Part shown: piece after piece, positions 1 to 64,000 of the stretch
Layout of the letters: each line of letters starts with the position of its first letter
Numbering within the stretch: the first letter of the stretch is position 1
Notes under the pieces: generated by a model
Databases searched by the model: none
What the model saw: the letters and a program-made list of their open reading frames with translations, nothing else
Told to the model about the DNA's origin: nothing
Source: Macrostomum lignano
Taxonomy: Eukaryota
Reading direction: 5' to 3'
Assembly (NCBI GenBank): GCA_002269645.1
Contig: NIVC01001391.1
Location: forward strand, 62,001 to 126,000
Length of the DNA: 64,000 nucleotides
Translations under genes and position numbers: made by a program

Positions 1-1
1 C

Positions 2-133
2 GCCTTTGCCTACGCGGCCAAGGCTACGGCGCCGAGGAAGGGCGTCCCGCACCCGCCTCCGGCCGCGGCTGCTGCGCATAAAGTGGCCGCTGTGCCCGAC
101 TGGCCGCGGCCGGGTGGCCGGCAGCTCGGACAG
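2..133 (+). CDS. Pal: Peptidyl-alpha-hydroxyglycine alpha-amidating lyase (PAL domain of PAM family), first visible exon (5' partial)
   Basis: Frame 2 reads ...VAAVPDWPRPGGRQLGQ, then a GT donor at 134. It joins in phase 0 to ISGVA at 1001, giving the PAL-type WP...LGQ(V/I)SGV motif. Confidence 0.75.
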
Positions 134-190
134 GTGGGGGGCGCCTTCTGCTGCTGCTGGGGTGGTGTGGGGATGGGATGGACCAAGGCT

Positions 191-898
191 CAGGGGTTGG
201 AGTTGGGGTTCAGGGGTGGAGTTTAGAGTTCAAGAGATGGAATTTAGGGTTCAGGGGTGGAGTTTAGGGTCAGGGGTGGAGTTTATGGTTCAAGAGATGG
301 AATTTAGGGTTCAGGGGTGGAGTTTATGGTTCAAGAGATGGAATTTAGGGTTCAGGGGTGGAGTTTAGGGTTCAGGGGTAGAGTTTAGAGTTCAGGGGTG
401 GAGTTTAGGGTTCAGGGGTGGAGTTTATGGTTCAAGAGATGGAATTTAGGGTTCAGGGGTGGAGTTTAGGGTTCAGGGTGGAGTTTAGGTTCCAGGGGTG
501 GAGTTAAGGGTTCAGGGTGAAGTTTAGGATTCAGGGGTGAAGTTTAGGGTTCAGGGGTGGAGTTTAGGGTTCAGGGGTGAAGTTTAGGTTTCAGGGGTGG
601 AGTTTAGGGTTCAGGGGTGGAGTTTAGGGTTCAGGGGTGGAGTTTAGGGTTCAGGGGTGGAGTTTAGGGTTCAGGGGTGGAGTTTATGGTTCAGGGGTGG
701 AGTTTAGGGTTCAGGGGTGGAGTTTAGGGTTCAGGGGTGGAATTTAGGGTTCAGGGGTGGAGTTTAGGGTTCAGGGGTGGAGTTTAGGGTTCAGGGGTGG
801 AGTTTAGGGTTCAGGGGTGGAGTTTAGGGTTCAGGGGTGGAGTTTAGGTTTCAGGGGTGGATTTTAGGGTTCAGGGATGGAATTTAGGGTTCAGGTTT
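191..898. repeat. 20-bp minisatellite (GGGGTGGAGTTTAGGGTTCA)n filling PAL intron 1
   Basis: Directly visible tandem array with a TTTAGGG core. Confidence 0.95.
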
Positions 899-1000
899 CA
901 AGGGATGTGATGGAGTTTAGCCTGATCAAAAAGATCTCATTTATCGGTCACCGCTGACACCGACCGAACCCCCCCCTCCCCCCTGCTGCTCATCCGGCAG

Positions 1001-1266
1001 ATCAGCGGAGTTGCCGCAGGTCCAGACGGCCGAGTCTTCGTGTTCCACCGCGGCGCCAGGGTGTGGGGCCCAGGCGCCTTCGACCCGGACAACCGGCTGT
1101 CGACGCGCTACAGAGCGAGGGCGCCATCAACGAGGACACGGTGCTGGAGCTGGATGCCAGCGGCGGGGTGATCTCCGGCTGGGGCCGCGGAGTCTTCTTC
1201 ATGCCCCACAGCCTGAACATTGACGCCCAGGGCAACTTCTGGATCACTGATGTCGGATTGCATCAG
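1001..1266 (+). CDS. Pal: PAL exon 2 (NHL/beta-propeller repeats); contains an apparent 1-bp frameshift near 1110
   Basis: AG acceptor at 999-1000; ISGVAAGPDGRVFVFHRGARVW...; then, in another frame, EGAINEDTVLELD...GVFFMPHSLNIDAQGNFWITDVGLHQ; GT donor at 1267. Confidence 0.85.
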
Positions 1267-1281
1267 GTTGGGATCCCGGAT

Positions 1282-2198
1282 GGACTGTCACTCATTTCTG
1301 ATTGACTGTCACTCATTTCAGAATGGCTGTCACTCATTTCTGCTTGACTGTCACTCATTTCTGATTGACTGTCACTCATTTCTGATTGACTGTCACTCAT
1401 TTCTGCTTGACTGTCACTCATTTCTGATTGACTGTCACTCATTTCTGATTGACTGTCACTCATTTCTGATTGACTGTCACTCATTTCTGATTGACTGTCA
1501 CTCATTTCAGAATGGCTGTCACTAATTTCTGCTTGACTGTCACTCATTTCAGAATGGCTGTCACTCATTTCTGATTGACTGTCACTCATTTCAGAATGAC
1601 TGTCACTCATTTCTGATCGACTGTCACTCATTTCAGAATGACTGTCACTCATTTCTGATTGACTGTCACTCATTTCAGAATGACTGTCACTCATTTCTGA
1701 TTGACTGTCACTCATTTCAGAATGACTGTCACTCATTTCTGATTGACTGTCACTCATTTCAGAATGGCTGTCACTCATTTCAGAATGACTGTCACTCATT
1801 TCTGATTGACTGTCACTCATTTCAGAATGGCTGTCACTCATTTCTGCTTGACTGTCACTCATTTCAGAATGGCTGTCACTCATTTCTGATTGACTGTCAC
1901 TCATTTCTGATTGACTGTCACTCATTTCTGATTGACTGTCACTCATTTCAGAATGGCTGTCACTCATTTCTGCTTGACTGTCACTCATTTCAGAATGGCT
2001 GTCACTCATTTCAGAATGACTGTCACTCATTTCTGATTGACTGTCACTCATTTCAGAATGGCTGTCACTCATTTCTGCTTGACTGTCACTCATTTCAGAA
2101 TGGCTGTCACTCATTTCTGATTGACTGTCACTCATTTCTGATTGACTGTCACTCATTTCTGATTGACTGTCACTCATTTCTGATTGACTGTCACTCAT
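1282..2198. repeat. 21-bp minisatellite (GACTGTCACTCATTTCTGATT)n filling PAL intron 2
   Basis: About 44 visible tandem copies; source of the spurious SDSQSEM ORF. Confidence 0.95.
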
Positions 2199-2255
2199 TT
2201 AAACTACGTGGCACTCACGCCTGACAGTCGCGCATCACCCCGCCCGCCCCCGCAG

Positions 2256-2792
2256 GTGCTGAAGTTCTCGCCGGACCACAAGCCCCTGCTGACTGTGGGC
2301 GTCCGCTTGACACCCGCCGACGGCAAGCGCGGCTTCTGCCAGCCGGCCGACGCGGTGACCAGCGCCGCAGGCGACGTGTTTGTGGCCGACGGCTACTGCA
2401 ACCACCGGGTGGTGATGCTCGGCCCGGACGGCTCCTTCAAGCGCGAGTTTCAAAGTGCCGACGGGGTGCTGGTGGTGCCGCACAGCCTGGCGCTGATCGA
2501 GGCCGACCGCCTGGTCTGCGTGGCGGACCGCGAGCGGGCCCGGGTGGAGTGCTGGAACTGGGAGACCGGCCGTTCCGAGCGTCGTTTCCCCTTTAAGGAG
2601 TTCGGCGACTCCGTGTACGCGGTGGCCTATTCGCCTGAGGCCCGCCAGATGTACGCCGTCAGCGGCAGCGGCCACGGCCTCACGGTGGACCCCACCAGCG
2701 GGGCGGTGCGGCAGGCCTGGGGCAGCTTCACCCGGCCGCATGCGATGGCCGTGGCTGCCGGCGGGGCGGCTCTGCTGGTGGCCGAGATTCAG
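2256..2792 (+). CDS. Pal: PAL exon 3
   Basis: CGCAG acceptor at 2255; VLKF...FCQPADAV...VFVADGYCNHRV...VPHSLAL...VCVADRE...LLVAEIQ (PAL motifs FCxP, VADGYCN, PHSL, VADRE); donor at 2793. Confidence 0.9.
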
Positions 2793-2819
2793 GTGGGACC
2801 GGGTTCTTCGGGGCAGAGT

Positions 2820-3490
2820 GGGGTGGGGTAGATTGGGTGGGGTAGATTGAGTGGGTAGATTGGGTGGGGTAGATTGAGTGGGTAGATTGGGTGGGTAGAT
2901 TGGGTGGGGTAGATTGAGTGGGTAGATTGGGTGCGTAGATTGGGTGGGTAGATTAGGTGGGTAGATTGGGTGGGTAGATTGGGTGGGTAGATTGGGTGGG
3001 TAGATTGAGTGGGTAGATTGGGTGGGGTAGATTGGGTGGGTAGATTAGGTGGGTAGATTGGGTGGGTAGATTGGGTGGGTAGATTGGGTGGGTAGATTGG
3101 GTGGGGTAGATTGAGTGGGTAGATTGGGTGGGTAGATTGGGTGGGTAGATTGGGTGGGGTAGATTGGGTGGGGTAGATTGAGTGAGTAGATTGGGTGGGG
3201 TAGATTGGGTGGGATAGATTGGGGTGAGGTAGATTGGGGTGGGGCAGATTGGGTGGGTAGATTGGGGTGAGGTAGATTGGGGTGGGGCAGATTGGGTGGG
3301 TAGATTGGGGTGAGGTAGATTGGGGTCGGGCAGATTAGGTGGGTAGATTGGGGTGAGGCAGATTGGGTGGGTAGATTGGGTGGGTAGATTGGGGTGGGGC
3401 AGATTGGGTGGGCAGATTGGGTGGGTAGATTGGAGTGAGGTAGATTGGGGTGGGGCAGATTGGGTGGGTAGATTGGGTGGGGCAGATTAA
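2820..3490. repeat. G-rich 14-15-bp minisatellite (GGGTAGATTGGGTG[G])n in PAL intron 3
   Basis: Directly visible tandem array. Confidence 0.95.
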
Positions 3491-3612
3491 AGTGCGGTAA
3501 ATTAGGGTAGACTAGACAGTGCATAGAGTGAAGCGATAGTGGGCAGTGTAGAGTAGGTCGAATTCGGCAGACAGCTGCAAGGGTAGCTGAAGCTCTACCG
3601 CCTTCGCCGCAG

Positions 3613-4020
3613 GTGCCCGGCCGGCTGTGGAAATTCTCCGTGTCCGGCCTGACCGCCCAGTCGAATTCGCCCGACCACTTTGCCGGCCAGCGGACGGTGC
3701 ACGAGCGGGCGCTGGTGCTGGTGCGGGACTCGCAGGCCTCGCTGCTCATCGGCCTGCTGCTGCTGCTGCCGCTGCTCGTCGTGGTGCTCGCCGTCGCCCT
3801 GTTGAAGCTTCGCCGCAGGGACAGCGGCCGCATCGGAGCCGGCCGGAAATCCCTTCTGGGCGGCGGCCCCGGTGGCATCCGCGACCGGGAGGGCTTTCAG
3901 CCGCTGACGCAGGAGGACAGCGACGAGGAGGCGGAGACCGGTCCGGGGGCCGGCGGCCTTGGCGACGCCGTGGGCGGCCCGCCTCCGCTGGGCGACCCGA
4001 GCAGCAAAGTGAAGGCCTGA
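3613..4020 (+). CDS. Pal: PAL last exon: transmembrane helix and cytoplasmic tail
   Basis: Acceptor at 3612, phase 0; hydrophobic LLIGLLLLLPLLVVVLAVALL followed by KLRRR; tail GFQPLTQEDSDEE resembles the PAM cytosolic acidic cluster; TGA at 4018-4020. Confidence 0.8.
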   Translation: MPGRLWKFSVSGLTAQSNSPDHFAGQRTVHERALVLVRDSQASLLIGLLLLLPLLVVVLAVALLKLRRRDSGRIGAGRKSLLGGGPGGIRDREGFQPLTQEDSDEEAETGPGAGGLGDAVGGPPPLGDPSSKVKA

Positions 4021-4035
4021 GAAACTGGCTGATTA

Positions 4036-4172
4036 CGGCGGCCCGCCAGAGGACCTTGAAGGGGATTGCGGCGGCCCGTCAGAGGACCTTAATGGGGATT
4101 GCGGCGGCCCGCCAGCAGAGGACCTTAATGGGGATTGCGGCGGCCCGCCAGAGGACCTTGAAGGGGATTGCC
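4036..4172. repeat. About 33-bp tandem repeat (about 4 copies) just after the PAL stop codon
   Basis: GCGGCGGCCCGCCAGAGGACCTTGAAGGGGATT units visible. Confidence 0.85.
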
Positions 4173-4954
4173 GCAACCCACAGATGGAGCCGCCCCATTC
4201 GTTCTTTACTCATTACTTGAATACATTTGAGCCGCACTGCGTGTCGTGTCAGTCAGCCGCTAACCCGGATCTCATTCAAATTGTCTTATATTTCTGGAAA
4301 CATTTATGTTCTCTTACCGTGTTCTCCGCACCGTGTTTCGTTTTTAGTTACAGAAAATTTGTTTCTTGCTTTCTACTCAATTGTTATTTCTTCGTGTCTT
4401 TTATTTTCTTTGTCAAAAAATTAAGATTTGTAGATGTTTTGAATTTTGTTTATTTATTAGTTGACCCCGCGATATCCACAGCAGCTACGCGGAGAACCTT
4501 GAGGATTTGTGTGCACAACTTTGTGACAGCTTTCCGAGCATTGTTTAGAACAAATATAACTACAATTTTCTGCATTATCCGCATCTTTACAGCACACACA
4601 CCATCCAGCAGCTTATCTTCATTCATTGCTTTTCCCATATTTTAAGGAAATTTGCTATGTTATTGATTTTGATTCCGTCTGGCCGGCTGTTGTGATTGGC
4701 TGACTGGTTTTTGCTTTACAGTCCATATTGATATAAGTGTATAGCAGTAAGCTCTCCTGTGACATTCAGAGTGGCTAATTTATAAATATATATTCTTGAT
4801 ATTGTGGATTTGGTGTCTTATTAATACATCGACTGGGCTAGGCCTGCCCTGCATCATCTCAATCATTTGGGCGAGTGATTCTCGCTGCAATTTTATTGTT
4901 TTGACCTTCTACTTTAGTTATACTGTTCACCTGCATCCCAACCGATGAAGATCG

Positions 4955-5735
4955 CAGCTTCAGAACAGCAATTGCACTTTTAGACACAGAGTTGACAGCT
5001 TCAAGATAAAATTACAGCTTTAGGACAAGGATTACAGCTTTAGGATAGAGATTACAGCTTCAGAATAGAGATGACAGCTTCAGGACAGAGATGACAGCTT
5101 CAGAACAGAGATTACAGCTTCAGGACAGAGATTACAGCTTCAGGACAGAGATGACAGCTTCAGGACAGAGATTACAGCTTAAGAACAGAGATTACAGCTT
5201 CAGGACAGAGATTACAGCTTCAGGACAGAGATTACAGCTTAAGAACAGAGATTACAGCTTCAGGACAGAGATTACAGCTTCAGGACAGAGATTACAGCTT
5301 AAGAACAGAGATTACAGCTTCAGGACAGAGATTACAGCTTCAGGACAGAGATTACAGCTTAAGAACAGAGATTACAGCTTCAGGACAGAGATTACAGCTT
5401 CAGGACAGAGATTACAGCTTTAGGACAAGGATTACAGCTTCAGGACAGAGATTACAGCTTCAGGACAGAGATTACAGCTTCAGGACAGAGATTAGGATTA
5501 CAGCTTCAGGACAAGAGTTAAATGTTCAGGATCGGACAATAATTTGCATCTTCAGGACAAGGATTATAGTTTCAGGACAATAAGTGCAGCTTCAGAACAG
5601 AGATTACAGCTTCAGGACAAGAGTTACAGCTTCAGAACAGAGATTACAGCTTCAGGACAAGAGTTACAGCTTCAGAACAGCAATTGCACTTTTAGGACAA
5701 AGTGGCAGCTTCAAGGAGGGAGTACAGCTTCAGAA
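4955..5735. repeat. 20-bp minisatellite (CAGGACAGAGATTACAGCTT)n
   Basis: Directly visible, with degenerate edges. Confidence 0.9.
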
Positions 5736-5899
5736 AAATGGTTGCTTTATTCTGCTACTATGAGTAGCAAAAGCGGGTAACTAGCTCGTATATCTCAGTT
5801 TCATCTATCAGTTCAGCAGCTTCACAACTCCGAGAAATGACAGCTTATTGAGTGCACACTTCATAGTGCAAACGCATCCGGTTACAAAAGCGCGCCACC

Positions 5900-6658
5900 T
5901 CAGAACACGGACTGGCACTCGCAGACGAATCGACGGTTCCGATGGCAGTGTGTATCGTCCTGCCCACCGGACGAAAAGCCGCTGTAGAGGCTGGCGCAGG
6001 CAGACGGTGCGTCCGTATTCGGCTCCCCGGAGTGCCAGACGGTCGGGTCAACGGGCAGCTGGCAAGCCGTCCAGAACCAGTTCGATTTGTTTCTGGGCTG
6101 CTCAGCGCGCCCTCCGATGAAGAAGCTGCTGGAGCTGGCGATTCGGTGCTGCAGCAGCTGCAGGTACTCGGCTTCGTCTCGGTCGATTGCGTCAGCGAAC
6201 TTGGACAGTCCGGGATCCGAGCTGCAGCTCTGGCTGGCAGCGCTCCAGGTGGCAGCACCCGCGGTGACCAGCTTGTAGGAAGTGCCGTACCTGGCATGCC
6301 GGTATCCGGGCGGGCACAGGTGGCCCGGAGGCACGCCAGGCAGAGACCTCACATACACAGTCACCTGGTTGGTGCAGTTCGGCACCGACTGCACGCGGTG
6401 GCTGCACTTGTCGAACTCGAACAGCCTGCACTGGCAGGCACCGCTGCTCCTCACCGTGAAGGCCTGGCAGCTTCGCTTGTTGGCGCAGGCGTGGCTGCAC
6501 TCGAGCGGTGAGCATAGACCGGACAGTGTCCGAGTGAATTCGGAGCTCACGCAGTCCAGCCCAGTGGTTGGGTGGAAGGCGGCTCTGGGGGAGCTGCAGG
6601 ACTCGGACAGCAGCTGCGGAGGCGCCGCCCACAGCAGCAGCAGGGCGTGCAGCAGCAT
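5900..6658 (-). CDS. Secreted PAN/apple-like + C-type lectin domain protein (intronless, about 252 aa)
   Basis: ATG at 6658 starts the signal peptide MLLHALLLLWAA. ECSHACANKRSCQAF...C is PAN-like. TWSAASQSC...FFIGG...WHSGEPN...C...DTHC...FVCE is a CTLD with an EPN motif. Confidence 0.8.
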   Translation of the reverse strand: MLLHALLLLWAAPPQLLSESCSSPRAAFHPTTGLDCVSSEFTRTLSGLCSPLECSHACANKRSCQAFTVRSSGACQCRLFEFDKCSHRVQSVPNCTNQVTVYVRSLPGVPPGHLCPPGYRHARYGTSYKLVTAGAATWSAASQSCSSDPGLSKFADAIDRDEAEYLQLLQHRIASSSSFFIGGRAEQPRNKSNWFWTACQLPVDPTVWHSGEPNTDAPSACASLYSGFSSGGQDDTHCHRNRRFVCECQSVF

Positions 6659-8229
6659 TCTGGCAGCTTTGGCTTGAGACCAGTTGGGACCCGCAAAATT
6701 CAGTGCCAAGCTCCCCCGAGTCCAATGCGGAGCAAAGCAGCGCGCAGCTCTGGCTTAAACAGATTCGCAGCTATTTATTCTGAGCTACTGAGCTGCAGCT
6801 CGGGATGCTGACGTGCTGACGAGAGTGAGACAGCAGAGGCCTTTCTCACTGCTCCGGCGGCATCAGGTATCCGGCCCAGACTGCAACCGTTTGCAAGCAG
6901 CTTTGCAAACAAGTCGTGTACGAGCCCGTTAAGCCGTGGGCTTAACGCCTCATGTCCTCTGTTCCGCATGGAGTTTCGTTGCAGTCAAATCGAGTTTTCA
7001 TGGCCTGCTGAGCAAATTGCCAACTGCAAAAAGTATTTTGAATCACGTGGACCAACGCGAACCCCTACTGTTCCTTTGCTTTCATCTTTGCTGAATTGGC
7101 TAATTTTGCTACGAAAATAACTTTTCTGCGTTAAAAGAATATTATTTTCTGGCGTGAGTGACACTCGATACCGCAGTGACAAAGCTGTCAGAAATTGAAG
7201 AATCGCTCGAGGCGGAATTCAAGACGCGCAGCAACCGGCTTTGGACTCTGATTTGCCGCCTCTTGGATGCAAGCAAACAAAGCTTGGCATGGCAAATATG
7301 TGAAACCCAAAATTTCTGTTGTTTGGTTGCATGAGGCTACCTGCACCCCAACCTGCTTAGCAACGCGATGTAAAGTATTATACTCAGCAACAGCCGGCCC
7401 CAAACTCACCCCGGCACAAAATTTAAGCAATGTGTGCCTTTAATGCCAGTTTCAGTATCGTGTCTCCTGGCATCCTGATCACCAGCCGTGTGGCAGCATG
7501 AGTGGGGGGTCATCTGTTACCAAGTACAGTTCTTCCGCATGCCTCAAAGCCGTCAAACTTGTTCTCGGCTGACTGAGGACTCCGCCCAAGTTCAGTGCTG
7601 AAACTCCAGTCAAAGCCAGTAGACCAAAAACATAAAGAAAATTTGATGAAGGGAATCCACTATCAAACTGTCAAAGTGAAGTGAGTGAGTGCGAGTGGGG
7701 CTGCCATTTTGGCTCCCATATATCCGCACTTTCACCCAGATAAATAGCATTTTGTTAGTGATGCAGCCCAGTCCAATAATGGCGCGTGGCACAGGTGCCA
7801 TAGATAATAGCCGTCGAAAGGCAGTCACGTGATCAAATTTGTACATTGGGGTGAATGTACATTTGGGGAGCAACTGTGGAATAGTGACCAAAGCTAATTG
7901 CCATTGTACAGACAGCTGTATAAAAATTAAAAAGTTGTGTAGAAAGTCGCAGAGCTGTGGTGTCGTCGGCGACTACAGCTGGCAGACCGCATCATCTGCG
8001 CTGAGCCGGCACTGCCAGCAGCCAGTGCAGGCGGTGCTGCCGCTGATGTGGAAGGCGCCCTACCGACAGGGACAGGCGCGCCCTCCGTTTCGTCGACTGC
8101 CACGGATTCGGTCAGCGGTGTGGCCTTCGTTATCGACCTGGCCCAGAGGCGCGCCCTGTGACGCTGCATGGTTTCTAAAGACCCTGACAGCGTATTTTTT
8201 TAACGACACGAAACTAGTAATGTTACTAT

Positions 8230-8775
8230 GAGTCAGCTGTCACTGAGTCTGCCTTGACTGTGAGTCAGCTGTCACTGAGTCTGTCTTGACTGTGAGTCAG
8301 CTGTCACTGAGTCTGCCTTGACTGTGAGTCAGCTGTCACTGTGAGTCTGCCTTGACTGTGAGTTTGCCTTGACTGTGAGTCAGCTGTCACTGAGTCTGCC
8401 TTGACTGTGAGTCAGCTGTCACTGTGAGTCTGCCTTGACTGTGAGTTTGCCTTGACTGTGAGTCAGCTGTCACTGAGTCTGCCTTGACTGTGAGTCAGCT
8501 GTCACTGAGTCTGCCTTGACTGTGAGTCAGCTGTCACTGAGTCTGCCTTGACTGTGAGTCAGCTGTCACTGTGAGTCTGCCTTGACTGTGAGTTTGCCTT
8601 GACTGTGAGTCAGCTGTCACTGAGTCTGCCTTGACTGTGAGTCAGCTGTCACTGAGTCTGCCTTGACTGTGAGTCAGCTGTCACTGAGTCTGCCTTGACT
8701 GTGAGTCTGTCTTGACTGTGAGTCTGCCTTGACTGTGAGTCAGCTGTCACTGTGAGTCAGCTGTCACTGTCAGTC
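8230..8775 (+). repeat. Satellite built from GAGTCAGCTGTCACT / GAGTCTGCCTTGACTGT subunits
   Basis: Directly visible; related in reverse orientation to the arrays at 11660-12545. Confidence 0.9.
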
Positions 8776-9967
8776 AGCTGCCGCAGAGCCGCTGTCAAGC
8801 GGAGTCGTATAAGGCCCCACAGGTCAGTGAAACCGGTCCAGTCCATCATCTGAGAGTAACGCCAGTCTGCTGACAAGAATGACAAGTTGATTTCTGCGTA
8901 AAATCAGCTTTTCTTATTGCCATTTTTCAACTGATCATTGTTCAATTGTTGAACATCAAGCGAAACAGGAGGCTTGAAGGGTTCAATCCAAATAAATATT
9001 GAAACTCTATAAATACTACTTGAAGTATTAAGAGCCGCGAATATGCGCTGCTCACAAAAGCACTCACTGACTCCTTCTCAGCCCCGCAGTCAGTAAGCAG
9101 GCGAACCCAGTCAGCCCCCCCAGTGCTGCCTTTCACTTCTGCATTTATCGAGGCGATCCCGTTTCCATGGAGATTTTCTATAGGCCTCGGATTCGGCTGA
9201 GCGGGCTTACGCGTGAAACTGCTCAAGCAGCCCGTGTCATTGCCTCATCGACTGGTGAGTAGGTGGGTTTAAAAATGACTGACTGAATGAGATGCGAGAA
9301 ACAATGACTGCTGGTGCGGGGCCGGTGTTACACTTTAGACTATCCGGGTTTTTTTGTCTGGCCCGGATATCCGAACGCACTTACAATATCCGCCCGGATA
9401 CTGCCAAGCAAAAACCTGCTTTGTTTTCTCCTTCCCGGATATCTTGAGCTGCTTTGCATTGTCCGGGCACTTTGATTGTCTCTCCCGGACATCCTACGGC
9501 ACTGACTCTGCTATCCGGCCCGGAGATCACAAGAAGGGGAAGTTGTCTTGGGATATCCGACTATGGTTTGAAAGAGAGGGGTCAGCCTGCGTAGACAGAG
9601 GTTTGCTTTAGGACATCCGGCTACTGATATCCGGGGTTAGGAATAGCAAAATTTCGAAATCAATTTTCACAAAGTAGAAAAAACTTTTTGCTACTTTTTT
9701 AATTGGCAAACATCTGCGTCATTCTTCTTTAACCGAGTATATTTTCAATCACTATCTTGCATTTCACACACTCCAAACAGAAGTAAAATTAAAGCTATTG
9801 ATACTATACATTGTCAGCCGAAAAACGGTTACTTGATTCACCAATCTACATGTAATTCGATCAATCAAAAACAGGCCATCCGCTGAATGAAGCGTGAAGT
9901 TTTTGCTCTTTTCTCTGATTTTTCTTTTTACGAGCGTAGATTATCTGTGAATAATCTCTCTTTCAAC

Positions 9968-9970
<3 letters not shown>

Positions 9971-10001
<31 letters not shown>
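9971..10001. repeat. (CT)n microsatellite
   Basis: Directly visible. Confidence 0.95.
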
Positions 10002-10004
<3 letters not shown>

Positions 10005-10618
10005 ATACAACATCTCTCTATCAACATACTCGTCGTTCAAAAAAAAACACTTGGTTCAGCGATACTTTATCCACCGAGAGATAAATTTTCCTAAACGTAG
10101 AACTTTGACAAGAAATAAACTCTATATGTCTTAAAAGTTACGTGTAATATTCTCGTAATTTGCGCAACACTTTCCTTTGTGGGCTATTAGCTCGTACACT
10201 GATCTTCATTGCACGTACGCTTGTAATGCTAGCAATGTGACGCCAGTCCATTATCGATTTATTCTTAGACTGCATCTCATCTGCCCCTGTCTAAGGTGCA
10301 GTCAGGGCCCCTTCCCTGGCCTCTGAGTCAGCCCCATTCTCTCGAAATGATGTCCTGCCCCATTCACATGCGCTTTATCAGGTAAATAACTTGACCACCT
10401 TGCCACCCAAATCTTTATTCACCTGGACAGTTTAAAACCCAGGATATTTCAAAGCCCGATTTTGTTGTGCCTTGGATTATCCAGGGTAGGTTATCGCAAA
10501 GCGACAATAATTTTGCTTTGCGATGTCCCCGGATAAATTAAGACCCCGGAGAACAGAAAGCCTAACACCGGGAGTTTTTTACTGGGAACGCAGCATCTCA
10601 GCAGGGTGAACTGAAGGG

Positions 10619-10860
10619 GCATTCAAGGCAGCACCTCTGAGCTGCAGTTCACCCTGCTGAGATGCATTCAAGGCAGCACCTCTGAGCTGCAGTTCACCCT
10701 GCTGAGATGCATTCAAGGCAGCACCTCTGAGCTGCAGTTCACCCTGCTGAGATGCATTCAAGGCAGCACCTCTGAACTGCAGTTCACCCTGCTGAGATGC
10801 ATTCAAGGCAGCACCTCTGAACTGCAGTTCACCCTGCTGAGATGCATTCAAGGCAGCAGC
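10619..10860. repeat. 45-bp tandem repeat (about 5 copies)
   Basis: GCATTCAAGGCAGCACCTCTGAGCTGCAGTTCACCCTGCTGAGAT units. Confidence 0.95.
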
Positions 10861-11659
10861 CTGAGCTGTAGTGCTGAGATGCTGCGTTCCCAGTAAAAAA
10901 GGCCCGGCCCCGCACCAGCAGTCATTGTTTCTCGCATTCATTCAGTCAGTCATTTTTAAACCCACCTACTCACCAGTCGATGAGGCAATGACACGGGCTG
11001 CTTGAGCAGTTTCACGCCTAAGCCCGCTCAGCCGAATCCGAGGCCTATAGAAAATCTCCATGGAAACGGGACTGCCGGGATGAATGCAGCACTGTGTGCT
11101 GACTGAGTTCGCCTGCTTACTGACTGCGGGAATGAGGAGTCAAGTGAGTAGGTTTTTTAGCGCGTATTGGCGGCTCTTAATAATACTTCAAGTAGTATTG
11201 ATGGAGTTTAACATGTGTTTCGATGGATTATTTTAAGCTCCCTGTTACGCCTGATTTTCAACAACTTCCATCAGTTGAAAAATGGCGCCAAGAAAGACTG
11301 ATTTAACGCTAAGTCTCGTAAGCAGACCGGTGCTACACTTTAGACTATCCGGGTTTTTTTGTCTGGTCCGGATATCTGAATGCACTTACGATATCCGCCC
11401 GGATACTGCCAAGCAAAACCTGCTCTGTTTTCCTCTTCCCGGATATCTTGAGCTACTTTGCAATGTCCGGGCACTTTGAGGTGTCTCTTCCGGACATCTT
11501 ACGGCACTGACTCTGTTATCCGGCATGGAGATCACAGGAAATGGAAGCTGTCTTGTGACATCTGACTGTAGGTTGAAAGAGAGTTGTTGGACTGGACCGG
11601 TTTCACTGACCAGTGAGGCCTTGCGACTCCGGCTTGACAGCGGGTCTGCGGCAGCTGAT

Positions 11660-12545
11660 TGACAGTGATGACAGCTGACTGACAGTGACAGCTGACTGAC
11701 AGTGACAGCTGACTGACAGTGACAGCTGACTGACAGTGACAGCTGACTGACAGTGACAGCTGACTGACAGTGACAGCTGACTGTAGGCACCTGCTGCCCA
11801 GTGCTTGCATAATAAGTGATTTTAGTCCTGTTGTGCATTTCCGATGTACAGCCAATATTCTTGGCTTTCTGTTTTTAATGTACGCAGTCTCAACTGCAGG
11901 GTCGCTGCTAAATATATAAATTGATCGCACAGAGCCTACAATAGATTGAGGCTTTATCGGCTACACACACAACACATAACTTTCTCTCTCTCGGCTTCGC
12001 TCTCTACACTGACTGACAGTGACAGCTGACTGACAGTGACAGCTGACTGACAGTGACAGCTGACTGACAGTGACAGCTGACTGACAGTGACAGCTGACTG
12101 ACAGTGACAGCTGACTGACAGTGACAGCTGACTGACAGTGACAGCTGACTGACAGCTGACTGACAGTGACAGCTGACTGACAGTGACAGCTGACTGACAG
12201 TGACAGCTGACTGACAGTGACAGCTGACTGACAGTGACAGCTGACTGACAGTGACAGCTGACTGACAGTGACAGCTGACTGACAGTGACAGCTGACTGAC
12301 AGTGACAGCTGACTGACAGTGACAGCTGACTGACAGTGACAGCTGACTGACAGCTGACTCACAGTGACAGCTGACTGACAGTGACAGCTGACTGACAGTG
12401 ACAGCTGACTGACAGCTGACTCACAGTGACAGCTGACTGACAGCTGACTCACAGTGACAGCTGACTGACAGCTGACTCACAGTGACAGCTGACTCACAGT
12501 GACAGCTGACTCACAGTGGCAGCTGACTCACAGTGACAACTGATG
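11660..12545. repeat. 17-bp minisatellite (GACTGACAGTGACAGCT)n in two blocks (11660-11785, 12008-12545)
   Basis: Directly visible. Confidence 0.95.
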
Positions 12546-12839
12546 ATTGCCCAGCCTTCACTGAATACTTAGAAAGAAAGGAAAGGGACCTTTGTTTAAG
12601 CCATTCTGATGCACTTGCTTACAGAGAGTGGGGTAATTAAATAAGGAATAATCTAGTGAAAGCACTTCAATTCGTGAACTGACGTTGACGTTAAACTCCA
12701 CCCACCCACGCCATGTTCCCGACCAGCCGGAGTGCATAAGAGGGGGCGATTTTGAGCTGATTCTGAATGGGAGAGAACAATAAAAACAGGACCATCATAT
12801 CGCAAGCTTTAATCTCCACAACGGATCTTTGCGACGGAT

Positions 12840-15305
12840 TCAAAGTGCAAGTACAACAGTACGCTCCGGACAGTAGGCCTCGGCGCGGATGACGTGGCCT
12901 GCCAGCTGGAGTCGCCGACGGCGCAGCAGATCGCTAGGACGGGCCAGGCCGGCGCGATGGTAGAGCGCCATGTTGGTGACTCGCTCGTTGCCGATCTTGA
13001 AGGCGGCGCGCAGCAGGCCAGCGTGCGCCGCGTCGACTTGAGCCTCGAGCGAGTCTGTCAGCGTCCAGGTCTCGGCGTTGTATAACAGGACGGTCTCGAT
13101 CACCGCCTGGAACAGCGCCGCCCTCTGGCGGTCCGGTAGGGCCTCGGACTGCAGGACTGACCTTATAGAACGAAAGGCAGCCCAGGCAAGTCCTCGGCGA
13201 CGCCGCAGATCCTCGCGAACGTCGGGAACCAGACCGCCGAGGTAGACGAACTGCTGACATCTTGGAAGCTCACTCGCCTGTCCGTCAGCGCCTCGGCAGA
13301 AGATTGCAGCCTCGGTGTCGTCCGGCACGCATAGCACGACGGTCTTCTGCGTGTTGACCACCAGGCCGACGCTCGCCGCAACGGCAACCAGCCTATCCAG
13401 CTGTCGTTGGGCGCCCTCGACGGTCGAGGACAGCAGGGCGAGGTCATCGGCGTAGCCAAGCACGCTGAGCCGTCTCTCCGGTTGGCGTCGACCCACGCGT
13501 CGCCGCAGCAGGAAGCCGTCGTCGTTGGAAGGCAGAGCAGTCCGTAGCACCCAGTCAAGCACCAGAATAAATAGGAACGGCGCTAGCGTATCTCCCTGGA
13601 GCACCCCGGAGGATGTCTCGAAGAAATCCGATAGGCCGTCCGGTGTTGAGACAGCAGCCGTCGTGCCGTGGTACAGCGCCATGACAGCAGAAATCAGCAG
13701 CTCTGGCACGTTGTACGCACGGAGCACCTCTGGGAGCGCGTCCCTCACGACCGAGTCGAAGGCCTTCCTGAAATCGACGAAGATCAGGATCAGGGTCAAC
13801 TGGCGGATGCGCGCCTCCTCGATGACTCGCCGAAGAGCCAGGATCTGCGTCACTGTGCCGCGACGGGGCCGGAATCCGTTCTGCTCAGGCCGCAGGTACG
13901 GGTCCAGCACAGGCTGTAGCCGCGATAGCAGCATGCGGTTGAACAGCTTCGCGGCGCAGGACTGTAGGCAGATGCCTCGATGCTCCTCGAGCTTGGTGGT
14001 GCCCGGCTTCTTTGGAATGGCGACGATGTGCGCCGTGGTCCATTCGTTTGGCGCCACCTCACCGGAAAGCACGCGGTTCATCACTCTGGCGACCTCAGTG
14101 GCCACGCAGTGGATCCGCAGCGCCTCGGTGGGCACCTCGTCCGGACCAAGCGCTTTGCCGCCCGGCGACTGCCGAGCGAACTTCACAACGTCGGCTGTGC
14201 TGACTGGGGCAACGTTGAAACTCTCCTCCGCCGGCAACGGCGTCTCCGGCGGCAGCCTCAGATTTTCTGGAAGCGGAGGGGGCGGCGCGTTGACAATGGC
14301 GGCGAAGAACTCGCGCAGCTCGTTCCTGCGCTCATCCGGAGTGTCGCCTGCCAGGTTGAGCGCAATGCGCCGCTTTCGCCCCGTCAGAGTGTTGATGACG
14401 GACCAGGCCACGCGCCCTCTGGCATCGGGCCCTGCGGCAGAGACGGCTTGGATGGCGTCATCGACAGCGGACTGCTGCCGCTGCAGGTAGACAGCCGCCA
14501 GAGCCTCCTCCGCCTCGCGAGTTTGCCGCCCACTCAGACGGAGCCTCTCCAGATCTTCCCTCGCTTCGTCGATCGCGGGGTCGTCCTGCCAGACCGGCTG
14601 CCCGCGCTGGGCCGGTCGCATCAGCGGGACTGCTTGCTCCGCAGCGGCTCGAACTGCAGCGCTCACCTCCGCGTACTCGGCTCCTCCACGCTTGTCGCCC
14701 AGCGCAGTGACAAAGGCACCGGCAAAGCGACGTCGCGTCTCGGCGTCCCTGAGCGCGCGGTAGTAGCGCCGCGGTGGCCGCTTTGGCGGACGGTAGAGCG
14801 GGTCCCGAAGCCGAAGGTCGCAGATGAGCAGTCGATGGTCGGACCGCAGAGCCAGCGGTGTAATGGTGCGGCAGTTGGTGACGTGGCGGCGCTCACGAAA
14901 GCGCACAAGCACGTGGTCGAGCTGTGCCAGCCTCCGCGTAGCGTTCCGGCCGCGCGCGTTCCGCCGCCTCCGCTTGCAGCCCACGAAGGTCGTGAGCCTG
15001 CCCGGTGACTTGCGGAATCTGGTGTTGGCCGACACCATGTCCTGTCTCTCCAGGAAGTCCTCTAGCGCTCCGGTGTTGCCGTTCTCGCGCGCTGTCACGA
15101 AAAGCGATCGCTCGGACCTACGCAGAACTGCGTTCAGGTCTCCGAGAATGACCACTGTGTCACGTTGCGCCATCTCCTCCACCCGCACCGAGAGTTGCTC
15201 GAAGAAGGCCTGAGCCTCATCGGAGCGGGTAGCAGGCGGCGCGTACGCGCAGAACAGGCGGGCGTTCCGGCCGCGGAGCCGGACGTCGACCCGGCAAGCA
15301 CGTGG
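12840..15305 (-). mobile_element. Non-LTR retrotransposon (LINE, RTE-like single ORF): C-terminal part of APE endonuclease + reverse transcriptase, 5'-truncated
   Basis: ILGDLNA, LDHVLV and SDHR (APE); QNGFR, DFRKAFDSV, GVLQGDTLAPFLF and YADD (RT). The frame stays open upstream of 15188 to about 15305 (CAYAPP motif). Confidence 0.92.
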
Positions 15306-15954
15306 AAGTCAGGCGGGGAGCAATCTGGTTGAAGCGGCTCGGCCAAAGAGATTACTTTGGCTGTGCAAATAGTCTACACTAATTTTTTCTTTTAAATTTT
15401 GTTTTAATTTTTCGATACGTTTCTTTTTTGTGGTGAGTGAAGGCATTGAGTGAAGAGGTCCGATTGGTCGATGTTTGCTTTTATATAGCCAGCGGTTTAG
15501 AGCGTAGAAAGTTCTAGAACGCATGCTCGTGCATTCCTGGAGCCAAGCACGCGCGCGAAGGCGAGGAAAAAATCGATATAGCTGAGTGTACGATCTTTGG
15601 TCTCGTAGGAAAGCACGCGGAGATGTGGAGTTTGGCATGCGCAAGGGGCATAGAAAATTCTAGAATAAAATGTTTATGATACGTGTACGGATGGAGCATT
15701 AGATGTGGGACTGTGAGGAGAGAGATATTTTCTCTGTACACGGAGCCTGAGGTCTCTGAGGTGAGGAGCTTGTGGGGAGAGAGGTTTTTCTCTTTAGCTG
15801 AAAACCGGGTGAGATTTTCTCTGTAGCCGAGCGTAGGCCAGCAAAGGAAAGAATTTGGCTGCAAGTTGGAGCCAATTGGCAAAGGAATTCCGTCTCCACT
15901 GAAGGCCAGATTACGAAAATTTGCATGGCTTTACCGAAGGCCGATTCGCGAAGT

Positions 15955-16460
15955 TCGGCCTTGAGTTCGGGGCAGATTGTGAAGGATTTCGGCCTTAATT
16001 TAGGGCCAGATTGTGAAGGATTTCGGCCTTGATTTAGGGCCAGATTGTGAAGGATTTCGGCCTTGAGTGGTGAGGCCAGATTGTGAAGGATTTCGGCCTT
16101 GAGTGGTGAGGCCAGATTGTGAAGGATTTCGGCCTTGAGTGGTGAGGCCAGATTGTGAAGGATTTCGGCCTTGAGTGGTGAGGCCAGATTTTGAAGGATT
16201 TCGGCCTTGAGTGGTGAGGCCAGATTGTGAAGGATTTTGGCCTTTAGTGGTGAGGCCAGATTGTGAAGGATTTCGGCCTTGAGTGGTGAGGCCAGATTGT
16301 GAAGGATTTCGGCCTTGAGTGGTGAGGCCAGATTGTGAAGGATTTCGGCCTTGAGTGGTGAGGCCAGATTGTGAAGGATTTCGGCCTTGAGTTCGGGACA
16401 GATTGTGAAGGATTTCGGCCTTGAGTGGTGAGGCCAGATTGTGAAGGATTTTGGCCTTGC
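15955..16460. repeat. 36-bp tandem repeat (GGCCAGATTGTGAAGGATTTCGGCCTTGAGTGGTGA)n
   Basis: About 14 visible copies; source of the spurious LKAEILHNLASP ORF. Confidence 0.95.
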
Positions 16461-17159
16461 GGTTTTTTTATGCATAAAATACTTTGAATGATTTTTTAAG
16501 CATTATAATTTAAAGTCAAGCTATTAGCTATAAGCTATTAATTATTACTCCATACAAATGGAATCAGTGAGGTTTGAATACCAGAATTGATGTTTTTAGT
16601 TGCATTTGATCTAAGGGGCATTTTGTTGTTCTAGAGAATGGGGGTGGTTGTCTACTTTATCACCCTTAGATGAGCGGTTGTAAGTATTGCACTGGGATAG
16701 CTAATTTTAAATATAAGAGCTTTGTGTGACAAAAAGATTTTAGTAGATGTTGATCCAAGGGGGATTTGGTTGTCCCAGAAGCCCAATCATGACAAGTACG
16801 AGTATGAATATTATCCCGATTAGATCTCAGTAGTTGAAAGTATTGCGATGGGGTTGGTTGGTTTGAGGTGTTAGGGAATTTTGTGTAATATGACGGTGCA
16901 GACTACCCATGTTGCTCACGCAAACGAGCTTCGATTTGTACCATGGTATGTATGGCATGTATGGCTTCGCTTGAAACTGACATAGTCGCTCAGGGGTGAT
17001 GAAGAAAAATGCTGCAGATTCTCGAGCTAAGCAAGAGTGGCTTCAAAAATTTCTGCTTAAGTAGGGGACATAGTATGTCTATGGTAACAACTAAAATCAA
17101 TTTAAGAGAAGTCTCATGTGCTGAAAAAATTATGCAGTGACAGAACTTTTTGATCGCCC

Positions 17160-17440
17160 CTCGTATGCTTGGGCTCTCAAGTTTTCAAAGGCGTCAGCCA
17201 GTAATAAAATTTCTGCTTTAAGACAAACATGGTGATTGTCTTTTAGAGTTCCGCAGTTAAAGCGGTTCCATTTTTTCCCACGTATTTATAAGCTCGTATT
17301 CGTCTTCAGTAACTGAAGATTGAGTTCGTTTGGAATAAAACTTTTCGATTAAGGGTAATTTTTTCCTTGATTACCTCATCTGATGTTATGTTTTCATATG
17401 GATAAAATCACTTTCCTGTTAATAGCAGTAATTCCACATG
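17160..17440 (-). pseudogene. Degraded protein-primed DNA polymerase B fragment (exonuclease-palm linker)
   Basis: Manual translation across frameshifts and a stop: LLTGK*FYPYE...FYSK...EDEYE...WNRFNCGTLKD...LKAEILLLADAFENLR, matching the pPolB KGxxPYE and LLADVFENFR motifs. Confidence 0.75.
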
Positions 17441-17524
17441 GGATAGTGATTGTTGTTAGCGAAAATATTTTGTAAGTAGAATGCATGAGGGGGCTTCTGG
17501 GACAATTTTTTTCACGTGTTATAA

Positions 17525-17655
17525 TCCTAATACCTAATCTCCTAATCTCCACCTCCTAAACCCAACTTCCATCTCCTAATCTCCTAATCTCCTAATCTCC
17601 TAATCTCCTAATCTCCACCTCCTAAACCCAAATTCCATCTCCTAAACCTAATCTC
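17525..17655. repeat. (CTCCTAAT)n short tandem repeat
   Basis: Directly visible. Confidence 0.85.
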
Positions 17656-18420
17656 CAGTGCCCGAACGGTAGACTGTTAATATTGTCATCAAAAATGAAT
17701 CTCTTGTTATCTGCACCCGACAGTCCAATCTTCTTTTGCTGAATTGTGTGAATAATATGGTTTTTGGATTGTAGCTTTCAGAACTCATGTGATGTCTTTT
17801 TGTTGTAATTCAAGGCGTCTCTGTATTCAGCTTCATTAATTTCCTTCCTAACCACGCGTTTCTGAATTCCCTTTGATTTTTTTATTGGGTCTGACGACTC
17901 ACATTTTACAAAATAGGACTTTGCTCTCAACCCAATGAATTCAGTGATTATGTCACCAGCAATCTCGTCCTTCATTTTCCCAATCACTTTCTTGTTAGTG
18001 GCGTCAAACACTTGATCGCCATTCTGTGTCCTGCAAGATTCATCATACTCAGACAAGTCAAACAAATCTTTTTGCTGCAGCATGTCTTGATAAATGTCTT
18101 CTGTTTGAATGTCCATAATAAAACTGTCTGTGTCGGTGTACAAGAGTTTCATTTTATCCTTGTACTGCTGCTTCATGCCATAGAAGAACTGGTACATCAG
18201 ACGTTTTGATTCGTCGAGAACAGTGACACCTGTATAGATCGGCTTGCGCAGCGTCACCTTGGTTTTGTAAAATATGATCACACCTAAGTAGCTATTAAAG
18301 ATGTGGAGTTCTTTGAATGTTGGCTTTGACATATTTGCCTGAATAACAGCAGGCTCTGATGAGGTAACAAGTTTCAGGTTTGTTCTTTTCCGCTCATTCT
18401 CAAGAGTCTTGCCATAGACA
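17650..18420 (-). pseudogene. pPolB C-terminal fragment (motif B to C-terminus), frameshifted near 17790
   Basis: SVYGKTLENERKR, KPIYTGVTVLDESK, YTDTDS (motif C), GKMKDE, EFIGLRAKSY, KSKGI. The shifted frame gives IQSKNHIIHTIQQKKIGLSGADNKR...LPFGHW. Confidence 0.9.
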
Positions 18421-18469
18421 GAGTAGTAGAATGCATGAGGGGGCTTCTGGGACAAAATTTTTAACGTCC

Positions 18470-18790
18470 TCCATAATCCCATTAAATCCATCCATATTAT
18501 CCCCGACAGAATCAGAAAAAAAGGGGGGTCGCACTCGCTCACAAAACGTCTTCCATAATCCCATTAAATCCATCCATATTATCCCTGACAGAATCAGAGC
18601 ATAACAGGTGTCCTACTTGCTCCGAAAACTTCGAACATAACTCCATTAAATCCATCCATATTATGCCTGAATCAGAGGGTTACACTTGTTCCGAAAACTT
18701 CGAACATAATCCTCCTAACCTATCCTCCTTCCTCCACGACAGAATCAGAGCATAACAAGTGTCCTACATCATCCACTGACATCCACCCAT
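18470..18790. repeat. Imperfect direct repeats (CCATAATCCCATTAAATCCATCCATATTAT...GACAGAATCAGA)
   Basis: 3-4 related copies visible. Confidence 0.75.
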
Positions 18791-18928
18791 AGCATCTTCG
18801 AAACAATCAGAAAATAATCTGCATTCTTCTCCCCACATTCAATCCGCAACGCGAAACCAGATCCCAAAGACTTTAAATCATCAGCGCAGGGTGCTCATCC
18901 TCCGAAAAAAATTAAATTCTCAATAAAA

Positions 18929-19168
18929 ATGCTTCCAATCGTCTCTCCAGGTTCTTATTACAAAGCGCACGAGCCTAATTACAAGAGCAAGTACCAGTGC
19001 AAACTAGAATGCAGCGAGTACATGAGAAAATATTGGCCCGGCGTTGATATCAATGTCCCTAATATTAATCTAGCTCTCCAAAGACACTGGTTTCATAATT
19101 ATGGAGTAACCTACGTAAAAGATTACGACAGCTACTATAACTTCGCAGAAATCATTAAACAATTGTGA
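18929..19168 (+). CDS. Hypothetical 79-aa protein (Polinton accessory)
   Basis: Clean ATG ORF with an A-rich start context (ATAAAAATG); its stop abuts the convergent minor-capsid stop. Confidence 0.45.
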   Translation: MLPIVSPGSYYKAHEPNYKSKYQCKLECSEYMRKYWPGVDINVPNINLALQRHWFHNYGVTYVKDYDSYYNFAEIIKQL

Positions 19169-19172
19169 TTTC

Positions 19173-20045
19173 TCACATTCTCTCAATGATTAACGTCAAT
19201 ACAAACTCTTCACCGTTGAAATCAACACCCACCCCATCTTCAGTCTCAAACTGTAGCACAATCTCGTGAATCTCCTTATTACTCAATACAACTCTTTTCA
19301 CTGGATTTGGTTTCTCTACCAGCATCTGTCCTCCAGCAACAGAGTTGGAGATTTTGTACAAAATATTCGTTCGCTTTCCCTTAAATACCCAATCAAGACT
19401 GAGATTACTTCTGATTAGAATATTCAAACCCTTTACAATGTCTGCTATATTGGGTGCTAAGAACAAACCGCTTACATTTTCCCGGGCCATGCTAACAGCC
19501 CCCGACGTTTGAGTGGCGGTCCGCGCTGTGGATTCTGCCTTATAAACTTTCTTCTCGAATCCCAATTCCCTATACCAAGTGTCATCTTTAAACTCAACCT
19601 CCGCATCTTTGTGAACTTGCATGACCACTCTCATTACAGTGAGATCATAGGTTAGTTTGACAGGGAACAGTTTCTTATCTGGCTTACTCGCATCAGGTGT
19701 CTCGAAATGGCCTCTTTTAGTAAAGACATTTTCTAGAAAGTTATTGTAGGTATCCACACTTTGCGTGCTCACATGGAATACCACAGGGTCTGCTGCTGCA
19801 CCTTTCCATTTGTAATAAAACTTATTATTTGCTGCCATCACATTGGGAACGTTTGACCAACCAGTGAAGTCGTTAAGATAGACATGGTAATTAGCGCCTG
19901 GATCCAGGCGAATCGCCTGCTCTAATTTTTCAACAAACATCCCGTTTGAGTCATTAATTCGCCCAGTTATTGTAATAGGAATGCTCTCCTTAGAGTGAGA
20001 AATAATATTATTTAGTCTTTCAGCAATCGCTTCCATTTTTTTCAC
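19173..20045 (-). CDS. Polinton/adintovirus-type minor capsid protein (penton, single jelly-roll), 290 aa
   Basis: AIRLDPGANYHVYL...SNVPNV...NNKFYY near the N-terminus and EIVLQFETEDGVGVDFNGEEFVLTLII at the C-terminus resemble Polinton pentons; lies directly downstream of the MCP. Confidence 0.7.
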   Translation of the reverse strand: MKKMEAIAERLNNIISHSKESIPITITGRINDSNGMFVEKLEQAIRLDPGANYHVYLNDFTGWSNVPNVMAANNKFYYKWKGAAADPVVFHVSTQSVDTYNNFLENVFTKRGHFETPDASKPDKKLFPVKLTYDLTVMRVVMQVHKDAEVEFKDDTWYRELGFEKKVYKAESTARTATQTSGAVSMARENVSGLFLAPNIADIVKGLNILIRSNLSLDWVFKGKRTNILYKISNSVAGGQMLVEKPNPVKRVVLSNKEIHEIVLQFETEDGVGVDFNGEEFVLTLIIERM

Positions 20046-20057
20046 ATAAAAAAATAT

Positions 20058-21344
20058 TTATACTTTACTGGATGAATTGTTGATCATGTTAAGCTTCACC
20101 TTCCTCTCAAATGCATAGACAATGTACAGGTCCACGGGTGTTGCGGCAGTCCTCTCAATGTTAGTCACGATATTCACGGGGCTGTTATCAGTAGGCATTT
20201 GTCTGGCAGACACATCAGCTCCAAACATCGGATATAGAGTTCCATATTGAAGAGCAGTGATAGCAATTCCATTGTTCTCTTTCACAGCCAAGTCGACCAA
20301 CTCGCTGTAAAATTTGCTAATCTTGTTCTGACTGAAATCTCCATTTTGTGGCAGTGCAGGGTAAAGATTATCACTGATTTCATGCTGAATGGACCGCACG
20401 TCTCCATGCATGTAGCGTATAATGCTATTTGGGTTTCTCATGTTAATAATAATATACCTTGGATTGCTGCATGATCCCTCTTTAATGCAGATGTTTGTTC
20501 TAGTTTCGTTTCGCTCATCTCGACACATGTAGGCCGTGTATGCAACATCAATGTCCTTCTCTATTGCCTTAAGATAATCCGCTTTTAGTGCGGTCTTTGG
20601 CTCAATGACTTCCAAATACAGCTCGATTCCGGTTAGCTTCACCTCCATCCTAGCGTGGTCCGCCCCAGTCCACAACACTCTACTGCGATCATCTCTAGTC
20701 ATCCTAAAGGTGTAGCTAAAGTTACTAGTCAGTCGATTAAATGTATTACAGAATCCACTCATGAATCTCAATGGTACAAATACATCAACAGACCGATACA
20801 GCGGGTTCTTAGCAGCATCATCAGTACCTTGCAATGCATAGTTGTATCTCTTCTTCCTCTTTTTATAGCCACTGTCATTGATATCTCCTTCTTTTTCATC
20901 TGCAATAAAACCCGCACCACTTCCCAACTGAATAAAATCAGGATTCTCGATCAAACAATGAGCGTCATAGACAATTCCAAAGTTGGCGATTCGCTCCAAC
21001 TCTGTGCTCCCATTCGATACACTAAACTCCTTGAACATGTACGCCCAAAAGTTACTGATCAGAGCCACATCCGCATCATGCTTGTCAACGTTAGCACGAG
21101 CCGCATCCGCACCACCTTTTGTCTTGAATTGAAATGTCATATGGAAGCCGCTCTTAAGACTGTGCACACTAACCAAAGACGAACATCCATTGTATGTAAA
21201 TGTCAGTGTTTGGCCAGGACCGAGATTAGTTTCATTCTGATTTTCCTGACTGGGAACTCTTACCTGATTCGCTTTGATTGTGCTATCATCACTCAAAATA
21301 GGCTTGTTAATTTTGTAGAAAACTGGTGTCAATGGGTCGTTCAT
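20058..21344 (-). CDS. Polinton/adintovirus-type major capsid protein (double jelly-roll hexon), 428 aa
   Basis: Size, beta-rich composition, and motifs DDSTIK...NLGPG..LTF, AYMFKEFSV...ELE, VPLRFMSGF, NPRYIII and LYPMFGADVS recall Polinton MCPs; intact ORF tandem with the penton. Confidence 0.72.
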   Translation of the reverse strand: MNDPLTPVFYKINKPILSDDSTIKANQVRVPSQENQNETNLGPGQTLTFTYNGCSSLVSVHSLKSGFHMTFQFKTKGGADAARANVDKHDADVALISNFWAYMFKEFSVSNGSTELERIANFGIVYDAHCLIENPDFIQLGSGAGFIADEKEGDINDSGYKKRKKRYNYALQGTDDAAKNPLYRSVDVFVPLRFMSGFCNTFNRLTSNFSYTFRMTRDDRSRVLWTGADHARMEVKLTGIELYLEVIEPKTALKADYLKAIEKDIDVAYTAYMCRDERNETRTNICIKEGSCSNPRYIIINMRNPNSIIRYMHGDVRSIQHEISDNLYPALPQNGDFSQNKISKFYSELVDLAVKENNGIAITALQYGTLYPMFGADVSARQMPTDNSPVNIVTNIERTAATPVDLYIVYAFERKVKLNMINNSSSKV

Positions 21345-21374
21345 TTTTTAACTAAAAATAAAATAAAATAAGAA

Positions 21375-21617
21375 ATGAAGCAGAAAAGTTCATATCATAT
21401 CTCTGAATTGGAGAAGCTAGCACAAGCAGAAAAGAGAGTTACCGGGCTAATAAATAAGGAGCAACAATCCTACAATGAGTTTGTCCAAGCAGCCACAGAG
21501 TTTCATAAGCCTGGGTATGGAGAAGCTAAGAAAAATATTGATCAGGTCAAAGAAACTATCGACGGCATACAGGAAACCCAAGTGCAAAAGGTTTTGGGAA
21601 AAATTCCAGAAGAGTAG
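21375..21617 (+). CDS. Hypothetical 80-aa helical protein, divergent from the MCP
   Basis: ATG ORF starting 30 bp from the MCP start codon; charged, helical composition. Confidence 0.4.
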   Translation: MKQKSSYHISELEKLAQAEKRVTGLINKEQQSYNEFVQAATEFHKPGYGEAKKNIDQVKETIDGIQETQVQKVLGKIPEE

Positions 21618-22528
21618 TATTGGATAACAGAACTCTGCCGCATGAATTTCCGTGGAAAAGCCATGGGCCCTAGTGAGTGAACATACTTACCTATGTAAAT
21701 CCATTGAGCCACTCTGCCGCAGGGCAGGCCATGGAAATTCCATGAGACCTCCTAGTGAGAGTACATTGGTGCAAGTATTTACGAATGGGGTGGGGCTCCG
21801 CGGGAATTCCGTTAACCGCAATGAATGAGTATTGGCAAATGCGTGTTCTGCAACGATGGAAACAGGGGGTTCGGTTCATAAAATCAGGCAATGCTTTGCC
21901 TCTGAATGATATTTAATATTCCATCGGGTATCGTAAAAGGAGGAGGGGCGTGTCTTTATTTCAATGATTACAATAAAATCAATTTGCAATTCATGTCTAA
22001 AATTTGAGCTACCAACTGTTGAAAAATCACTTGCTTTTGGAATTTAAGGATTTCGGAATTTTGGAATTTGGAATTTCAGACAATAATTAGGCAAAAGTTT
22101 CAATAACAAGATGCTGCTTTAATAAGATTATAATAGCCAAGCATCTCCCCCTTTCCTGGGGTGGTGGGTGTGTTGCTAAATGGAATTGGACGCTCCATAA
22201 TTATCAGTTTTATTGCTCCCCAGTCTGGTCGGGAGTTCCAGTTGGCGGCAAGTGCAAAGGAACTTTTGTACATGTATGCTTTTAATAGAGGCTCTGTACC
22301 TGGGTTTTCTAATAAAACTATTAAAAAAAACCGGTTTCTGAGACGGCTGGGTTACTGACTGTAAGCATAGCTAAGCTGTAAACATAGCGGCTATGTTTTT
22401 ATTAACACAGATTCGAATAAGCGAGGTATATAAGACACCGTATACTTGAATACGGAACATAAGTTTCTACTTCTAATTTGAATTTAATTTGAATTTGATT
22501 TTTCTACTCAAAGATTAAAAAATTTGGA

Positions 22529-23152
22529 ATGAATAAATCGCGCTGCCCTTCATATGTGTACGAGGTATGCATTTCCTGCAACTCATGTGAGCTCGGTGGC
22601 TTAAAACGTCACAAAATGAAAAGCAGCTGCAATGTCAGTCGCTGGATGCTTTGCCACGAGTGCCAGACGCGTGAGCTCTTTAATGTGCGCCAGCAAGTTC
22701 GAGCTCATAAAAACCACATCGTTATTAACTGGAGCTCACCTGGAGATTTAAAAAAAGCCCGCTTTGCTGCCTTGGAGGCTGCCCAGCGTCAAGAGCAGCT
22801 CAACATTATCGAGCGCAGTCGAGCACCGGTCAGCGCACTCAGCCAGACAATTCAGGGCGTCTTTCAGCAGCCTGGTGAAGATTTTCAGCACGCTACCGAC
22901 GCAAACTTTGATCTGCTTGCCGCTGCACTTGCCGCTGTGGAGCAGCAATCAGATTTTTTTGGTTCAACCGCTGCGCCAGCTGCTGATGCCGGCCTCCCAG
23001 CTGACGATTCCACTGGTTTTGCAGCTCCTTCGGAGTTGGATACTGCCTTCTTCGAGGATATCGAGTTGGAGCCTGTTAAGCTGAGCAGCAACAGATGCCA
23101 CCCTACAGGCCTGTTCCAGTCGCAGGAAAAAATATGGAGCAAGCCAGAATGA
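22529..23152 (+). CDS. Hypothetical 207-aa protein: Cys/His-rich N-terminus, acidic C-terminus
   Basis: CISCNSC and CHEC motifs; TATAAG about 100 bp upstream; acidic tail ELDTAFFEDIELE. Confidence 0.6.
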   Translation: MNKSRCPSYVYEVCISCNSCELGGLKRHKMKSSCNVSRWMLCHECQTRELFNVRQQVRAHKNHIVINWSSPGDLKKARFAALEAAQRQEQLNIIERSRAPVSALSQTIQGVFQQPGEDFQHATDANFDLLAAALAAVEQQSDFFGSTAAPAADAGLPADDSTGFAAPSELDTAFFEDIELEPVKLSSNRCHPTGLFQSQEKIWSKPE

Positions 23153-23355
23153 TGGCAGAAGCAAGCCTATCCGATCTCCTGCGAGAATTCGAACCTCCTA
23201 CTCCACCGGCCGCACCAGAAATCCAAACCGGTGACATCCCAGTCGTAGAAGCCATGCCACCGATGCCACCGTCAGTCTGCATTCAGCTGGTACTACCGAG
23301 CAGAGTCGAGGGCGAGTATTTTATTGACCTTGGGGAGGAACTCGCATTCGCTTAA
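23149..23355 (+). CDS. Hypothetical 68-aa acidic/Pro-rich protein
   Basis: ATG at 23149 overlaps the TGA of the upstream ORF (ATGA). Confidence 0.45.
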   Translation: MMAEASLSDLLREFEPPTPPAAPEIQTGDIPVVEAMPPMPPSVCIQLVLPSRVEGEYFIDLGEELAFA

Positions 23356-26300
23356 GCAGCTCTTAAAGTGTCCCAGTTCAAAGTATTTAAAAGTAGGGGA
23401 AACGAGATTTGTAGATTTTTAGGAAAAAACCAATGCATTCTACCCAGCATAAATATTAACTAATTACGTTGCACCTCATCGTGCTCATACAGGTTTCTCA
23501 TTAATATCCTAAACAAAGTGAAAAAGAAAATCATTTAGGCTTACTATTTAAACTTATTCTTATAATAAAGCTTTAATAAGCAGCTTTAATTAGTAGGATG
23601 ACTAACGAGCATGATTTTTGCATTGCGAAATGCTTTACCAGAAATATAATGGATTGATGGTTGCTTTTAATGAAAGCTTTTGCACTTTCTTGGACTTTGT
23701 TGAATTCATTACTTGTTTTTTTCAACCATGAATATCTTGGAAGAAGTTATAGGTTCACTCGCTTATAGAATTACCGTTAGGTTCACAGCATCTATTCAAC
23801 TCTATGAGTATAATATGGGATTGATGATCTATGATACCCAATGTTTAGAATGACATGAATTTGGTTTGTCAAGCATGACTTTGGTTAGATTCAATTTCTG
23901 CTCCATAGAGCTCTGAATGCTGGAAATTTATCACTCCACTACATCTCTGACAGAATTGCTCTTGGGTTAAATTTATCAAACAACACTTTTACACTGGAAT
24001 TTCAGCAGCATTGAGTTCTTCACTAATGTCGCTCTATTTCTAATATTAATCTCTGCAATGGCCACCTCATCGAGTCAAGAGGACGAGCCGGTGGACCCAG
24101 CTGTCAGCCACGAATTTGGACCGAGTGGTAAGTTTTTTCATTCCATTGCTGGTTTTATGAACTCATGCATTTCTGTTTGTTGCATTCCTGTCTCTTAGCA
24201 ACGGAATTATTTATATTTTTCTCGCCTACACAACAATTCCCAAATGGTTCCCAACAGGATTAAGCCGGAGAACTCACAATAATGAGACATTTTTATTCCT
24301 CATTAGATGAATTGACAAAAATGCGAAAGCAGAACTCCATCTATTTCTTCAATAATAACTCTTCAAATTCTTTTTTTACACTTATACGTAGCTCGTATTG
24401 TTTAATAAAAAAATATTAAATCTAGATATAAGGTAGTAGGATAAATAGTATACTCGTAAGTGTAAAAAAGGGCAATAAAATGTTCGACTTCCATAACTCC
24501 CAGAGACATTTCTCATCATTTCCACTTTCCATTAATATTTTTAATACTATCTTCCCTTCTTCAATTGTAGGACCTTCATTCACCCTGGCGTTAAAAACCA
24601 GCGCTCACGAAGATGTTCTTCAAGTTCATCGATTTACACCTGGAGCTGCCACTGAAACATTCGAGTTTCTCTCGATTTCTGCAAAATCGCAGTACAGCAG
24701 TGTCTTGAAATCCGCTTCGACTCTTCGGATAATTGCTCTGTTAAAGCTCAGATCAAACTGAATTTGCGCATGGTCAGAGTGCAGGCGTCAGAAGCTGTCA
24801 AGGGAGAGGATAAATGGATGAGCACACAACTCGGATTGATGGTAGATATACAGGAGTTTGATGATTGGTGGAGACAGCAGTTTACAGAGCTGGAGCGCAA
24901 AGTCGATGTCTACAACACCAACGGTAGTGGCTGGATAATTGAAAAAATTAATTTTTTTGAACTTTACTTATCTCTCGTCGAACGAGTTTCCCCGAGTTAC
25001 TACACGGGGCATGCTGCGGAATTTATTCTACCGACTCCACTTCTTCGGAAGAAGGCGGTTATTTGTCCTCCAAGCAATGGTGTAAATTGCTTCCTTTACG
25101 CATGCCTTGCTTTTCTACACAAGGAAGACAACAAAATAAAGAAATCAGCGCAACGCGAGTCTTCCTACACTGACTGGCTGGATGAACCTAACATGAGTGG
25201 AATTGACTTGCCAATCAATGTCACCGACCTTTCCATTGTTGAGAGACTGAACCCGAGACTTTGCTTCACGGTTTTCATCTGGGAGAAAGAGAGCGCTCAA
25301 GTCCTCCGCTTGCCTACTGCAGCTACAATGAAAGATCGAGAAGTTGTTCTACTCTTATTTATTCCATCATCAGAAGACGAGGCCTCGGGTCATTGGTGTG
25401 CTGTTTCAAGCATCAACAGGCTTCTTAATAGCAAGGCATCTCTGCATCGGCGGAAGTGGTGTGAGCGCTGCTTGCTGCCCTTTCATAGTGATGCAGCCTT
25501 TGAAGAACACAGCCGAGCTCCTTGTCAACCTGGAGTGATCAACGTAAAGGAAGAGTTGCCGGATGAAAGGAATAATATTCTCCGATTCTCATCATGGGAA
25601 AAGACAATTAGTCCGCCATTCGTTGTTTACGCCGACTTCGAAGCATTGAATGCTCCATGCCAAGAAGATTCTATTGCTGGTATAGCAACGAAGAAGTTAA
25701 CTGAGCACATTGCTGTTGCTGCTGGCTACATCGTGCTGCACATAGAAGGGATGACTGGTCTAGCGCCCAGAGGAGCGGATGATAAAGTGAGCACTTTTGT
25801 CAGCGACGATCCTAATAAGTGCATTTCCGATTTCCTGCAATCGCTGGAGAAGCTCGCTCGTGAAGTTTACGGCTGGAACACGGAGTTCAGTCGACAAGCA
25901 GCGATAAGAACAGAGATGGCAGGGCGACAGTTTAGAGAAGCCACAGCTTGCTGCTATTGTGGAAGCGAATTCACGGAAGGGTCCAATAAACATTGGGATC
26001 ACGACCACCTCAGCGGAGAATTTCGGGGAGCTGCGTGTGCTGATTGTAATATGAAGGCCAGACTAAAGAGGTCTTTCCTTCCCGTCGTGTTCCACAATTT
26101 CAAGGGGTACGATCTCCATCTCATGATGTCATCCGCTTTGGGTCTGATGGAGGGTTGGAAAATCTCCGTCATCCCTCTGAATCCAGAGCAGTTTCTGTCG
26201 ATGAAAATCGAATTTAAAATCGGCGAGTATGAGAGTGAGGGCAAGATCAAGCCCCTAAATTTTACTATTCAGTTCATTGATTCGAATCAATTTCTTAATT

Positions 26301-27306
26301 CCAGCCTCTCACAGCTCATCAAAAATTTACCAGAGGCTGAATGTCGTATCACTAGTCGCCTACGCAGCAGATTCCCACTGCTATCATCCGAAGTGCTTTT
26401 CAGCAAGGGAGTTTTCCCGTATGACTATCTTAAAAATTCAGACGTGCTGAAGGATGCCGTGCTTCCCAGCCAAGAGAGCTTCTACAATGCTCTGACTAAG
26501 AGCCACTGCACCAACTCTGACTATGAGCATGCTCAACGCGCCTGGCGAGAATTTCAGGTTTCAAATCTAAAAGAATACATGCTGTGCTACCTCGAGCTCG
26601 ACATCAGGCAGTTAGCTGATATTTTTGAAAATTTTCGCAAGATCAGCATGCAAGAGGATGGCCTTGATCCAGTCCATTTTATTTCGACACCAGGCCTATC
26701 ATTCGCTTCGGCATTGAAATCCATCAAGTCAGGGATTGAACTGCTAACAGATGCGCAGATGTATTCGCTGTTTGAGCGCGGCATTCGCGGCGGCATGTCG
26801 TTTGTTAACATCCACAAAGTGCAGGCTACCTCAGAAGCGGGCGCCAGTACTGGTGTTGACAGCAATGAGGATGTTGATGGTGGCACTCCTACTATTCATG
26901 CTGGCCTCACCGAGCTTCTTGCTGTGGATGCAAACAACCTGTATGGACAGGCGCTCACTATGAACTTACCAGTCGGAGGATTCCGTTGGCTGGACGATGA
27001 TGAGCTGCTTTTGTGGACTGAAGATCGCATTCGAGGACTCAAGCTAACCGATCCACTCGCCTACCTCTTTGATGTTGACCTTGAGTATCTCCCAGAGATT
27101 CACGAAACCACCGAAGACCTGCCATTTGCGCCGGAAAAGGCTGCCCCGAATTTCAGGGAATTTCCTGCATACATGCAGCAGCTGCGGGAAAAGGTCGATA
27201 CGGAGAACTCCATCTATCACCCGACAGAGAAGCTGATGCTCACTTGTCACGATAAGCCTTCCCATGTGGTTCATTCCTCTATTTTGGCGTTCTACCTGAA
27301 CCATGG

Positions 27307-27467
27307 TGTTGTGTTGCGACACAGAAGTCTTATGTTTCCAGATGCTTGTATGGATATAGAGCAGCTGTGTAGTTATAAGTGCTCTTTAACACTCGTTTAT
27401 TAGTCGTGTCCATAGACATAAATCAAACACACAGAGAATGAGTCTATGAGTCTATCATAACATAACA
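27307..27467 (-). repeat. 3' LTR of the gypsy element (161 bp)
   Basis: Appears identical to 31724-31884; adjacent polypurine tract GAAGAAGGGAGA on the minus strand (27468-27479). Confidence 0.97.
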
Positions 27468-27554
27468 TCTCCCTTCTTCAGAGGGATTCCTATGTGTAAG
27501 TAAAATAAATCCTCTTTCCGGAAGTTCTGTTCTACACTGACACCTTTTCATTAG

Positions 27555-30020
27555 TCAATGTGCCTGAAATCGCACGACTGGCTTCACCACACGTCCACTC
27601 CGTGTTGTATAGCCATTTGTCGTCCTAGGTGACTGACATTGTTGTGCATTAGGTGCTTGTGCTGATGGTTTGCTGCCTATATTTTCCTCCACTGCTTCGT
27701 GCTTATCCGGTTGACTTTGAGAAGCTTTCAGTGGTGCGGTAGTTTCCTTTCCGAATGCGTCTTCAAGGGTTTCTCTTTGTGGAACAGCGATTTCTTCTGC
27801 TGCTCCAGTCCGTTGAGTCAAAAACGATTTGTTCCGACGTAGTAGCTTTCCTTGTTCATCGCGAACTATATAAGAACGGTCATTCACTCTCATGTGCACT
27901 TCTGCTGGCTGCCATCGTCGTGTTGATTCTTGCATCCAAACCTTTTCTCCACAACCAAATTCTCTCCTCTCCTTAGATCCACGGTTGTAATATTCTTCGG
28001 CCTTGTTCTGCTGGTCCTTTAGCTTCTGCAGTACTTTCCTGGACATGACCTGTCTAGGAATTAGATCTGCTTTTGGGATCGGCAAATCATAGCGCAGTTT
28101 GTGTCCAAAGACTAGCTCAGCGGGTGATGGCATTCCATGCTCGATAGGAGTGTTCTTGTAATGCAGCAGTGCCATGTGCTCGCCTTCATTGCTCTTCAGA
28201 ACCTTCTTTAAAATATTCTTGATCGTTTGAACGCCTCTTTCCGCTAATCCGTTGGACTGGCTGTACTTCGGCGATGATGTAGCATGCTTGAAGCCGTACT
28301 CTTTCGCGAAACGACCAAATTCTCTTCCCGAGAATGGAGGTCCATTGTCAGATCTTAAAATCTCGCAAACTCCATAGGTCTGGAAATACTTCTTTAGTTG
28401 GGGAATCACAGAGGCAGCTGAAGTATTGTTGATCCTAGCGTATTCGATCATCCGACTGTATTTATCAACATATATCAGGAAATTCTTCCCGTCAATATGG
28501 AAAATATCCGTGCCACATTCCTGAAATGGGTAGTCCGGTAGGCACTGAGCCACCATCGGTTCCTTCTGTGGCTTTCTTTGGCTTTCCTGGCAGGCAATGC
28601 ACGCTGAAGTCATTTCTTGAATATCACATCTAATTCCAGGCCAGTAGACGCTCTCTGACGCCTTTAAGCTTGCCTTCACAATTCCAGGGTGTCCAGTATG
28701 CAGCTTCTGTAGCACTTCCATTCTCATTGAGTTTGGAACGACTATTCGGTTCTTCATCCAGATCAGATTGCCATGCGCAGTCAGATCATGTCTGACGTTC
28801 CAGAAACAACGAAGCTCAGTCACGAGCTGGCTTCTGTGGTGAGGCCAACCAACACCGATGATCTCAGCGAGTTGTTGCAGTGTTGAGTCCTTTGCCGTTT
28901 CATTTTCCAGTTTCTGCATTAGTTCTGGGAATCCAACCGACATTCTAACACCGAGCACGTGACCTTCGATGTCATCTTCGAGTTGTTTAGAGGCATGTAC
29001 GTTCTTTAAGAAAGCGCGGCTTAGAGTGTCTGGAATGTGCAAGTCTTTACCGGGAACGTATATAATGTGCAGGTCGTACTTCTGAACTAGTAGCATCAGT
29101 CTCTGCAATCTTGCTGTAAGAGTTGAAATTGGCTTCCGGAAGATGTTCTCTAGCGGCTTGTGGTCGCTCTCGACCGTTACCTTGTGTCCCCAGACGTACT
29201 GGTGGAATCGCTTGCAGCCAAACACAATAGCCAAAAGTTCCTTTTCGATCTGAGCATACTTCCGTTGGGATGGCGTCAGTGATGACGAAGCGTATTCCAG
29301 CGGGTGTCCATCTTGCAGGATAGTTGCTCCGAGACCGTGTTGACTAGCATCGACTGACAGAGTAAGTGGTGCATTCGGGTTATAGCGAGCTAAGACTGGT
29401 GCGTCGCAAAGACTCTGCAAAATTGATTCGTACGCTTTTTCGTGTTCATTTGTCCAGTTCCACTGAGCATTCTTCGTCAGCAATGTGCGTAGCGGTGCTG
29501 CCTTAGATGACAGATCCGAAATGAATTTGGACAAAAAATTTGCACATCCTAGAAATCGCATAAGTTGCTGCTTTCTCTCATTGCCGGATAGAGTATCTGG
29601 TCGGGGCATATCGCGCATTGCTTTTACTTTGTCTGGGTCGACTTTAATTCCGGTGTGCGAAAGTATGTTGCCGAGGAATTTCAATTCCTTCAATCCGACT
29701 TTCCGCTTTTTATAATTCAGGCGCAAATTCTTTGCACGGCACATTTCCATAAGCTGCTTCACAGCTTCATCGTGTTCTTCAACAGTCTTGCCCCAAACAA
29801 TGAAGTCGTCAATAAAATTGTTGCAGTTTCTGATCTTGTCCGAGATCTCCTCCCGAACTCGCTTCTGGTAGACTTCCGATGCGGAACAAATTCCATAGGG
29901 CATTCTCAGCCAACGATATCGTCCAAAAGGTGTGTGAAAGCACGTCATCAACGAACTTTCATAATCCAATGCAATCTGGTGAAAACTCGCAGTCGCATCA
30001 AAAGTTGAGAACAGAGCAGC
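27555..30020 (-). CDS. Gypsy pol: reverse transcriptase, RNase H, integrase
   Basis: FSTFDA..SFHQI, TPFGRYRWLRMPYG, FIDD, VDASQHGLG, YAQIEKELLA, SDHKPL, HTGH...CIAC, GTDIF, SDNGP, SNGLAER. Confidence 0.95.
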   Translation of the reverse strand, partial: AALFSTFDATASFHQIALDYESSLMTCFHTPFGRYRWLRMPYGICSASEVYQKRVREEISDKIRNCNNFIDDFIVWGKTVEEHDEAVKQLMEMCRAKNLRLNYKKRKVGLKELKFLGNILSHTGIKVDPDKVKAMRDMPRPDTLSGNERKQQLMRFLGCANFLSKFISDLSSKAAPLRTLLTKNAQWNWTNEHEKAYESILQSLCDAPVLARYNPNAPLTLSVDASQHGLGATILQDGHPLEYASSSLTPSQRKYAQIEKELLAIVFGCKRFHQYVWGHKVTVESDHKPLENIFRKPISTLTARLQRLMLLVQKYDLHIIYVPGKDLHIPDTLSRAFLKNVHASKQLEDDIEGHVLGVRMSVGFPELMQKLENETAKDSTLQQLAEIIGVGWPHHRSQLVTELRCFWNVRHDLTAHGNLIWMKNRIVVPNSMRMEVLQKLHTGHPGIVKASLKASESVYWPGIRCDIQEMTSACIACQESQRKPQKEPMVAQCLPDYPFQECGTDIFHIDGKNFLIYVDKYSRMIEYARINNTSAASVIPQLKKYFQTYGVCEILRSDNGPPFSGREFGRFAKEYGFKHATSSPKYSQSNGLAERGVQTIKNILKKVLKSNEGEHMALLHYKNTPIEHGMPSPAELVFGHKLRYDLPIPKADLIPRQVMSRKVLQKLKDQQNKAEEYYNRGSKERREFGCGEKVWMQESTRRWQPAEVHMRVNDRSYIVRDEQGKLLRRNKSFLTQRTGAAEEIAVPQRETLEDAFGKETTAPLKASQSQPDKHEAVEENIGSKPSAQAPNAQQCQSPRTTNGYTTRSGRVVKPVVRFQAH

Positions 30021-31642
30021 GTTCCGATTTCTGCAATAATTTCGTCATAAGACGGTATCTGATACTGCTCTCTCATTATGTTGGCATTCAGATGCTGAGG
30101 GTCTAGGCAAAGACGTATAGTCTTGTCTGCCTTCCAGACGACGACCACATTTGAAACGTACTTCGTGGGCTCATCACACTTGGTGATGAGTCCATCCGAA
30201 ACCAGGCGATCTAATTCAGCCTTCAAAGGTTGCATTGCTGCAAACGGGATTCTTCGAGGGCGATCCGTCCAAGATTCTTTGTCATCGCGCAGGCTGATGT
30301 GATAACTCCCAGGTAAGCAACCTGTTCCTTCAAAGACATCGGGATACTCTCGAAGAAATCTTTCATCTGTCCACGTGGACTTAAACCCTTCAGGTTGAAC
30401 AGAAACTCCGAAGTTGAATTTCACCAGGCCTATCTCTTCTGCAGTTTTCCATCCGATGAGTGGAATGAGCCTCTCTTTAATCACAATAAATTCATTTTCA
30501 TGCTTGACTCCTTCATATTCCAGTTTCAATTGTACCTTCCCTGCGACTGTTAGGCGCGACCTTTTATAGCAAAAGAGTCTGCAAGACGTTGCTTGTATCG
30601 ACGTGTTTGGTGCAATCCGCCTAAGCAGATGTTCAGGGAGTACATTTGCGTCCGCTCCTGTGTCGCATTTGCAATTCACCAGCTGACCTTCGATTTTGAT
30701 ACCAACAGTTGTTCTACTGTCTCTGTCGTTGCCACCCGGTCGCAGAGATGCTGACATGACCCACGAATCTTGACGATCAGATTCTGAGCTTTCATTTGTA
30801 TTTCGATCCAAGGCTCTTACGGTCTTATTCCGACAAACGTTGCTGAAGTGGTTTTGCTTTCCGCAAGATTTGCACGTCTTGCCATATGCAGGGCATGAAC
30901 CTTTCTTGTGTTTCTTACCACAGAATGAGCAACCCTCCGACTTTCCTACCATCGGCTTTCCATTGGACCCAAACCTTTTGTTCGGTCGTCTCTCCTTGTA
31001 CTTGAGATCTGGTCTGCCTGTTGAGCGAGGCTTCACAACAGAATTGACTTCTCTCTGGATGTATTTCGAAATCTCTCCGGAGGTGTTTCCCGTCATGATC
31101 CGCACTTGGGTCTTTGATGATTCACTTGCACGGCAGATAGATATAGCCTTATCTAGCGTCAACTCCTGCTCACGTAGAAGCCGTTCTCGCAACTCTGTGT
31201 CTCTGATTCCGAGGACAATCTGATCTCTGATTATTGATTCGTTCACCGTCAATTCGTAGGCTGGCTTCTCGAATGAGCATGTCTTGATAAGTTGTTTCAG
31301 GCCGCTGACGAATGAGTCAATGCTCTCATGCTCGTTCTGCCTGCGTTGCCGAAATTTGTAGCGCTCGAAAGTTTCGTTCGCACTCGGCTTGCAATATTCT
31401 TCGAACAGTTTCGTCACTTTTGACAGCTCTTCGTCTCCTTCCGATTTCTCGAAAGTTGAATAAATCTCACGACCTTCTTCTCCGATGGCTGTTAGCAGTG
31501 TCGCTATTTGCACTTTAGCCGGTGATTCGTCACGCTTTGTTGCAGTCATATAGAGCTCGAACGCAGAAATCCATTTACTCCAGTTTTCCGCCTTGTGCTC
31601 ATCAAAGCAGAATGGCTTTGGGGGTTTGAGCCCGCCATCCAT
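29948..31642 (-). CDS. Gypsy gag-protease and start of RT (continues into pol via a 1-bp frameshift near 30020)
   Basis: ATG at 31642; IRDQIVLG; zinc knuckles CSFCGKKHKKGSC and CKSCGKQNHFSNVC; protease CDTGAD; RLCLDPQHLN. Confidence 0.93.
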   Translation of the reverse strand: MDGGLKPPKPFCFDEHKAENWSKWISAFELYMTATKRDESPAKVQIATLLTAIGEEGREIYSTFEKSEGDEELSKVTKLFEEYCKPSANETFERYKFRQRRQNEHESIDSFVSGLKQLIKTCSFEKPAYELTVNESIIRDQIVLGIRDTELRERLLREQELTLDKAISICRASESSKTQVRIMTGNTSGEISKYIQREVNSVVKPRSTGRPDLKYKERRPNKRFGSNGKPMVGKSEGCSFCGKKHKKGSCPAYGKTCKSCGKQNHFSNVCRNKTVRALDRNTNESSESDRQDSWVMSASLRPGGNDRDSRTTVGIKIEGQLVNCKCDTGADANVLPEHLLRRIAPNTSIQATSCRLFCYKRSRLTVAGKVQLKLEYEGVKHENEFIVIKERLIPLIGWKTAEEIGLVKFNFGVSVQPEGFKSTWTDERFLREYPDVFEGTGCLPGSYHISLRDDKESWTDRPRRIPFAAMQPLKAELDRLVSDGLITKCDEPTKYVSNVVVVWKADKTIRLCLDPQHLNANIMREQYQIPSYDEIIAEIGTLLCSQLLMRLRVFTRLHWIMKVR

Positions 31643-31709
31643 TTGAATCCAGATCCAGTTGAGCACAGTACTGCGTTTGACAATTCAAATCCAGAGCTCT
31701 TCACAAGTG

Positions 31710-31723
31710 CACCTCTGACACCA
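31710..31723 (-). promoter_or_regulatory. Primer-binding site TGGTGTCAGAGGTG (tRNA-Leu-like)
   Basis: Immediately follows the 5' LTR on the minus strand; resembles the TGGTGTCAGAAGTG PBS of Mag-type elements. Confidence 0.8.
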
Positions 31724-31884
31724 TGTTGTGTTGCGACACAGAAGTCTTATGTTTCCAGATGCTTGTATGGATATAGAGCAGCTGTGTAGTTATAAGTGCT
31801 CTTTAACACTCGTTTATTAGTCGTGTCCATAGACATAAATCAAACACACAGAGAATGAGTCTATGAGTCTATCATAACATAACA
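31724..31884 (-). repeat. 5' LTR of the gypsy element (161 bp)
   Basis: Appears identical to 27307-27467. Confidence 0.97.
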
Positions 31885-32532
31885 CATGGAATGCGGGTTA
31901 GACGCATCAATCGCATGATTGAGTTTCACCAAGAGCCTCTCTTCGCTGCCTACGTCGAGAAAAATAGCCAGAAGCGGGCTGCAGCGAAAACCAACTTCGA
32001 AAAGGATTTCTACAAGTTAAAGAATAATGCGCTGTTCGGCAAAACTATGGAGAATGTGCGAAAACGGCGTGATATTCGAGTCTGCACCAACGTGGAAAAG
32101 GTAAAGGTACTGCTTGCCAAGCCGACAATTACCAATTTTATCATAATTACTGATTCACTAAGCGTTTTGGAACTGCAAAAGACAAAATTAAAGCTCGATC
32201 GGCCTATTTTTATCGGGCAATGCGTCCTAGACTTTTCGAAAATGATTAAAAAAATATAAAAAAATAAGTGAAAATCGATTCGAAGCAGATGAAATTGCTC
32301 TCAAAACAGCGATTTTAACGAGGTTTTTAAGTTTGGAAAATTTATTATTTTTAATACTTCAGCTCCAAATCCGTTAGCAAAGTTGGATTTTCAGGTCATT
32401 TCCATGTCATTTCAGGCGTATAAATCGAAATTACTTACTTTATTCATATAAAATGACTACCAATAATCAGTTTGTTAAGCACAAGTTATAAAATATGTCA
32501 GATTAAAAATTGATGGTTTATTTCCATTATCA

Positions 32533-32730
32533 ATGCGCTGTGCTACTAAAGTAATCATTAATCCCTACAAAAATCACAAAAAAATTATACACAAAAAGAC
32601 CATCAAAAACCACTTTTCTAGGAACAGCATTAAATATTAAGTCAGCTATAAAAAAACTACCACAGATCTTCTCCACTGGCAAATACCCAGGAGAACTTCA
32701 TATACCCTCATACAATTTCGCAGGTCACCA
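32533..32730 (+). pseudogene. Truncated N-terminus of a PLA2-like (parvovirus VP1u-type) Polinton gene; mirrored at about 37293-37490 (-)
   Basis: FLGTALNIKSAIKKLPQIFSTGKYPGELHIPSYNFAG, breaking off at the YxGP calcium loop. Confidence 0.65.
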
Positions 32731-33310
32731 TGTGGCCTCAGCGAGGAAGTCAATGTCCTTGCTAGTCATAGGACTTTAAGTCCGCGACCCTCGGTCGATT
32801 TCACTTAGCCAAAATTTATTTAGGAATTATGATATGTCCAAGTAAGGATTAAAATCATGAAGCATTTAAACTAACTGTAAATTAGCAGCTCCGCATGAAT
32901 ATAGCTGCAATTACTTTTAAATCAGTTATATAGTATTAAAGGTAGAAAACTGATGTAAGGACATACTTAATTCCGGTAATATACTTTTATTTAATCCAAC
33001 CGATTAAAATTTATTTTAATTCCAAAGAAGTTTAAAGGGTTCGTGGTTTTTTGCGTCTTGTACGATTAACTAAAGAATTTATGTTGAGAAAGCAACAGCT
33101 CTATGGATATAAGTGTACTCTCAATGATTTCTCGAAATTAATTATATTTACACGTACTATAGTCAATCGAGCAGTGGGCTCAGCAGTTGTAGCACGGACT
33201 TGATCAGCAGTTGCAGCACGGACTTGATATGGTGGTGGTGGTGATGGTGGTGGCGATTCTTCATTCTCCACAGCTGCCAAATACCGTACATTAGCTTCCA
33301 AATTGCGGAA

Positions 33311-33553
33311 CTAAATAACATAGCTCTGCATACTTTTACGCTTGGATAGGTTCTCCTTTAGCAGGGTTAAAAGAGATGTTTCCTTCTTAAATGACTGATG
33401 GACATCAGCTCCTTTAAGTCTAGCAATTAATGTTTCAGGATCTAGGCCAGCAAATAAAGTTGAAGGTAGAAGTATTCGAATCTTCCGCTCAGTTTCCTCA
33501 AATGCTTTTTTACGTTCCTTGTATCGCTTCCGCAGTTCTATTTCTGATGGCAT
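33311..33553 (-). CDS. Hypothetical 80-aa basic protein (inverted-repeat copy 1)
   Basis: ATG ORF, identical to 36471-36713. Confidence 0.45.
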   Translation of the reverse strand: MPSEIELRKRYKERKKAFEETERKIRILLPSTLFAGLDPETLIARLKGADVHQSFKKETSLLTLLKENLSKRKSMQSYVI

Positions 33554-35706
33554 TTTTCAGCTTTATCACATAAAAACGCAACTGAAGCTTGGGCAATGCA
33601 AAATACGCTATTTCACCTTTTAATTCATAGTTTATTAATTGGAGAGTCAAGAAGTAATATCATTGGTTGCCAAAAAAGTTTTGGTTTTGGCAGAAATTTT
33701 GGTCGTCGCAAGATTTAGCAGAAATTTTGGTCGCAAGATTTTACAACCAATGAGAAAGCGACATCGGGTGAATGGAATGCAACTTTGCAGACTCATGCCA
33801 GATGCAGAAAAAGTCTACCAACATGAGTCAGAATTGTAGTTACTTGAGAAGCTCGGCATCGCACTGCAAAATGCACACTAAAAGTAAAAGAAACTATTTT
33901 ATTTATTTAATCTGTAGCGTACTTTAATAACTTTCTCGAAATTTCGTTAGATTTCTAAAGTCAAAAACATTTATATTTCCAGAAACTTCTTCAAGTTAGC
34001 ATCTTATCTATAACATACGCATTTAATATAGTAAATAAATAATTATTACTTAACTGTTAATATTCTACTCGTATTGGCGTAACGTATATAATTAAGTGTT
34101 TAATCGCTTTGTTAAGATGCGCTCAATCTTTCTAGAAATTTCCGGAAGACAGTTACAAATCTATAAATATACGGCGACGGCAGTGACACGAATCACTCTC
34201 CCCTTGTTTTCTCTTCGATCTGATTTCCGTTGATAAACTACCAAATAAACCACCGCCTTGCTCTTAGTCAATAACAAAATTAAAGAAAAACCTACAAAAA
34301 TCCTTTTTCATTTGAAGCACAATGACTCAACATTATTTCTAGCTTTTTGCATCAAGAATGAAGGAAAGCAACTTACCTAACCCTAACAGTTACCAGTTGA
34401 CTCAATAAGAATTTATTGTTCATTTATCATTCGGTTTTAAATTTCAGCATGCTGCAGCAGGAATTGAGCACCTCTTATATCCCAACTCTAAAGCAGCGGC
34501 CATTTTCGTCATTTTTCTATTTTCATGACTCAGTGCGCATGTAAGAAGTCGCTTAGGTGGGTTGATAAAGACCCGTTTTAGTTTTGGAAGCAATCCAACA
34601 CAGATTTATCCGACAGACTAAAGTAAACAGAGCGAACATATAATTCACACAACTGAGCAACATCGAAAAGGTTAGAAATAAGTTTTTTATTTGTGTTGAT
34701 TTTGATACTAAATAGTTATAATGCCCTACATTTTAGAACCCGTATGGAAGCAGCAATCGCATCATTCGAATCCAACCTCGATAGTCTTATCAAGGAGTTT
34801 TTTGTAGTGGGGATTTAAAGCATTGTAAAAATGGATAGGAGAATATAAGAAGGTTGCTGGACAATTTAATAGGGAAAAGTTTTCTATTCCAATTTTTCGA
34901 GGTAGATTGGAGAAAGTGGACAAGAAAAAGGCACGAATAGCAGAAGCTGCTAAAATACTGCGGGATTCGATTGAACATCAAGAGCCATTAGAGATTAATT
35001 AATTTATGGACGGAGAGTATGAATTTCAGGATGCAATTACAAAACTTAATTCCATTGATGAAATGATAAACGAGCTACAGTGCGGGGGCTGCAGTATGAA
35101 ATTAAGTCTGGTCAGATATTAATAAGAATGAAGCTTTCATTGAGTGACAAGTAGTATAAGGTATTTTTGTCTAAGCTACGGTTTAAGTCCACGTGGGGAA
35201 CTATTTAGTCCAAGTGGCTCGTCTAAGCACAGCACATCCAATTCTGCGGCGTTGTGGCATCTCACTGTTTCGCCTACGTTCTATAATCAAGTACGCTGAG
35301 AAAGCCCTGGAGATGCCGGAGGAAGAGAAGGAAGATGCACTTCTGATATCATCTATTGCTTGATCTGACGAAAATCTTAATTTACTTATTGTGCGCGTTG
35401 TGAACCATAACATCTGACTCTCATTATGCTGACTATTCTTTTTCACATCGAATACTGCAGTATCTGCCTCTCTATACTTATATTTATTTCACATCAAATA
35501 CTGCAGTATCTGGTTCTTTTTTCTCGTTGCTTTTTCACATCGAATACTGGAGTATCTGGCTCTTTTTGTGCCTATAGTAATTTCGCTCATACATTTCTAA
35601 TTACTTAATCCTGAGGATGCCACAATAAATTTACAACAATGACAGTAACGTAATTACATAGTTTTCTTACAAAAATATTTTATAAAAAATTAAACAACTC
35701 AGAGCG

Positions 35707-36379
35707 ATGAGTAATAATGATTTTGAACAATACCTTCAAGCTGAGAGACTTTGGCGTCAGCAGCAAAAGCTCACAGATAATGAGCATTCATCAGAGTCCA
35801 CAGATAAAGCGGCAGCTCTGCAGATTGATGATGAAATAATACTACATAAATCCTTTAGAGAGAAGAAGTATAATAAGAAGTCAGAAATTTCAGAGTACGT
35901 AATTAGGAACGTTAATGAAGGTTATATAAGAAAGGTTTTTTATTGAGTATTAAGATGCGATTAAAGCAGTGTTAAAGAAAGTTAGAGATGGTGGACGGAG
36001 TAAGTTCAACTTGCATTTTGAATTAGAATTCAAAAATAATTTTAACGAAGATATTCCTTTATTCACAGTTTATGATAATGAAAGTGGATTCTACAATATT
36101 CAATCAGATTCACAGTATGACACTGCCCTTAACGAAAAACAGGAGAAATTGGAAAAGATCATTGATGAGTTCTATGAGAAGGGATTAGATAATGTCGTTG
36201 TGCAGATAAAATATATCTACATCAGAGTTGCCAAGGCTTTTAGCATTCAGGAAGGATCCTTCTTTACTAACAATGAAGTTAAAAAATGTCGATCAATTCT
36301 TAACATCCAGAATGATGATGAGAAATGCTTCTTCTGGTGCGTATTAGCTGTTAAACATCCACAAAATGTTGATAATTAG
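35707..36379 (+). pseudogene. pPolB N-terminal (terminal-protein region) fragment, frameshifted near 35945, cut at the inverted-repeat boundary
   Basis: GSFF...RSILNIQNDDEKCFFWCVLAVKHP matches the pPolB IINIxNxDxKCFxWxxLAxLHP motif. Confidence 0.75.
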
Positions 36380-36386
36380 TTTTTTA

Positions 36387-37764
36387 TAATAAACTATGAA
36401 TTAAAAGGTGAAATAGCGTATTTTGCATTGCCCAAGCTTCAGTTGCGTTTTTATGTGATAAAGCTGAAAAATGCCATCAGAAATAGAACTGCGGAAGCGA
36501 TACAAGGAACGTAAAAAAGCATTTGAGGAAACTGAGCGGAAGATTCGAATACTTCTACCTTCAACTTTATTTGCTGGCCTAGATCCTGAAACATTAATTG
36601 CTAGACTTAAAGGAGCTGATGTCCATCAGTCATTTAAGAAGGAAACATCTCTTTTAACCCTGCTAAAGGAGAACCTATCCAAGCGTAAAAGTATGCAGAG
36701 CTATGTTATTTAGTTCCGCAATTTGGAAGCTAATGTACGGTATTTGGCAGCTGTGGAGAATGAAGAATCGCCACCACCATCACCACCACCACCATATCAA
36801 GTCCGTGCTGCAACTGCTGATCAAGTCCGTGCTACAACTGCTGAGCCCACTGCTCGATTGACTATAGTACGTGTAAATATAATTAATTTCGAGAAATCAT
36901 TGAGAGTACACTTATATCCATAGAGCTGTTGCTTTCTCAACATAAATTCTTTAGTTAATCGTACAAGACGCAAAAAACCACGAACCCTTTAAACTTCTTT
37001 GGAATTAAAATAAATTTTAATCGGTTGGATTAAATAAAAGTATATTACCGGAATTAAGTATGTCCTTACATCAGTTTTCTACCTTTAATACTATATAACT
37101 GATTTAAAAGTAATTGCAGCTATATTCATGCGGAGCTGCTAATTTACAGTTAGTTTAAATGCTTCATGATTTTAATCCTTACTTGGACATATCATAATTC
37201 CTAAATAAATTTTGGCTAAGTGAAATCGACCGAGGGTCGCGGACTTAAAGTCCTATGACTAGCAAGGACATTGACTTCCTCGCTGAGGCCACATGGTGAC
37301 CTGCGAAATTGTATGAGGGTATATGAAGTTCTCCTGGGTATTTGCCAGTGGAGAAGATCTGTGGTAGTTTTTTTATAGCTGACTTAATATTTAATGCTGT
37401 TCCTAGAAAAGTGGTTTTTGATGGTCTTTTTGTGTATATTTTTTTGTGATTTTTGTAGGGATTAATGATTACTTTAGTAGCACAGCGCATTGATAATGGA
37501 AATAAACCATCAATTTTTAATCTGACATATTTTATAACTTGTGCTTAACAAACTGATTATTGGTAGTCATTTTATATGAATAAAGTAAGTAATTTCGATT
37601 TATACGCCTGAAATGACATGGAAATGACCTGAAAATCCAACTTTGCTAACGGATTTGGAGCTGAAGTATTAAAAATAATAAATTTTCCAAACTTAAAAAC
37701 CTCGTTAAAATCGCTGTTTTGAGAGCAATTTCATCTGCTTCGAATCGATTTTCACTTATTTTTT
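36387..37764. repeat. Right arm of the roughly 1.38-kb inverted repeat
   Basis: Reverse complement of 32259-33637. Confidence 0.95.
36471..36713 (+). CDS. Hypothetical 80-aa basic protein (inverted-repeat copy 2)
   Basis: Identical to 33311-33553. Confidence 0.45.
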   Translation: MPSEIELRKRYKERKKAFEETERKIRILLPSTLFAGLDPETLIARLKGADVHQSFKKETSLLTLLKENLSKRKSMQSYVI

Positions 37765-38252
37765 GATGATTTTATAGTTAATTTCACATATTTTAGTGAT
37801 TTTTTGTGATTTTCGGGAGTGGTCTGTGCTCAATTCTCCCTATCCATAACTACTAACGACATCATCATCAAAGCTAGGAATAATGACGAGATGATATCCC
37901 AATTTGAAGATCGGGCCATCAAAGTGTGAATTGTTCAAATACAGGCTTAGGTTCCTGGAAAGGTGGTCTCATCGAGAGAGATCGAAGCGGACCCCACCAA
38001 TACGGAAGGATGCAGTGAGATAGTGGTGTACCCCTAGGGACAAAAAACAACAGTTATCATTTCTGAGATTTGCTAATTATTATAGAAAGTTAGTCCCCAG
38101 GTTTTCTATCATAGCCACGCCTCTTCTTTTTTTATTTTTCTGGCGCTAAGTCCACGAGAATGCGTTCCAGGAACTGAAGGCGAGCCTGTGTGAGCCGCCA
38201 GTGTTGACCTACCAGGACTTGAGTCCCAGCGCGGGTACCTTCATCCTAGACT

Positions 38253-38780
38253 AGTAGTAGGATGATATAAAGGGATGCGCCACACTGATCGCTTGGGCGC
38301 AGTTCGCGCCTGCTCGCTGGATGACTCATCCCCATATATCATACTACTACCAGGTCAGAGTTGCAGGAGGATAAGTATATATATGTGTGAGGGTGTTGAG
38401 GGTGAGGGCATGTGGGGGGCATTGGCATGTGGTATATTTTTTTCAGAACACAGGTTTTCTCAGAATTTTTATACTTTTTAAAATGGAGGTCGCCCTTGCC
38501 CTCATGCCCTCACTCATATTGAAAATCCCTAAAAACAGGTGAAAAATGACTAAAAACAGGTGAAAATGGTCTGAAAACAGCAATTTTTTCAAATATTTTG
38601 AAAAAGTGAAATTTTCACGATTCCAGCTCTAAAACCATGAGATTAGTTGGATTCACGGGTCAATTCAATGCAAGTTCAGGTATTTACAATATATATGAAA
38701 GTGTCATCCAATTTAACGATAGTAAATTATATATATCATTCTATATATATATGATATATATAATATATATATATAGAATG
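38253..38780 (+). other. Possible Polinton left terminus / subterminal region beginning AGTAGTAG
   Basis: AG-initial short tandem motif; the downstream region (about 38560-38640) resembles 32290-32370 and likewise leads into a PLA2 start. No partner end was found. Confidence 0.3.
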
Positions 38781-38890
38781 AACTTCAATAAACCATTATT
38801 TCTTGGTTCTTCTTTAGATATTCAGTCAGCTTTAACAAAACTACCACTCTTCTCCACTGGGAAATATCCGGGCGAATTTCATATGCCAGC
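38778..38890 (+). pseudogene. Second truncated PLA2-like N-terminus
   Basis: MNFNKPLFLGSSLDIQSALTKLPLFSTGKYPGEFHMP, paralogous to the 32533 fragment. Confidence 0.65.
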
Positions 38891-39649
38891 ATGTGTTGAT
38901 TTTAAGGAACTAAGGGTGGATATTTTGGAGGGTAAATGTTTTAGTGCTCCTAGATCTGTAGACGCGCGCATCACTCTCACACTCTCTTTCTCTCAGTAAA
39001 TATATACACTACTGTAATAAAAACACTTCCACACGCTCGTCCGCTTAGTCAATCTAGCTATTTTATATGGAAGCATAAAGCAATGGAAGCAGTGGCTCAT
39101 ACATCACCCCACGCTAACGCACACTTTACCGAAATGAGCCGAAACTGTGAGTCATTCAATTTTAATACAAAAAGAAGCATATGGATAGCCAACACAAATG
39201 GCCAGCTCTGAAGCCAGCTGGCAAATGGCCTCTACTTTGGCCTCCACTTCGGCCTCAACTTCTGTCTCCATTGCATACTCTATTTAGCATTTACTACACT
39301 CACGCAGTATGTATTGCTATCTCACACTTTTTATAACAGCAATTGCTCCTAGCGGCTTTCTTTCTGAGCTAAAAAAGAGCTAAAAAATCAAGAAGCGATT
39401 CTGCGAGACGCCCATCGCAAAAGTGACTTTAAAACGCTAGAAGACTTAGAGAATGTTTTAGGAGGCTAGAATATTAATCATTAATTAATAAGAAACACGG
39501 CTTTCTTTAAGTCCATTCAGGTCAGTTAAATTATTTTTATTTGCTAATTACTAAGAAAAAAAGTTCTCTATGTTTTATGTATTCATTTTTAGATTGTTTT
39601 AATACTACGAAGCGATATTCAAGAAAAGGGTGTCATCGCAGTTCTAGAA

Positions 39650-39864
39650 GATGCTCAAACTGCACAAACCCTCGACCCGCGCGACTGCCCAGTTTGTTTA
39701 GAAACAATGGACGTTACGCGCCTAGGGCACACCTTTTGCAACGATTGCATTTACCACCAGGAAGTGTTTCATGTCCAACTTGCCGCCACCGAACTCAAAC
39801 TCAAACTGTAGAACAACTGCCACACAATTTTACACTGGATACGTTGGCTGCTCTACCACGCTAG
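39650..39864 (+). pseudogene. RING-finger (C3HC4-like) remnant, frameshifted
   Basis: CPVCLETMDVTRLGHTFCNDC in one frame and SCPTCR...LPHNFTL in another; the third Cys is missing. Confidence 0.65.
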
Positions 39865-40039
39865 AAATCACCTCCGACTAATGAAGACAATTGACTGCTG
39901 AAATTAATTAATTCATCTCTAGCACTAGCATCATGCATCATATGCATCGAAAGCAAATACAAAACCATCTCTTTGAAAAAAGACTGCCATTGTGCTCCAG
40001 CGGAGCCGTCTATTGTGTCTGAGAGTGTTTTGTGTGGGA

Positions 40040-40695
40040 CTAAATTGAATTGGACGGTTTCAATCCAGTCATGCGTGTGACTTCATTGTTCAGTTGCTCT
40101 ATAACAGTGGGGAGGCAGTCTGTCTATTTTGTTTGAGTTCTTGCGCTGTTTGCATTGCAAATAGTCTTTTTGCTAAAGTCAGATTAAATCTCTCAACGTA
40201 CGCTTGATCCCTGTGCAGGTCTGTTCTGCCATAGCGTATTTTCGTACAAATGTGCTTTTGTAGGAGACTTCTTATCGCCCCATAGAATTCCTTACCCTGA
40301 TCAGCCATGAAAATTTCTTGAAAGGTTAGAGGAGAGGTTTTATAGATCTCTTGCAGTGCGCTGGCAACAACCTCTGACTTCTTCGTCTTGAGTGGGCAAG
40401 CTTCCTTATATCTGGAGACAATGTCTATAACTGTGAGAGCATACTTGTAGCCCGAGTCATTGGGAAGAAACAGAAGATCTGCTTGGTGCGCCTCATTAGG
40501 TTTATAGATGTTAAAGTGAGGTCTTGTAAATTGAACAGTTGGTAAATATACTTGGTGAACTGCTTGCTTGGAGAGCCATCTTTCAACTGTTTGTTTTGAT
40601 TCATTACTTAGTTCTGCGAGTTTGGTGACTGCATTTTTTCCTACAAAGAATCCTTTGTCGCTGTAGTAGAGCTTTTATAGTTTCTGCTCTGTCAT
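40040..40695 (-). pseudogene. Polinton retroviral-like (rve) integrase with an early stop (40675-40677) and a 3' frameshift
   Basis: HQADLLFLP, YKYALTVIDIVSRYK, ADQGKEF, AYVERFNLTL and LNNEVTRMTGLKP; the D-D-E triad is present. Confidence 0.9.
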
Positions 40696-40720
40696 TTTTT
40701 AAAAGAAATTTTTTAATAAA

Positions 40721-41203
40721 ATGCAACGCTCTGGTGGTAACTTAGATTTACATGGACTGATAGAAAAACTTCCTCATCCAAACAGAGGCTGGACAATTCC
40801 CGGCTACAAATACTGTGGGCCTTTGAATCCGCTTGAAATTCGGTTAGATAAAAACAAAAGTCCAAATCCTGGGCATGAGCCTGTGAACGAGCTAGACTCT
40901 GTCTGCATGTGGCACGACGTTAAGTATATGGATTTTCCAGAGGAGAAAAATCGCTGGGACAAAGAAATGCTTAGGAGACTAGACAATATGGGGACTTCAA
41001 GCGGGTGGAGGGAATCGATCGCTCGGAAGCTAGTTAAAGCTGTTATTTTTGGTAAGGCAAAGCTGGAGTTGGGGCTTGGCAGCTGTTTGGGAGAAGGGGC
41101 GGGTTTTGTATTGCATGCGCCAAGTAAAGAACAAGGAAGACTGCTGAAAGAGCTGGGGGTTAAAATATGCATGACTAAGAGTAGTTTTTTAGTCTGTTCA
41201 TAG
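40721..41203 (+). CDS. PLA2-like protein (parvovirus VP1u-type; Polinton/adintovirus accessory), 160 aa
   Basis: PGYKYCGP (calcium loop), EPVNELDSVCMWHDVKY (HDxxY catalytic motif), and D in RWDKEM. Confidence 0.85.
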   Translation: MQRSGGNLDLHGLIEKLPHPNRGWTIPGYKYCGPLNPLEIRLDKNKSPNPGHEPVNELDSVCMWHDVKYMDFPEEKNRWDKEMLRRLDNMGTSSGWRESIARKLVKAVIFGKAKLELGLGSCLGEGAGFVLHAPSKEQGRLLKELGVKICMTKSSFLVCS

Positions 41204-41945
41204 CACGAAAGACTACCAAGTGTGGCGACGGCTTTCCTTTCCAATTGCCAAAATATTGGCGCGGCGCTTTTTCTGCCAGCTGGCAGACTTTTTGGCAAAT
41301 TTTGGCAACAAGAGTAGTATTAGTATATTACACGCACCCCTCATTTTTACATGTAAAAATGAATACAGTCCCCACCCGTCCTAACCCGCTCAAGCGAGCC
41401 GCCTACAAATCGTACCCCTACTTATCTTATACTCGCACCTGAGTAGGCGGTAACCAATAGACTATTCACCAAGCACTTCAAATGCCGAAACCGTGTTAAA
41501 CGCACGATAAGGTATACGCTTTACTCGGTCTTAGGCAACACTACTCACGAGCGCGGCCTACGTCACTTCCAGTAATAGATATTGAATAGATTATAATAAC
41601 CACTTGCTCCGTAAATAAACCACTTGCATTCTAAACCAACTCTACGATCCATACTCCGTTCCTGCCGGACCATAAGTGCTACATTTCCGAGAAAAGACCT
41701 TGCCCCAAACGCTAGGGCGCACACAGCGAAATGTACACCCCCCGCCACATTAATCGATTAAAATCCGATTCTTATCAACCAGCTGCACACAACTTTTACC
41801 CCCCACCCCCACCCCTCCCCACGACTTGAGGGTTTGAACAGATACAAACTCCTAGACGCAAGCGCTAAAAACGGCGTCAAGTCGGATTCTCGAGTGAATA
41901 GTCTGGCAAGTTTATTAGTTCACCGAGTCTCGTATAACCATCTTA

Positions 41946-42350
41946 ATGGCGAACCAGCTACAAAAAATAGTGGCTGTGTTTATTAAACAGGCCCAAGCCG
42001 CCCAAAACAACGCGGAAACTACCCGACAACTTTCGGCAGTTGTCAGACAATTATCCAAGAATTCCCATTACTCCCAAGAAGAGCTCCGAAATCGTATAGC
42101 CGTCCAGGCATACAATAATACCCAAATGTTTACCGCAATCGGAGAAAGCGTCAACAAACTAATCAACCTAGCAAGTGCGCAACTGGTGGTCCTGAAGGTC
42201 GTTTTTCTAATTATTTCTCTGTTCCTGGTGCTCGCTTTGCTTCACCACTACTACAAACGCATCCGCTCTCCCGAGTCCCGCCGTCCGAATGTCTTCCGTA
42301 GCCAAGAGTACGAGCTATTCTCAAGCCACTCAGACTTAAGTAAATTCTAA
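41946..42350 (+). CDS. Hypothetical 134-aa membrane protein (helical/coiled-coil region, one TM helix, cytoplasmic tail)
   Basis: LVVLKVVFLIISLFLVLALL followed by HHYYKR; tail contains YELF. Confidence 0.55.
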   Translation: MANQLQKIVAVFIKQAQAAQNNAETTRQLSAVVRQLSKNSHYSQEELRNRIAVQAYNNTQMFTAIGESVNKLINLASAQLVVLKVVFLIISLFLVLALLHHYYKRIRSPESRRPNVFRSQEYELFSSHSDLSKF

Positions 42351-42364
42351 TCATTATCCAAAAC

Positions 42365-42544
42365 ATGGCCCCAACTACCGAAGCATCCCGCTCTTATTTG
42401 CAGAGTCAGCACCGAAACGCCTTCACCCGGAACGAACCCAAACCGCCGTGCTGCCCCAACATGGACCTCAACACCACGCTCGCCGTCCATGCCGACCTTT
42501 CCACTGTCGTCCACGGCCGTGTTAATCGACTGAATCCACCATGA
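42365..42544 (+). CDS. Hypothetical 59-aa protein
   Basis: ATG 15 bp after the previous stop; AATAAA about 20 bp downstream. Confidence 0.3.
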   Translation: MAPTTEASRSYLQSQHRNAFTRNEPKPPCCPNMDLNTTLAVHADLSTVVHGRVNRLNPP

Positions 42545-45500
42545 AGTGTACTCGCCAACCTGCTAATAAAAATTATTATGCTGTATTGTTAAACTTCTCG
42601 AAACGTCTACAATTTTAGTGTGACGTTGCTGGTTTAAAGTGGCCCCGCAAAAGGGCCGTTGGACTGCAGTTTCTCTACAATTTTTCATTTTAAATTCTCC
42701 AATAGTTTATTTTAACGTTTACTCGTAGTAGCGCCCAACGAATCTGTGTCAACTGCTAATTCACTGCGTACTTTGCAATCCTTGCGCGCGACCGTAGAAA
42801 ACTTGCACGATCGATAATTTCAAGTTCCCCCGCCAGCCAATGAAAACTCTCCGCGTGTATTATGTTAACCCTTCTGCGCTCTTTATTTAACCCCGCCTGG
42901 CGGCGGGCTGGGGGTTTTTTTTACTTCTGTCCTGGCGTTCCTTCGCTCCTGCGTTCCTTCGCGTCTGCCTTTGCTTCCCTTCGTGGCCTCTCGTTCTCCT
43001 TATCTCTCGCCACGGCTCCACTCGCCAGCCAGACTTGTTTACGCCTCTCCCGCCAAGTTTTACTCTACCACGGCTAGCGCCAGCTCTCCGCCGTTTCTGC
43101 CTACTCACGACCGCTACTCACTGCCATTGCCTCATCGCCATCCTTCATCGTCTACTCATCCTATCATTAACTCGTTGTTGCAGCCGCCAGTGCCCATATC
43201 GTTATTGCCTTTGTACTACTATTAATATTTTAAAGAGAAAAATATAAAGCCAAGACTTCAACGTTAATTAATCATCGGTCTATTACCAAGTGCTACCGCT
43301 ACACGAAACCGCTACACCGCCATTGTTCAATTCACCTTCCTTTTGGACTACAACGACAATTCTCGTCAAAACGGCCCTTTTAAGGGTTATAGCCACTACA
43401 ACTCAAATCGTGACATTAGGATCAGGATAGTATTTTTCATTTCTACGTAGTACAGATTAGAACCAAGGGACCGTCACTAGGCTTCAATATTTTACCCATA
43501 GAACTCAAAACTTCGATACCAACCACTCATATTCGTACTTATACTTTTTCGCATATTTTCTGTTACTTTTCATCCGTCTCCGCGGCATCTACACATATGC
43601 ATATCTTGCACTTTTGTTTACATTATCCGCCCTCTCGATTGAACGCCGGCTTTAGTAGCTACTTCAACCAACATTGAATCCGTGTATTTTAGCACTACAA
43701 GTTTTAATACATTCATTGACAAACCGGTATATTTTTGTATTAAAATTTTTTAACAAGTAAATAAAATAAATTTGAATAAAAGTTGAATTTAAAGAACTAA
43801 AGCAAATTACATGCGATTTAAAAAATATAGCCGCGTCAAGATTCCCGCGGGGTGATTCGACTCCCACCCCCCTTGCTCCTACCCCCCACTTAAGATAAAC
43901 CAGACCCCATAATACAGACCCCCCCGCACGCCAGAAGCCCTAGAACTAACCACACCACCGAAAACTCAGACCCCGAGTTTATCACCCCTCACTTTAGCCC
44001 TAAGACAAACAAGATCCAAACCTATCCTTTAACAACGCCATATTTCCACCGATGACACAACAAGACAGAGGCACCCCCGCTAGCAAGGCCTTACATCGAA
44101 CGAAGGCCTTGGAACTACGCCACACTGTATTTACATGTACGATACTGCACACAGAGCGAATCCAAAAGAATAATTATACACATATGTTCAAGCCTTCACT
44201 AAATAAAAGTCGCATACGAAAAATTTACAAATACAATTCCCCTACAGTCCACATAAACAAGCCGACGGCGGCGACGGAGTCAACCAACCCACACGCCGAG
44301 TCCCGAATGCCTACGACAGGTCCGCATCCTAAAACCAAGGAAGATGACATACATTTACCAGGTCAATTTATTACGCTGCAATCAATATAAAATTCACTAA
44401 CCCTACCACCACCAGGGAATCCCCTTCCGGATGGCGGCTTCGGAATCTAAAATTTGATTGTATAAATAACTCTTTGTTGTAACACAAACTCTACCACCAT
44501 AGACTTGCATATTTCACCCTAAACCACTACCAGCCTGTCCCCCAACCCGATATGACTGTGTACACCCTACAAAGAAGAGCATGTTCTTCTACGTAACACC
44601 AACCGTGGAAGGTTGTGGCGGTCCAGGAGTCCGCCCCCGTTCGAACACGAAATTTGTCTGCAATTTAAAAAAATAAGATTTCAACTGTTTTACACCCTCA
44701 AGTTTTAATCAATGCCATGCAGTCTTGAATGCGTGGCAGCATAAAGTAGAACTGGTTCATGCATTAACGGACCCGACTCACGCTAAATAACATGAACTCA
44801 ACTACCATAAAACCTCGTAACTCCATCTTAAACCGGCACGTGAAGAGCACCTCCCAAATCTAGCTACTTATGTACATCCCGCCAAAATAAAGAGCATGGT
44901 TTCCGATGTATCACTAACCGGGACACGTGGCTGCGGTGGTCCGGGAGCTCGCCCTTCTCCGATCGCGCAATTCGCCTGAAATGTCAAATAAGATTCCAGC
45001 CTTTATATCTTCAATGTTTAATCAATGCCAAGCGACTACTGACCATTGTAAGCTGTTTTGGGCTGGACGAAACACACGCAGCCTGAAATACGCAACAGCA
45101 GAAAATAGAACTGGGCTACAATATTGAACTGGGATCACATTCAATTAAAATACAATATCCATACCTCGTTTCGAGTCCCACGACCACGTCCGCGAATCTA
45201 CGATTCAAGAATAAAGAACAGACAAGTAAATTTATTTTCATACGGACGAGTGAATTATACCACACCAAAAAGCTCATCTCCACTCACCATGGCTAAAAAC
45301 TCCTAAAATGAGAATGGAAATTCTTTATTTATTAATGCAATATGTGATAAGAAAAGCATACGAATATTGTCTCGTACCTCCCTTCCCTGAGCCACTATCT
45401 CCGGCACCACTTCATGCATTCGCGCAAAAACTGTCGTCGCCCACTGGTGCTGCAAAAGTACTCGGTCACTCGTGCATAGTTGCTAAAAAAGGCAAAATGA

Positions 45501-47166
45501 ACTCGTCAAGTACAAGATCAGGCACTACTAACTAAAAAAACAATCTTACATCGTAACCCGCTTCACGATAGCGAACTTCGGGTCGCTCCTCACGTAGCTC
45601 CTCCAAAGCTGCCGTCCTTGCGTTGAAGTAATCCTACAGTAGATAAAGGTATAGTAAGTTATACTACCACAAAGCAATCGAACTCAGAATGCATATTACA
45701 TACCTCTGTCCGTGGTGGGAACGTATTCCTCCCTATAGTAATTTCCGCGTCATAGGGATCCTCGCGGCCCCGCACACTAGGCGGAACTACCGCGACCGGA
45801 CGGAGGTCTCGCCGACCGTCTACTGAAGTCGGTATATGATGCCCTGTCAAAATAAGGTGCAATACAAGAGGAGTGGCAGCCATAAAAACTATACTTTCCA
45901 GACGGTCTACTTAAGGGCGACACTCGTCGGAGTCGATCGCTACCGTAGTCCACGAAAGCGAATTTACCTTCCAACTCTTCAAAGTACCCCTCCTGCGCCT
46001 TCCAATACTCTTCCCGCGATCCGTCCTGAGCCTCGGCCATTGTCAATCGCAATCAATCGTTCGAACAGTTCCAAGTCTCCTCTCTAACTCAATGACCTAG
46101 ATATCCCATTCATATGAAACTCAATCCACGCGGGGATTGCACAATATCCGTTATTGGCATATAGCATATAGATAGCACCGCGCTGTCAACCAACCACTCA
46201 ATGCCGAAGCCAGTAAAACCCCCCTCCCCGGTATCTTTCTACAAACCGACCTCTATGGGAAAACGCCACCCGTGACCCAAACTAGGGTGCAGGCATTTCC
46301 AAATTTTTATCAATCCAGCAACGAGCACGCAATTTACGCCCATGAAATGCATGCAGTCAATTCACCGACCCCGGCCTACTATAACCGGTACTATTATAAA
46401 CCCGAACGCATCGAGTGAGGTCATTTTCCTATTCCACTAGTGAACACCAAATTAGTAAACTTAAATAGCATGTCAAATCAATTCACAGATTTGCACGCAC
46501 TACTATAATGCCAAAATTATCTCTTAACGCACGTATATATGCATCGCATCTCACCAACCCTAAACTCTTTAACAAAATGTCCAAAGTCCCTGGGAATTCA
46601 CCAGCCAGAAGACCAACTACAATCTTCAACGATCCCACGCCCCCTTAAAAAACAACTCTATAAAATAGGTACCCCTAAACGGAATAAAATCTTCATTAAG
46701 ACTCCAAATAGAAAACACTTCAAACACGCGTTCCGAGCAAGGCAAGATCAACACCATGGCTGGTTTCGCTGCCGAATCCGTATTCCAACCGGGTGCTATC
46801 CAAGCCGACGTTGGTAATCTCCACCTAGGCGAACCCAACGCTCCTACAGCAAGCTGCACCTTCCGTAGCGTAACGTGGACGCCCCCAAAGTCGACAGGAG
46901 ATCCCCACTAGTGATTCAAACCACGACCCCAGTCGAGATTCTTCGTGGTGTCCAAATACAGGATGCCGGAGAGTTTTTAACCGGAGACCGTGAGGCGGTG
47001 GCCATCGGACTGTCATCATCGGCCTTTTGCAGCAAATTCCTACAATCCATCAAGTAATTTGAAGAATTCGCCATCCTCGTTACATGTGCATACTCACTAG
47101 ACCATGAATTCTTACTGCTTTTCAATCCCCTGCTCTCGCTAGACAAGTCGAAAGAGGCATCGCTAT

Positions 47167-48718
47167 TATAACAGTTTTTATTCCTGTTATCTTCTGCTCA
47201 CAAGTCAGAAAGAATTTCGAACACACCTGGCCTCTGAGGGCCCTGTTATGAGTGTGAGGCTCACATCTCCGAATCTCTCTCTCTGTGCCGCAAATTATCC
47301 AAAACAGTGTATTTTATAGTCAAGCAAGCAAACTGGTTTAGTTGACAAAATGAAGAGCAATGCATAGTTTGAGCGGGGCAGGGTTATCGCTCGAGCATTT
47401 TTCTCTGTCCCGTTGTTAGGCAACCATATCACCCCCCCCAAAGCATTGCTGCGAGTCTACTGTGTCACGCGTTCGCAGGCTGCTGGCTTGGCCTTCGAAC
47501 CTCAGCTTTGTTATCTGCCCTTTAGTGTAGAGCTGGTCTGGCTGGATAGAACCGGTTGAGACGAGAGGAGGCCGTTGTTTTTTCGCTTCGATGTAAGCAC
47601 AATTTCAGTGCTTACATATCTTCCCCTTTTTGGAGACTGACACTCGTGTCAGTCTGACACGAAGGTGTTGCTTCTCGATGTGACTTCGTCCTTGTAATAA
47701 GCAGTTTCATACTTGAATTCGTCACTAGTTGTTGTGGCTGAGCTAGTTAGTCGGCTGATTGGTTGTGCGTCGTAGTGAAGTCGATTTGGGCTGGGTGTGT
47801 TTGTCGGAAGCTACAAACCAGCAAGTCCCTTCTGTTTGCAGTACAGTTTGTCTGTGTTTTTCATGGGGCTCTTTTCCCCCGAAGTAGTCGTCAGTAGTTA
47901 CTCAATTTTCAATTCGCGGATATCTTGAAATACTGTTACTGCAGAACTCCATCAGGCTTGCCTGGTTGCACGTCCAGTGTCGCAATCTGGCAGTGTTACT
48001 AATTGAGTTTAAATTCTCACTTGTTTAATTATCCGTTTTGTACGCCAAGTCGTAGGCCAAAATTCGAAGAAATGAAAGCCAGATGTTGTGTTTGATCCAA
48101 AGTTGTGCCTTGACCGACTTAAACACTACGTGCATAGAAGATGAATAGGTTTTGTACCGATATCTCTTGGATTTCCATTGAACGATTCGAGTAGAGCGGC
48201 GGCTGCACATTTGTAACGGCTTGATGCGTCACAGTCGCGTCTTAATGTCGTCAAGCATACCACGTCGATAATTGTCTCTTGGCTCTCTGGAGAATCTCGG
48301 TTAGTTGAGGACGAATTAGTTACGTTGGGCCTCCGATTTCCGATGATGTTGAAACACGTTGCAACTTGGTCTTCTTGCTTGCTTGATGTGATGACTCGTT
48401 GACTTCACACTGACCTTGATCGAGCACGTTCTTTCTGACCTGTGGCAGGATGATGTTGTCTAGCGATGGAGAAGGCTTGTTGCAATCACCCCTAGTCAAG
48501 TTGGCGGAACTAGGTGACTCACTCTCAGGGAACCAGATATAACAGTTTTTATTCCTGTTATCTTCTGCTCACAAGTCAGAAAGAACGTGCTCGATCAAGG
48601 TCAGTGTGAAGTCAACGAGTCATCACATCAAGCAAGCAAGAAGACCAAGTTGCAACGTGTTTCAACATCATCAGAAATCGGAGACCCAACGTAACTAATT
48701 CGTCCTCAACTAACCGAG
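47167..48718. other. Inserted segment with a 48-bp direct repeat (47167-47214 and 48538-48585) and a roughly 140-bp inverted duplication (about 48290-48436 vs about 48575-48718)
   Basis: TATAACAGTTTTTATTCCTG...TCAGAAAGAA occurs twice; GAGCACG/CGTGCTC mirrored arms with about 2 mismatches. Confidence 0.8.
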
Positions 48719-49511
48719 AGGAGGTGATTACTTGACCTCTTTTTACTTGATACGTACAAACAACACGGAATCACAGTATCACAGCGGGAGATAAAAACCC
48801 CACTAACACTCGCGTATTCACCAGCCACCTTACAGTGGCCCCAATTAAAAACAGCGCTCCTGCAGGCTAGGGACCCGTCTCAATGGCGGGAAGAAGCGAG
48901 ATAGGCATTTAGAAAGCCACTCCAAAGAAGGGCATAAATGGGGCGGTTGTCTGGTGGTTGAGCGGTTCATCGGATCCCGAGGACCAATCTAATTGCCACA
49001 TGACCACCTCAGAAAACCCCAAAAGCACCCGTCATTGTATGGTCTGGGCGTGATCCACGCTCGGACTACATAATGAAGGGGCGGTCAAGGCAACACAAAT
49101 AAAATTAGAGCACCATCGAAGGAGCTAGTAAAGTTTCAGAATGAGTAAGCCACAACACTAGTACAAAAATCCAACCAAATAATCCAAATTTAACAATTAA
49201 GCGGACAAATTCACGCTTCACCTTACAATTTATTTTTGATTATTCGTACACAGTAGTAGTAGTGCTATCAAAGATGGACAGAAACACGAGAAAGTAGCAC
49301 GCATATGGCTTGTAGCATAAAGTAACATTAGTTCGCACGCATGATTCTGCGCATAATAAATCATAGCTTAGACCTGTAGCATACGGCAGTTTTTAAAAAA
49401 GAAAAGTTAAATAGAACAAATACTAAAAATGCTTATATATCTCCACAATAAAAGATGTTTTCGTCATTCCTTTCGCATAATAGTTACTTAATTAACTGAC
49501 AGGTTCCCATA

Positions 49512-49751
49512 TTAAGCAGATAGGGGCCGATAGCGGTACCGGCAGCAAAACGCCACGATTAAAACGCAGACAATGAGCAGGAGAAAACCGCCTCCGCCCA
49601 CTCCACCCAGCACACCTCGGAGCGCTCGGAGCCCAGAATCCGTCGCTAGAGCTTGATGGGATAGCTCTCCCACGCGCTCCTCCAAGGCCGATAGGCGCCG
49701 ATCCATCTTCGAGAGTAAGCTAGACAATTGCTCCACAGCATGCTGCGACAT
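49512..49751 (-). CDS. Hypothetical 79-aa coiled-coil + TM protein
   Basis: LSSLLSKMDRRLSALEERVGEL heptads; FLLLIVCVLIVAF TM; CCRYRYR tail. Confidence 0.55.
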   Translation of the reverse strand: MSQHAVEQLSSLLSKMDRRLSALEERVGELSHQALATDSGLRALRGVLGGVGGGGFLLLIVCVLIVAFCCRYRYRPLSA

Positions 49752-50040
49752 AGTGCCAACGTCACTCCCGCAAAAGCGTAGACAGTATAAGCAGTCAAAT
49801 TCTATATCCAACACTTGCCAGCGCCGGGGACTCCCTCTCAATTAACACTTATACCAGCCACAGTGGAGGGAACCCCCCCTAATAAAAAATCGATCGGCCC
49901 ACAACCGCCACCCCCCCCCCCAAGAGGGAAAGGGCGATAAACAACAGCGGAGGCCCCTGAAATCCACTAGCGTACATCAAAATAGTTCAGGCTGTACATT
50001 GCCACACAGAATCTAACTTAGAAAAAATCATTCCAGCGCA

Positions 50041-50364
50041 ATGGCTGACCACGAGTTGCGCCCCTATTCAGCACACGATGCCTATCAGAGGCGACCAGGC
50101 ACCCGATTTAGGGATGTCAACATACACGGGCAGCCTTGTTACAAGGCAGACGCCCAAACGCAAGCGACGCCAGAAGACATTGACGGGGGACGCTCAGTGG
50201 CCGCCGGAACGTCGGACCCCGAAGGGGGAGTCATTAGACTCCCCAGAAAAGAATGGCCAGGGGGCAACTACGCCCCCACCCCTGACGATTCATGGCCGAC
50301 ACTGCAAACCCGACGCCTGTTTGTCTGGCGTAAACCCTACTGGGCGCCCCTGGATGAGGAATGA
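50041..50364 (+). CDS. Hypothetical 107-aa protein
   Basis: Clean ATG ORF; no recognised domain. Confidence 0.4.
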   Translation: MADHELRPYSAHDAYQRRPGTRFRDVNIHGQPCYKADAQTQATPEDIDGGRSVAAGTSDPEGGVIRLPRKEWPGGNYAPTPDDSWPTLQTRRLFVWRKPYWAPLDEE

Positions 50365-51729
50365 ATGAAGGCGACGCTGCAACAAATTAACTAACTGACA
50401 CACTTCACATAGTACATAGCAATATCAATCTAATACTCGTACATAGCACTATCAATCATTAATAATCAATTAATCACTTGGCTAATTTTAATTTCTAACC
50501 CTATATCGTTAATATTATTATGTGCATTTCATTTCAGACTCGGAAGACTAATCCTCGTTACACAAGGATTTCAAAAAAAGGGGGAATAATATAGGGATTA
50601 GAAATTATGAAAGTTGGGACAAATAAGAGTTCGCTAAAGGGCAAAGTAAGAAGCAAAAAACAGGGGGCGAAAGTTCAATTTAAAGATAAGACACCTAAGT
50701 GAGAGAAATTAAAGAACGGCAAGAAAGTGAAATAAGCTATAGATAAGAAACTAACTTTGACTTTCCCCCAAGATTTCAGACTAAAACCAGATGATATCAA
50801 ATCGGCCGAGGTACCAGGCAGAGCCAGTCGGCGCGGTGCCAGGAGAAGCAATACGACACAAAGCCCGACTGGCGGGCGAGATAAAGCAATGGTCAACAGG
50901 CCAAGGTCAGCGGTGACGAACGACCCCAGGGAATAAGAGGACGACTCACCGAGGGACGCACGAGGGGTCTGACGTGCGAATCGACTCGAACGATGAACCC
51001 TGAACTGACCTTTAACCATCGCCTGATGCGACCAATTAACCGATAGCAGATTATCTCTCTCGCCCCGTAGCAACGCGCTAATCTAATGTTGCTGCGTCTG
51101 TTTTGGACACCCCGCCGTGGCTAATCAGCGGCGGGGATGACGTGTATCAAATAATCTATATAATAGACACGGCCTCGGCCCCCGAAATGGGCAACGGAGA
51201 AAAGAGTCAGAGTTAAGTCTGGAAGTCATATGCACTTCACAAAACCCTTGAGTTTACTTAATCTTCATCATTTGTGCCGTAGGCGCGAGTAATAAGCAGC
51301 CTAGTAGCGATCTCTTGTTGTAAGCTCTCTTAGGCTTCGAAGACGCAAAAGTAATCCAACAAGACCGCTAGACGACTACGAGAGAGAAGCATAACCGAGG
51401 CCCGAGAGAAAAGTCTTACAGCTATCAAACTAAAGCAAATAGGCGATCCGATGCCGCTGCTTCGCATCTCCCGCGCCACCGAGGAAGGCGACCTGGGCTT
51501 TGCCTAGTGTGTTGCCATAAAACCTACACTACCATGTTTCACCTTTCGAGCACTGCCTAATCAACACCCGCGTAAAGTTGACACAAGCGAGCTGAGGGGA
51601 CTTAGCGGTCTTTACCACCTATCCGTTCAGCTCACAAGTCTTTATCGTCAGAAGGAAAGCAAGACATGGCGCCTCGGCCTCGCCCTTCGCTCGCTGACAC
51701 TGGTCGACGACGACCCGAAACACCTGCCG

Positions 51730-52098
51730 ATGCTAGCCCAAGCTTTGCGGTTTCACATCCCAACTACGTCGACTCTAATCGCCGCCACCACCGCAACTGA
51801 GGAAGAAGAGTCAACAACTACGACGACGCTAGTGAAACCAGTTAGCGGACGAAAACGACGACAAGGCCCAACTCGTCGCAGCCCCGCCAAACGCCCCACC
51901 AAGACGACTGGAGCAGCAGCAGCAGCAGCTGAGGACTGGATCACGGCGACTCCCGTCAAAGATCTTGTAAGCGGTGTTACCAATACTGTCCCCAAAGCGG
52001 GTAAAGCTGTAGCCTCCAACCCAGCGCTAGGGGACGTGGACTCGGGGGCCTCGACGGAGCCCATGGACAGCGAAGATGATGAAGTCTTCGCACAGTGA
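51730..52098 (+). CDS. Hypothetical low-complexity protein with a basic NLS-like stretch
   Basis: GRKRRQGPTRRSPAKRP, T/A runs, acidic end; AATAAA just downstream. Confidence 0.35.
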   Translation: MLAQALRFHIPTTSTLIAATTATEEEESTTTTTLVKPVSGRKRRQGPTRRSPAKRPTKTTGAAAAAAEDWITATPVKDLVSGVTNTVPKAGKAVASNPALGDVDSGASTEPMDSEDDEVFAQ

Positions 52099-52324
52099 GG
52101 GTCTACAATAAAGCTTTTTCTTTGAAGTCTAGGTTTTTCATGGTAGTATCATAGGCTTCATAGCAGAACTAAGGCAACTGGCAAACCGTTAGCGTTCACT
52201 TGGTGGCGGGAAGCTATACCTATAACTCTAACTACCATTCTCCGTAAACGGAAACGCATCACCAAGAAATATATAAAAATCTTAACTGTTATACTGAATT
52301 TTTTCTCGTATTTATTCTTTTCAG

Positions 52325-52905
52325 AGATTGGTCCTACTAATAGTGCAAGCCAGAACGAGTACCCCTCCAGGAGAAAAGTTAGATTTAAATAGGCTAAAAA
52401 ACGTCTAGGCCAGGCGGGAATCCCCTCCAAATTATACTCCGCCAAGCCAAGTATGCTTCGTATCGGACTGCCCCAATTTTCATGTCAGTTCTACCCCGGA
52501 GGACTACTCACGCTTTATGGCTGTAGATCCCGAGTCCAACTTCTACGTGCCCTGAATTTCATACACCTTAAAGTAATTAAACTAATCAAAACATCGATTC
52601 GTATAATCAGCTCTACAACCGTTGGTCTGCTCCACTATCCTGGACTCAAATTTTCGACCCTGAAAAACTTTATCGGGCCTTTTCACACAGCTCGGCTGTA
52701 TTACGACGCGGAGATATTCCCACAAGCTATCACCCTCCGTAGTACTGCTCCACTCAATAGGACGGTGTGCAATATTTTTCATTCCCTTAAGATCGTTATA
52801 ATAGGTGCAGAGACTACTAGCCAGATTTTAGAAATGATCAACATTGTTCAACAATTGTGTCAGGAAGCCGCTCCGAAACCAGAATTTGTTCCAATTCTAG
52901 CCAAT
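52325..52905 (+). CDS. Divergent TATA-binding-protein-like domain (1-bp frameshift in the A6 run at 52396-52401)
   Basis: KLDLNRL ~ TBP KLDLKTI; MLRIGLP ~ IMRIREP; FYPGGLLTLYGCRS ~ IFSSGKMVCTGAKS; YDAEIFP ~ YEPELFP; NIFHSLKIVIIGA ~ LIFVSGKVVLTGA. Total length about 190 aa, with a 3' splice-site-like TTCTTTTCAG at 52324. Confidence 0.7.
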
Positions 52906-53672
52906 ATGACGAGCCAGTCTCGCATTTTTCTCCTGGAGGGCGTAATCGGTGCCGGGAAGTCGACGTTGCTTCGAGAACTGGCTCTCACCTCCCGCCTCGA
53001 GGGTTGGGCCGACAAAGCCGTCTTCGGTCCCGAGCCTGTTCACCAGTACGCGCGACACCCGCTCCTCCCGGACTCGGTAAATCTGCTTCAGTCATTCTAT
53101 CGAGGCGAGCTTCCGGCCGTCGCATTCCAACAGCACGTCTCCCACGACTTGCTCGACAGACAGCAAAGTAAGTGGTACTATAGTAGCTAGAAATTCCTTT
53201 TGTATAGCTCCTACTACATGTACAACCAATGTCGAAAGACAACACGGTATAGCTACTTTTGCCAACCTTGTGTTACCACCCAGGTCCGGAATGAGGTTAA
53301 CCAACAACCCTCGGGTCGGCTCGAGCGTTCCAAGACGTACTACACCGTCAAGGCTCGCTGTCTGACGCCGAATGGGTGATTGCTCAGCGCCAACTAGCCG
53401 TCCTCGAAGCGACTGAGGTACCCTTTACCGGCGCGAACATGACTCTTATTTACCTGCGCATTGACCCGGAGTTGGCCATTCAACGCATCGCCCAGCGCGG
53501 ACGCAGCGGTGAGGAGACTGGCATCTCCCTGGACTATCTACGATCGCTAGACGAGGCGTTTACACGCCACTACCAGGACTACTCGAACGTACACGAAATT
53601 CTAATCAGATCGGATACATCTACGACCGATCTAGCCCATCTTGTTGGCGGCATCATTCGTCGTGAGCTCTGA
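52906..53672 (+). pseudogene. Deoxynucleoside kinase (dNK/dCK family), split into N-half (52906-53167) and C-half (about 53301-53672)
   Basis: LEGVIGAGKST P-loop, EPV, NLLQSFY, AFQ, SARAF...GSLSDAEW, LIYLRIDPE...RIAQRGRSGEE...DYLRSL; GTAAGT at 53168. Confidence 0.85.
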
Positions 53673-56600
53673 CATGCACTTGATATTAACAACAACGATT
53701 TTCTGCTGTAGTAATAAACACCTAAATTCAATCGAGCCCCTACCAAGTTGAAAAAACACCACCTACCACTACTACCCCCTGGTACCTGAAGTAAAATTCC
53801 CATGCGTACCCAACTATTTTTTGTTTATCATGATGATCCATTCGAACTGCTGCAGACCCCTAAAAACACAACCATTGACTAAGTTATACGATCCTATTCT
53901 TTCAACCACCATCGACGACCTACTACTTACCAGCCTTCTGTTCATTCCCAAATATTCAAATTGTCTACATAATTGTATCTCTGCAAAGTAAAATACAGTT
54001 TAACCACGCGGCGGAGGACATTTTCGGACTGTTCCACCAAACTTGAGGCTGTGCATTCCTTCCTTATTTTTGCCACCGAGCAAACTATTTAGGCGATTAT
54101 CACAACCACCCCATCGCCAACAATTGCTAACAACATTCCAGCCGCCGTCGACGACGAAACAAATCAGATGCCCCGTGTGCCGGCAGAGATTCAACAGTCA
54201 AGCCGCCCTCCATGGGCACTCGCACAATGACTCGTGCTATCAACCAGACCAACTTTTACTTCGAGAACCAGTGCGTCGGCTAATCGAAGAGGACACTCCA
54301 CCAGGCTGGTCGGTACAACATACCGAGTCCGCACACCGAGGTCGGGCGAATTTTCTGACGTTCACGCCACTGCTGGACGAGGACGATGGCGAGACCGAAC
54401 CACCCAGCGAGTTACTTCCACAACTGCAAGTCCCACTTTTCCGTCTTTTTCACTCTCTCGGATCTGCGGACTGTTTACTCCGTACATGTATACATCCTAA
54501 TGTAAAAATGTATCGTACTCGTTATCCCCCCGCCAATGACACTGCTGCTGGTGAATCCCCCCACAACGAAGAGGTAGAAGTAATCGCGCCCTTCTTCAAT
54601 TCCAAAGTCGTTATGGTCTCCTTTGATGCGAATGCTCCAGCCGCCGGCCACCGTGTACTTCTTCTCTCTGAGGACGTTTTCAACCAATGGTACAGCGAGG
54701 CAACAAACGATCTGGTAGCTAAATTAGACAACTTTCAGTCCCGAGGTAGCAACTGGAAGTTCCTCACCGTTGTCAAGGTCGACGTTATGCTGTGCATATT
54801 TTGCCGAAAATATCTACTACTACAGTCGAGCAGCAGCAGTCGTCGGCAGCAGCAGCAGGACGTGTGGGGAGCGGGTTGCGGGGCGGCGGTGGTGTTGGCG
54901 GCGGGCGTGGCGGCGGCGGCGGCGGCGGGCGCGCAGGCGGGCGGCGGTCCAACAGAATCCGCACCGATCCGTTCCGTTCCATTCCGCGTTCCACTGGCTG
55001 TTGGTCGTATGCCGGGAGCGGTTTTGTTTCTACGCCCGCACCGAGCAGATAAGTATGATTGTTTTATGTATGCTGTCGTGTCAAGCGTCTTTTCCTCACA
55101 GGTCGAAGGGCAAGCCCGTAAAAGGCGAAAGGCGTCTTACAGGCCTTGGCTGAAAAGCTTTCGATTTACGCGCGCCGGAGTGACTCGTCACTCAATTGGG
55201 AGCTACAGAAAGTTTTGCCGGCTGAACCCTCGAATTAGACTGATGCGTGTGTTTGTCTGGAGCCATGCCACGAATACTGCCGTGCTGTTTTTTAATTTCC
55301 GTCGTTCCACTGGTGACCTTGCGCCAGTCAATTGTCTGTTCATACCACCTTACGCAGAATTCAAGTATGGACACTACATGGCGGTGCTAAATCTGGATAG
55401 GCTGTTGAGTTCTCGTGCTAAACGCCGGCGCTATTGTCCTGAATGTCTGGCGAGCTTTATTCACACCACGTCTTGGGATTATATCTTGAAAGAACGTGTG
55501 TGGCCAGACGACGGAGGAGCAACCAGGCGGCGGTGGCGGCGGCTTCATTCGAACGCCAAAGCCAGTCACGGAGGAGGTTTTACCAGAGGAGGGCAAGGCA
55601 CTTTTGTCTTTTTCAGCCTACGAGACTCGACTGCCGCCGCTGTATTTGGTTTATGCTGATATTGAGAGTCTACTTGTACCTGTTGAAAAGGCATCGGCGG
55701 GCCTCGTCAAGGGCCTGCCAGCGCCTACGGCTAACAGCCGTGTTTTACAAATTCACGTGCCCGTTTGTGTGGCCTTTCGTTTGGTTGTCGATCCGGATTT
55801 GGATAGTGTAACGAGGGAGGATTTGTTGCGCAGATACAATACTCCATGCAAGTTGTTTTATTCTACGCCTGGTACAACATATTGTATTTGCAGGTTTCTC
55901 TTGGCTCTGCGCGAGCTTGCATTCGAAGTAACTAATGCGACTAGCAAGATGACTTATAGACCAATGCTTAGAAAGTATCTAGGTCAGCGTCCTAGCGCAG
56001 ATCGATGCTACGTCTGTCGTCGCGAGTCTCAAGTCTGGGATCATTGTCATTTGAGTGGTCTTCCACGTGGAATGGCCTGCATGTCGTGCAATCGAAAACT
56101 TGCCCTGCAGCGCTATCGAATTATCGTCTACCTGCACAATCTTCGAGGATATGACGGTAAAATAATTGTTCGTGAGGTGTACAATGTGTTTAGTGGAGAA
56201 GACGACGTTCAACTGCACGTTCTGCCCGAGTCGAGGGAACGGTTTAAGACGTTTTCATTAAAGTTCAAGGTACCGCTGGCTGGCAGTCAACGGCCGCAGC
56301 AACAAAAGCAGAAGAAGAATTTTGTTTGGCTTGAAATCTGCTTCAAGGACACGTTTGCGTACTTGTCGACAAGTCTAGCTAGTCTGGCTAACCGTTTGAC
56401 GCAGGAACAGTTGGTACACTGTCGGGATTTGCTGAATGTTTATCCTAAACTCCAACTGTCTACTCTGCAGCAGAAGGGAGTGTTTCCGTATTGTTACTTG
56501 GACTCTGAAGAGAAGTTGGACAGTGTGACTGAACTGCCATCGCGAGATTTGTTTTACGACGCAATGACCCGGTAAGAGTGTTCTAAGGAGGAGTACACAC

Positions 56601-58038
56601 GCGCTCAGCAGAGTTGGCAAGAGTTTGATTGTGCCAATTTGCGTGACTATCTGACTGTGTATTTGCTGTTGGATGTACTACTGTTATGCGACGTATTTGA
56701 GAGTTTTCGTCGGACTGCAATTCGAGAATACGGTTTGGATGTGTGTCATTTTCTCGGATCGCCAATGTATAGTCTGGCTGCGTGTCTGTTGAAGGTGAAG
56801 AAGCCGATCGAGTTGTTTACAGACGCTCGTATGTACTCCGAGGTTGAAGCTTCGATTCGAGGTGGGTTCAGTTTCGGCACTCGTCATCTTACTACGGCAA
56901 ATAACCCATTGGTAGAAGAATGCCGTCGGCAGCTGGATGACGACGACGACGATTTAAGATAACTACGGCGGAATGCACCGTATGGCACTCACTTGGCCTA
57001 CCTTGATGCTAATTCTCTTTAAGCCAGTGGTATGGTGCAGGCACTACCGTATAAGGCCTATCGTTGGTTGCCCCGTGAAGTGATTGAAAATCTATCAGTT
57101 GATGATGAGGCAGCTGAGTTGGAAAATCCGAACAAGTCGAGCAAGTTTTTGGCTTGGTTGTCTAGCTATTGCTAGAATGGACGAGGGGCGTTATTAAATG
57201 TCGATCTTTACTATCCAAAGTTTTTGCACGACTCAACTGCCGATCTACCTCTGGTTATTGGCCATGAAAGAATTGATAGTGCCTATTTAACCGAGCATAT
57301 GAAGCAGGATTGGGTTTGTCTGCAACGCCAGCTTGATCCCAGGAAGAGGAATGCGGAGGTATACGAGGACGTAAAGCGATTCACTTCTCCGACAAGGAAA
57401 CTAATTGGTTCTGTTACTCATAACACAGGGTACATAGTACATCATCGAGCATCGCGTCTTTACCTCGAGTTAGGCATGCGCGTGACGCGTGTTAATCGTG
57501 TTCTCGAATTCGTAGAAGGTCCTATCCTACAGGAATACATTGAACATAATATTCTTCGGCGGTCTGAGGCGACTAGCGATTTTGATCGAGATTTCTTTAA
57601 ACTATTGAACAATGCTGTGTACGGCAAGTTTCTGCAGCGAGTTCGAGACCGACTCAGCTATCGCATGTGTACTACTGCCGAGAAGTTGGAAACGTATGTC
57701 GCTAAAGAGGAATTTATGGACGTGATTCTGTATACAGAACGTCTAGCGGGCATGAGTTTGACTCCTCGTCGAGTATTGCTAAACAAGCCAATTCTGATTG
57801 GTAGCGCTATTCTGGACCTCGCGAAAACATTTGTCTACGAGTTTTTCTATTCAAGGATTCAATTCCATCGGTCGCTTGCTTCTGCCCGCGTGCTTGGTGG
57901 AGATACGGATAGTTTGATCCTGGCATTGGTTATGGCCGACCCGGAGACGAGTCCTCAGGAGACATTGTTTAAAGACTAGGTGGAGTGCGGTTTGTTCGAT
58001 ACTAGTAATTATCCACCTTCTAATCCGCTTTATACAAC

Positions 58039-61000
58039 AACGAGGCCAACTCCTCCGATGGAGGAGAAAGGGGAAGAAAGTAGGTATTCGTCGATCTCGT
58101 CGATCTTGCGTCGCTTTGCGGAAGTCGCAGCAACAGCAGCAGCAGTCCCAATCGACGTGGACGGACCGGCGATCGCCAGTGGTCCTTCAGTGGCCGAATC
58201 AGCGCTGGCATTCGCAGCAGCCGCCGACTCCTTGCGGATCTGGTATGCTGCCATGTCGCTACCCTTGGTGATGTACTTCACCACGTACTTGATGGCCCGA
58301 ACTGTCGCGCAGATCTCGACATTCAGGTGACAGCGAAACTCGCGCAGCAGCGCTGGGCAGTACGGCACCACCCAGCGGTTGTCAAAGGTGAACATCACCC
58401 TTTGACCGCCGCGCAGCTTTGCGAGCTTCGTCACCGTGAAGCCGCCCATCTCGACGGATCTGCGGCAGTAATGCGGGTAGCCATCCTCCTCTACCTTTGT
58501 GGCGGCCAGGAACTCCTTGGGTAGCGCTTGCTGCACCTGCCTTTCTCCATGCTCGCCGCGGCAGAGTTGAGCTGCTGTCCACAGGGACCGTGCAACATGT
58601 TCTCCGCCACCAGCTGATGCAGGTCGGCGTCGGCGACAGGGTCCGGGATCTCCGCGCTGATGACGGCGTCGTACTGATCCGGCTTCAGCTTGTTCGCCAG
58701 CCACAGCAGCGCGTGCACGTGGGGAAGACCTGGATGTGGATAAAATTTAATTTTATTGAAATAAACGAAATTATGGAGGCAATAGATAATGCTATAGTTT
58801 AAAGCTTAAAAGCACACTTGCCTCGCTTCTGGTACTCCAGCGAGCAGACTCGAGCCAGAGTATCTCCAAACAGACTCTTCAGCCTGTTTAGGAAGGCCTT
58901 CTTTTTCAGCTCGAACACCCGGGCGGTGATGTCCGGCCGATCGACGGCAGTCTGCCCTGGAAGCAGCTCGGCCAGAATTTCCGGCCACTTCGGGTTGCAT
59001 GTCATCGTCAGAAACAGGTCTGGGCGGCCAAAGGCGTGAAGGTCCGTCAGGATTCCGACCTCACTGCACTCGGGCAAGTTGAAGCGTCGGACATGCTCCC
59101 CAGATGGGCGGGCATCGGGGTTGATGACGACCTTGGCTCTCTGCAGCTGCGAGTCGCTGCGCAGCAAGTCGACTGCGGACTTCAGGCTGCGCACGTAGCT
59201 GTTGCAGTCATGCAGAACAGCTTGCAGCTCCTGCAGCAGAATTTCGTTGAGACCAGCCGTCCATTGCAGTCTGTTCTGCAGCTCTTGGTCCACAAAGAAG
59301 ACCTGGCAGAACCTGGCCGCATCCCCCGGGTCCGGCAACAGGCTGCCGATCCGATGGTGCATCTGACCATGGAGGATGAAGCTCGGGTTCCACCCGGGCT
59401 GCTCACGCTGCCTGGAACCAAGCGAGGTCATATGGAGCGCGCCGTTGTACTTCCTGATGTCTTTCAGGAACTGTGAGCTGAACGGATGCTCGCCAGTCAG
59501 CAGCCTCTTCAGAACATCAGGCGGGTCTCGGCGCTGCTCCAGGACGGTCTGTCAGTGAAAAAAAATACTCAAGTAGCTTTTTGTGGAGACTGGCTGCAGC
59601 AAATCATGCAATTGTTTATGAATCCATTGGCGGGTCTAAGGTTTTATACAATATTCATTTTATACAGTCACCGGTATAACAAAGCATCAATAAGGCAGCA
59701 ATTTGAGTAAACCAAAATAAAAATGTTAACTCACCTTTCCAGCATGACAGCAAATGCTAGCTGGCTCGTCCTTCCAGCGTAGCGCCCTGCAGTGAGGACA
59801 TTGGCGGTCCATGCGACCGAGAACATGTGGCTGGTGCGCCAGCTCCAGCAGTCTGTGACAGTGAAAAAAGAGAATTTTAATCATAAATCATACATGGATA
59901 ATAAAATCTAGTCGTACATTCATAAAGTTTATTGGTGGTTTCAGCGAATGAGAAGCTGCACATAATATTAGTAGAATAAAATATAAGAACCCTTACCTGT
60001 CTCGGCGCCACTCTGCTTGTGTCTGTACACGACGTTCGCGGTCGTCAGCGGACTCAGCCGCGCGATGCTGATTATGGCGCTGCCGCTGCGCCTCCAGCCG
60101 ATGCAGTTGGACCGCCTCATCCTCGGCTTTACGACTTTCGGCAGCACGCAGCCGGTCTTGGTCGAGCCGATGCTGGCGTTCCACCTCGTCTTCAGCATCG
60201 CGGCTGTTGGCTGTGCGCATACGACTCGCCTCAAGACGACACTGGCGCTGCACTTCGTCCTCAGAATCATGACTTTCGGCAGCACGCAGCGGGTCGTGGT
60301 CAAGCCGATGCTGGCGTCATTAAAAGACTCGCGGCCTTTGGCTGTGCGCTGCCTCTGCGCCTCCAGGCGATGCAGATGGACTGGCTCGTCCTCGGCGAAA
60401 CGGCTTTCGGCAGTCCGCAGCCGGTCCTGTTCGAGCCGATGCTGACGCTGCACTTCACCTTCAGCCTCACGGCTCTCGGCCCTACGCTGCCGCTCCCGCT
60501 CAGCGCGCGCTGCACGCTCCTCGGGTGTCTCCGACGCCCTGCGCCTTTTGGCTTCCGATGCAGCACGGGTAGAGCGGGAAAGGCATCCTCGACCTCGCTT
60601 AGGCATTTTGATTGTTCAATAATATAATAATTAATAAATAATGCAAATAGAAATAAGCAAAGAGCACTGTTCGACCAAATCGGAAGGTTTGAGAAAAATT
60701 TATTATGATATGGAATGAAATACGCTTGTAGAACTGAATTGAAAAGTCGAGTCATTAAGTAAAGGCCAAGTGTACTTGCTTTTTGTCAATAAAAAATAAA
60801 TATGATAATGTGCATTTGGTAAGACATGTACATGCAGCTGATGAGCAAAAGTGATAAAAGATATCGATTATTTTAAGCTAAAAAAATTAGAGCAGTCAGT
60901 CTTACAACTGCAAGGGACTGACTGACTAAAGGCACCGATAATAAAACAAATTGGTGGCGTAATCGATTTCTTAGTAGGTCAGTATCAGTTAAAGTTTTTG

Positions 61001-61100
61001 AAGTTAACAGTATGGCTACGCAATCTGAACCTTCCAATATACAGCCACCCACTCCCCGCCAATACACAGCAACCCCCCTCCAATGCACAGCGGCAATTGA
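58039..61100 (-). mobile_element. Internally deleted Helitron (Rep retained, helicase absent) inserted in pPolB
   Basis: RepHel motifs; 3' hairpin CTCCTCC-gat-GGAGGAG (58050-58066) ending CTCGT on the minus strand; candidate 5' TC at about 61100. Confidence 0.85.
58085..60606 (-). pseudogene. Helitron RepHel N-terminal/HUH Rep coding exons (60606-59997, 59852-59735, 59548-58822, 58729-about 58085)
   Basis: ETPEERAAR charged repeats; LGRMDRQCPHC...CCHAGK; PDLFLTMTCNPKW (motif 1); EYQKRG|LPHVHALLW (motif 2); KYVVKYITKGSD (motif 3). Frameshifts at about 60315 and about 58520. Confidence 0.88.
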
Positions 61101-61679
61101 ACCCCCTTGGACTTTGACGCCCTAACTAACTTGCTAAAAAATTAGTATTAAAAAACTGAGAATGAGAATTTAATGAGAATTAAAACTATAGAATCGTTGT
61201 TTTATACTGAGCTTAACAACTTATATTCACGAACTCAGCATTGAAAGATCTTTCCAGTAATATGTCTCTTTTGAACAGATAGCGTTTTAAAAAGCCCGAT
61301 TTCAAGCATTGAACTCTTGGGTGTACGTTCACTGCCTGGTAAAAAGAGGCAGTAATAAAAAGGCGCCTATAGTTAATAAAAAACTGAACAGTAGCCATAT
61401 CATTGCGCAATTGTCTATAAAGTCAGTCAGTGAGCCAGGGTTCAAGTGTACACACGCAGCCACTGAGAACGCGACCTACTACTGGAGAGAAAATACACTG
61501 CCAAGATAGAAAAATTTTATGGCGCAATCACTAAAATTGATGCAAATTTTCAGCTCCAAGCAGAAAGAGGGGACAATTAAGATTATCAAAGGTCAAGACC
61601 GCCGTTTTCTGCATTTTTAGGGATCTTAAAAATTGAAAATGAAAGATTAAAATAGCCTAAAGCCATCCTCGGAAAATTT

Positions 61680-63105
61680 TCAGTTTTCCCATATAAGTTT
61701 CAACGCTGAGTTGCAAGTATTCTGGGAGGAGTTATGCAACAAACGGACAAACAGACAAACAGACAAACATCGCACCAACTTTAGTATTTAGAGAAGAAGA
61801 TATTCTGGGAGGAGTTATGCAACAAACGGACAAACAGACAAACAGACAAACATCGCACCAACTTTAGTATTTAGAGAAGATTAAGATAGCATCCAAGCTA
61901 CAATAAGTTGAAGTTTAGTCTATGGCCATAGACATATTGAGCTCTCACTGCGAGAAAAAGACACTAATTAGATAGGGAAAATACAGTTTTTCGAATATTT
62001 AATCCCCTTAGCAATGAGCTAGAGCTCATTAAAATAGCTATAAACCCAATCCGGAAAATTTGCAGTTTTCCCATATAAGTTTCAACGCTGACTTGCCAGT
62101 AGTCTAGGAGAAAAATTGCAACACGCAGACAATCATCGCACCAGTTTTAGTATTAAGACGAGGCCAACTCCTCCTTCGGAGAAGAAAGGGGAAGAACTCC
62201 CATCACCGGAATTCCATTCCCTGAACTCCATCAGCCTAATCCCATTTTCCAACAGCTCTCCGCGCAATAGAAATCGTCTCCGTGAAACTGAACACCATCG
62301 AAATCGTCTCCGTGAAACTGAACACCATCGAAATCGTCTCCGTGAAACTGAACACCATCGAAATCCTCTCCGCAAAATAGAAATCCTCTCCGTGAAACTG
62401 GACTCAATCGAAATTCCTCCGTCAAACAGAACTCAGCTCTCAGAATTCATTGGTTAGGGTTAGGGTTAGAGCTACACACAGCTGCATGTTGAAGGGGACC
62501 GGTAAAAAAAGCATTTTTTCTCATTCAGTCAATATCATGGTCTCAGTTAGAGTTACCAAAAAGATTGCGCAATCTAATTCAACCCTCCAATACACAGCGA
62601 CCGATCCCCTTCCAGTACGCAGTGGCAATTAAAAGTTGAACTGATATCTTTCCCTTATGCAGAAAAGCATGCTTTCGAATCCTCATATTTTGAATTTCGA
62701 ATTATTTATAGCTCGTAGCAAAAGCTCAAGAAGTTGAAGCTTAGTCTATGGCCATAGACATATTATTATTTCTCAAGTGCTCACTGCGAGAAATATTTAT
62801 TTATTTTTAGCTCATAGCATCCAAGCCACAATAAGTTGAAGTTTAGTCTATGGCCATAGACATATTGAGCTCTCACTGCGAGAAAAATACACTAATTAGA
62901 TAGGGAAAGTACAGTTTTTTGAATATTTAATCCCCTTAGCAATGAGGTAGAGCTCATTAAAATAGCCTAAAGCCTGCTCCGGAAAATTTGCAGTTTTCCC
63001 ATATAAGTTTCGACGCTGACTTGCCAGAATTGTAGGAGTTTACTTGCAACATACAGACAGACAGACAGACAAACATCGCAGCACTTTTAGTATAAGGAAA
63101 GAAGA
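61680..63105. mobile_element. Cluster of non-autonomous Helentron/DINE-1-like (HINE-like) elements
   Basis: Direct repeats at about 61889-62153 and about 62816-63093; (GACA/CAAA)n microsatellites; shared CATCGCA...TTTAGTAT ends; a second copy of the Helitron 3' end at about 62158-62197. Confidence 0.6.
62270..62400. repeat. 30-bp tandem repeat (AATCGTCTCCGTGAAACTGAACACCATCGA)n
   Basis: About 4 visible copies. Confidence 0.9.
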
Positions 63106-63754
63106 AGTATAAAGGGAAGTTAATGGCCTGGAGAGATGAAGTTTCCGGTTGTACACCGTTGGAGTTTGCATTTCTACGTCCGAAAAACTATTCAATGGTG
63201 TATGCAAAGAAAAGCCTCTGTCAGGCTCTTGTGCGTTGCAAGGGCGTGTCGAAGTCGATTGTAAGAGGTATGAAGCACAATGTATTTTTGAGTGTGTTGA
63301 AGGATCGAGTTTTGGAGCATGTAACGATGCGGACGATTACCTCGCGACGACAGAAGATTTATCTTCTTGAGCAGCGCAAGCAGGCGCTTAGCTTTTTCGA
63401 CACGAATGGCTCGATGTAATGCTCGAATGGCCTGGCTCGATCCCTACTCATCCCTCCCATTTGGTCATTGGCGGTTGACTTGACTTGTTCTCCCTGTCTC
63501 TATTTTCTGTCTGTTTATGCTTTTTCTGCTCACAATATATGTGCGCAATTATCGAATGTATATGCAAGAATCCGCCTTTCCTTCTTTCTTTTTGTATTTT
63601 TTTTCGTTTTTCTAGACCAATGATAGCAGTGCAGGGGATTAGTACTAGGCTTAGTTTTTTGGATTGGGACGAGGATTACGAGGGTAGTACTAGACTTATT
63701 TTAGAGGATGACAAACCTCCTAAGCATAAGAGGAACTATGATCCGGCAGCCACG

Positions 63755-64000
63755 ATGAGCCCCGACGCTTGCACGACGGTCCCGCTGCGCGTAGTGCTCA
63801 CGGATGCCGGGGCAGTGATGCCTCGGCGAGCTACGGCCGGGTCGGTGGGCTACGCCTAGCCACGTGCGAAGACCGCACTGTGGAGGCCTTTGACACGGCC
63901 ATCATTCGCACCGGCCTCCGGGTGATGCTGCCGCCAGGCACCTATGGTCGGATAGCGAGCCAGTCCAGTTGGGCCAACCGAAACCTCAATGTGCAGGGCG
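63755..64000 (+). pseudogene. dUTPase (3' partial; 1-bp frameshift near 63855)
   Basis: MPRRATAGSVGY(D)LATCED...IIRTGLRVMLPPGTYGRIASQSSWA...VQG, matching dUTPase motifs 1 (AGYDL-like) and 2. Confidence 0.85.

Follow-up and report, generated by a model that had tools for sequence, protein, structure and literature searches.

A Polinton lineage of Macrostomum lignano with a TBP-like gene and a likely late-gene switch of its own

The closest described relatives of the element reported here are the Polintons and adintoviruses (Polintoviricetes). As far as the available parts of two descriptions go (PMC8502044, PMC8097293), they share with it a size of ~20 kb, (AGT)2 termini, target-site duplications (TSDs) of 6 bp, a PF03175-type protein-primed PolB (pPolB), an rve integrase with a chromodomain, a packaging ATPase, PLA2-like and pX-like genes and, likely, capsids and a protease. 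Alpha adintoviruses (Starrett et al.) have a PF03175-type PolB with an N-terminal OTU domain, and PLA2X. Vertebrate Mavericks are reported to be intronless (available text of PMC8097293), dUTPase and SSDBP labels already appear in adintovirus maps (the accessible portion of one supplement), and TBP, in the excerpts examined, is named solely in the legends of figures on MELD viruses not from animals. It is an open question whether Polintons are true viruses that go through a productive cycle, and their gene regulation is essentially undescribed in the literature searched. Searches of that literature, which excluded subscription papers, Repbase and bioRxiv supplements, turned up no TBP-bearing animal Polinton, no TATAAG in Polintons and no spliced-leader (SL) Polinton genes, and a term look-up in recent papers found no passage on TBP or TATA.

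A possible functional parallel is late transcription in beta- and gamma-herpesviruses, where a viral TBP-like protein, needed for late genes, reads the variant TATA sequence TATT before structural genes and host Pol II is used (available parts of PMC4893493 and PMC4922670). Here, we describe an element in a 64,000-nucleotide stretch of M. lignano DNA (the window). With somewhat better than even confidence, we read it as the decayed, insertion-inflated left part of a ~20-kb Polinton of the adintovirus type, whose TBP-like protein likely switches virion genes via TATAAGC. Unlike described Polintons and adintoviruses, this lineage adds a conserved cassette of SSB-like, TBP-like, deoxynucleoside kinase (dNK) and dUTPase genes, has introns and SL trans-splicing, keeps every gene on a single strand and places TATAAGC before virion genes.

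Ends, insertions and class of the element

The region belongs to a single Polinton/Maverick insertion that starts at 41,313 and ends 1,878 bp beyond the window, spanning 24.6 kb (Table 1). Its right end, on the same contig, is a remnant of the terminal inverted repeat (TIR) followed by AACAAG. Ten further element ends pair, across contigs, into perfect 6-bp TSDs (5/5), and 6-bp TSDs flank two of the three related families in which both flanks are readable. The initial annotation had proposed a larger undescribed endogenous DNA virus, gene-dense over more than 22 kb, with no TIR recognized in this part and reaching well past the window. The element does continue, as extension of the contig to the right confirmed, but only as far as the TIR remnant and matching TSD, and a 64-bp TIR lies immediately before the point at which that annotation began. 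The gene density does not hold either: three later insertions, absent from other copies, make up 10.1 of the 24.6 kb (10,115 bp of the 22,688 between 41,313 and 64,000), and the apparent large size is due to them.

Table 1. Features of the element in window coordinates
Feature	Position	Strand	Remarks
Target-site duplication AACAAG, 6 bp	41307..41312	.	repeated after right end, window-equivalent 65,879-65,884
Left TIR, 64 bp	41313..41376	+	begins AGTAGT
Small ORF, C-terminal hydrophobic (TM-like) stretch	41946..42350	+	seen in this family alone
Solo-LTR-like insertion, 797 bp	42619..43415	.	TG...CA ends; foreign to element
Canonical TATA box TATAAA	46659..46664	+	upstream of SSB-like gene; candidate early promoter
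SSB-like exon 1, predicted T7 gp2.5/NCLDV-type OB fold	46756..47053	+	intron in contigs X1, X2
SSB-like exon 2	47143..52098	+	interrupted by 4.25-kb insertion; phase-0 splice donor inside exon, at 51,967
LTR-like composite insertion, 4,254 bp	47167..51420	-	5-bp duplication; foreign to element
TBP-like domain, two-repeat saddle	52325..52895	+	without own ATG; begins at phase-0 splice acceptor
dNK	52906..53672	+	intron (~53,168-53,283); broken here
pPolB main part	54142..58040	+	stops and frameshifts in window copy
Insertion, 5,064 bp, Helitron fragment and repeats	58041..63104	-	foreign to element
pPolB C-terminus	63105..63480	+	downstream of 5,064-bp insertion
dUTPase	63755..64000, on to window-equivalent 64,231	+	broken in window copy

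The window copy is also decayed. It lacks ~5.9 kb including the integrase, capsids and protease, and is therefore dead. Its pPolB, earlier taken as full-length, contains frameshifts, carries five in-frame stops in the main segment and is split by a 5-kb insertion, in which a Helitron fragment lies (Helitron_like_N match at 58,799-59,551). Of two small TM proteins noted before, the ORF at 41,946-42,350 is the element's own and matches no Pfam family, while that at 49,512-49,841 sits in the LTR-like insertion; the two show no likeness (E 0.25).

Copies of the window-element family are 99% identical, marking it as young, and its young copies measure 20.3 kb; with related families of 14.9-18.9 kb, they match the Polinton size class of ~15-25 kb. 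Young copies and related families alike have AGTAGT-type TIRs, an rve integrase, an A32-like ATPase and a virion module. The 64-bp TIRs starting with AGTAGT agree with the (AG)n or (AGT)n termini of the Polinton/Maverick definition, as given in the available part of PMC8097293. In young copies the integrase matches PF00665 (E 5e-7) and carries a chromodomain, consistent with the rve type; the pPolB of young copy C362 matches PF03175 (E 6.8e-21), identifying it as protein-primed; and the packaging ATPase is assigned to the A32/FtsK-like type by a Walker A motif and a weak Pox_A32 score (E 0.024). The alpha adintovirus traits PF03175 PolB and PLA2-like are present, with the pX-like motif on a separate ORF.

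On weaker evidence, young copies probably carry the capsids and protease that the initial annotation had proposed to look for alongside integrase and ATPase. The MCP, penton and protease candidates have no Pfam match. The putative MCP is a conserved 440-aa ORF (65-75% identity across families) that reached a profile E of 0.0014, at 18% probability, against Pfam-DJR-positive capsids, and in another comparison did not rise above shuffles. The protease candidate has ASFV S273R as its sole match, a weak one (E 0.056), and is ~30% identical to an ORF at a like place in another Polinton family.

A large DNA virus of the NCLDV kind would exceed 50 kb, use an RNA-primed PolB and have many core genes; this element spans 24.6 kb, insertions included, and has a PolB of the protein-primed type. 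Two points speak for a larger virus: the accessory genes are genuine and keep their synteny, and the pPolB clade is distant from the other matches listed (see below). Against these stand the located ends and TSD, the 10.1 kb of insertions and the 20.3-kb young copies with a Polinton gene set, so that we have dropped this identity as highly improbable. The case illustrates that a Polinton swollen by nested insertions can be mistaken for a large virus.

A replication cassette and its transcripts

In six divergent families the genes follow one another as SSB-like, TBP-like, dNK (which one family has lost), pPolB and dUTPase, the five further families standing at ~30-75% amino acid identity. The genes cited by the initial annotation do belong together: their order is syntenic in other copies, hence they are not unrelated insertions. 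TBP-like, dNK, pPolB and dUTPase also all lie on the + strand, as it had stated, each with a Pfam match in the window (PF00352, E 7e-5; PF01712, E 1e-12; PF03175 and Endonuclease_7, in pieces; PF00692, E 2e-5). Judged from sequence, these four and a predicted SSB would form the replication cassette of the lineage.

The main part of the pPolB comprises a C2H2 finger, an N-terminal extension, an Endonuclease_7-like region and the exonuclease/polymerase, and in some families the gene starts at a splice acceptor without an ATG. The pPolBs of TBP-bearing families, ~35% identical at best to the other matches listed, form one long-branch clade in a quick tree of 47 of the 120 listed matches plus five local sequences, which held no named reference and was flagged for long branches and compositional bias; within that scope, the phylogeny suggested earlier sets them together. 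Related loci were absent from the viral contigs, metagenome contigs and phages searched, an NCBIfam search gave nothing useful, and a dNK homolog search at E ≤ 1e-10 returned only dNK itself.

The SSB-like protein is predicted to be an OB-fold SSB of the T7 gp2.5/NCLDV type (ASFV CP312R, Enc34 SSB, DUF2738/DUF5871), to which its top fold and Atlas families point. The model is of low confidence (pLDDT 54, best Z 6.7), with NCLDV-type OB-fold SSBs as its top fold matches; it differs from these proteins in its ~10% identity, its intron and an optional TBP extension. The fold of the TBP-like domain was upheld (AF2 pLDDT 89.8; Foldseek versus TBP E 4e-10, TM 0.7), at only ~20% identity to cellular TBP. 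Y57, F132 and F152 are invariant and a fourth aromatic position is replaced; we take these four positions to correspond to the DNA-intercalating residues of TBP. A search with the domain alone gave no homolog at E ≤ 1e-3 in a set of 170 candidates, 103-331 aa long, and a profile search returned four close relatives without context and 146 distant matches, TBP where named. In the Atlas, the clusters nearest to the TBP-like and SSB-like proteins mostly bear viral labels, with Nucleocytoviricota the most frequent. A single conserved TBP-dNK fusion gene was considered and rejected: only the window-element family has both in a shared frame, the other five having different frames or a deleted dNK.

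Transcript evidence comes from contigs of four sequencing runs, the RNA-type ones being presumed to be RNA. In contigs X2 and X6 (two studies) an in-frame splice joins the SSB-like gene to the TBP domain (depth 5-10, short side 30 letters), a junction absent from those listed for the DNA-like run X15. It is phase 0 on both sides, and its GTRAG donor and YAG acceptor are kept in all six families. One dUTPase mRNA contig, from one run and aligned to a younger copy, begins with 21 extra 5′ letters that match the published M. lignano SL at its 3′ end, with the acceptor just upstream of dUTPase; the same transcript carries poly(A). The RNA-type contigs showed no SL for pPolB or TBP, and a loose contig end that falls right on the pPolB acceptor turned out to match a host sequence by chance. 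Spliceosomal introns, SL and poly(A) indicate transcripts made by host nuclear Pol II.

TATAAGC and the proposed late-gene switch

Across the six families, TATAAGC occurs at 31 coding-strand sites versus 4.8 expected, and at two antisense. The virion half (43 kb) holds 29 sites, mostly immediately upstream of genes, and the remaining 61 kb two. In 6/6 families the motif stands 43-54 nt ahead of the penton ATG, and it lies upstream of pX (6/6), MCP (5/5) and the small ORF preceding the integrase (5/5). It is absent before PLA2X in two of six families, where TATATGC stands, and before the ATPase in five of six; it precedes dUTPase in two families, and the TATAAGG ahead of the protease falls on Tyr-Lys codons in the MCP. 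Six Polintons without a TBP gene, which belong to two other lineages in this genome, contain 0, 0, 1, 1, 5 and 5 sites on both strands (C3178 and C1655 were excluded from this count, as they run up to contig ends). None of them has TATAAGC at the 43-54-nt-type position before penton or capsid; one has a site 155 nt before the penton, inside an ORF. The association of TBP-like gene and TATAAGC appears as a correlation, one clade of related families being compared with two control lineages.

These observations suggest an early/late switch, for which we propose a tentative scheme. Host Pol II would use the ordinary TATA box to start an early transcript, and splicing in cis and trans-splicing with the SL would resolve it into SSB, SSB-TBP, dNK, pPolB and dUTPase mRNAs. 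The pPolB would copy linear DNA by protein-primed strand displacement, with SSB coating the displaced strand and dNK and dUTPase supplying and cleaning the dNTP pool. Through the SSB-TBP fusion, a TBP with changed specificity would reach replicating templates and recruit Pol II at TATAAGC, so that the penton, core, capsid and integrase-side genes would be expressed late and in a way coupled to replication. The integrase would then insert new copies. In a bolder version, which we hold to be less likely than not, alternative splicing would make the SSB-TBP fusion, which would read TATAAGC as a dedicated late promoter and couple capsid expression to replication in one protein, and the host SL would supply a start codon for pPolB where its acceptor lacks an ATG.

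Possible too, if somewhat doubtful, is an ordinary Polinton whose TATAAGC motifs are core promoters for host TBP, the TBP-like protein serving elsewhere, for instance in bending the DNA of the replication origin or as a decoy that binds partners of host TBP. TATAAGC is one base off TATAAA and at a TATA-like distance, so host TBP may read TATAAG; the joining of the TBP domain to a predicted SSB points to replication, and the domain has diverged from cellular TBP, with one presumed intercalating residue gone. Yet the SSB-like gene has an ordinary TATAAA or TATATAA box upstream in 6/6 families whereas virion genes have TATAAGC, TATAAA itself is not enriched (25 sense versus 26 expected), and Polintons of this host that have no TBP do not show the pattern. 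The baculovirus late motif is TAAG, and TATAAG might likewise be a late initiator that a large DNA virus, infecting alongside, would read with its machinery, in a virophage-like dependence with which the mostly viral Atlas clusters and the NCLDV fold matches of the SSB-like protein would agree. We hold this to be unlikely, since the introns, SL and poly(A) indicate host nuclear transcripts and an element with its own TBP needs a helper less.

The best reading is likely a Polinton with its own late-gene switch, by analogy with the herpesvirus TBP-like/TATT system. The group is unrelated, the TBP is a recognizable two-repeat protein spliced to a predicted SSB, and no other vPIC subunits were seen in the lineage. 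The initial annotation's "more autonomous" relative of Polintons may hold in this other sense, as a likely self-encoded late-transcription switch, and not as a larger virus. The family is young and transcribed and lives in a laboratory flatworm, which makes promoter and binding tests feasible. If the reading is true, an own TBP and a virion-confined motif would be sequence evidence for an early/late program, independent of herpesviruses, in a 20-kb element.

A normal-sized Polinton interrupted by insertions

Pfam matches for pieces of the TBP-like, dNK, pPolB and dUTPase genes, all on the + strand, bear out the four genes recognized in the initial annotation. The gene-dense stretch of more than 22 kb described there has to be revised. 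The element begins at 41,313 in the window, which covers positions 62,001–126,000 of contig C1391, and insertions make up 10,115 of the 22,688 bp between its start and the end of the window: three stretches (797, 4,254 and 5,064 bp) are missing from the younger copies on contigs C297 and C362, to which the window copy is about 96% identical. The second, an LTR-like repeat occurring at many loci, contains one of two small TM ORFs formerly assigned to the element; the other does belong to the element. The third contains a Helitron fragment and interrupts pPolB, which had been described as full-length and whose main segment carries five stops. The element continues past the window, as anticipated, but by just 1,878 bp, to a TIR remnant. 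AACAAG follows this remnant and also precedes the left TIR, a 6-bp repeat that forms part of an integration footprint. The insertion spans 24,566 bp, with 14,451 bp derived from the element, and about 5.9 kb of the right half is missing from this copy.

The younger copies are 98.8–99.6% identical to C362, and the one on C297 is 20.3 kb long with 64-bp TIRs (AGTAGT). Their ten ends form five perfect 6-bp TSD pairs, with the partners of each pair on two contigs, which we read as mis-joined scaffolds or recombination among near-identical copies. From left to right, the genes are a TM ORF, SSB-like, TBP-like, dNK, pPolB, dUTPase, basic/PLA2-like, ATPase, a likely penton, a pX-like gene, an unassigned gene, a small ORF, an rve integrase with chromodomain, a basic ORF, a likely MCP and a likely protease, the penton, MCP and protease being weak calls. 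At five single-base places in C362 genes with broken frames, all four sequencing runs compared disagree with the assembly, so assembly errors probably account for some of the frame breaks in young copies. TIR, TSD, pPolB, integrase, ATPase and size are all those of a Polinton, and the element is almost certainly one of normal size.

Neighbouring features and related repeats are collected in the table. The capsid gene of the TBP-less family with PF21738 is present in at least 98 near-identical genomic copies, and complete copies of that family measure about 16–18 kb. The LTR-like insertion is a retroelement that may, judging from the sequence context of its 2.2-kb unit at two other loci, carry Polinton DNA.

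Coordinates of features near and within the studied element, and of related loci
Location	Strand	Feature
Window, about 900–4,020		Host exons with TM end, presumably resembling peptide-amidating lyase
Window, 5,900–6,754	-	C-type-lectin-like ORF
Window, 12,840–15,308	-	ORF of a non-LTR retrotransposon, 822 aa; endonuclease and reverse transcriptase recognised by eye
Window, 17,778–27,403 and 31,867–36,379		Pieces of an unrelated high-copy Polinton family without TBP (capsid PF21738, penton, pPolB)
Window, 27,555–31,684	-	Gypsy-like LTR retrotransposon with ORFs for gag and pol, inserted at end of a pPolB ORF
Window, 40,099–41,203	- / +	Integrase (-) and PLA2-like (+) of PF21738-capsid family, directly left of studied element
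Window, 47,167–51,420		LTR-like insertion; 2.2-kb unit includes small TM ORF
G000:C272:351,295–361,928; C2421		2.2-kb unit flanking pPolB fragment of studied Polinton
G000:C1668:27,366–42,966		Copy with inverted duplicate of right 1.6 kb in place of left 6.1 kb; TSD partner on C356

A TBP-bearing clade in the genome

Genome searches with dNK and TBP gave 30 and 75 matches and brought up further families. Of five that were compared, four have TIRs at both ends (14.9, 18.3, 18.8 and 18.9 kb) and the fifth is truncated by a contig end; all five share the same gene order. The 14.9-kb family is a deletion derivative that retains TBP but no longer has dNK or the greater part of pPolB; it is likely a non-autonomous family keeping SSB, TBP and the whole virion module, and has 24 equal-scoring TBP matches (on C424, C593 and others). 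In a quick, midpoint-rooted tree of 52 pPolB rows, built without named reference groups, those of the clade group together at one end of a long branch (SH-aLRT 100), and their best outside matches are 32–36% identical. Four proteins from other samples, seen as proteins without genomic context, are close to the TBP-like family. Three divergent TBPs on short contigs (P0126, P0127 and P0130) have a K(L/V)Y..(K/R)P segment in common with the clade, and together they possibly form a wider viral TBP family.

Splicing of the replication genes

Four of 24 listed runs were compared over 10 kb of C362. Three of these, each from a different study, are guessed to be RNA, and the fourth is DNA-like. GT-AG joints occur in the RNA-type runs only and are absent from the listing for the DNA-like run. 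These remove a 90-nt intron from the SSB-like gene and a 117-nt intron from dNK (runs X1 and X2), and splice a donor in the SSB tail to a TBP acceptor in frame (X2 and X6) or to a dNK acceptor (X6). All 6/6 families retain the SSB–TBP donor and acceptor in phase 0, although conservation of the tail flanking the donor is poor. Vertebrate Mavericks are reported to be intronless (PMC8097293).

One X2 contig over dUTPase ends in poly(A) and carries, at an AG acceptor, 21 extra letters matching the 3′ end of the published M. lignano spliced leader (SL; PMC8629364). The pPolB of four families lacks an ATG and starts at a phase-0 acceptor, at the position of Met in the other two families; because its last letters are ATG, the SL could supply this start. 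No SL–pPolB junction was seen in the runs compared on C362. The genome has 58 matches to the SL 3′ end, with arrays on C1214, C3830 and C4853; six viewed matches (L142–L147) are not followed by a GT donor, so that they resemble repeats or retrocopies bearing the SL more than genes for SL RNA.

A TBP-like domain and the TATAAGC motif

The TBP-like domain is predicted to form a complete saddle (pLDDT 89.8) that matches cellular TBP at E 4e-10, TM 0.7 and about 19% identity. Comparison with a solved TBP shows that three of the four DNA-intercalating aromatic positions are invariant, the fourth being replaced. In the Atlas, the clusters closest to the domain are those of TBPs, most of them carrying a viral label. 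The SSB-like gene, translated through its intron with X in the sequence, gave a weak model (pLDDT 54), whose best fold matches are ASFV CP312R (Z 6.7, rmsd 5.1, 170 aligned), Enc34 SSB, T7 gp2.5 and many NCLDV proteins; Atlas returned DUF5871/DUF2738 at low share. This modelling suggests a likely OB-fold SSB.

The six elements together have 31 TATAAGC sites on the coding strand and two antisense, versus 4.8 in dinucleotide shuffles; TATAAA is not enriched in them. The virion half holds 29 sites, located before penton (6/6, 43–54 nt to the ATG), pX (6/6), the small ORF preceding integrase (5/5 elements having it), MCP (5/5, 124–159 nt), PLA2X (4/6) and ATPase (1/6). Upstream of the SSB-like gene there is an ordinary TATA box, not TATAAGC. 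Host flanks contain about one site per strand per 20 kb. The small ORF preceding integrase contains Cys and spans 57–99 aa.

Six complete Polintons from two other lineages, with no TBP-profile match at E<0.1, contain 0, 0, 1, 1, 5 and 5 sites on both strands, counted per element; in the two with five, three sites fall inside the capsid gene in antisense orientation, and another control site is 155 nt ahead of a penton, within an ORF. The main rival reading, which we regard as plausible but less likely, is that TATAAGC is read by host TBP, with the viral domain functioning in replication or as a decoy.

In the accessible text of Starrett et al. (PMC8502044), TBP appears only in figure legends for non-animal MELD viruses, and adintovirus maps already show dUTPase and SSDBP labels, so dUTPase and SSB genes alone are not new. 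For the combination of genes, motif and splicing, no report was found in the open literature searched. The TATT-binding protein of beta/gamma-herpesviruses (PMC4893493) may be a functional parallel to viral TBP and TATAAGC.

On balance, we lean towards a late switch in which viral TBP reads TATAAGC. Early transcription would start at the ordinary TATA box, and protein-primed replication would be aided by SSB, dNK and dUTPase; viral TBP would then drive late transcription of the virion genes at TATAAGC, with the SSB fusion tying it to replicating DNA.

What the first reader, a model, noticed from the sequence alone, without database searches (positions are those of the whole stretch)
52453..53672. 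In-frame TBP-like::deoxynucleoside kinase fusion with an apparent intron
Seen: the TBP-like domain runs without a stop through a short linker (AAPKPEFVPILAN) into MTSQSRIFLLEGVIGAGKST. The kinase is then broken at a consensus GTAAGT donor (53168) and resumes about 130 bp later. The obvious acceptor at 53283 gives an in-frame stop, so the true junction is unclear. Inference: either a genuine bifunctional protein, or loss of a stop codon between two adjacent genes.
Basis: partly seen in the sequence, partly recalled or inferred. Interest (0 to 1): 0.7.

Follow-up and report, generated by a model that had tools for sequence, protein, structure and literature searches.

The report
Flatworm Maverick's spliced TBP, separate kinase
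In a broken copy of a virus-like Maverick element of a flatworm, a TATA-binding-protein-like exon reads into a nucleoside kinase gene, likely by accident in this one family; what six related families share is a splice site pair that would join the TBP-like exon to an upstream predicted single-strand DNA-binding protein, and four families examined carry a TATAAGCA box before structural genes that this protein likely recognises.

Summary
The stop-free TBP-to-kinase frame and the intron (53168-53283) are real; RNA contigs join exactly these sites. The puzzling stop comes from short deletions in this copy, which is a broken member of a ~21-kb Maverick family. The fusion is not conserved: 0 of 5 sister families have it (frame offset, stop, or no kinase), and the 'linker' holds a used splice acceptor 5 nt before the kinase ATG, so the kinase is also made alone. 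What is conserved is upstream. In 6 of 6 families the TBP-like exon begins at an acceptor with no start codon, in phase with a donor in the tail of an upstream gene whose predicted fold is a giant-virus/T7-type SSB; the join was seen in 2 of 7 RNA runs (one study). The TBP fold is complete, but DNA-contact residues are changed. TATAAGCA is the top shared 8-mer of the structural-gene halves (13 sense, 0 antisense, 0.2 expected; 0 in early halves). Best reading: an SSB-TBP chimera acting as a late-promoter factor, untested; the kinase tail is incidental.

The parts
41312..41376 (.). Left end of the Maverick element; 65-bp terminal inverted repeat
   Evidence: Shared sequence with siblings starts at 41312-41313; 65 bp, 94% match between the two ends of sibling C362
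46756..47053 (+). Exon 1 of the upstream SSB-like gene, frameshifted near 46890 in this copy
   Evidence: tblastn in two frames; spliced public proteins P0153, P0157
47167..51420 (.). 4.25-kb insertion inside exon 2 of the SSB-like gene, absent from siblings
51421..52098 (+). Rest of SSB-like exon 2: OB-fold core, low-complexity tail, acidic end
51967..51972 (+). Phase-0 splice donor inside the SSB tail (K-x-L|V-S), used to both downstream acceptors
   Evidence: joints in X1, X2; same donor in 6 of 6 families
52325..52869 (+). TBP-like exon after the acceptor at 52323-52324; no start codon before codon 44; broken by a 1-nt difference near 52395 in this copy
52870..52905 (+). 'Linker': carries the kinase's own acceptor (AG 52899-52900), 5 nt before the kinase ATG
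   Evidence: joint in X1; P0158 ends across it; P0002 starts at it
52906..53167 (+). Deoxynucleoside kinase, first coding part; 2 nt shorter than siblings near 53157
53168..53283 (+). GT-AG intron, found in this family only
   Evidence: joints in 6 of 7 RNA-type runs; kinase uninterrupted here in sister families
53284..53672 (+). Kinase last exon; 31 nt shorter than siblings near 53308; AATAAA at 53713-53718
54508..57979 (+). Protein-primed DNA polymerase B, in pieces in this copy
   Evidence: PF03175 hits; 991-aa open frame in a sibling

Best explanation
This is a broken copy of the replication unit of a Maverick virus-like element, in which the kinase is a separate gene with its own splice acceptor and the stop-free TBP-kinase frame is likely an accident of one family, while the TBP-like exon is likely made as a spliced extension of the upstream predicted SSB and would act as the element's own factor for late promoters marked TATAAGCA. 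Steps. Shown: one TATA-led unit SSB > TBP > kinase; a donor in the SSB tail is spliced to the TBP acceptor (in frame) or to the kinase acceptor (stop after two codons); the kinase intron is removed; the window copy is transcribed and spliced but frameshifted. Inferred: the in-frame splice replaces the SSB's acidic tail by a full TBP saddle (in this family followed by the kinase); the kinase is translated from its own ATG on an mRNA that starts at, or is spliced to, the acceptor at 52900 (spliced-leader trans-splicing or re-initiation); the chimera gathers on displaced single strands during protein-primed replication and recruits host initiation factors at TATAAGCA before capsid-module genes. 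My odds: copy broken 0.95; TBP-kinase frame incidental 0.75; SSB-TBP chimera is the functional TBP product 0.65; it recognises TATAAGCA 0.45; replication coupling 0.3.
For: Junction not conserved: families C, D offset by one base without a stop, E and F with a stop, B without kinase. Acceptor 2-5 nt before the kinase ATG in A, C, D, F, 36 nt in E. Stand-alone spliced kinase P0002 (228 aa, 5'-partial, starts at the acceptor) and P0158 (SSB ending across donor-to-kinase-acceptor) are public records. K-x-L-V-S is invariant in an otherwise unalignable tail and is coded as a GT(A/G)AG donor in phase 0 in 6 of 6 families; the TBP exon starts AG|Arg in phase 0 with the first Met at codon 21-44. Join seen in X1, X2. 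TBP model pLDDT 93.4, TM 0.77 to TBP, E 2e-9. Upstream protein: DUF2738/DUF5871 clusters, ASFV CP312R Z 9.5, Enc34 SSB 4.9, T7 gp2.5 4.3. TATAAGCA ranks first of all 8-mers shared by four late halves: 13 sense, 0 antisense, 0.2 expected per strand, 0 in early halves; each 9-158 nt before an ATG opening 60 aa or more.
Against: The SSB-to-TBP joint was seen in only 2 of 7 RNA-type runs, both of one study, with 30 letters on the short side; X1's contig over the TBP exon carries the 1-nt frameshift, so no contig shows an open chimeric mRNA; contigs of X6 and X8 cross this interval unspliced and X5 shows no joint there. No SSB-TBP protein was found in the protein searches. No RNA was laid on sister families. 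The SSB model is weak (pLDDT 55.9). The motif was first seen by eye in four regions; 10 of the 13 sites lie outside them. A motif shared by late genes could be read by host TBP or by a helper virus. Many DNA-contact residues are changed, which may mean lost binding. Three sibling copies hold a 460-codon open TBP-kinase frame, so a triple fusion is probably made in this family. The TBP tree does not resolve the family order, so 'stop lost' has no proven direction.
Confidence: 0.55

Rival explanations
1. A selected bifunctional TBP-kinase (or SSB-TBP-kinase) protein that brings nucleotide salvage to the viral DNA.
For: No stop in 8 of 8 near copies; frame open from acceptor to stop in L003, L004, L007; one X8 contig spans both domains with the intron removed.
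Against: 0 of 5 sister families fused; the linker is an acceptor in use; best database hits are single-domain proteins; the alignment search of longer proteins found none, which the tool calls weak evidence.
Confidence: 0.12
2. The unit is an operon resolved by spliced-leader trans-splicing, and the leader's terminal AUG supplies the missing start codon of a free TBP in phase 0; the SSB donor is a side route.
For: The leader ends in ATG (PMC8629364, passages) and its gene is in G000 (30 matches, control 0); phase 0 fits; SSB and kinase are annotated as g1 and g2 of one name by a pipeline that cuts units at leader and poly(A) signals (PMC5730564, passages).
Against: It does not explain the donor kept in 6 of 6 families; no leader sequence among the loose ends shown at the TBP acceptor (tables were cut); no TBP gene of that unit turned up in the look-ups.
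Confidence: 0.18
3. The TBP-like domain no longer binds DNA and works as a decoy for host TFIIB/TFIIA or TBP regulators; TATAAGCA is read by host TBP or a helper virus.
For: The second-stirrup glutamate is invariant in 13 of 13 rows while both central asparagines, one wedge phenylalanine and several minor-groove residues are replaced (residue roles recalled).
Against: The replacements are themselves invariant across families (Q55, T63, S97, T98, N150), and three wedge aromatics remain; the looser motif TATA[AT]GCA is not enriched in six loci of the second Maverick lineage (2 seen, 2.7 expected).
Confidence: 0.15

Closest known systems
Maverick/Polinton (adintovirus) elements of animals
   Same: pPolB, rve integrase with chromodomain, A32-like ATPase, DJR capsid, terminal inverted repeats, ~21 kb. 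A TBP-like gene is named in the legend of Fig. 5 of PMC8502044 (section 3.4 read; figure not held, so the element is unknown to me).
   Different: Alternatively spliced SSB-TBP-kinase unit, ATG-less TBP exon and a conserved late box; not found in my searches.
Beta/gamma-herpesvirus TBP mimics (ORF24, BcRF1, UL87)
   Same: Virus-coded TBP-like domain inside a larger protein, reading a variant TATA box (TATT) at late promoters after replication (search listing and abstract starts only).
   Different: Here the partner domain is a predicted SSB joined by splicing, the box is TATAAGCA, no other viral initiation factors were identified, and binding is untested.
Cellular TBP / TRF2 and giant-virus or mirusvirus TBPs
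   Same: Full two-repeat saddle.
   Different: 17-22% identity to host TBP, changed DNA-contact residues, no start codon of its own.
T7 gp2.5-like SSBs of giant viruses (DUF2738/DUF5871, ASFV CP312R)
   Same: Predicted fold and acidic tail; PMC4889955 (passages) places gp2.5-like SSBs in giant viruses.
   Different: Sits in a protein-primed element, whose SSBs that paper describes as unrelated to OB folds; the tail can be swapped by splicing.
Deoxynucleoside kinases (Dm-dNK, TK2, dCK)
   Same: P-loop, EP, FQ, DRC/ERS and RGR lid motifs.
   Different: Intron gained in one family; Ala at the SARY position suggests a Dm-dNK/TK2-like, pyrimidine-leaning range (residue rule recalled).

Membership tests
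Conserved bifunctional TBP-kinase fusion | In-frame, stop-free junction kept in diverged homologs | tested here: not met
   0 of 9 sister loci in 4 families; fifth family lacks the kinase
TBP fold family | Two-repeat saddle of about 180 aa | tested here: met
   pLDDT 93.4; Foldseek TM 0.77, E 2.4e-9; profile hits PDB TBPs over 15-176
Canonical TATA-binding TBP | Four wedge phenylalanines and two central asparagines | tested here: not met
   Two Phe and one Tyr kept, one lost; both Asn replaced (roles recalled)
Canonical TATA-binding TBP | Acidic second stirrup for TFIIB | tested here: met
   E132 invariant in 13 of 13 rows (role recalled)
Viral late-promoter TBP mimic | Binds a variant box and drives late transcription | not testable with these tools
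   Only co-occurrence with TATAAGCA
Deoxynucleoside kinase PF01712 | Profile score and catalytic motifs | tested here: met
   P0002 E 1.2e-25, over cut-off; alignments
Deoxynucleoside kinase PF01712 | Phosphorylates deoxynucleosides | not testable with these tools
   needs assay
T7 gp2.5-like SSB | OB fold of the gp2.5 type with acidic tail | tested here: met
   CP312R Z 9.5, rmsd 4.7, 173 aligned; gp2.5 Z 4.3; Atlas TM 0.66-0.69 to DUF2738/5871; low-confidence model; no Pfam hit
T7 gp2.5-like SSB | Binds single-stranded DNA | not testable with these tools
   needs assay
Maverick/Polinton | pPolB plus rve integrase | tested here: met
   PF03175 E 7e-21; PF00665 E 5e-7
Maverick/Polinton | DJR capsid and packaging ATPase | tested here: met
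   Atlas 0.98 to clusters with DJR-like_dom on 24-30% of members; Pox_A32 only E 0.024
Maverick/Polinton | Adenain protease | tested here: inconclusive
   No Pfam hit; His/Asp/Cys motifs seen by eye after the capsid gene
Maverick/Polinton | Terminal inverted repeats | tested here: met
   65 bp, 94%
Maverick/Polinton | 6-bp target-site duplication | tested here: inconclusive
   Flanks do not match within C362 or C297; one 6-mer matches across two contigs

The most novel reading that the evidence does not exclude
A lineage of animal Mavericks encodes its own late-transcription switch: alternative splicing swaps the SSB's acidic tail for a TBP of altered specificity, so a promoter-binding factor is built into the protein coat of replicating genomes and turns on TATAAGCA promoters of the capsid module only on replicating templates.
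Probability: 0.3. Interest if true: 0.82.

Novelty: new variant of a known kind. Interest (0 to 1): 0.62.

Why it matters
How Mavericks time their capsid genes, and whether they need a helper virus, is open. A conserved late box plus a candidate cognate factor, in high-copy transcribed elements of a laboratory worm, makes this testable. An SSB-TBP chimera would be a new way of coupling replication to late transcription. The TBP-kinase fusion as first proposed matters little: it shows how packed viral genes fuse by chance.

Tried and rejected
First alignment mixed strands and was redone pairwise. L010-L012 lack the junction and L009 lacks everything upstream of the last exon: left out of counts. 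Broken family-C-like copies L075, L082, L084 and family-B-like copies L067-L069, L079-L081, L083, L085 were not counted at the junction. Of 75 TBP matches I fetched 30 as loci plus 20 more; of the 22 family-B loci only L046 was read in full, the others compared by identity. Assembly error as the cause of the breaks: rejected, the 31-nt difference is in DNA-like X17 and in X1, X2, X12, the 2-nt in X1, X5, the 1-nt in X1, X5, X8. Stop-start re-initiation as a conserved device: the overlap exists only in family A and L066 (2 of 7 loci). Purposeful intron read-through: the 117-nt intron is open in 5 of 8 copies, but 15% of shuffles are too. No run was on record as RNA; RNA status rests on several GT-AG joints absent from X17. 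No relatives in viral or metagenome contigs; no earlier notes; no paper for DUF2738. No fold of the spliced chimera or of the TBP-kinase fusion was run. No complex prediction was sent.

Full report
OBSERVATION. The frame from 52453 runs without a stop from a TBP-like domain through AAPKPEFVPILAN into a deoxynucleoside kinase; donor 53168, acceptor 53283 and the stop behind it are as described.

THE COPY IS BROKEN. A DNA search of the own genome gave 15 matches, 8 of them near copies across the junction. Against L003-L008 the window (and L002) is shorter by 2 nt near 53157 and 31 nt near 53308; against L003-L005 and L007 also by 1 nt near 52395. In L003, L004 and L007 the exon from the acceptor at 52324 to the donor, and the last exon, are whole numbers of codons without stops. 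The differences are in sequencing runs, so they are alleles, not assembly errors. The upstream gene has a frameshift and a 4.25-kb insertion, the polymerase is in pieces and a Helitron sits at 58041-63104.

THE ELEMENT. Siblings span about 21 kb between 65-bp inverted repeats and carry pPolB, dUTPase, an A32-like ATPase, integrase with chromodomain and a DJR-like capsid gene: a Maverick/Polinton. Public protein records identical to family members are labelled Macrostomum lignano by their sources.

SPLICING. Seven runs guessed as RNA and one DNA-like run were laid on sibling loci. The kinase intron is joined in X5, X6, X8 (three studies) and, on the window-type allele, in X1, X2, X12 (two studies); not in X3; not in X17, which covers all 30 bins. 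Two more joints start at a donor equal to window 51967, inside the tail of the upstream ORF: one to the acceptor at 52324 (X1, X2; in frame with TBP), one to an acceptor at 52900 inside the 'linker' (X1), 5 nt before the kinase ATG. Both have 30 letters on the short side and come from one study; X6 and X8 cross this interval unspliced. Public records agree: P0158 ends KDL-PI, the donor-to-52900 product; P0002 is the spliced stand-alone kinase, 5'-partial, starting at that acceptor although the frame is open far upstream. It is g2 of a name whose g1 is the SSB; the pipeline behind such names cuts units at leader and poly(A) signals (PMC5730564, four passages read). I infer, not show, trans-splicing at 52900.

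THE FUSION IS NOT CONSERVED. A search with the TBP exon gave 75 matches, including five sister families at 34-39% identity. C (L066, L070) and D (L071, L074): kinase one base out of frame, the TBP frame running on to 309-349 codons. E (L072; L073 frameshifted): stop before the kinase, same frame in L072. F (L076-L078): stop. B (L046): stop, no kinase. So 0 of 9 junctions and 0 of 5 families are fused. None has the kinase intron. Among 1.84 billion representatives the best hits cover one domain only. The tree does not order the families, so the direction of change is by majority only.

WHAT IS CONSERVED. In 6 of 6 families the TBP exon begins after a pyrimidine tract and AG, in phase 0, with Arg, and has no Met before codon 21-44. 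Starting at Met 44 would drop the first strand, helix and second strand of the saddle. In 6 of 6 families the upstream ORF has a phase-0 GT(A/G)AG donor at K-x-L|V-S, residues that are invariant in an otherwise variable tail; L066 and L072 are frameshifted before it and L078 had no hit. If only Val-Ser mattered, donor-like codons in all six would have odds near (1/6)^6 (my estimate, relatedness ignored). The upstream gene has a TATA box and a conserved intron. Its protein resembles giant-virus DUF2738/DUF5871 and folds like ASFV CP312R (Z 9.5), Enc34 SSB and T7 gp2.5 (Z 4.9, 4.3) from a weak model; that CP312R binds ssDNA is recalled. PMC4889955 (passages) places gp2.5-like SSBs in giant viruses and calls SSBs of protein-primed viruses unrelated to OB folds.

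THE TBP. The exon folds as a full saddle (pLDDT 93.4; TM 0.77). Against host TBP it keeps two wedge Phe, a Tyr for a third and the stirrup Glu, and replaces both central Asn and both minor-groove Leu (by invariant Gln and Asn). Roles of these residues are recalled. This fits changed specificity or lost binding.

A LATE BOX. Looking before the structural cassette I saw TATA(A/T)GCA in four families. An unbiased count of all 8-mers ranks TATAAGCA first across the late halves of A, B, C, F (4, 4, 2, 3 sites): 13 sense, 0 antisense, 0.2 expected per strand; 0 in 39 kb of early halves; 10 of 13 lie outside the regions first seen. Each lies 9-158 nt before an ATG opening 60 aa or more, among them minor and major capsid genes. 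The SSB promoters use TATAAA or TATAAG without GCA. These sites lie beyond the window, in siblings. D and E late halves were not fetched.

MECHANISM. Shown: unit order, three splices, broken window copy, non-conserved TBP-kinase frame, conserved donor and acceptor, folds, box. Inferred: the chimera is the working TBP product; it binds TATAAGCA and recruits host factors; the SSB half ties it to displaced strands; the kinase and dUTPase serve nucleotide supply. The nearest working analogy is the herpesvirus TBP mimic at TATT late promoters (listing and abstract starts only). Rivals: leader-supplied AUG for a free TBP (leader ends in ATG, PMC8629364 passages; gene present), a decoy TBP, or a selected fusion.

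PRINT. Searches for Polinton with TATA-binding protein (5 papers), Maverick with Macrostomum (2), Polinton/TBP/thymidine kinase, splicing and SSB terms, and late promoter (listings only) showed no description of this arrangement. PMC8502044 (passages and section 3.4) lists a TBP-like gene in a figure legend, so TBP in such elements has precedent; the figure and supplements were not seen. Subscription journals and Repbase are not covered.

VERDICT. The fusion as proposed is real in sequence but family-specific and probably incidental. The locus points to a more interesting, conserved spliced SSB-TBP arrangement with a candidate late box. New variant of a known kind; interest 0.62.

Noticed in passing
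L095-L111 (e.g. L100:4019-4582): A second Maverick lineage carries a stand-alone TBP-like ORF with its own ATG and stop, converging on pPolB, at many places (most of the 150 scored matches; 17 loci fetched). The first repeat is nearly identical among subfamilies, the second varies widely. No SSB or kinase hit in the 7-9 kb fetched.
   Followed up: partly
window 53168-53283: The kinase intron is present only in family A: a likely recent intron gain in a virus-like element; 117 nt and open in 5 of 8 copies.
   Followed up: partly
L066, L070, L071, L074: The TBP frame runs 120-170 codons through the kinase gene in another frame without a stop, so long C-terminal tails seem tolerated.
   Followed up: no
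window 52098-52184: 87 nt with an AATAAA after the SSB stop are present in the window, L002 and L006 and absent in L003-L005, L007; may change read-through into TBP.
   Followed up: no
window 17778-41203: A separate Maverick (DJR capsid, pPolB, PLA2-like ORF, integrase remnant) with a nested Gypsy-like element at 27555-31642 abuts this element's left end; nested insertion not resolved.
   Followed up: no
window 47167-51420 and 42619-43415: Two stretches absent from siblings; the longer has an internal repeat of its start near 48538 and is unidentified; an X1 contig runs into its right end.
   Followed up: no
L018:4195-4580 and 6022-6092: Further GT-AG joints in X2 and X12 in the left part of the element, on both strands: unannotated spliced genes.
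   Followed up: no
L016:6012 / L032:4550: The same 6-mer flanks opposite ends of two near-identical copies on different contigs; a target-site duplication with swapped flanks is possible.
   Followed up: no
P0004, P0006-P0008, P0033: Unnamed relatives of the TBP and kinase in Logan and ENA, as separate proteins; three TBPs group with family E.
   Followed up: partly
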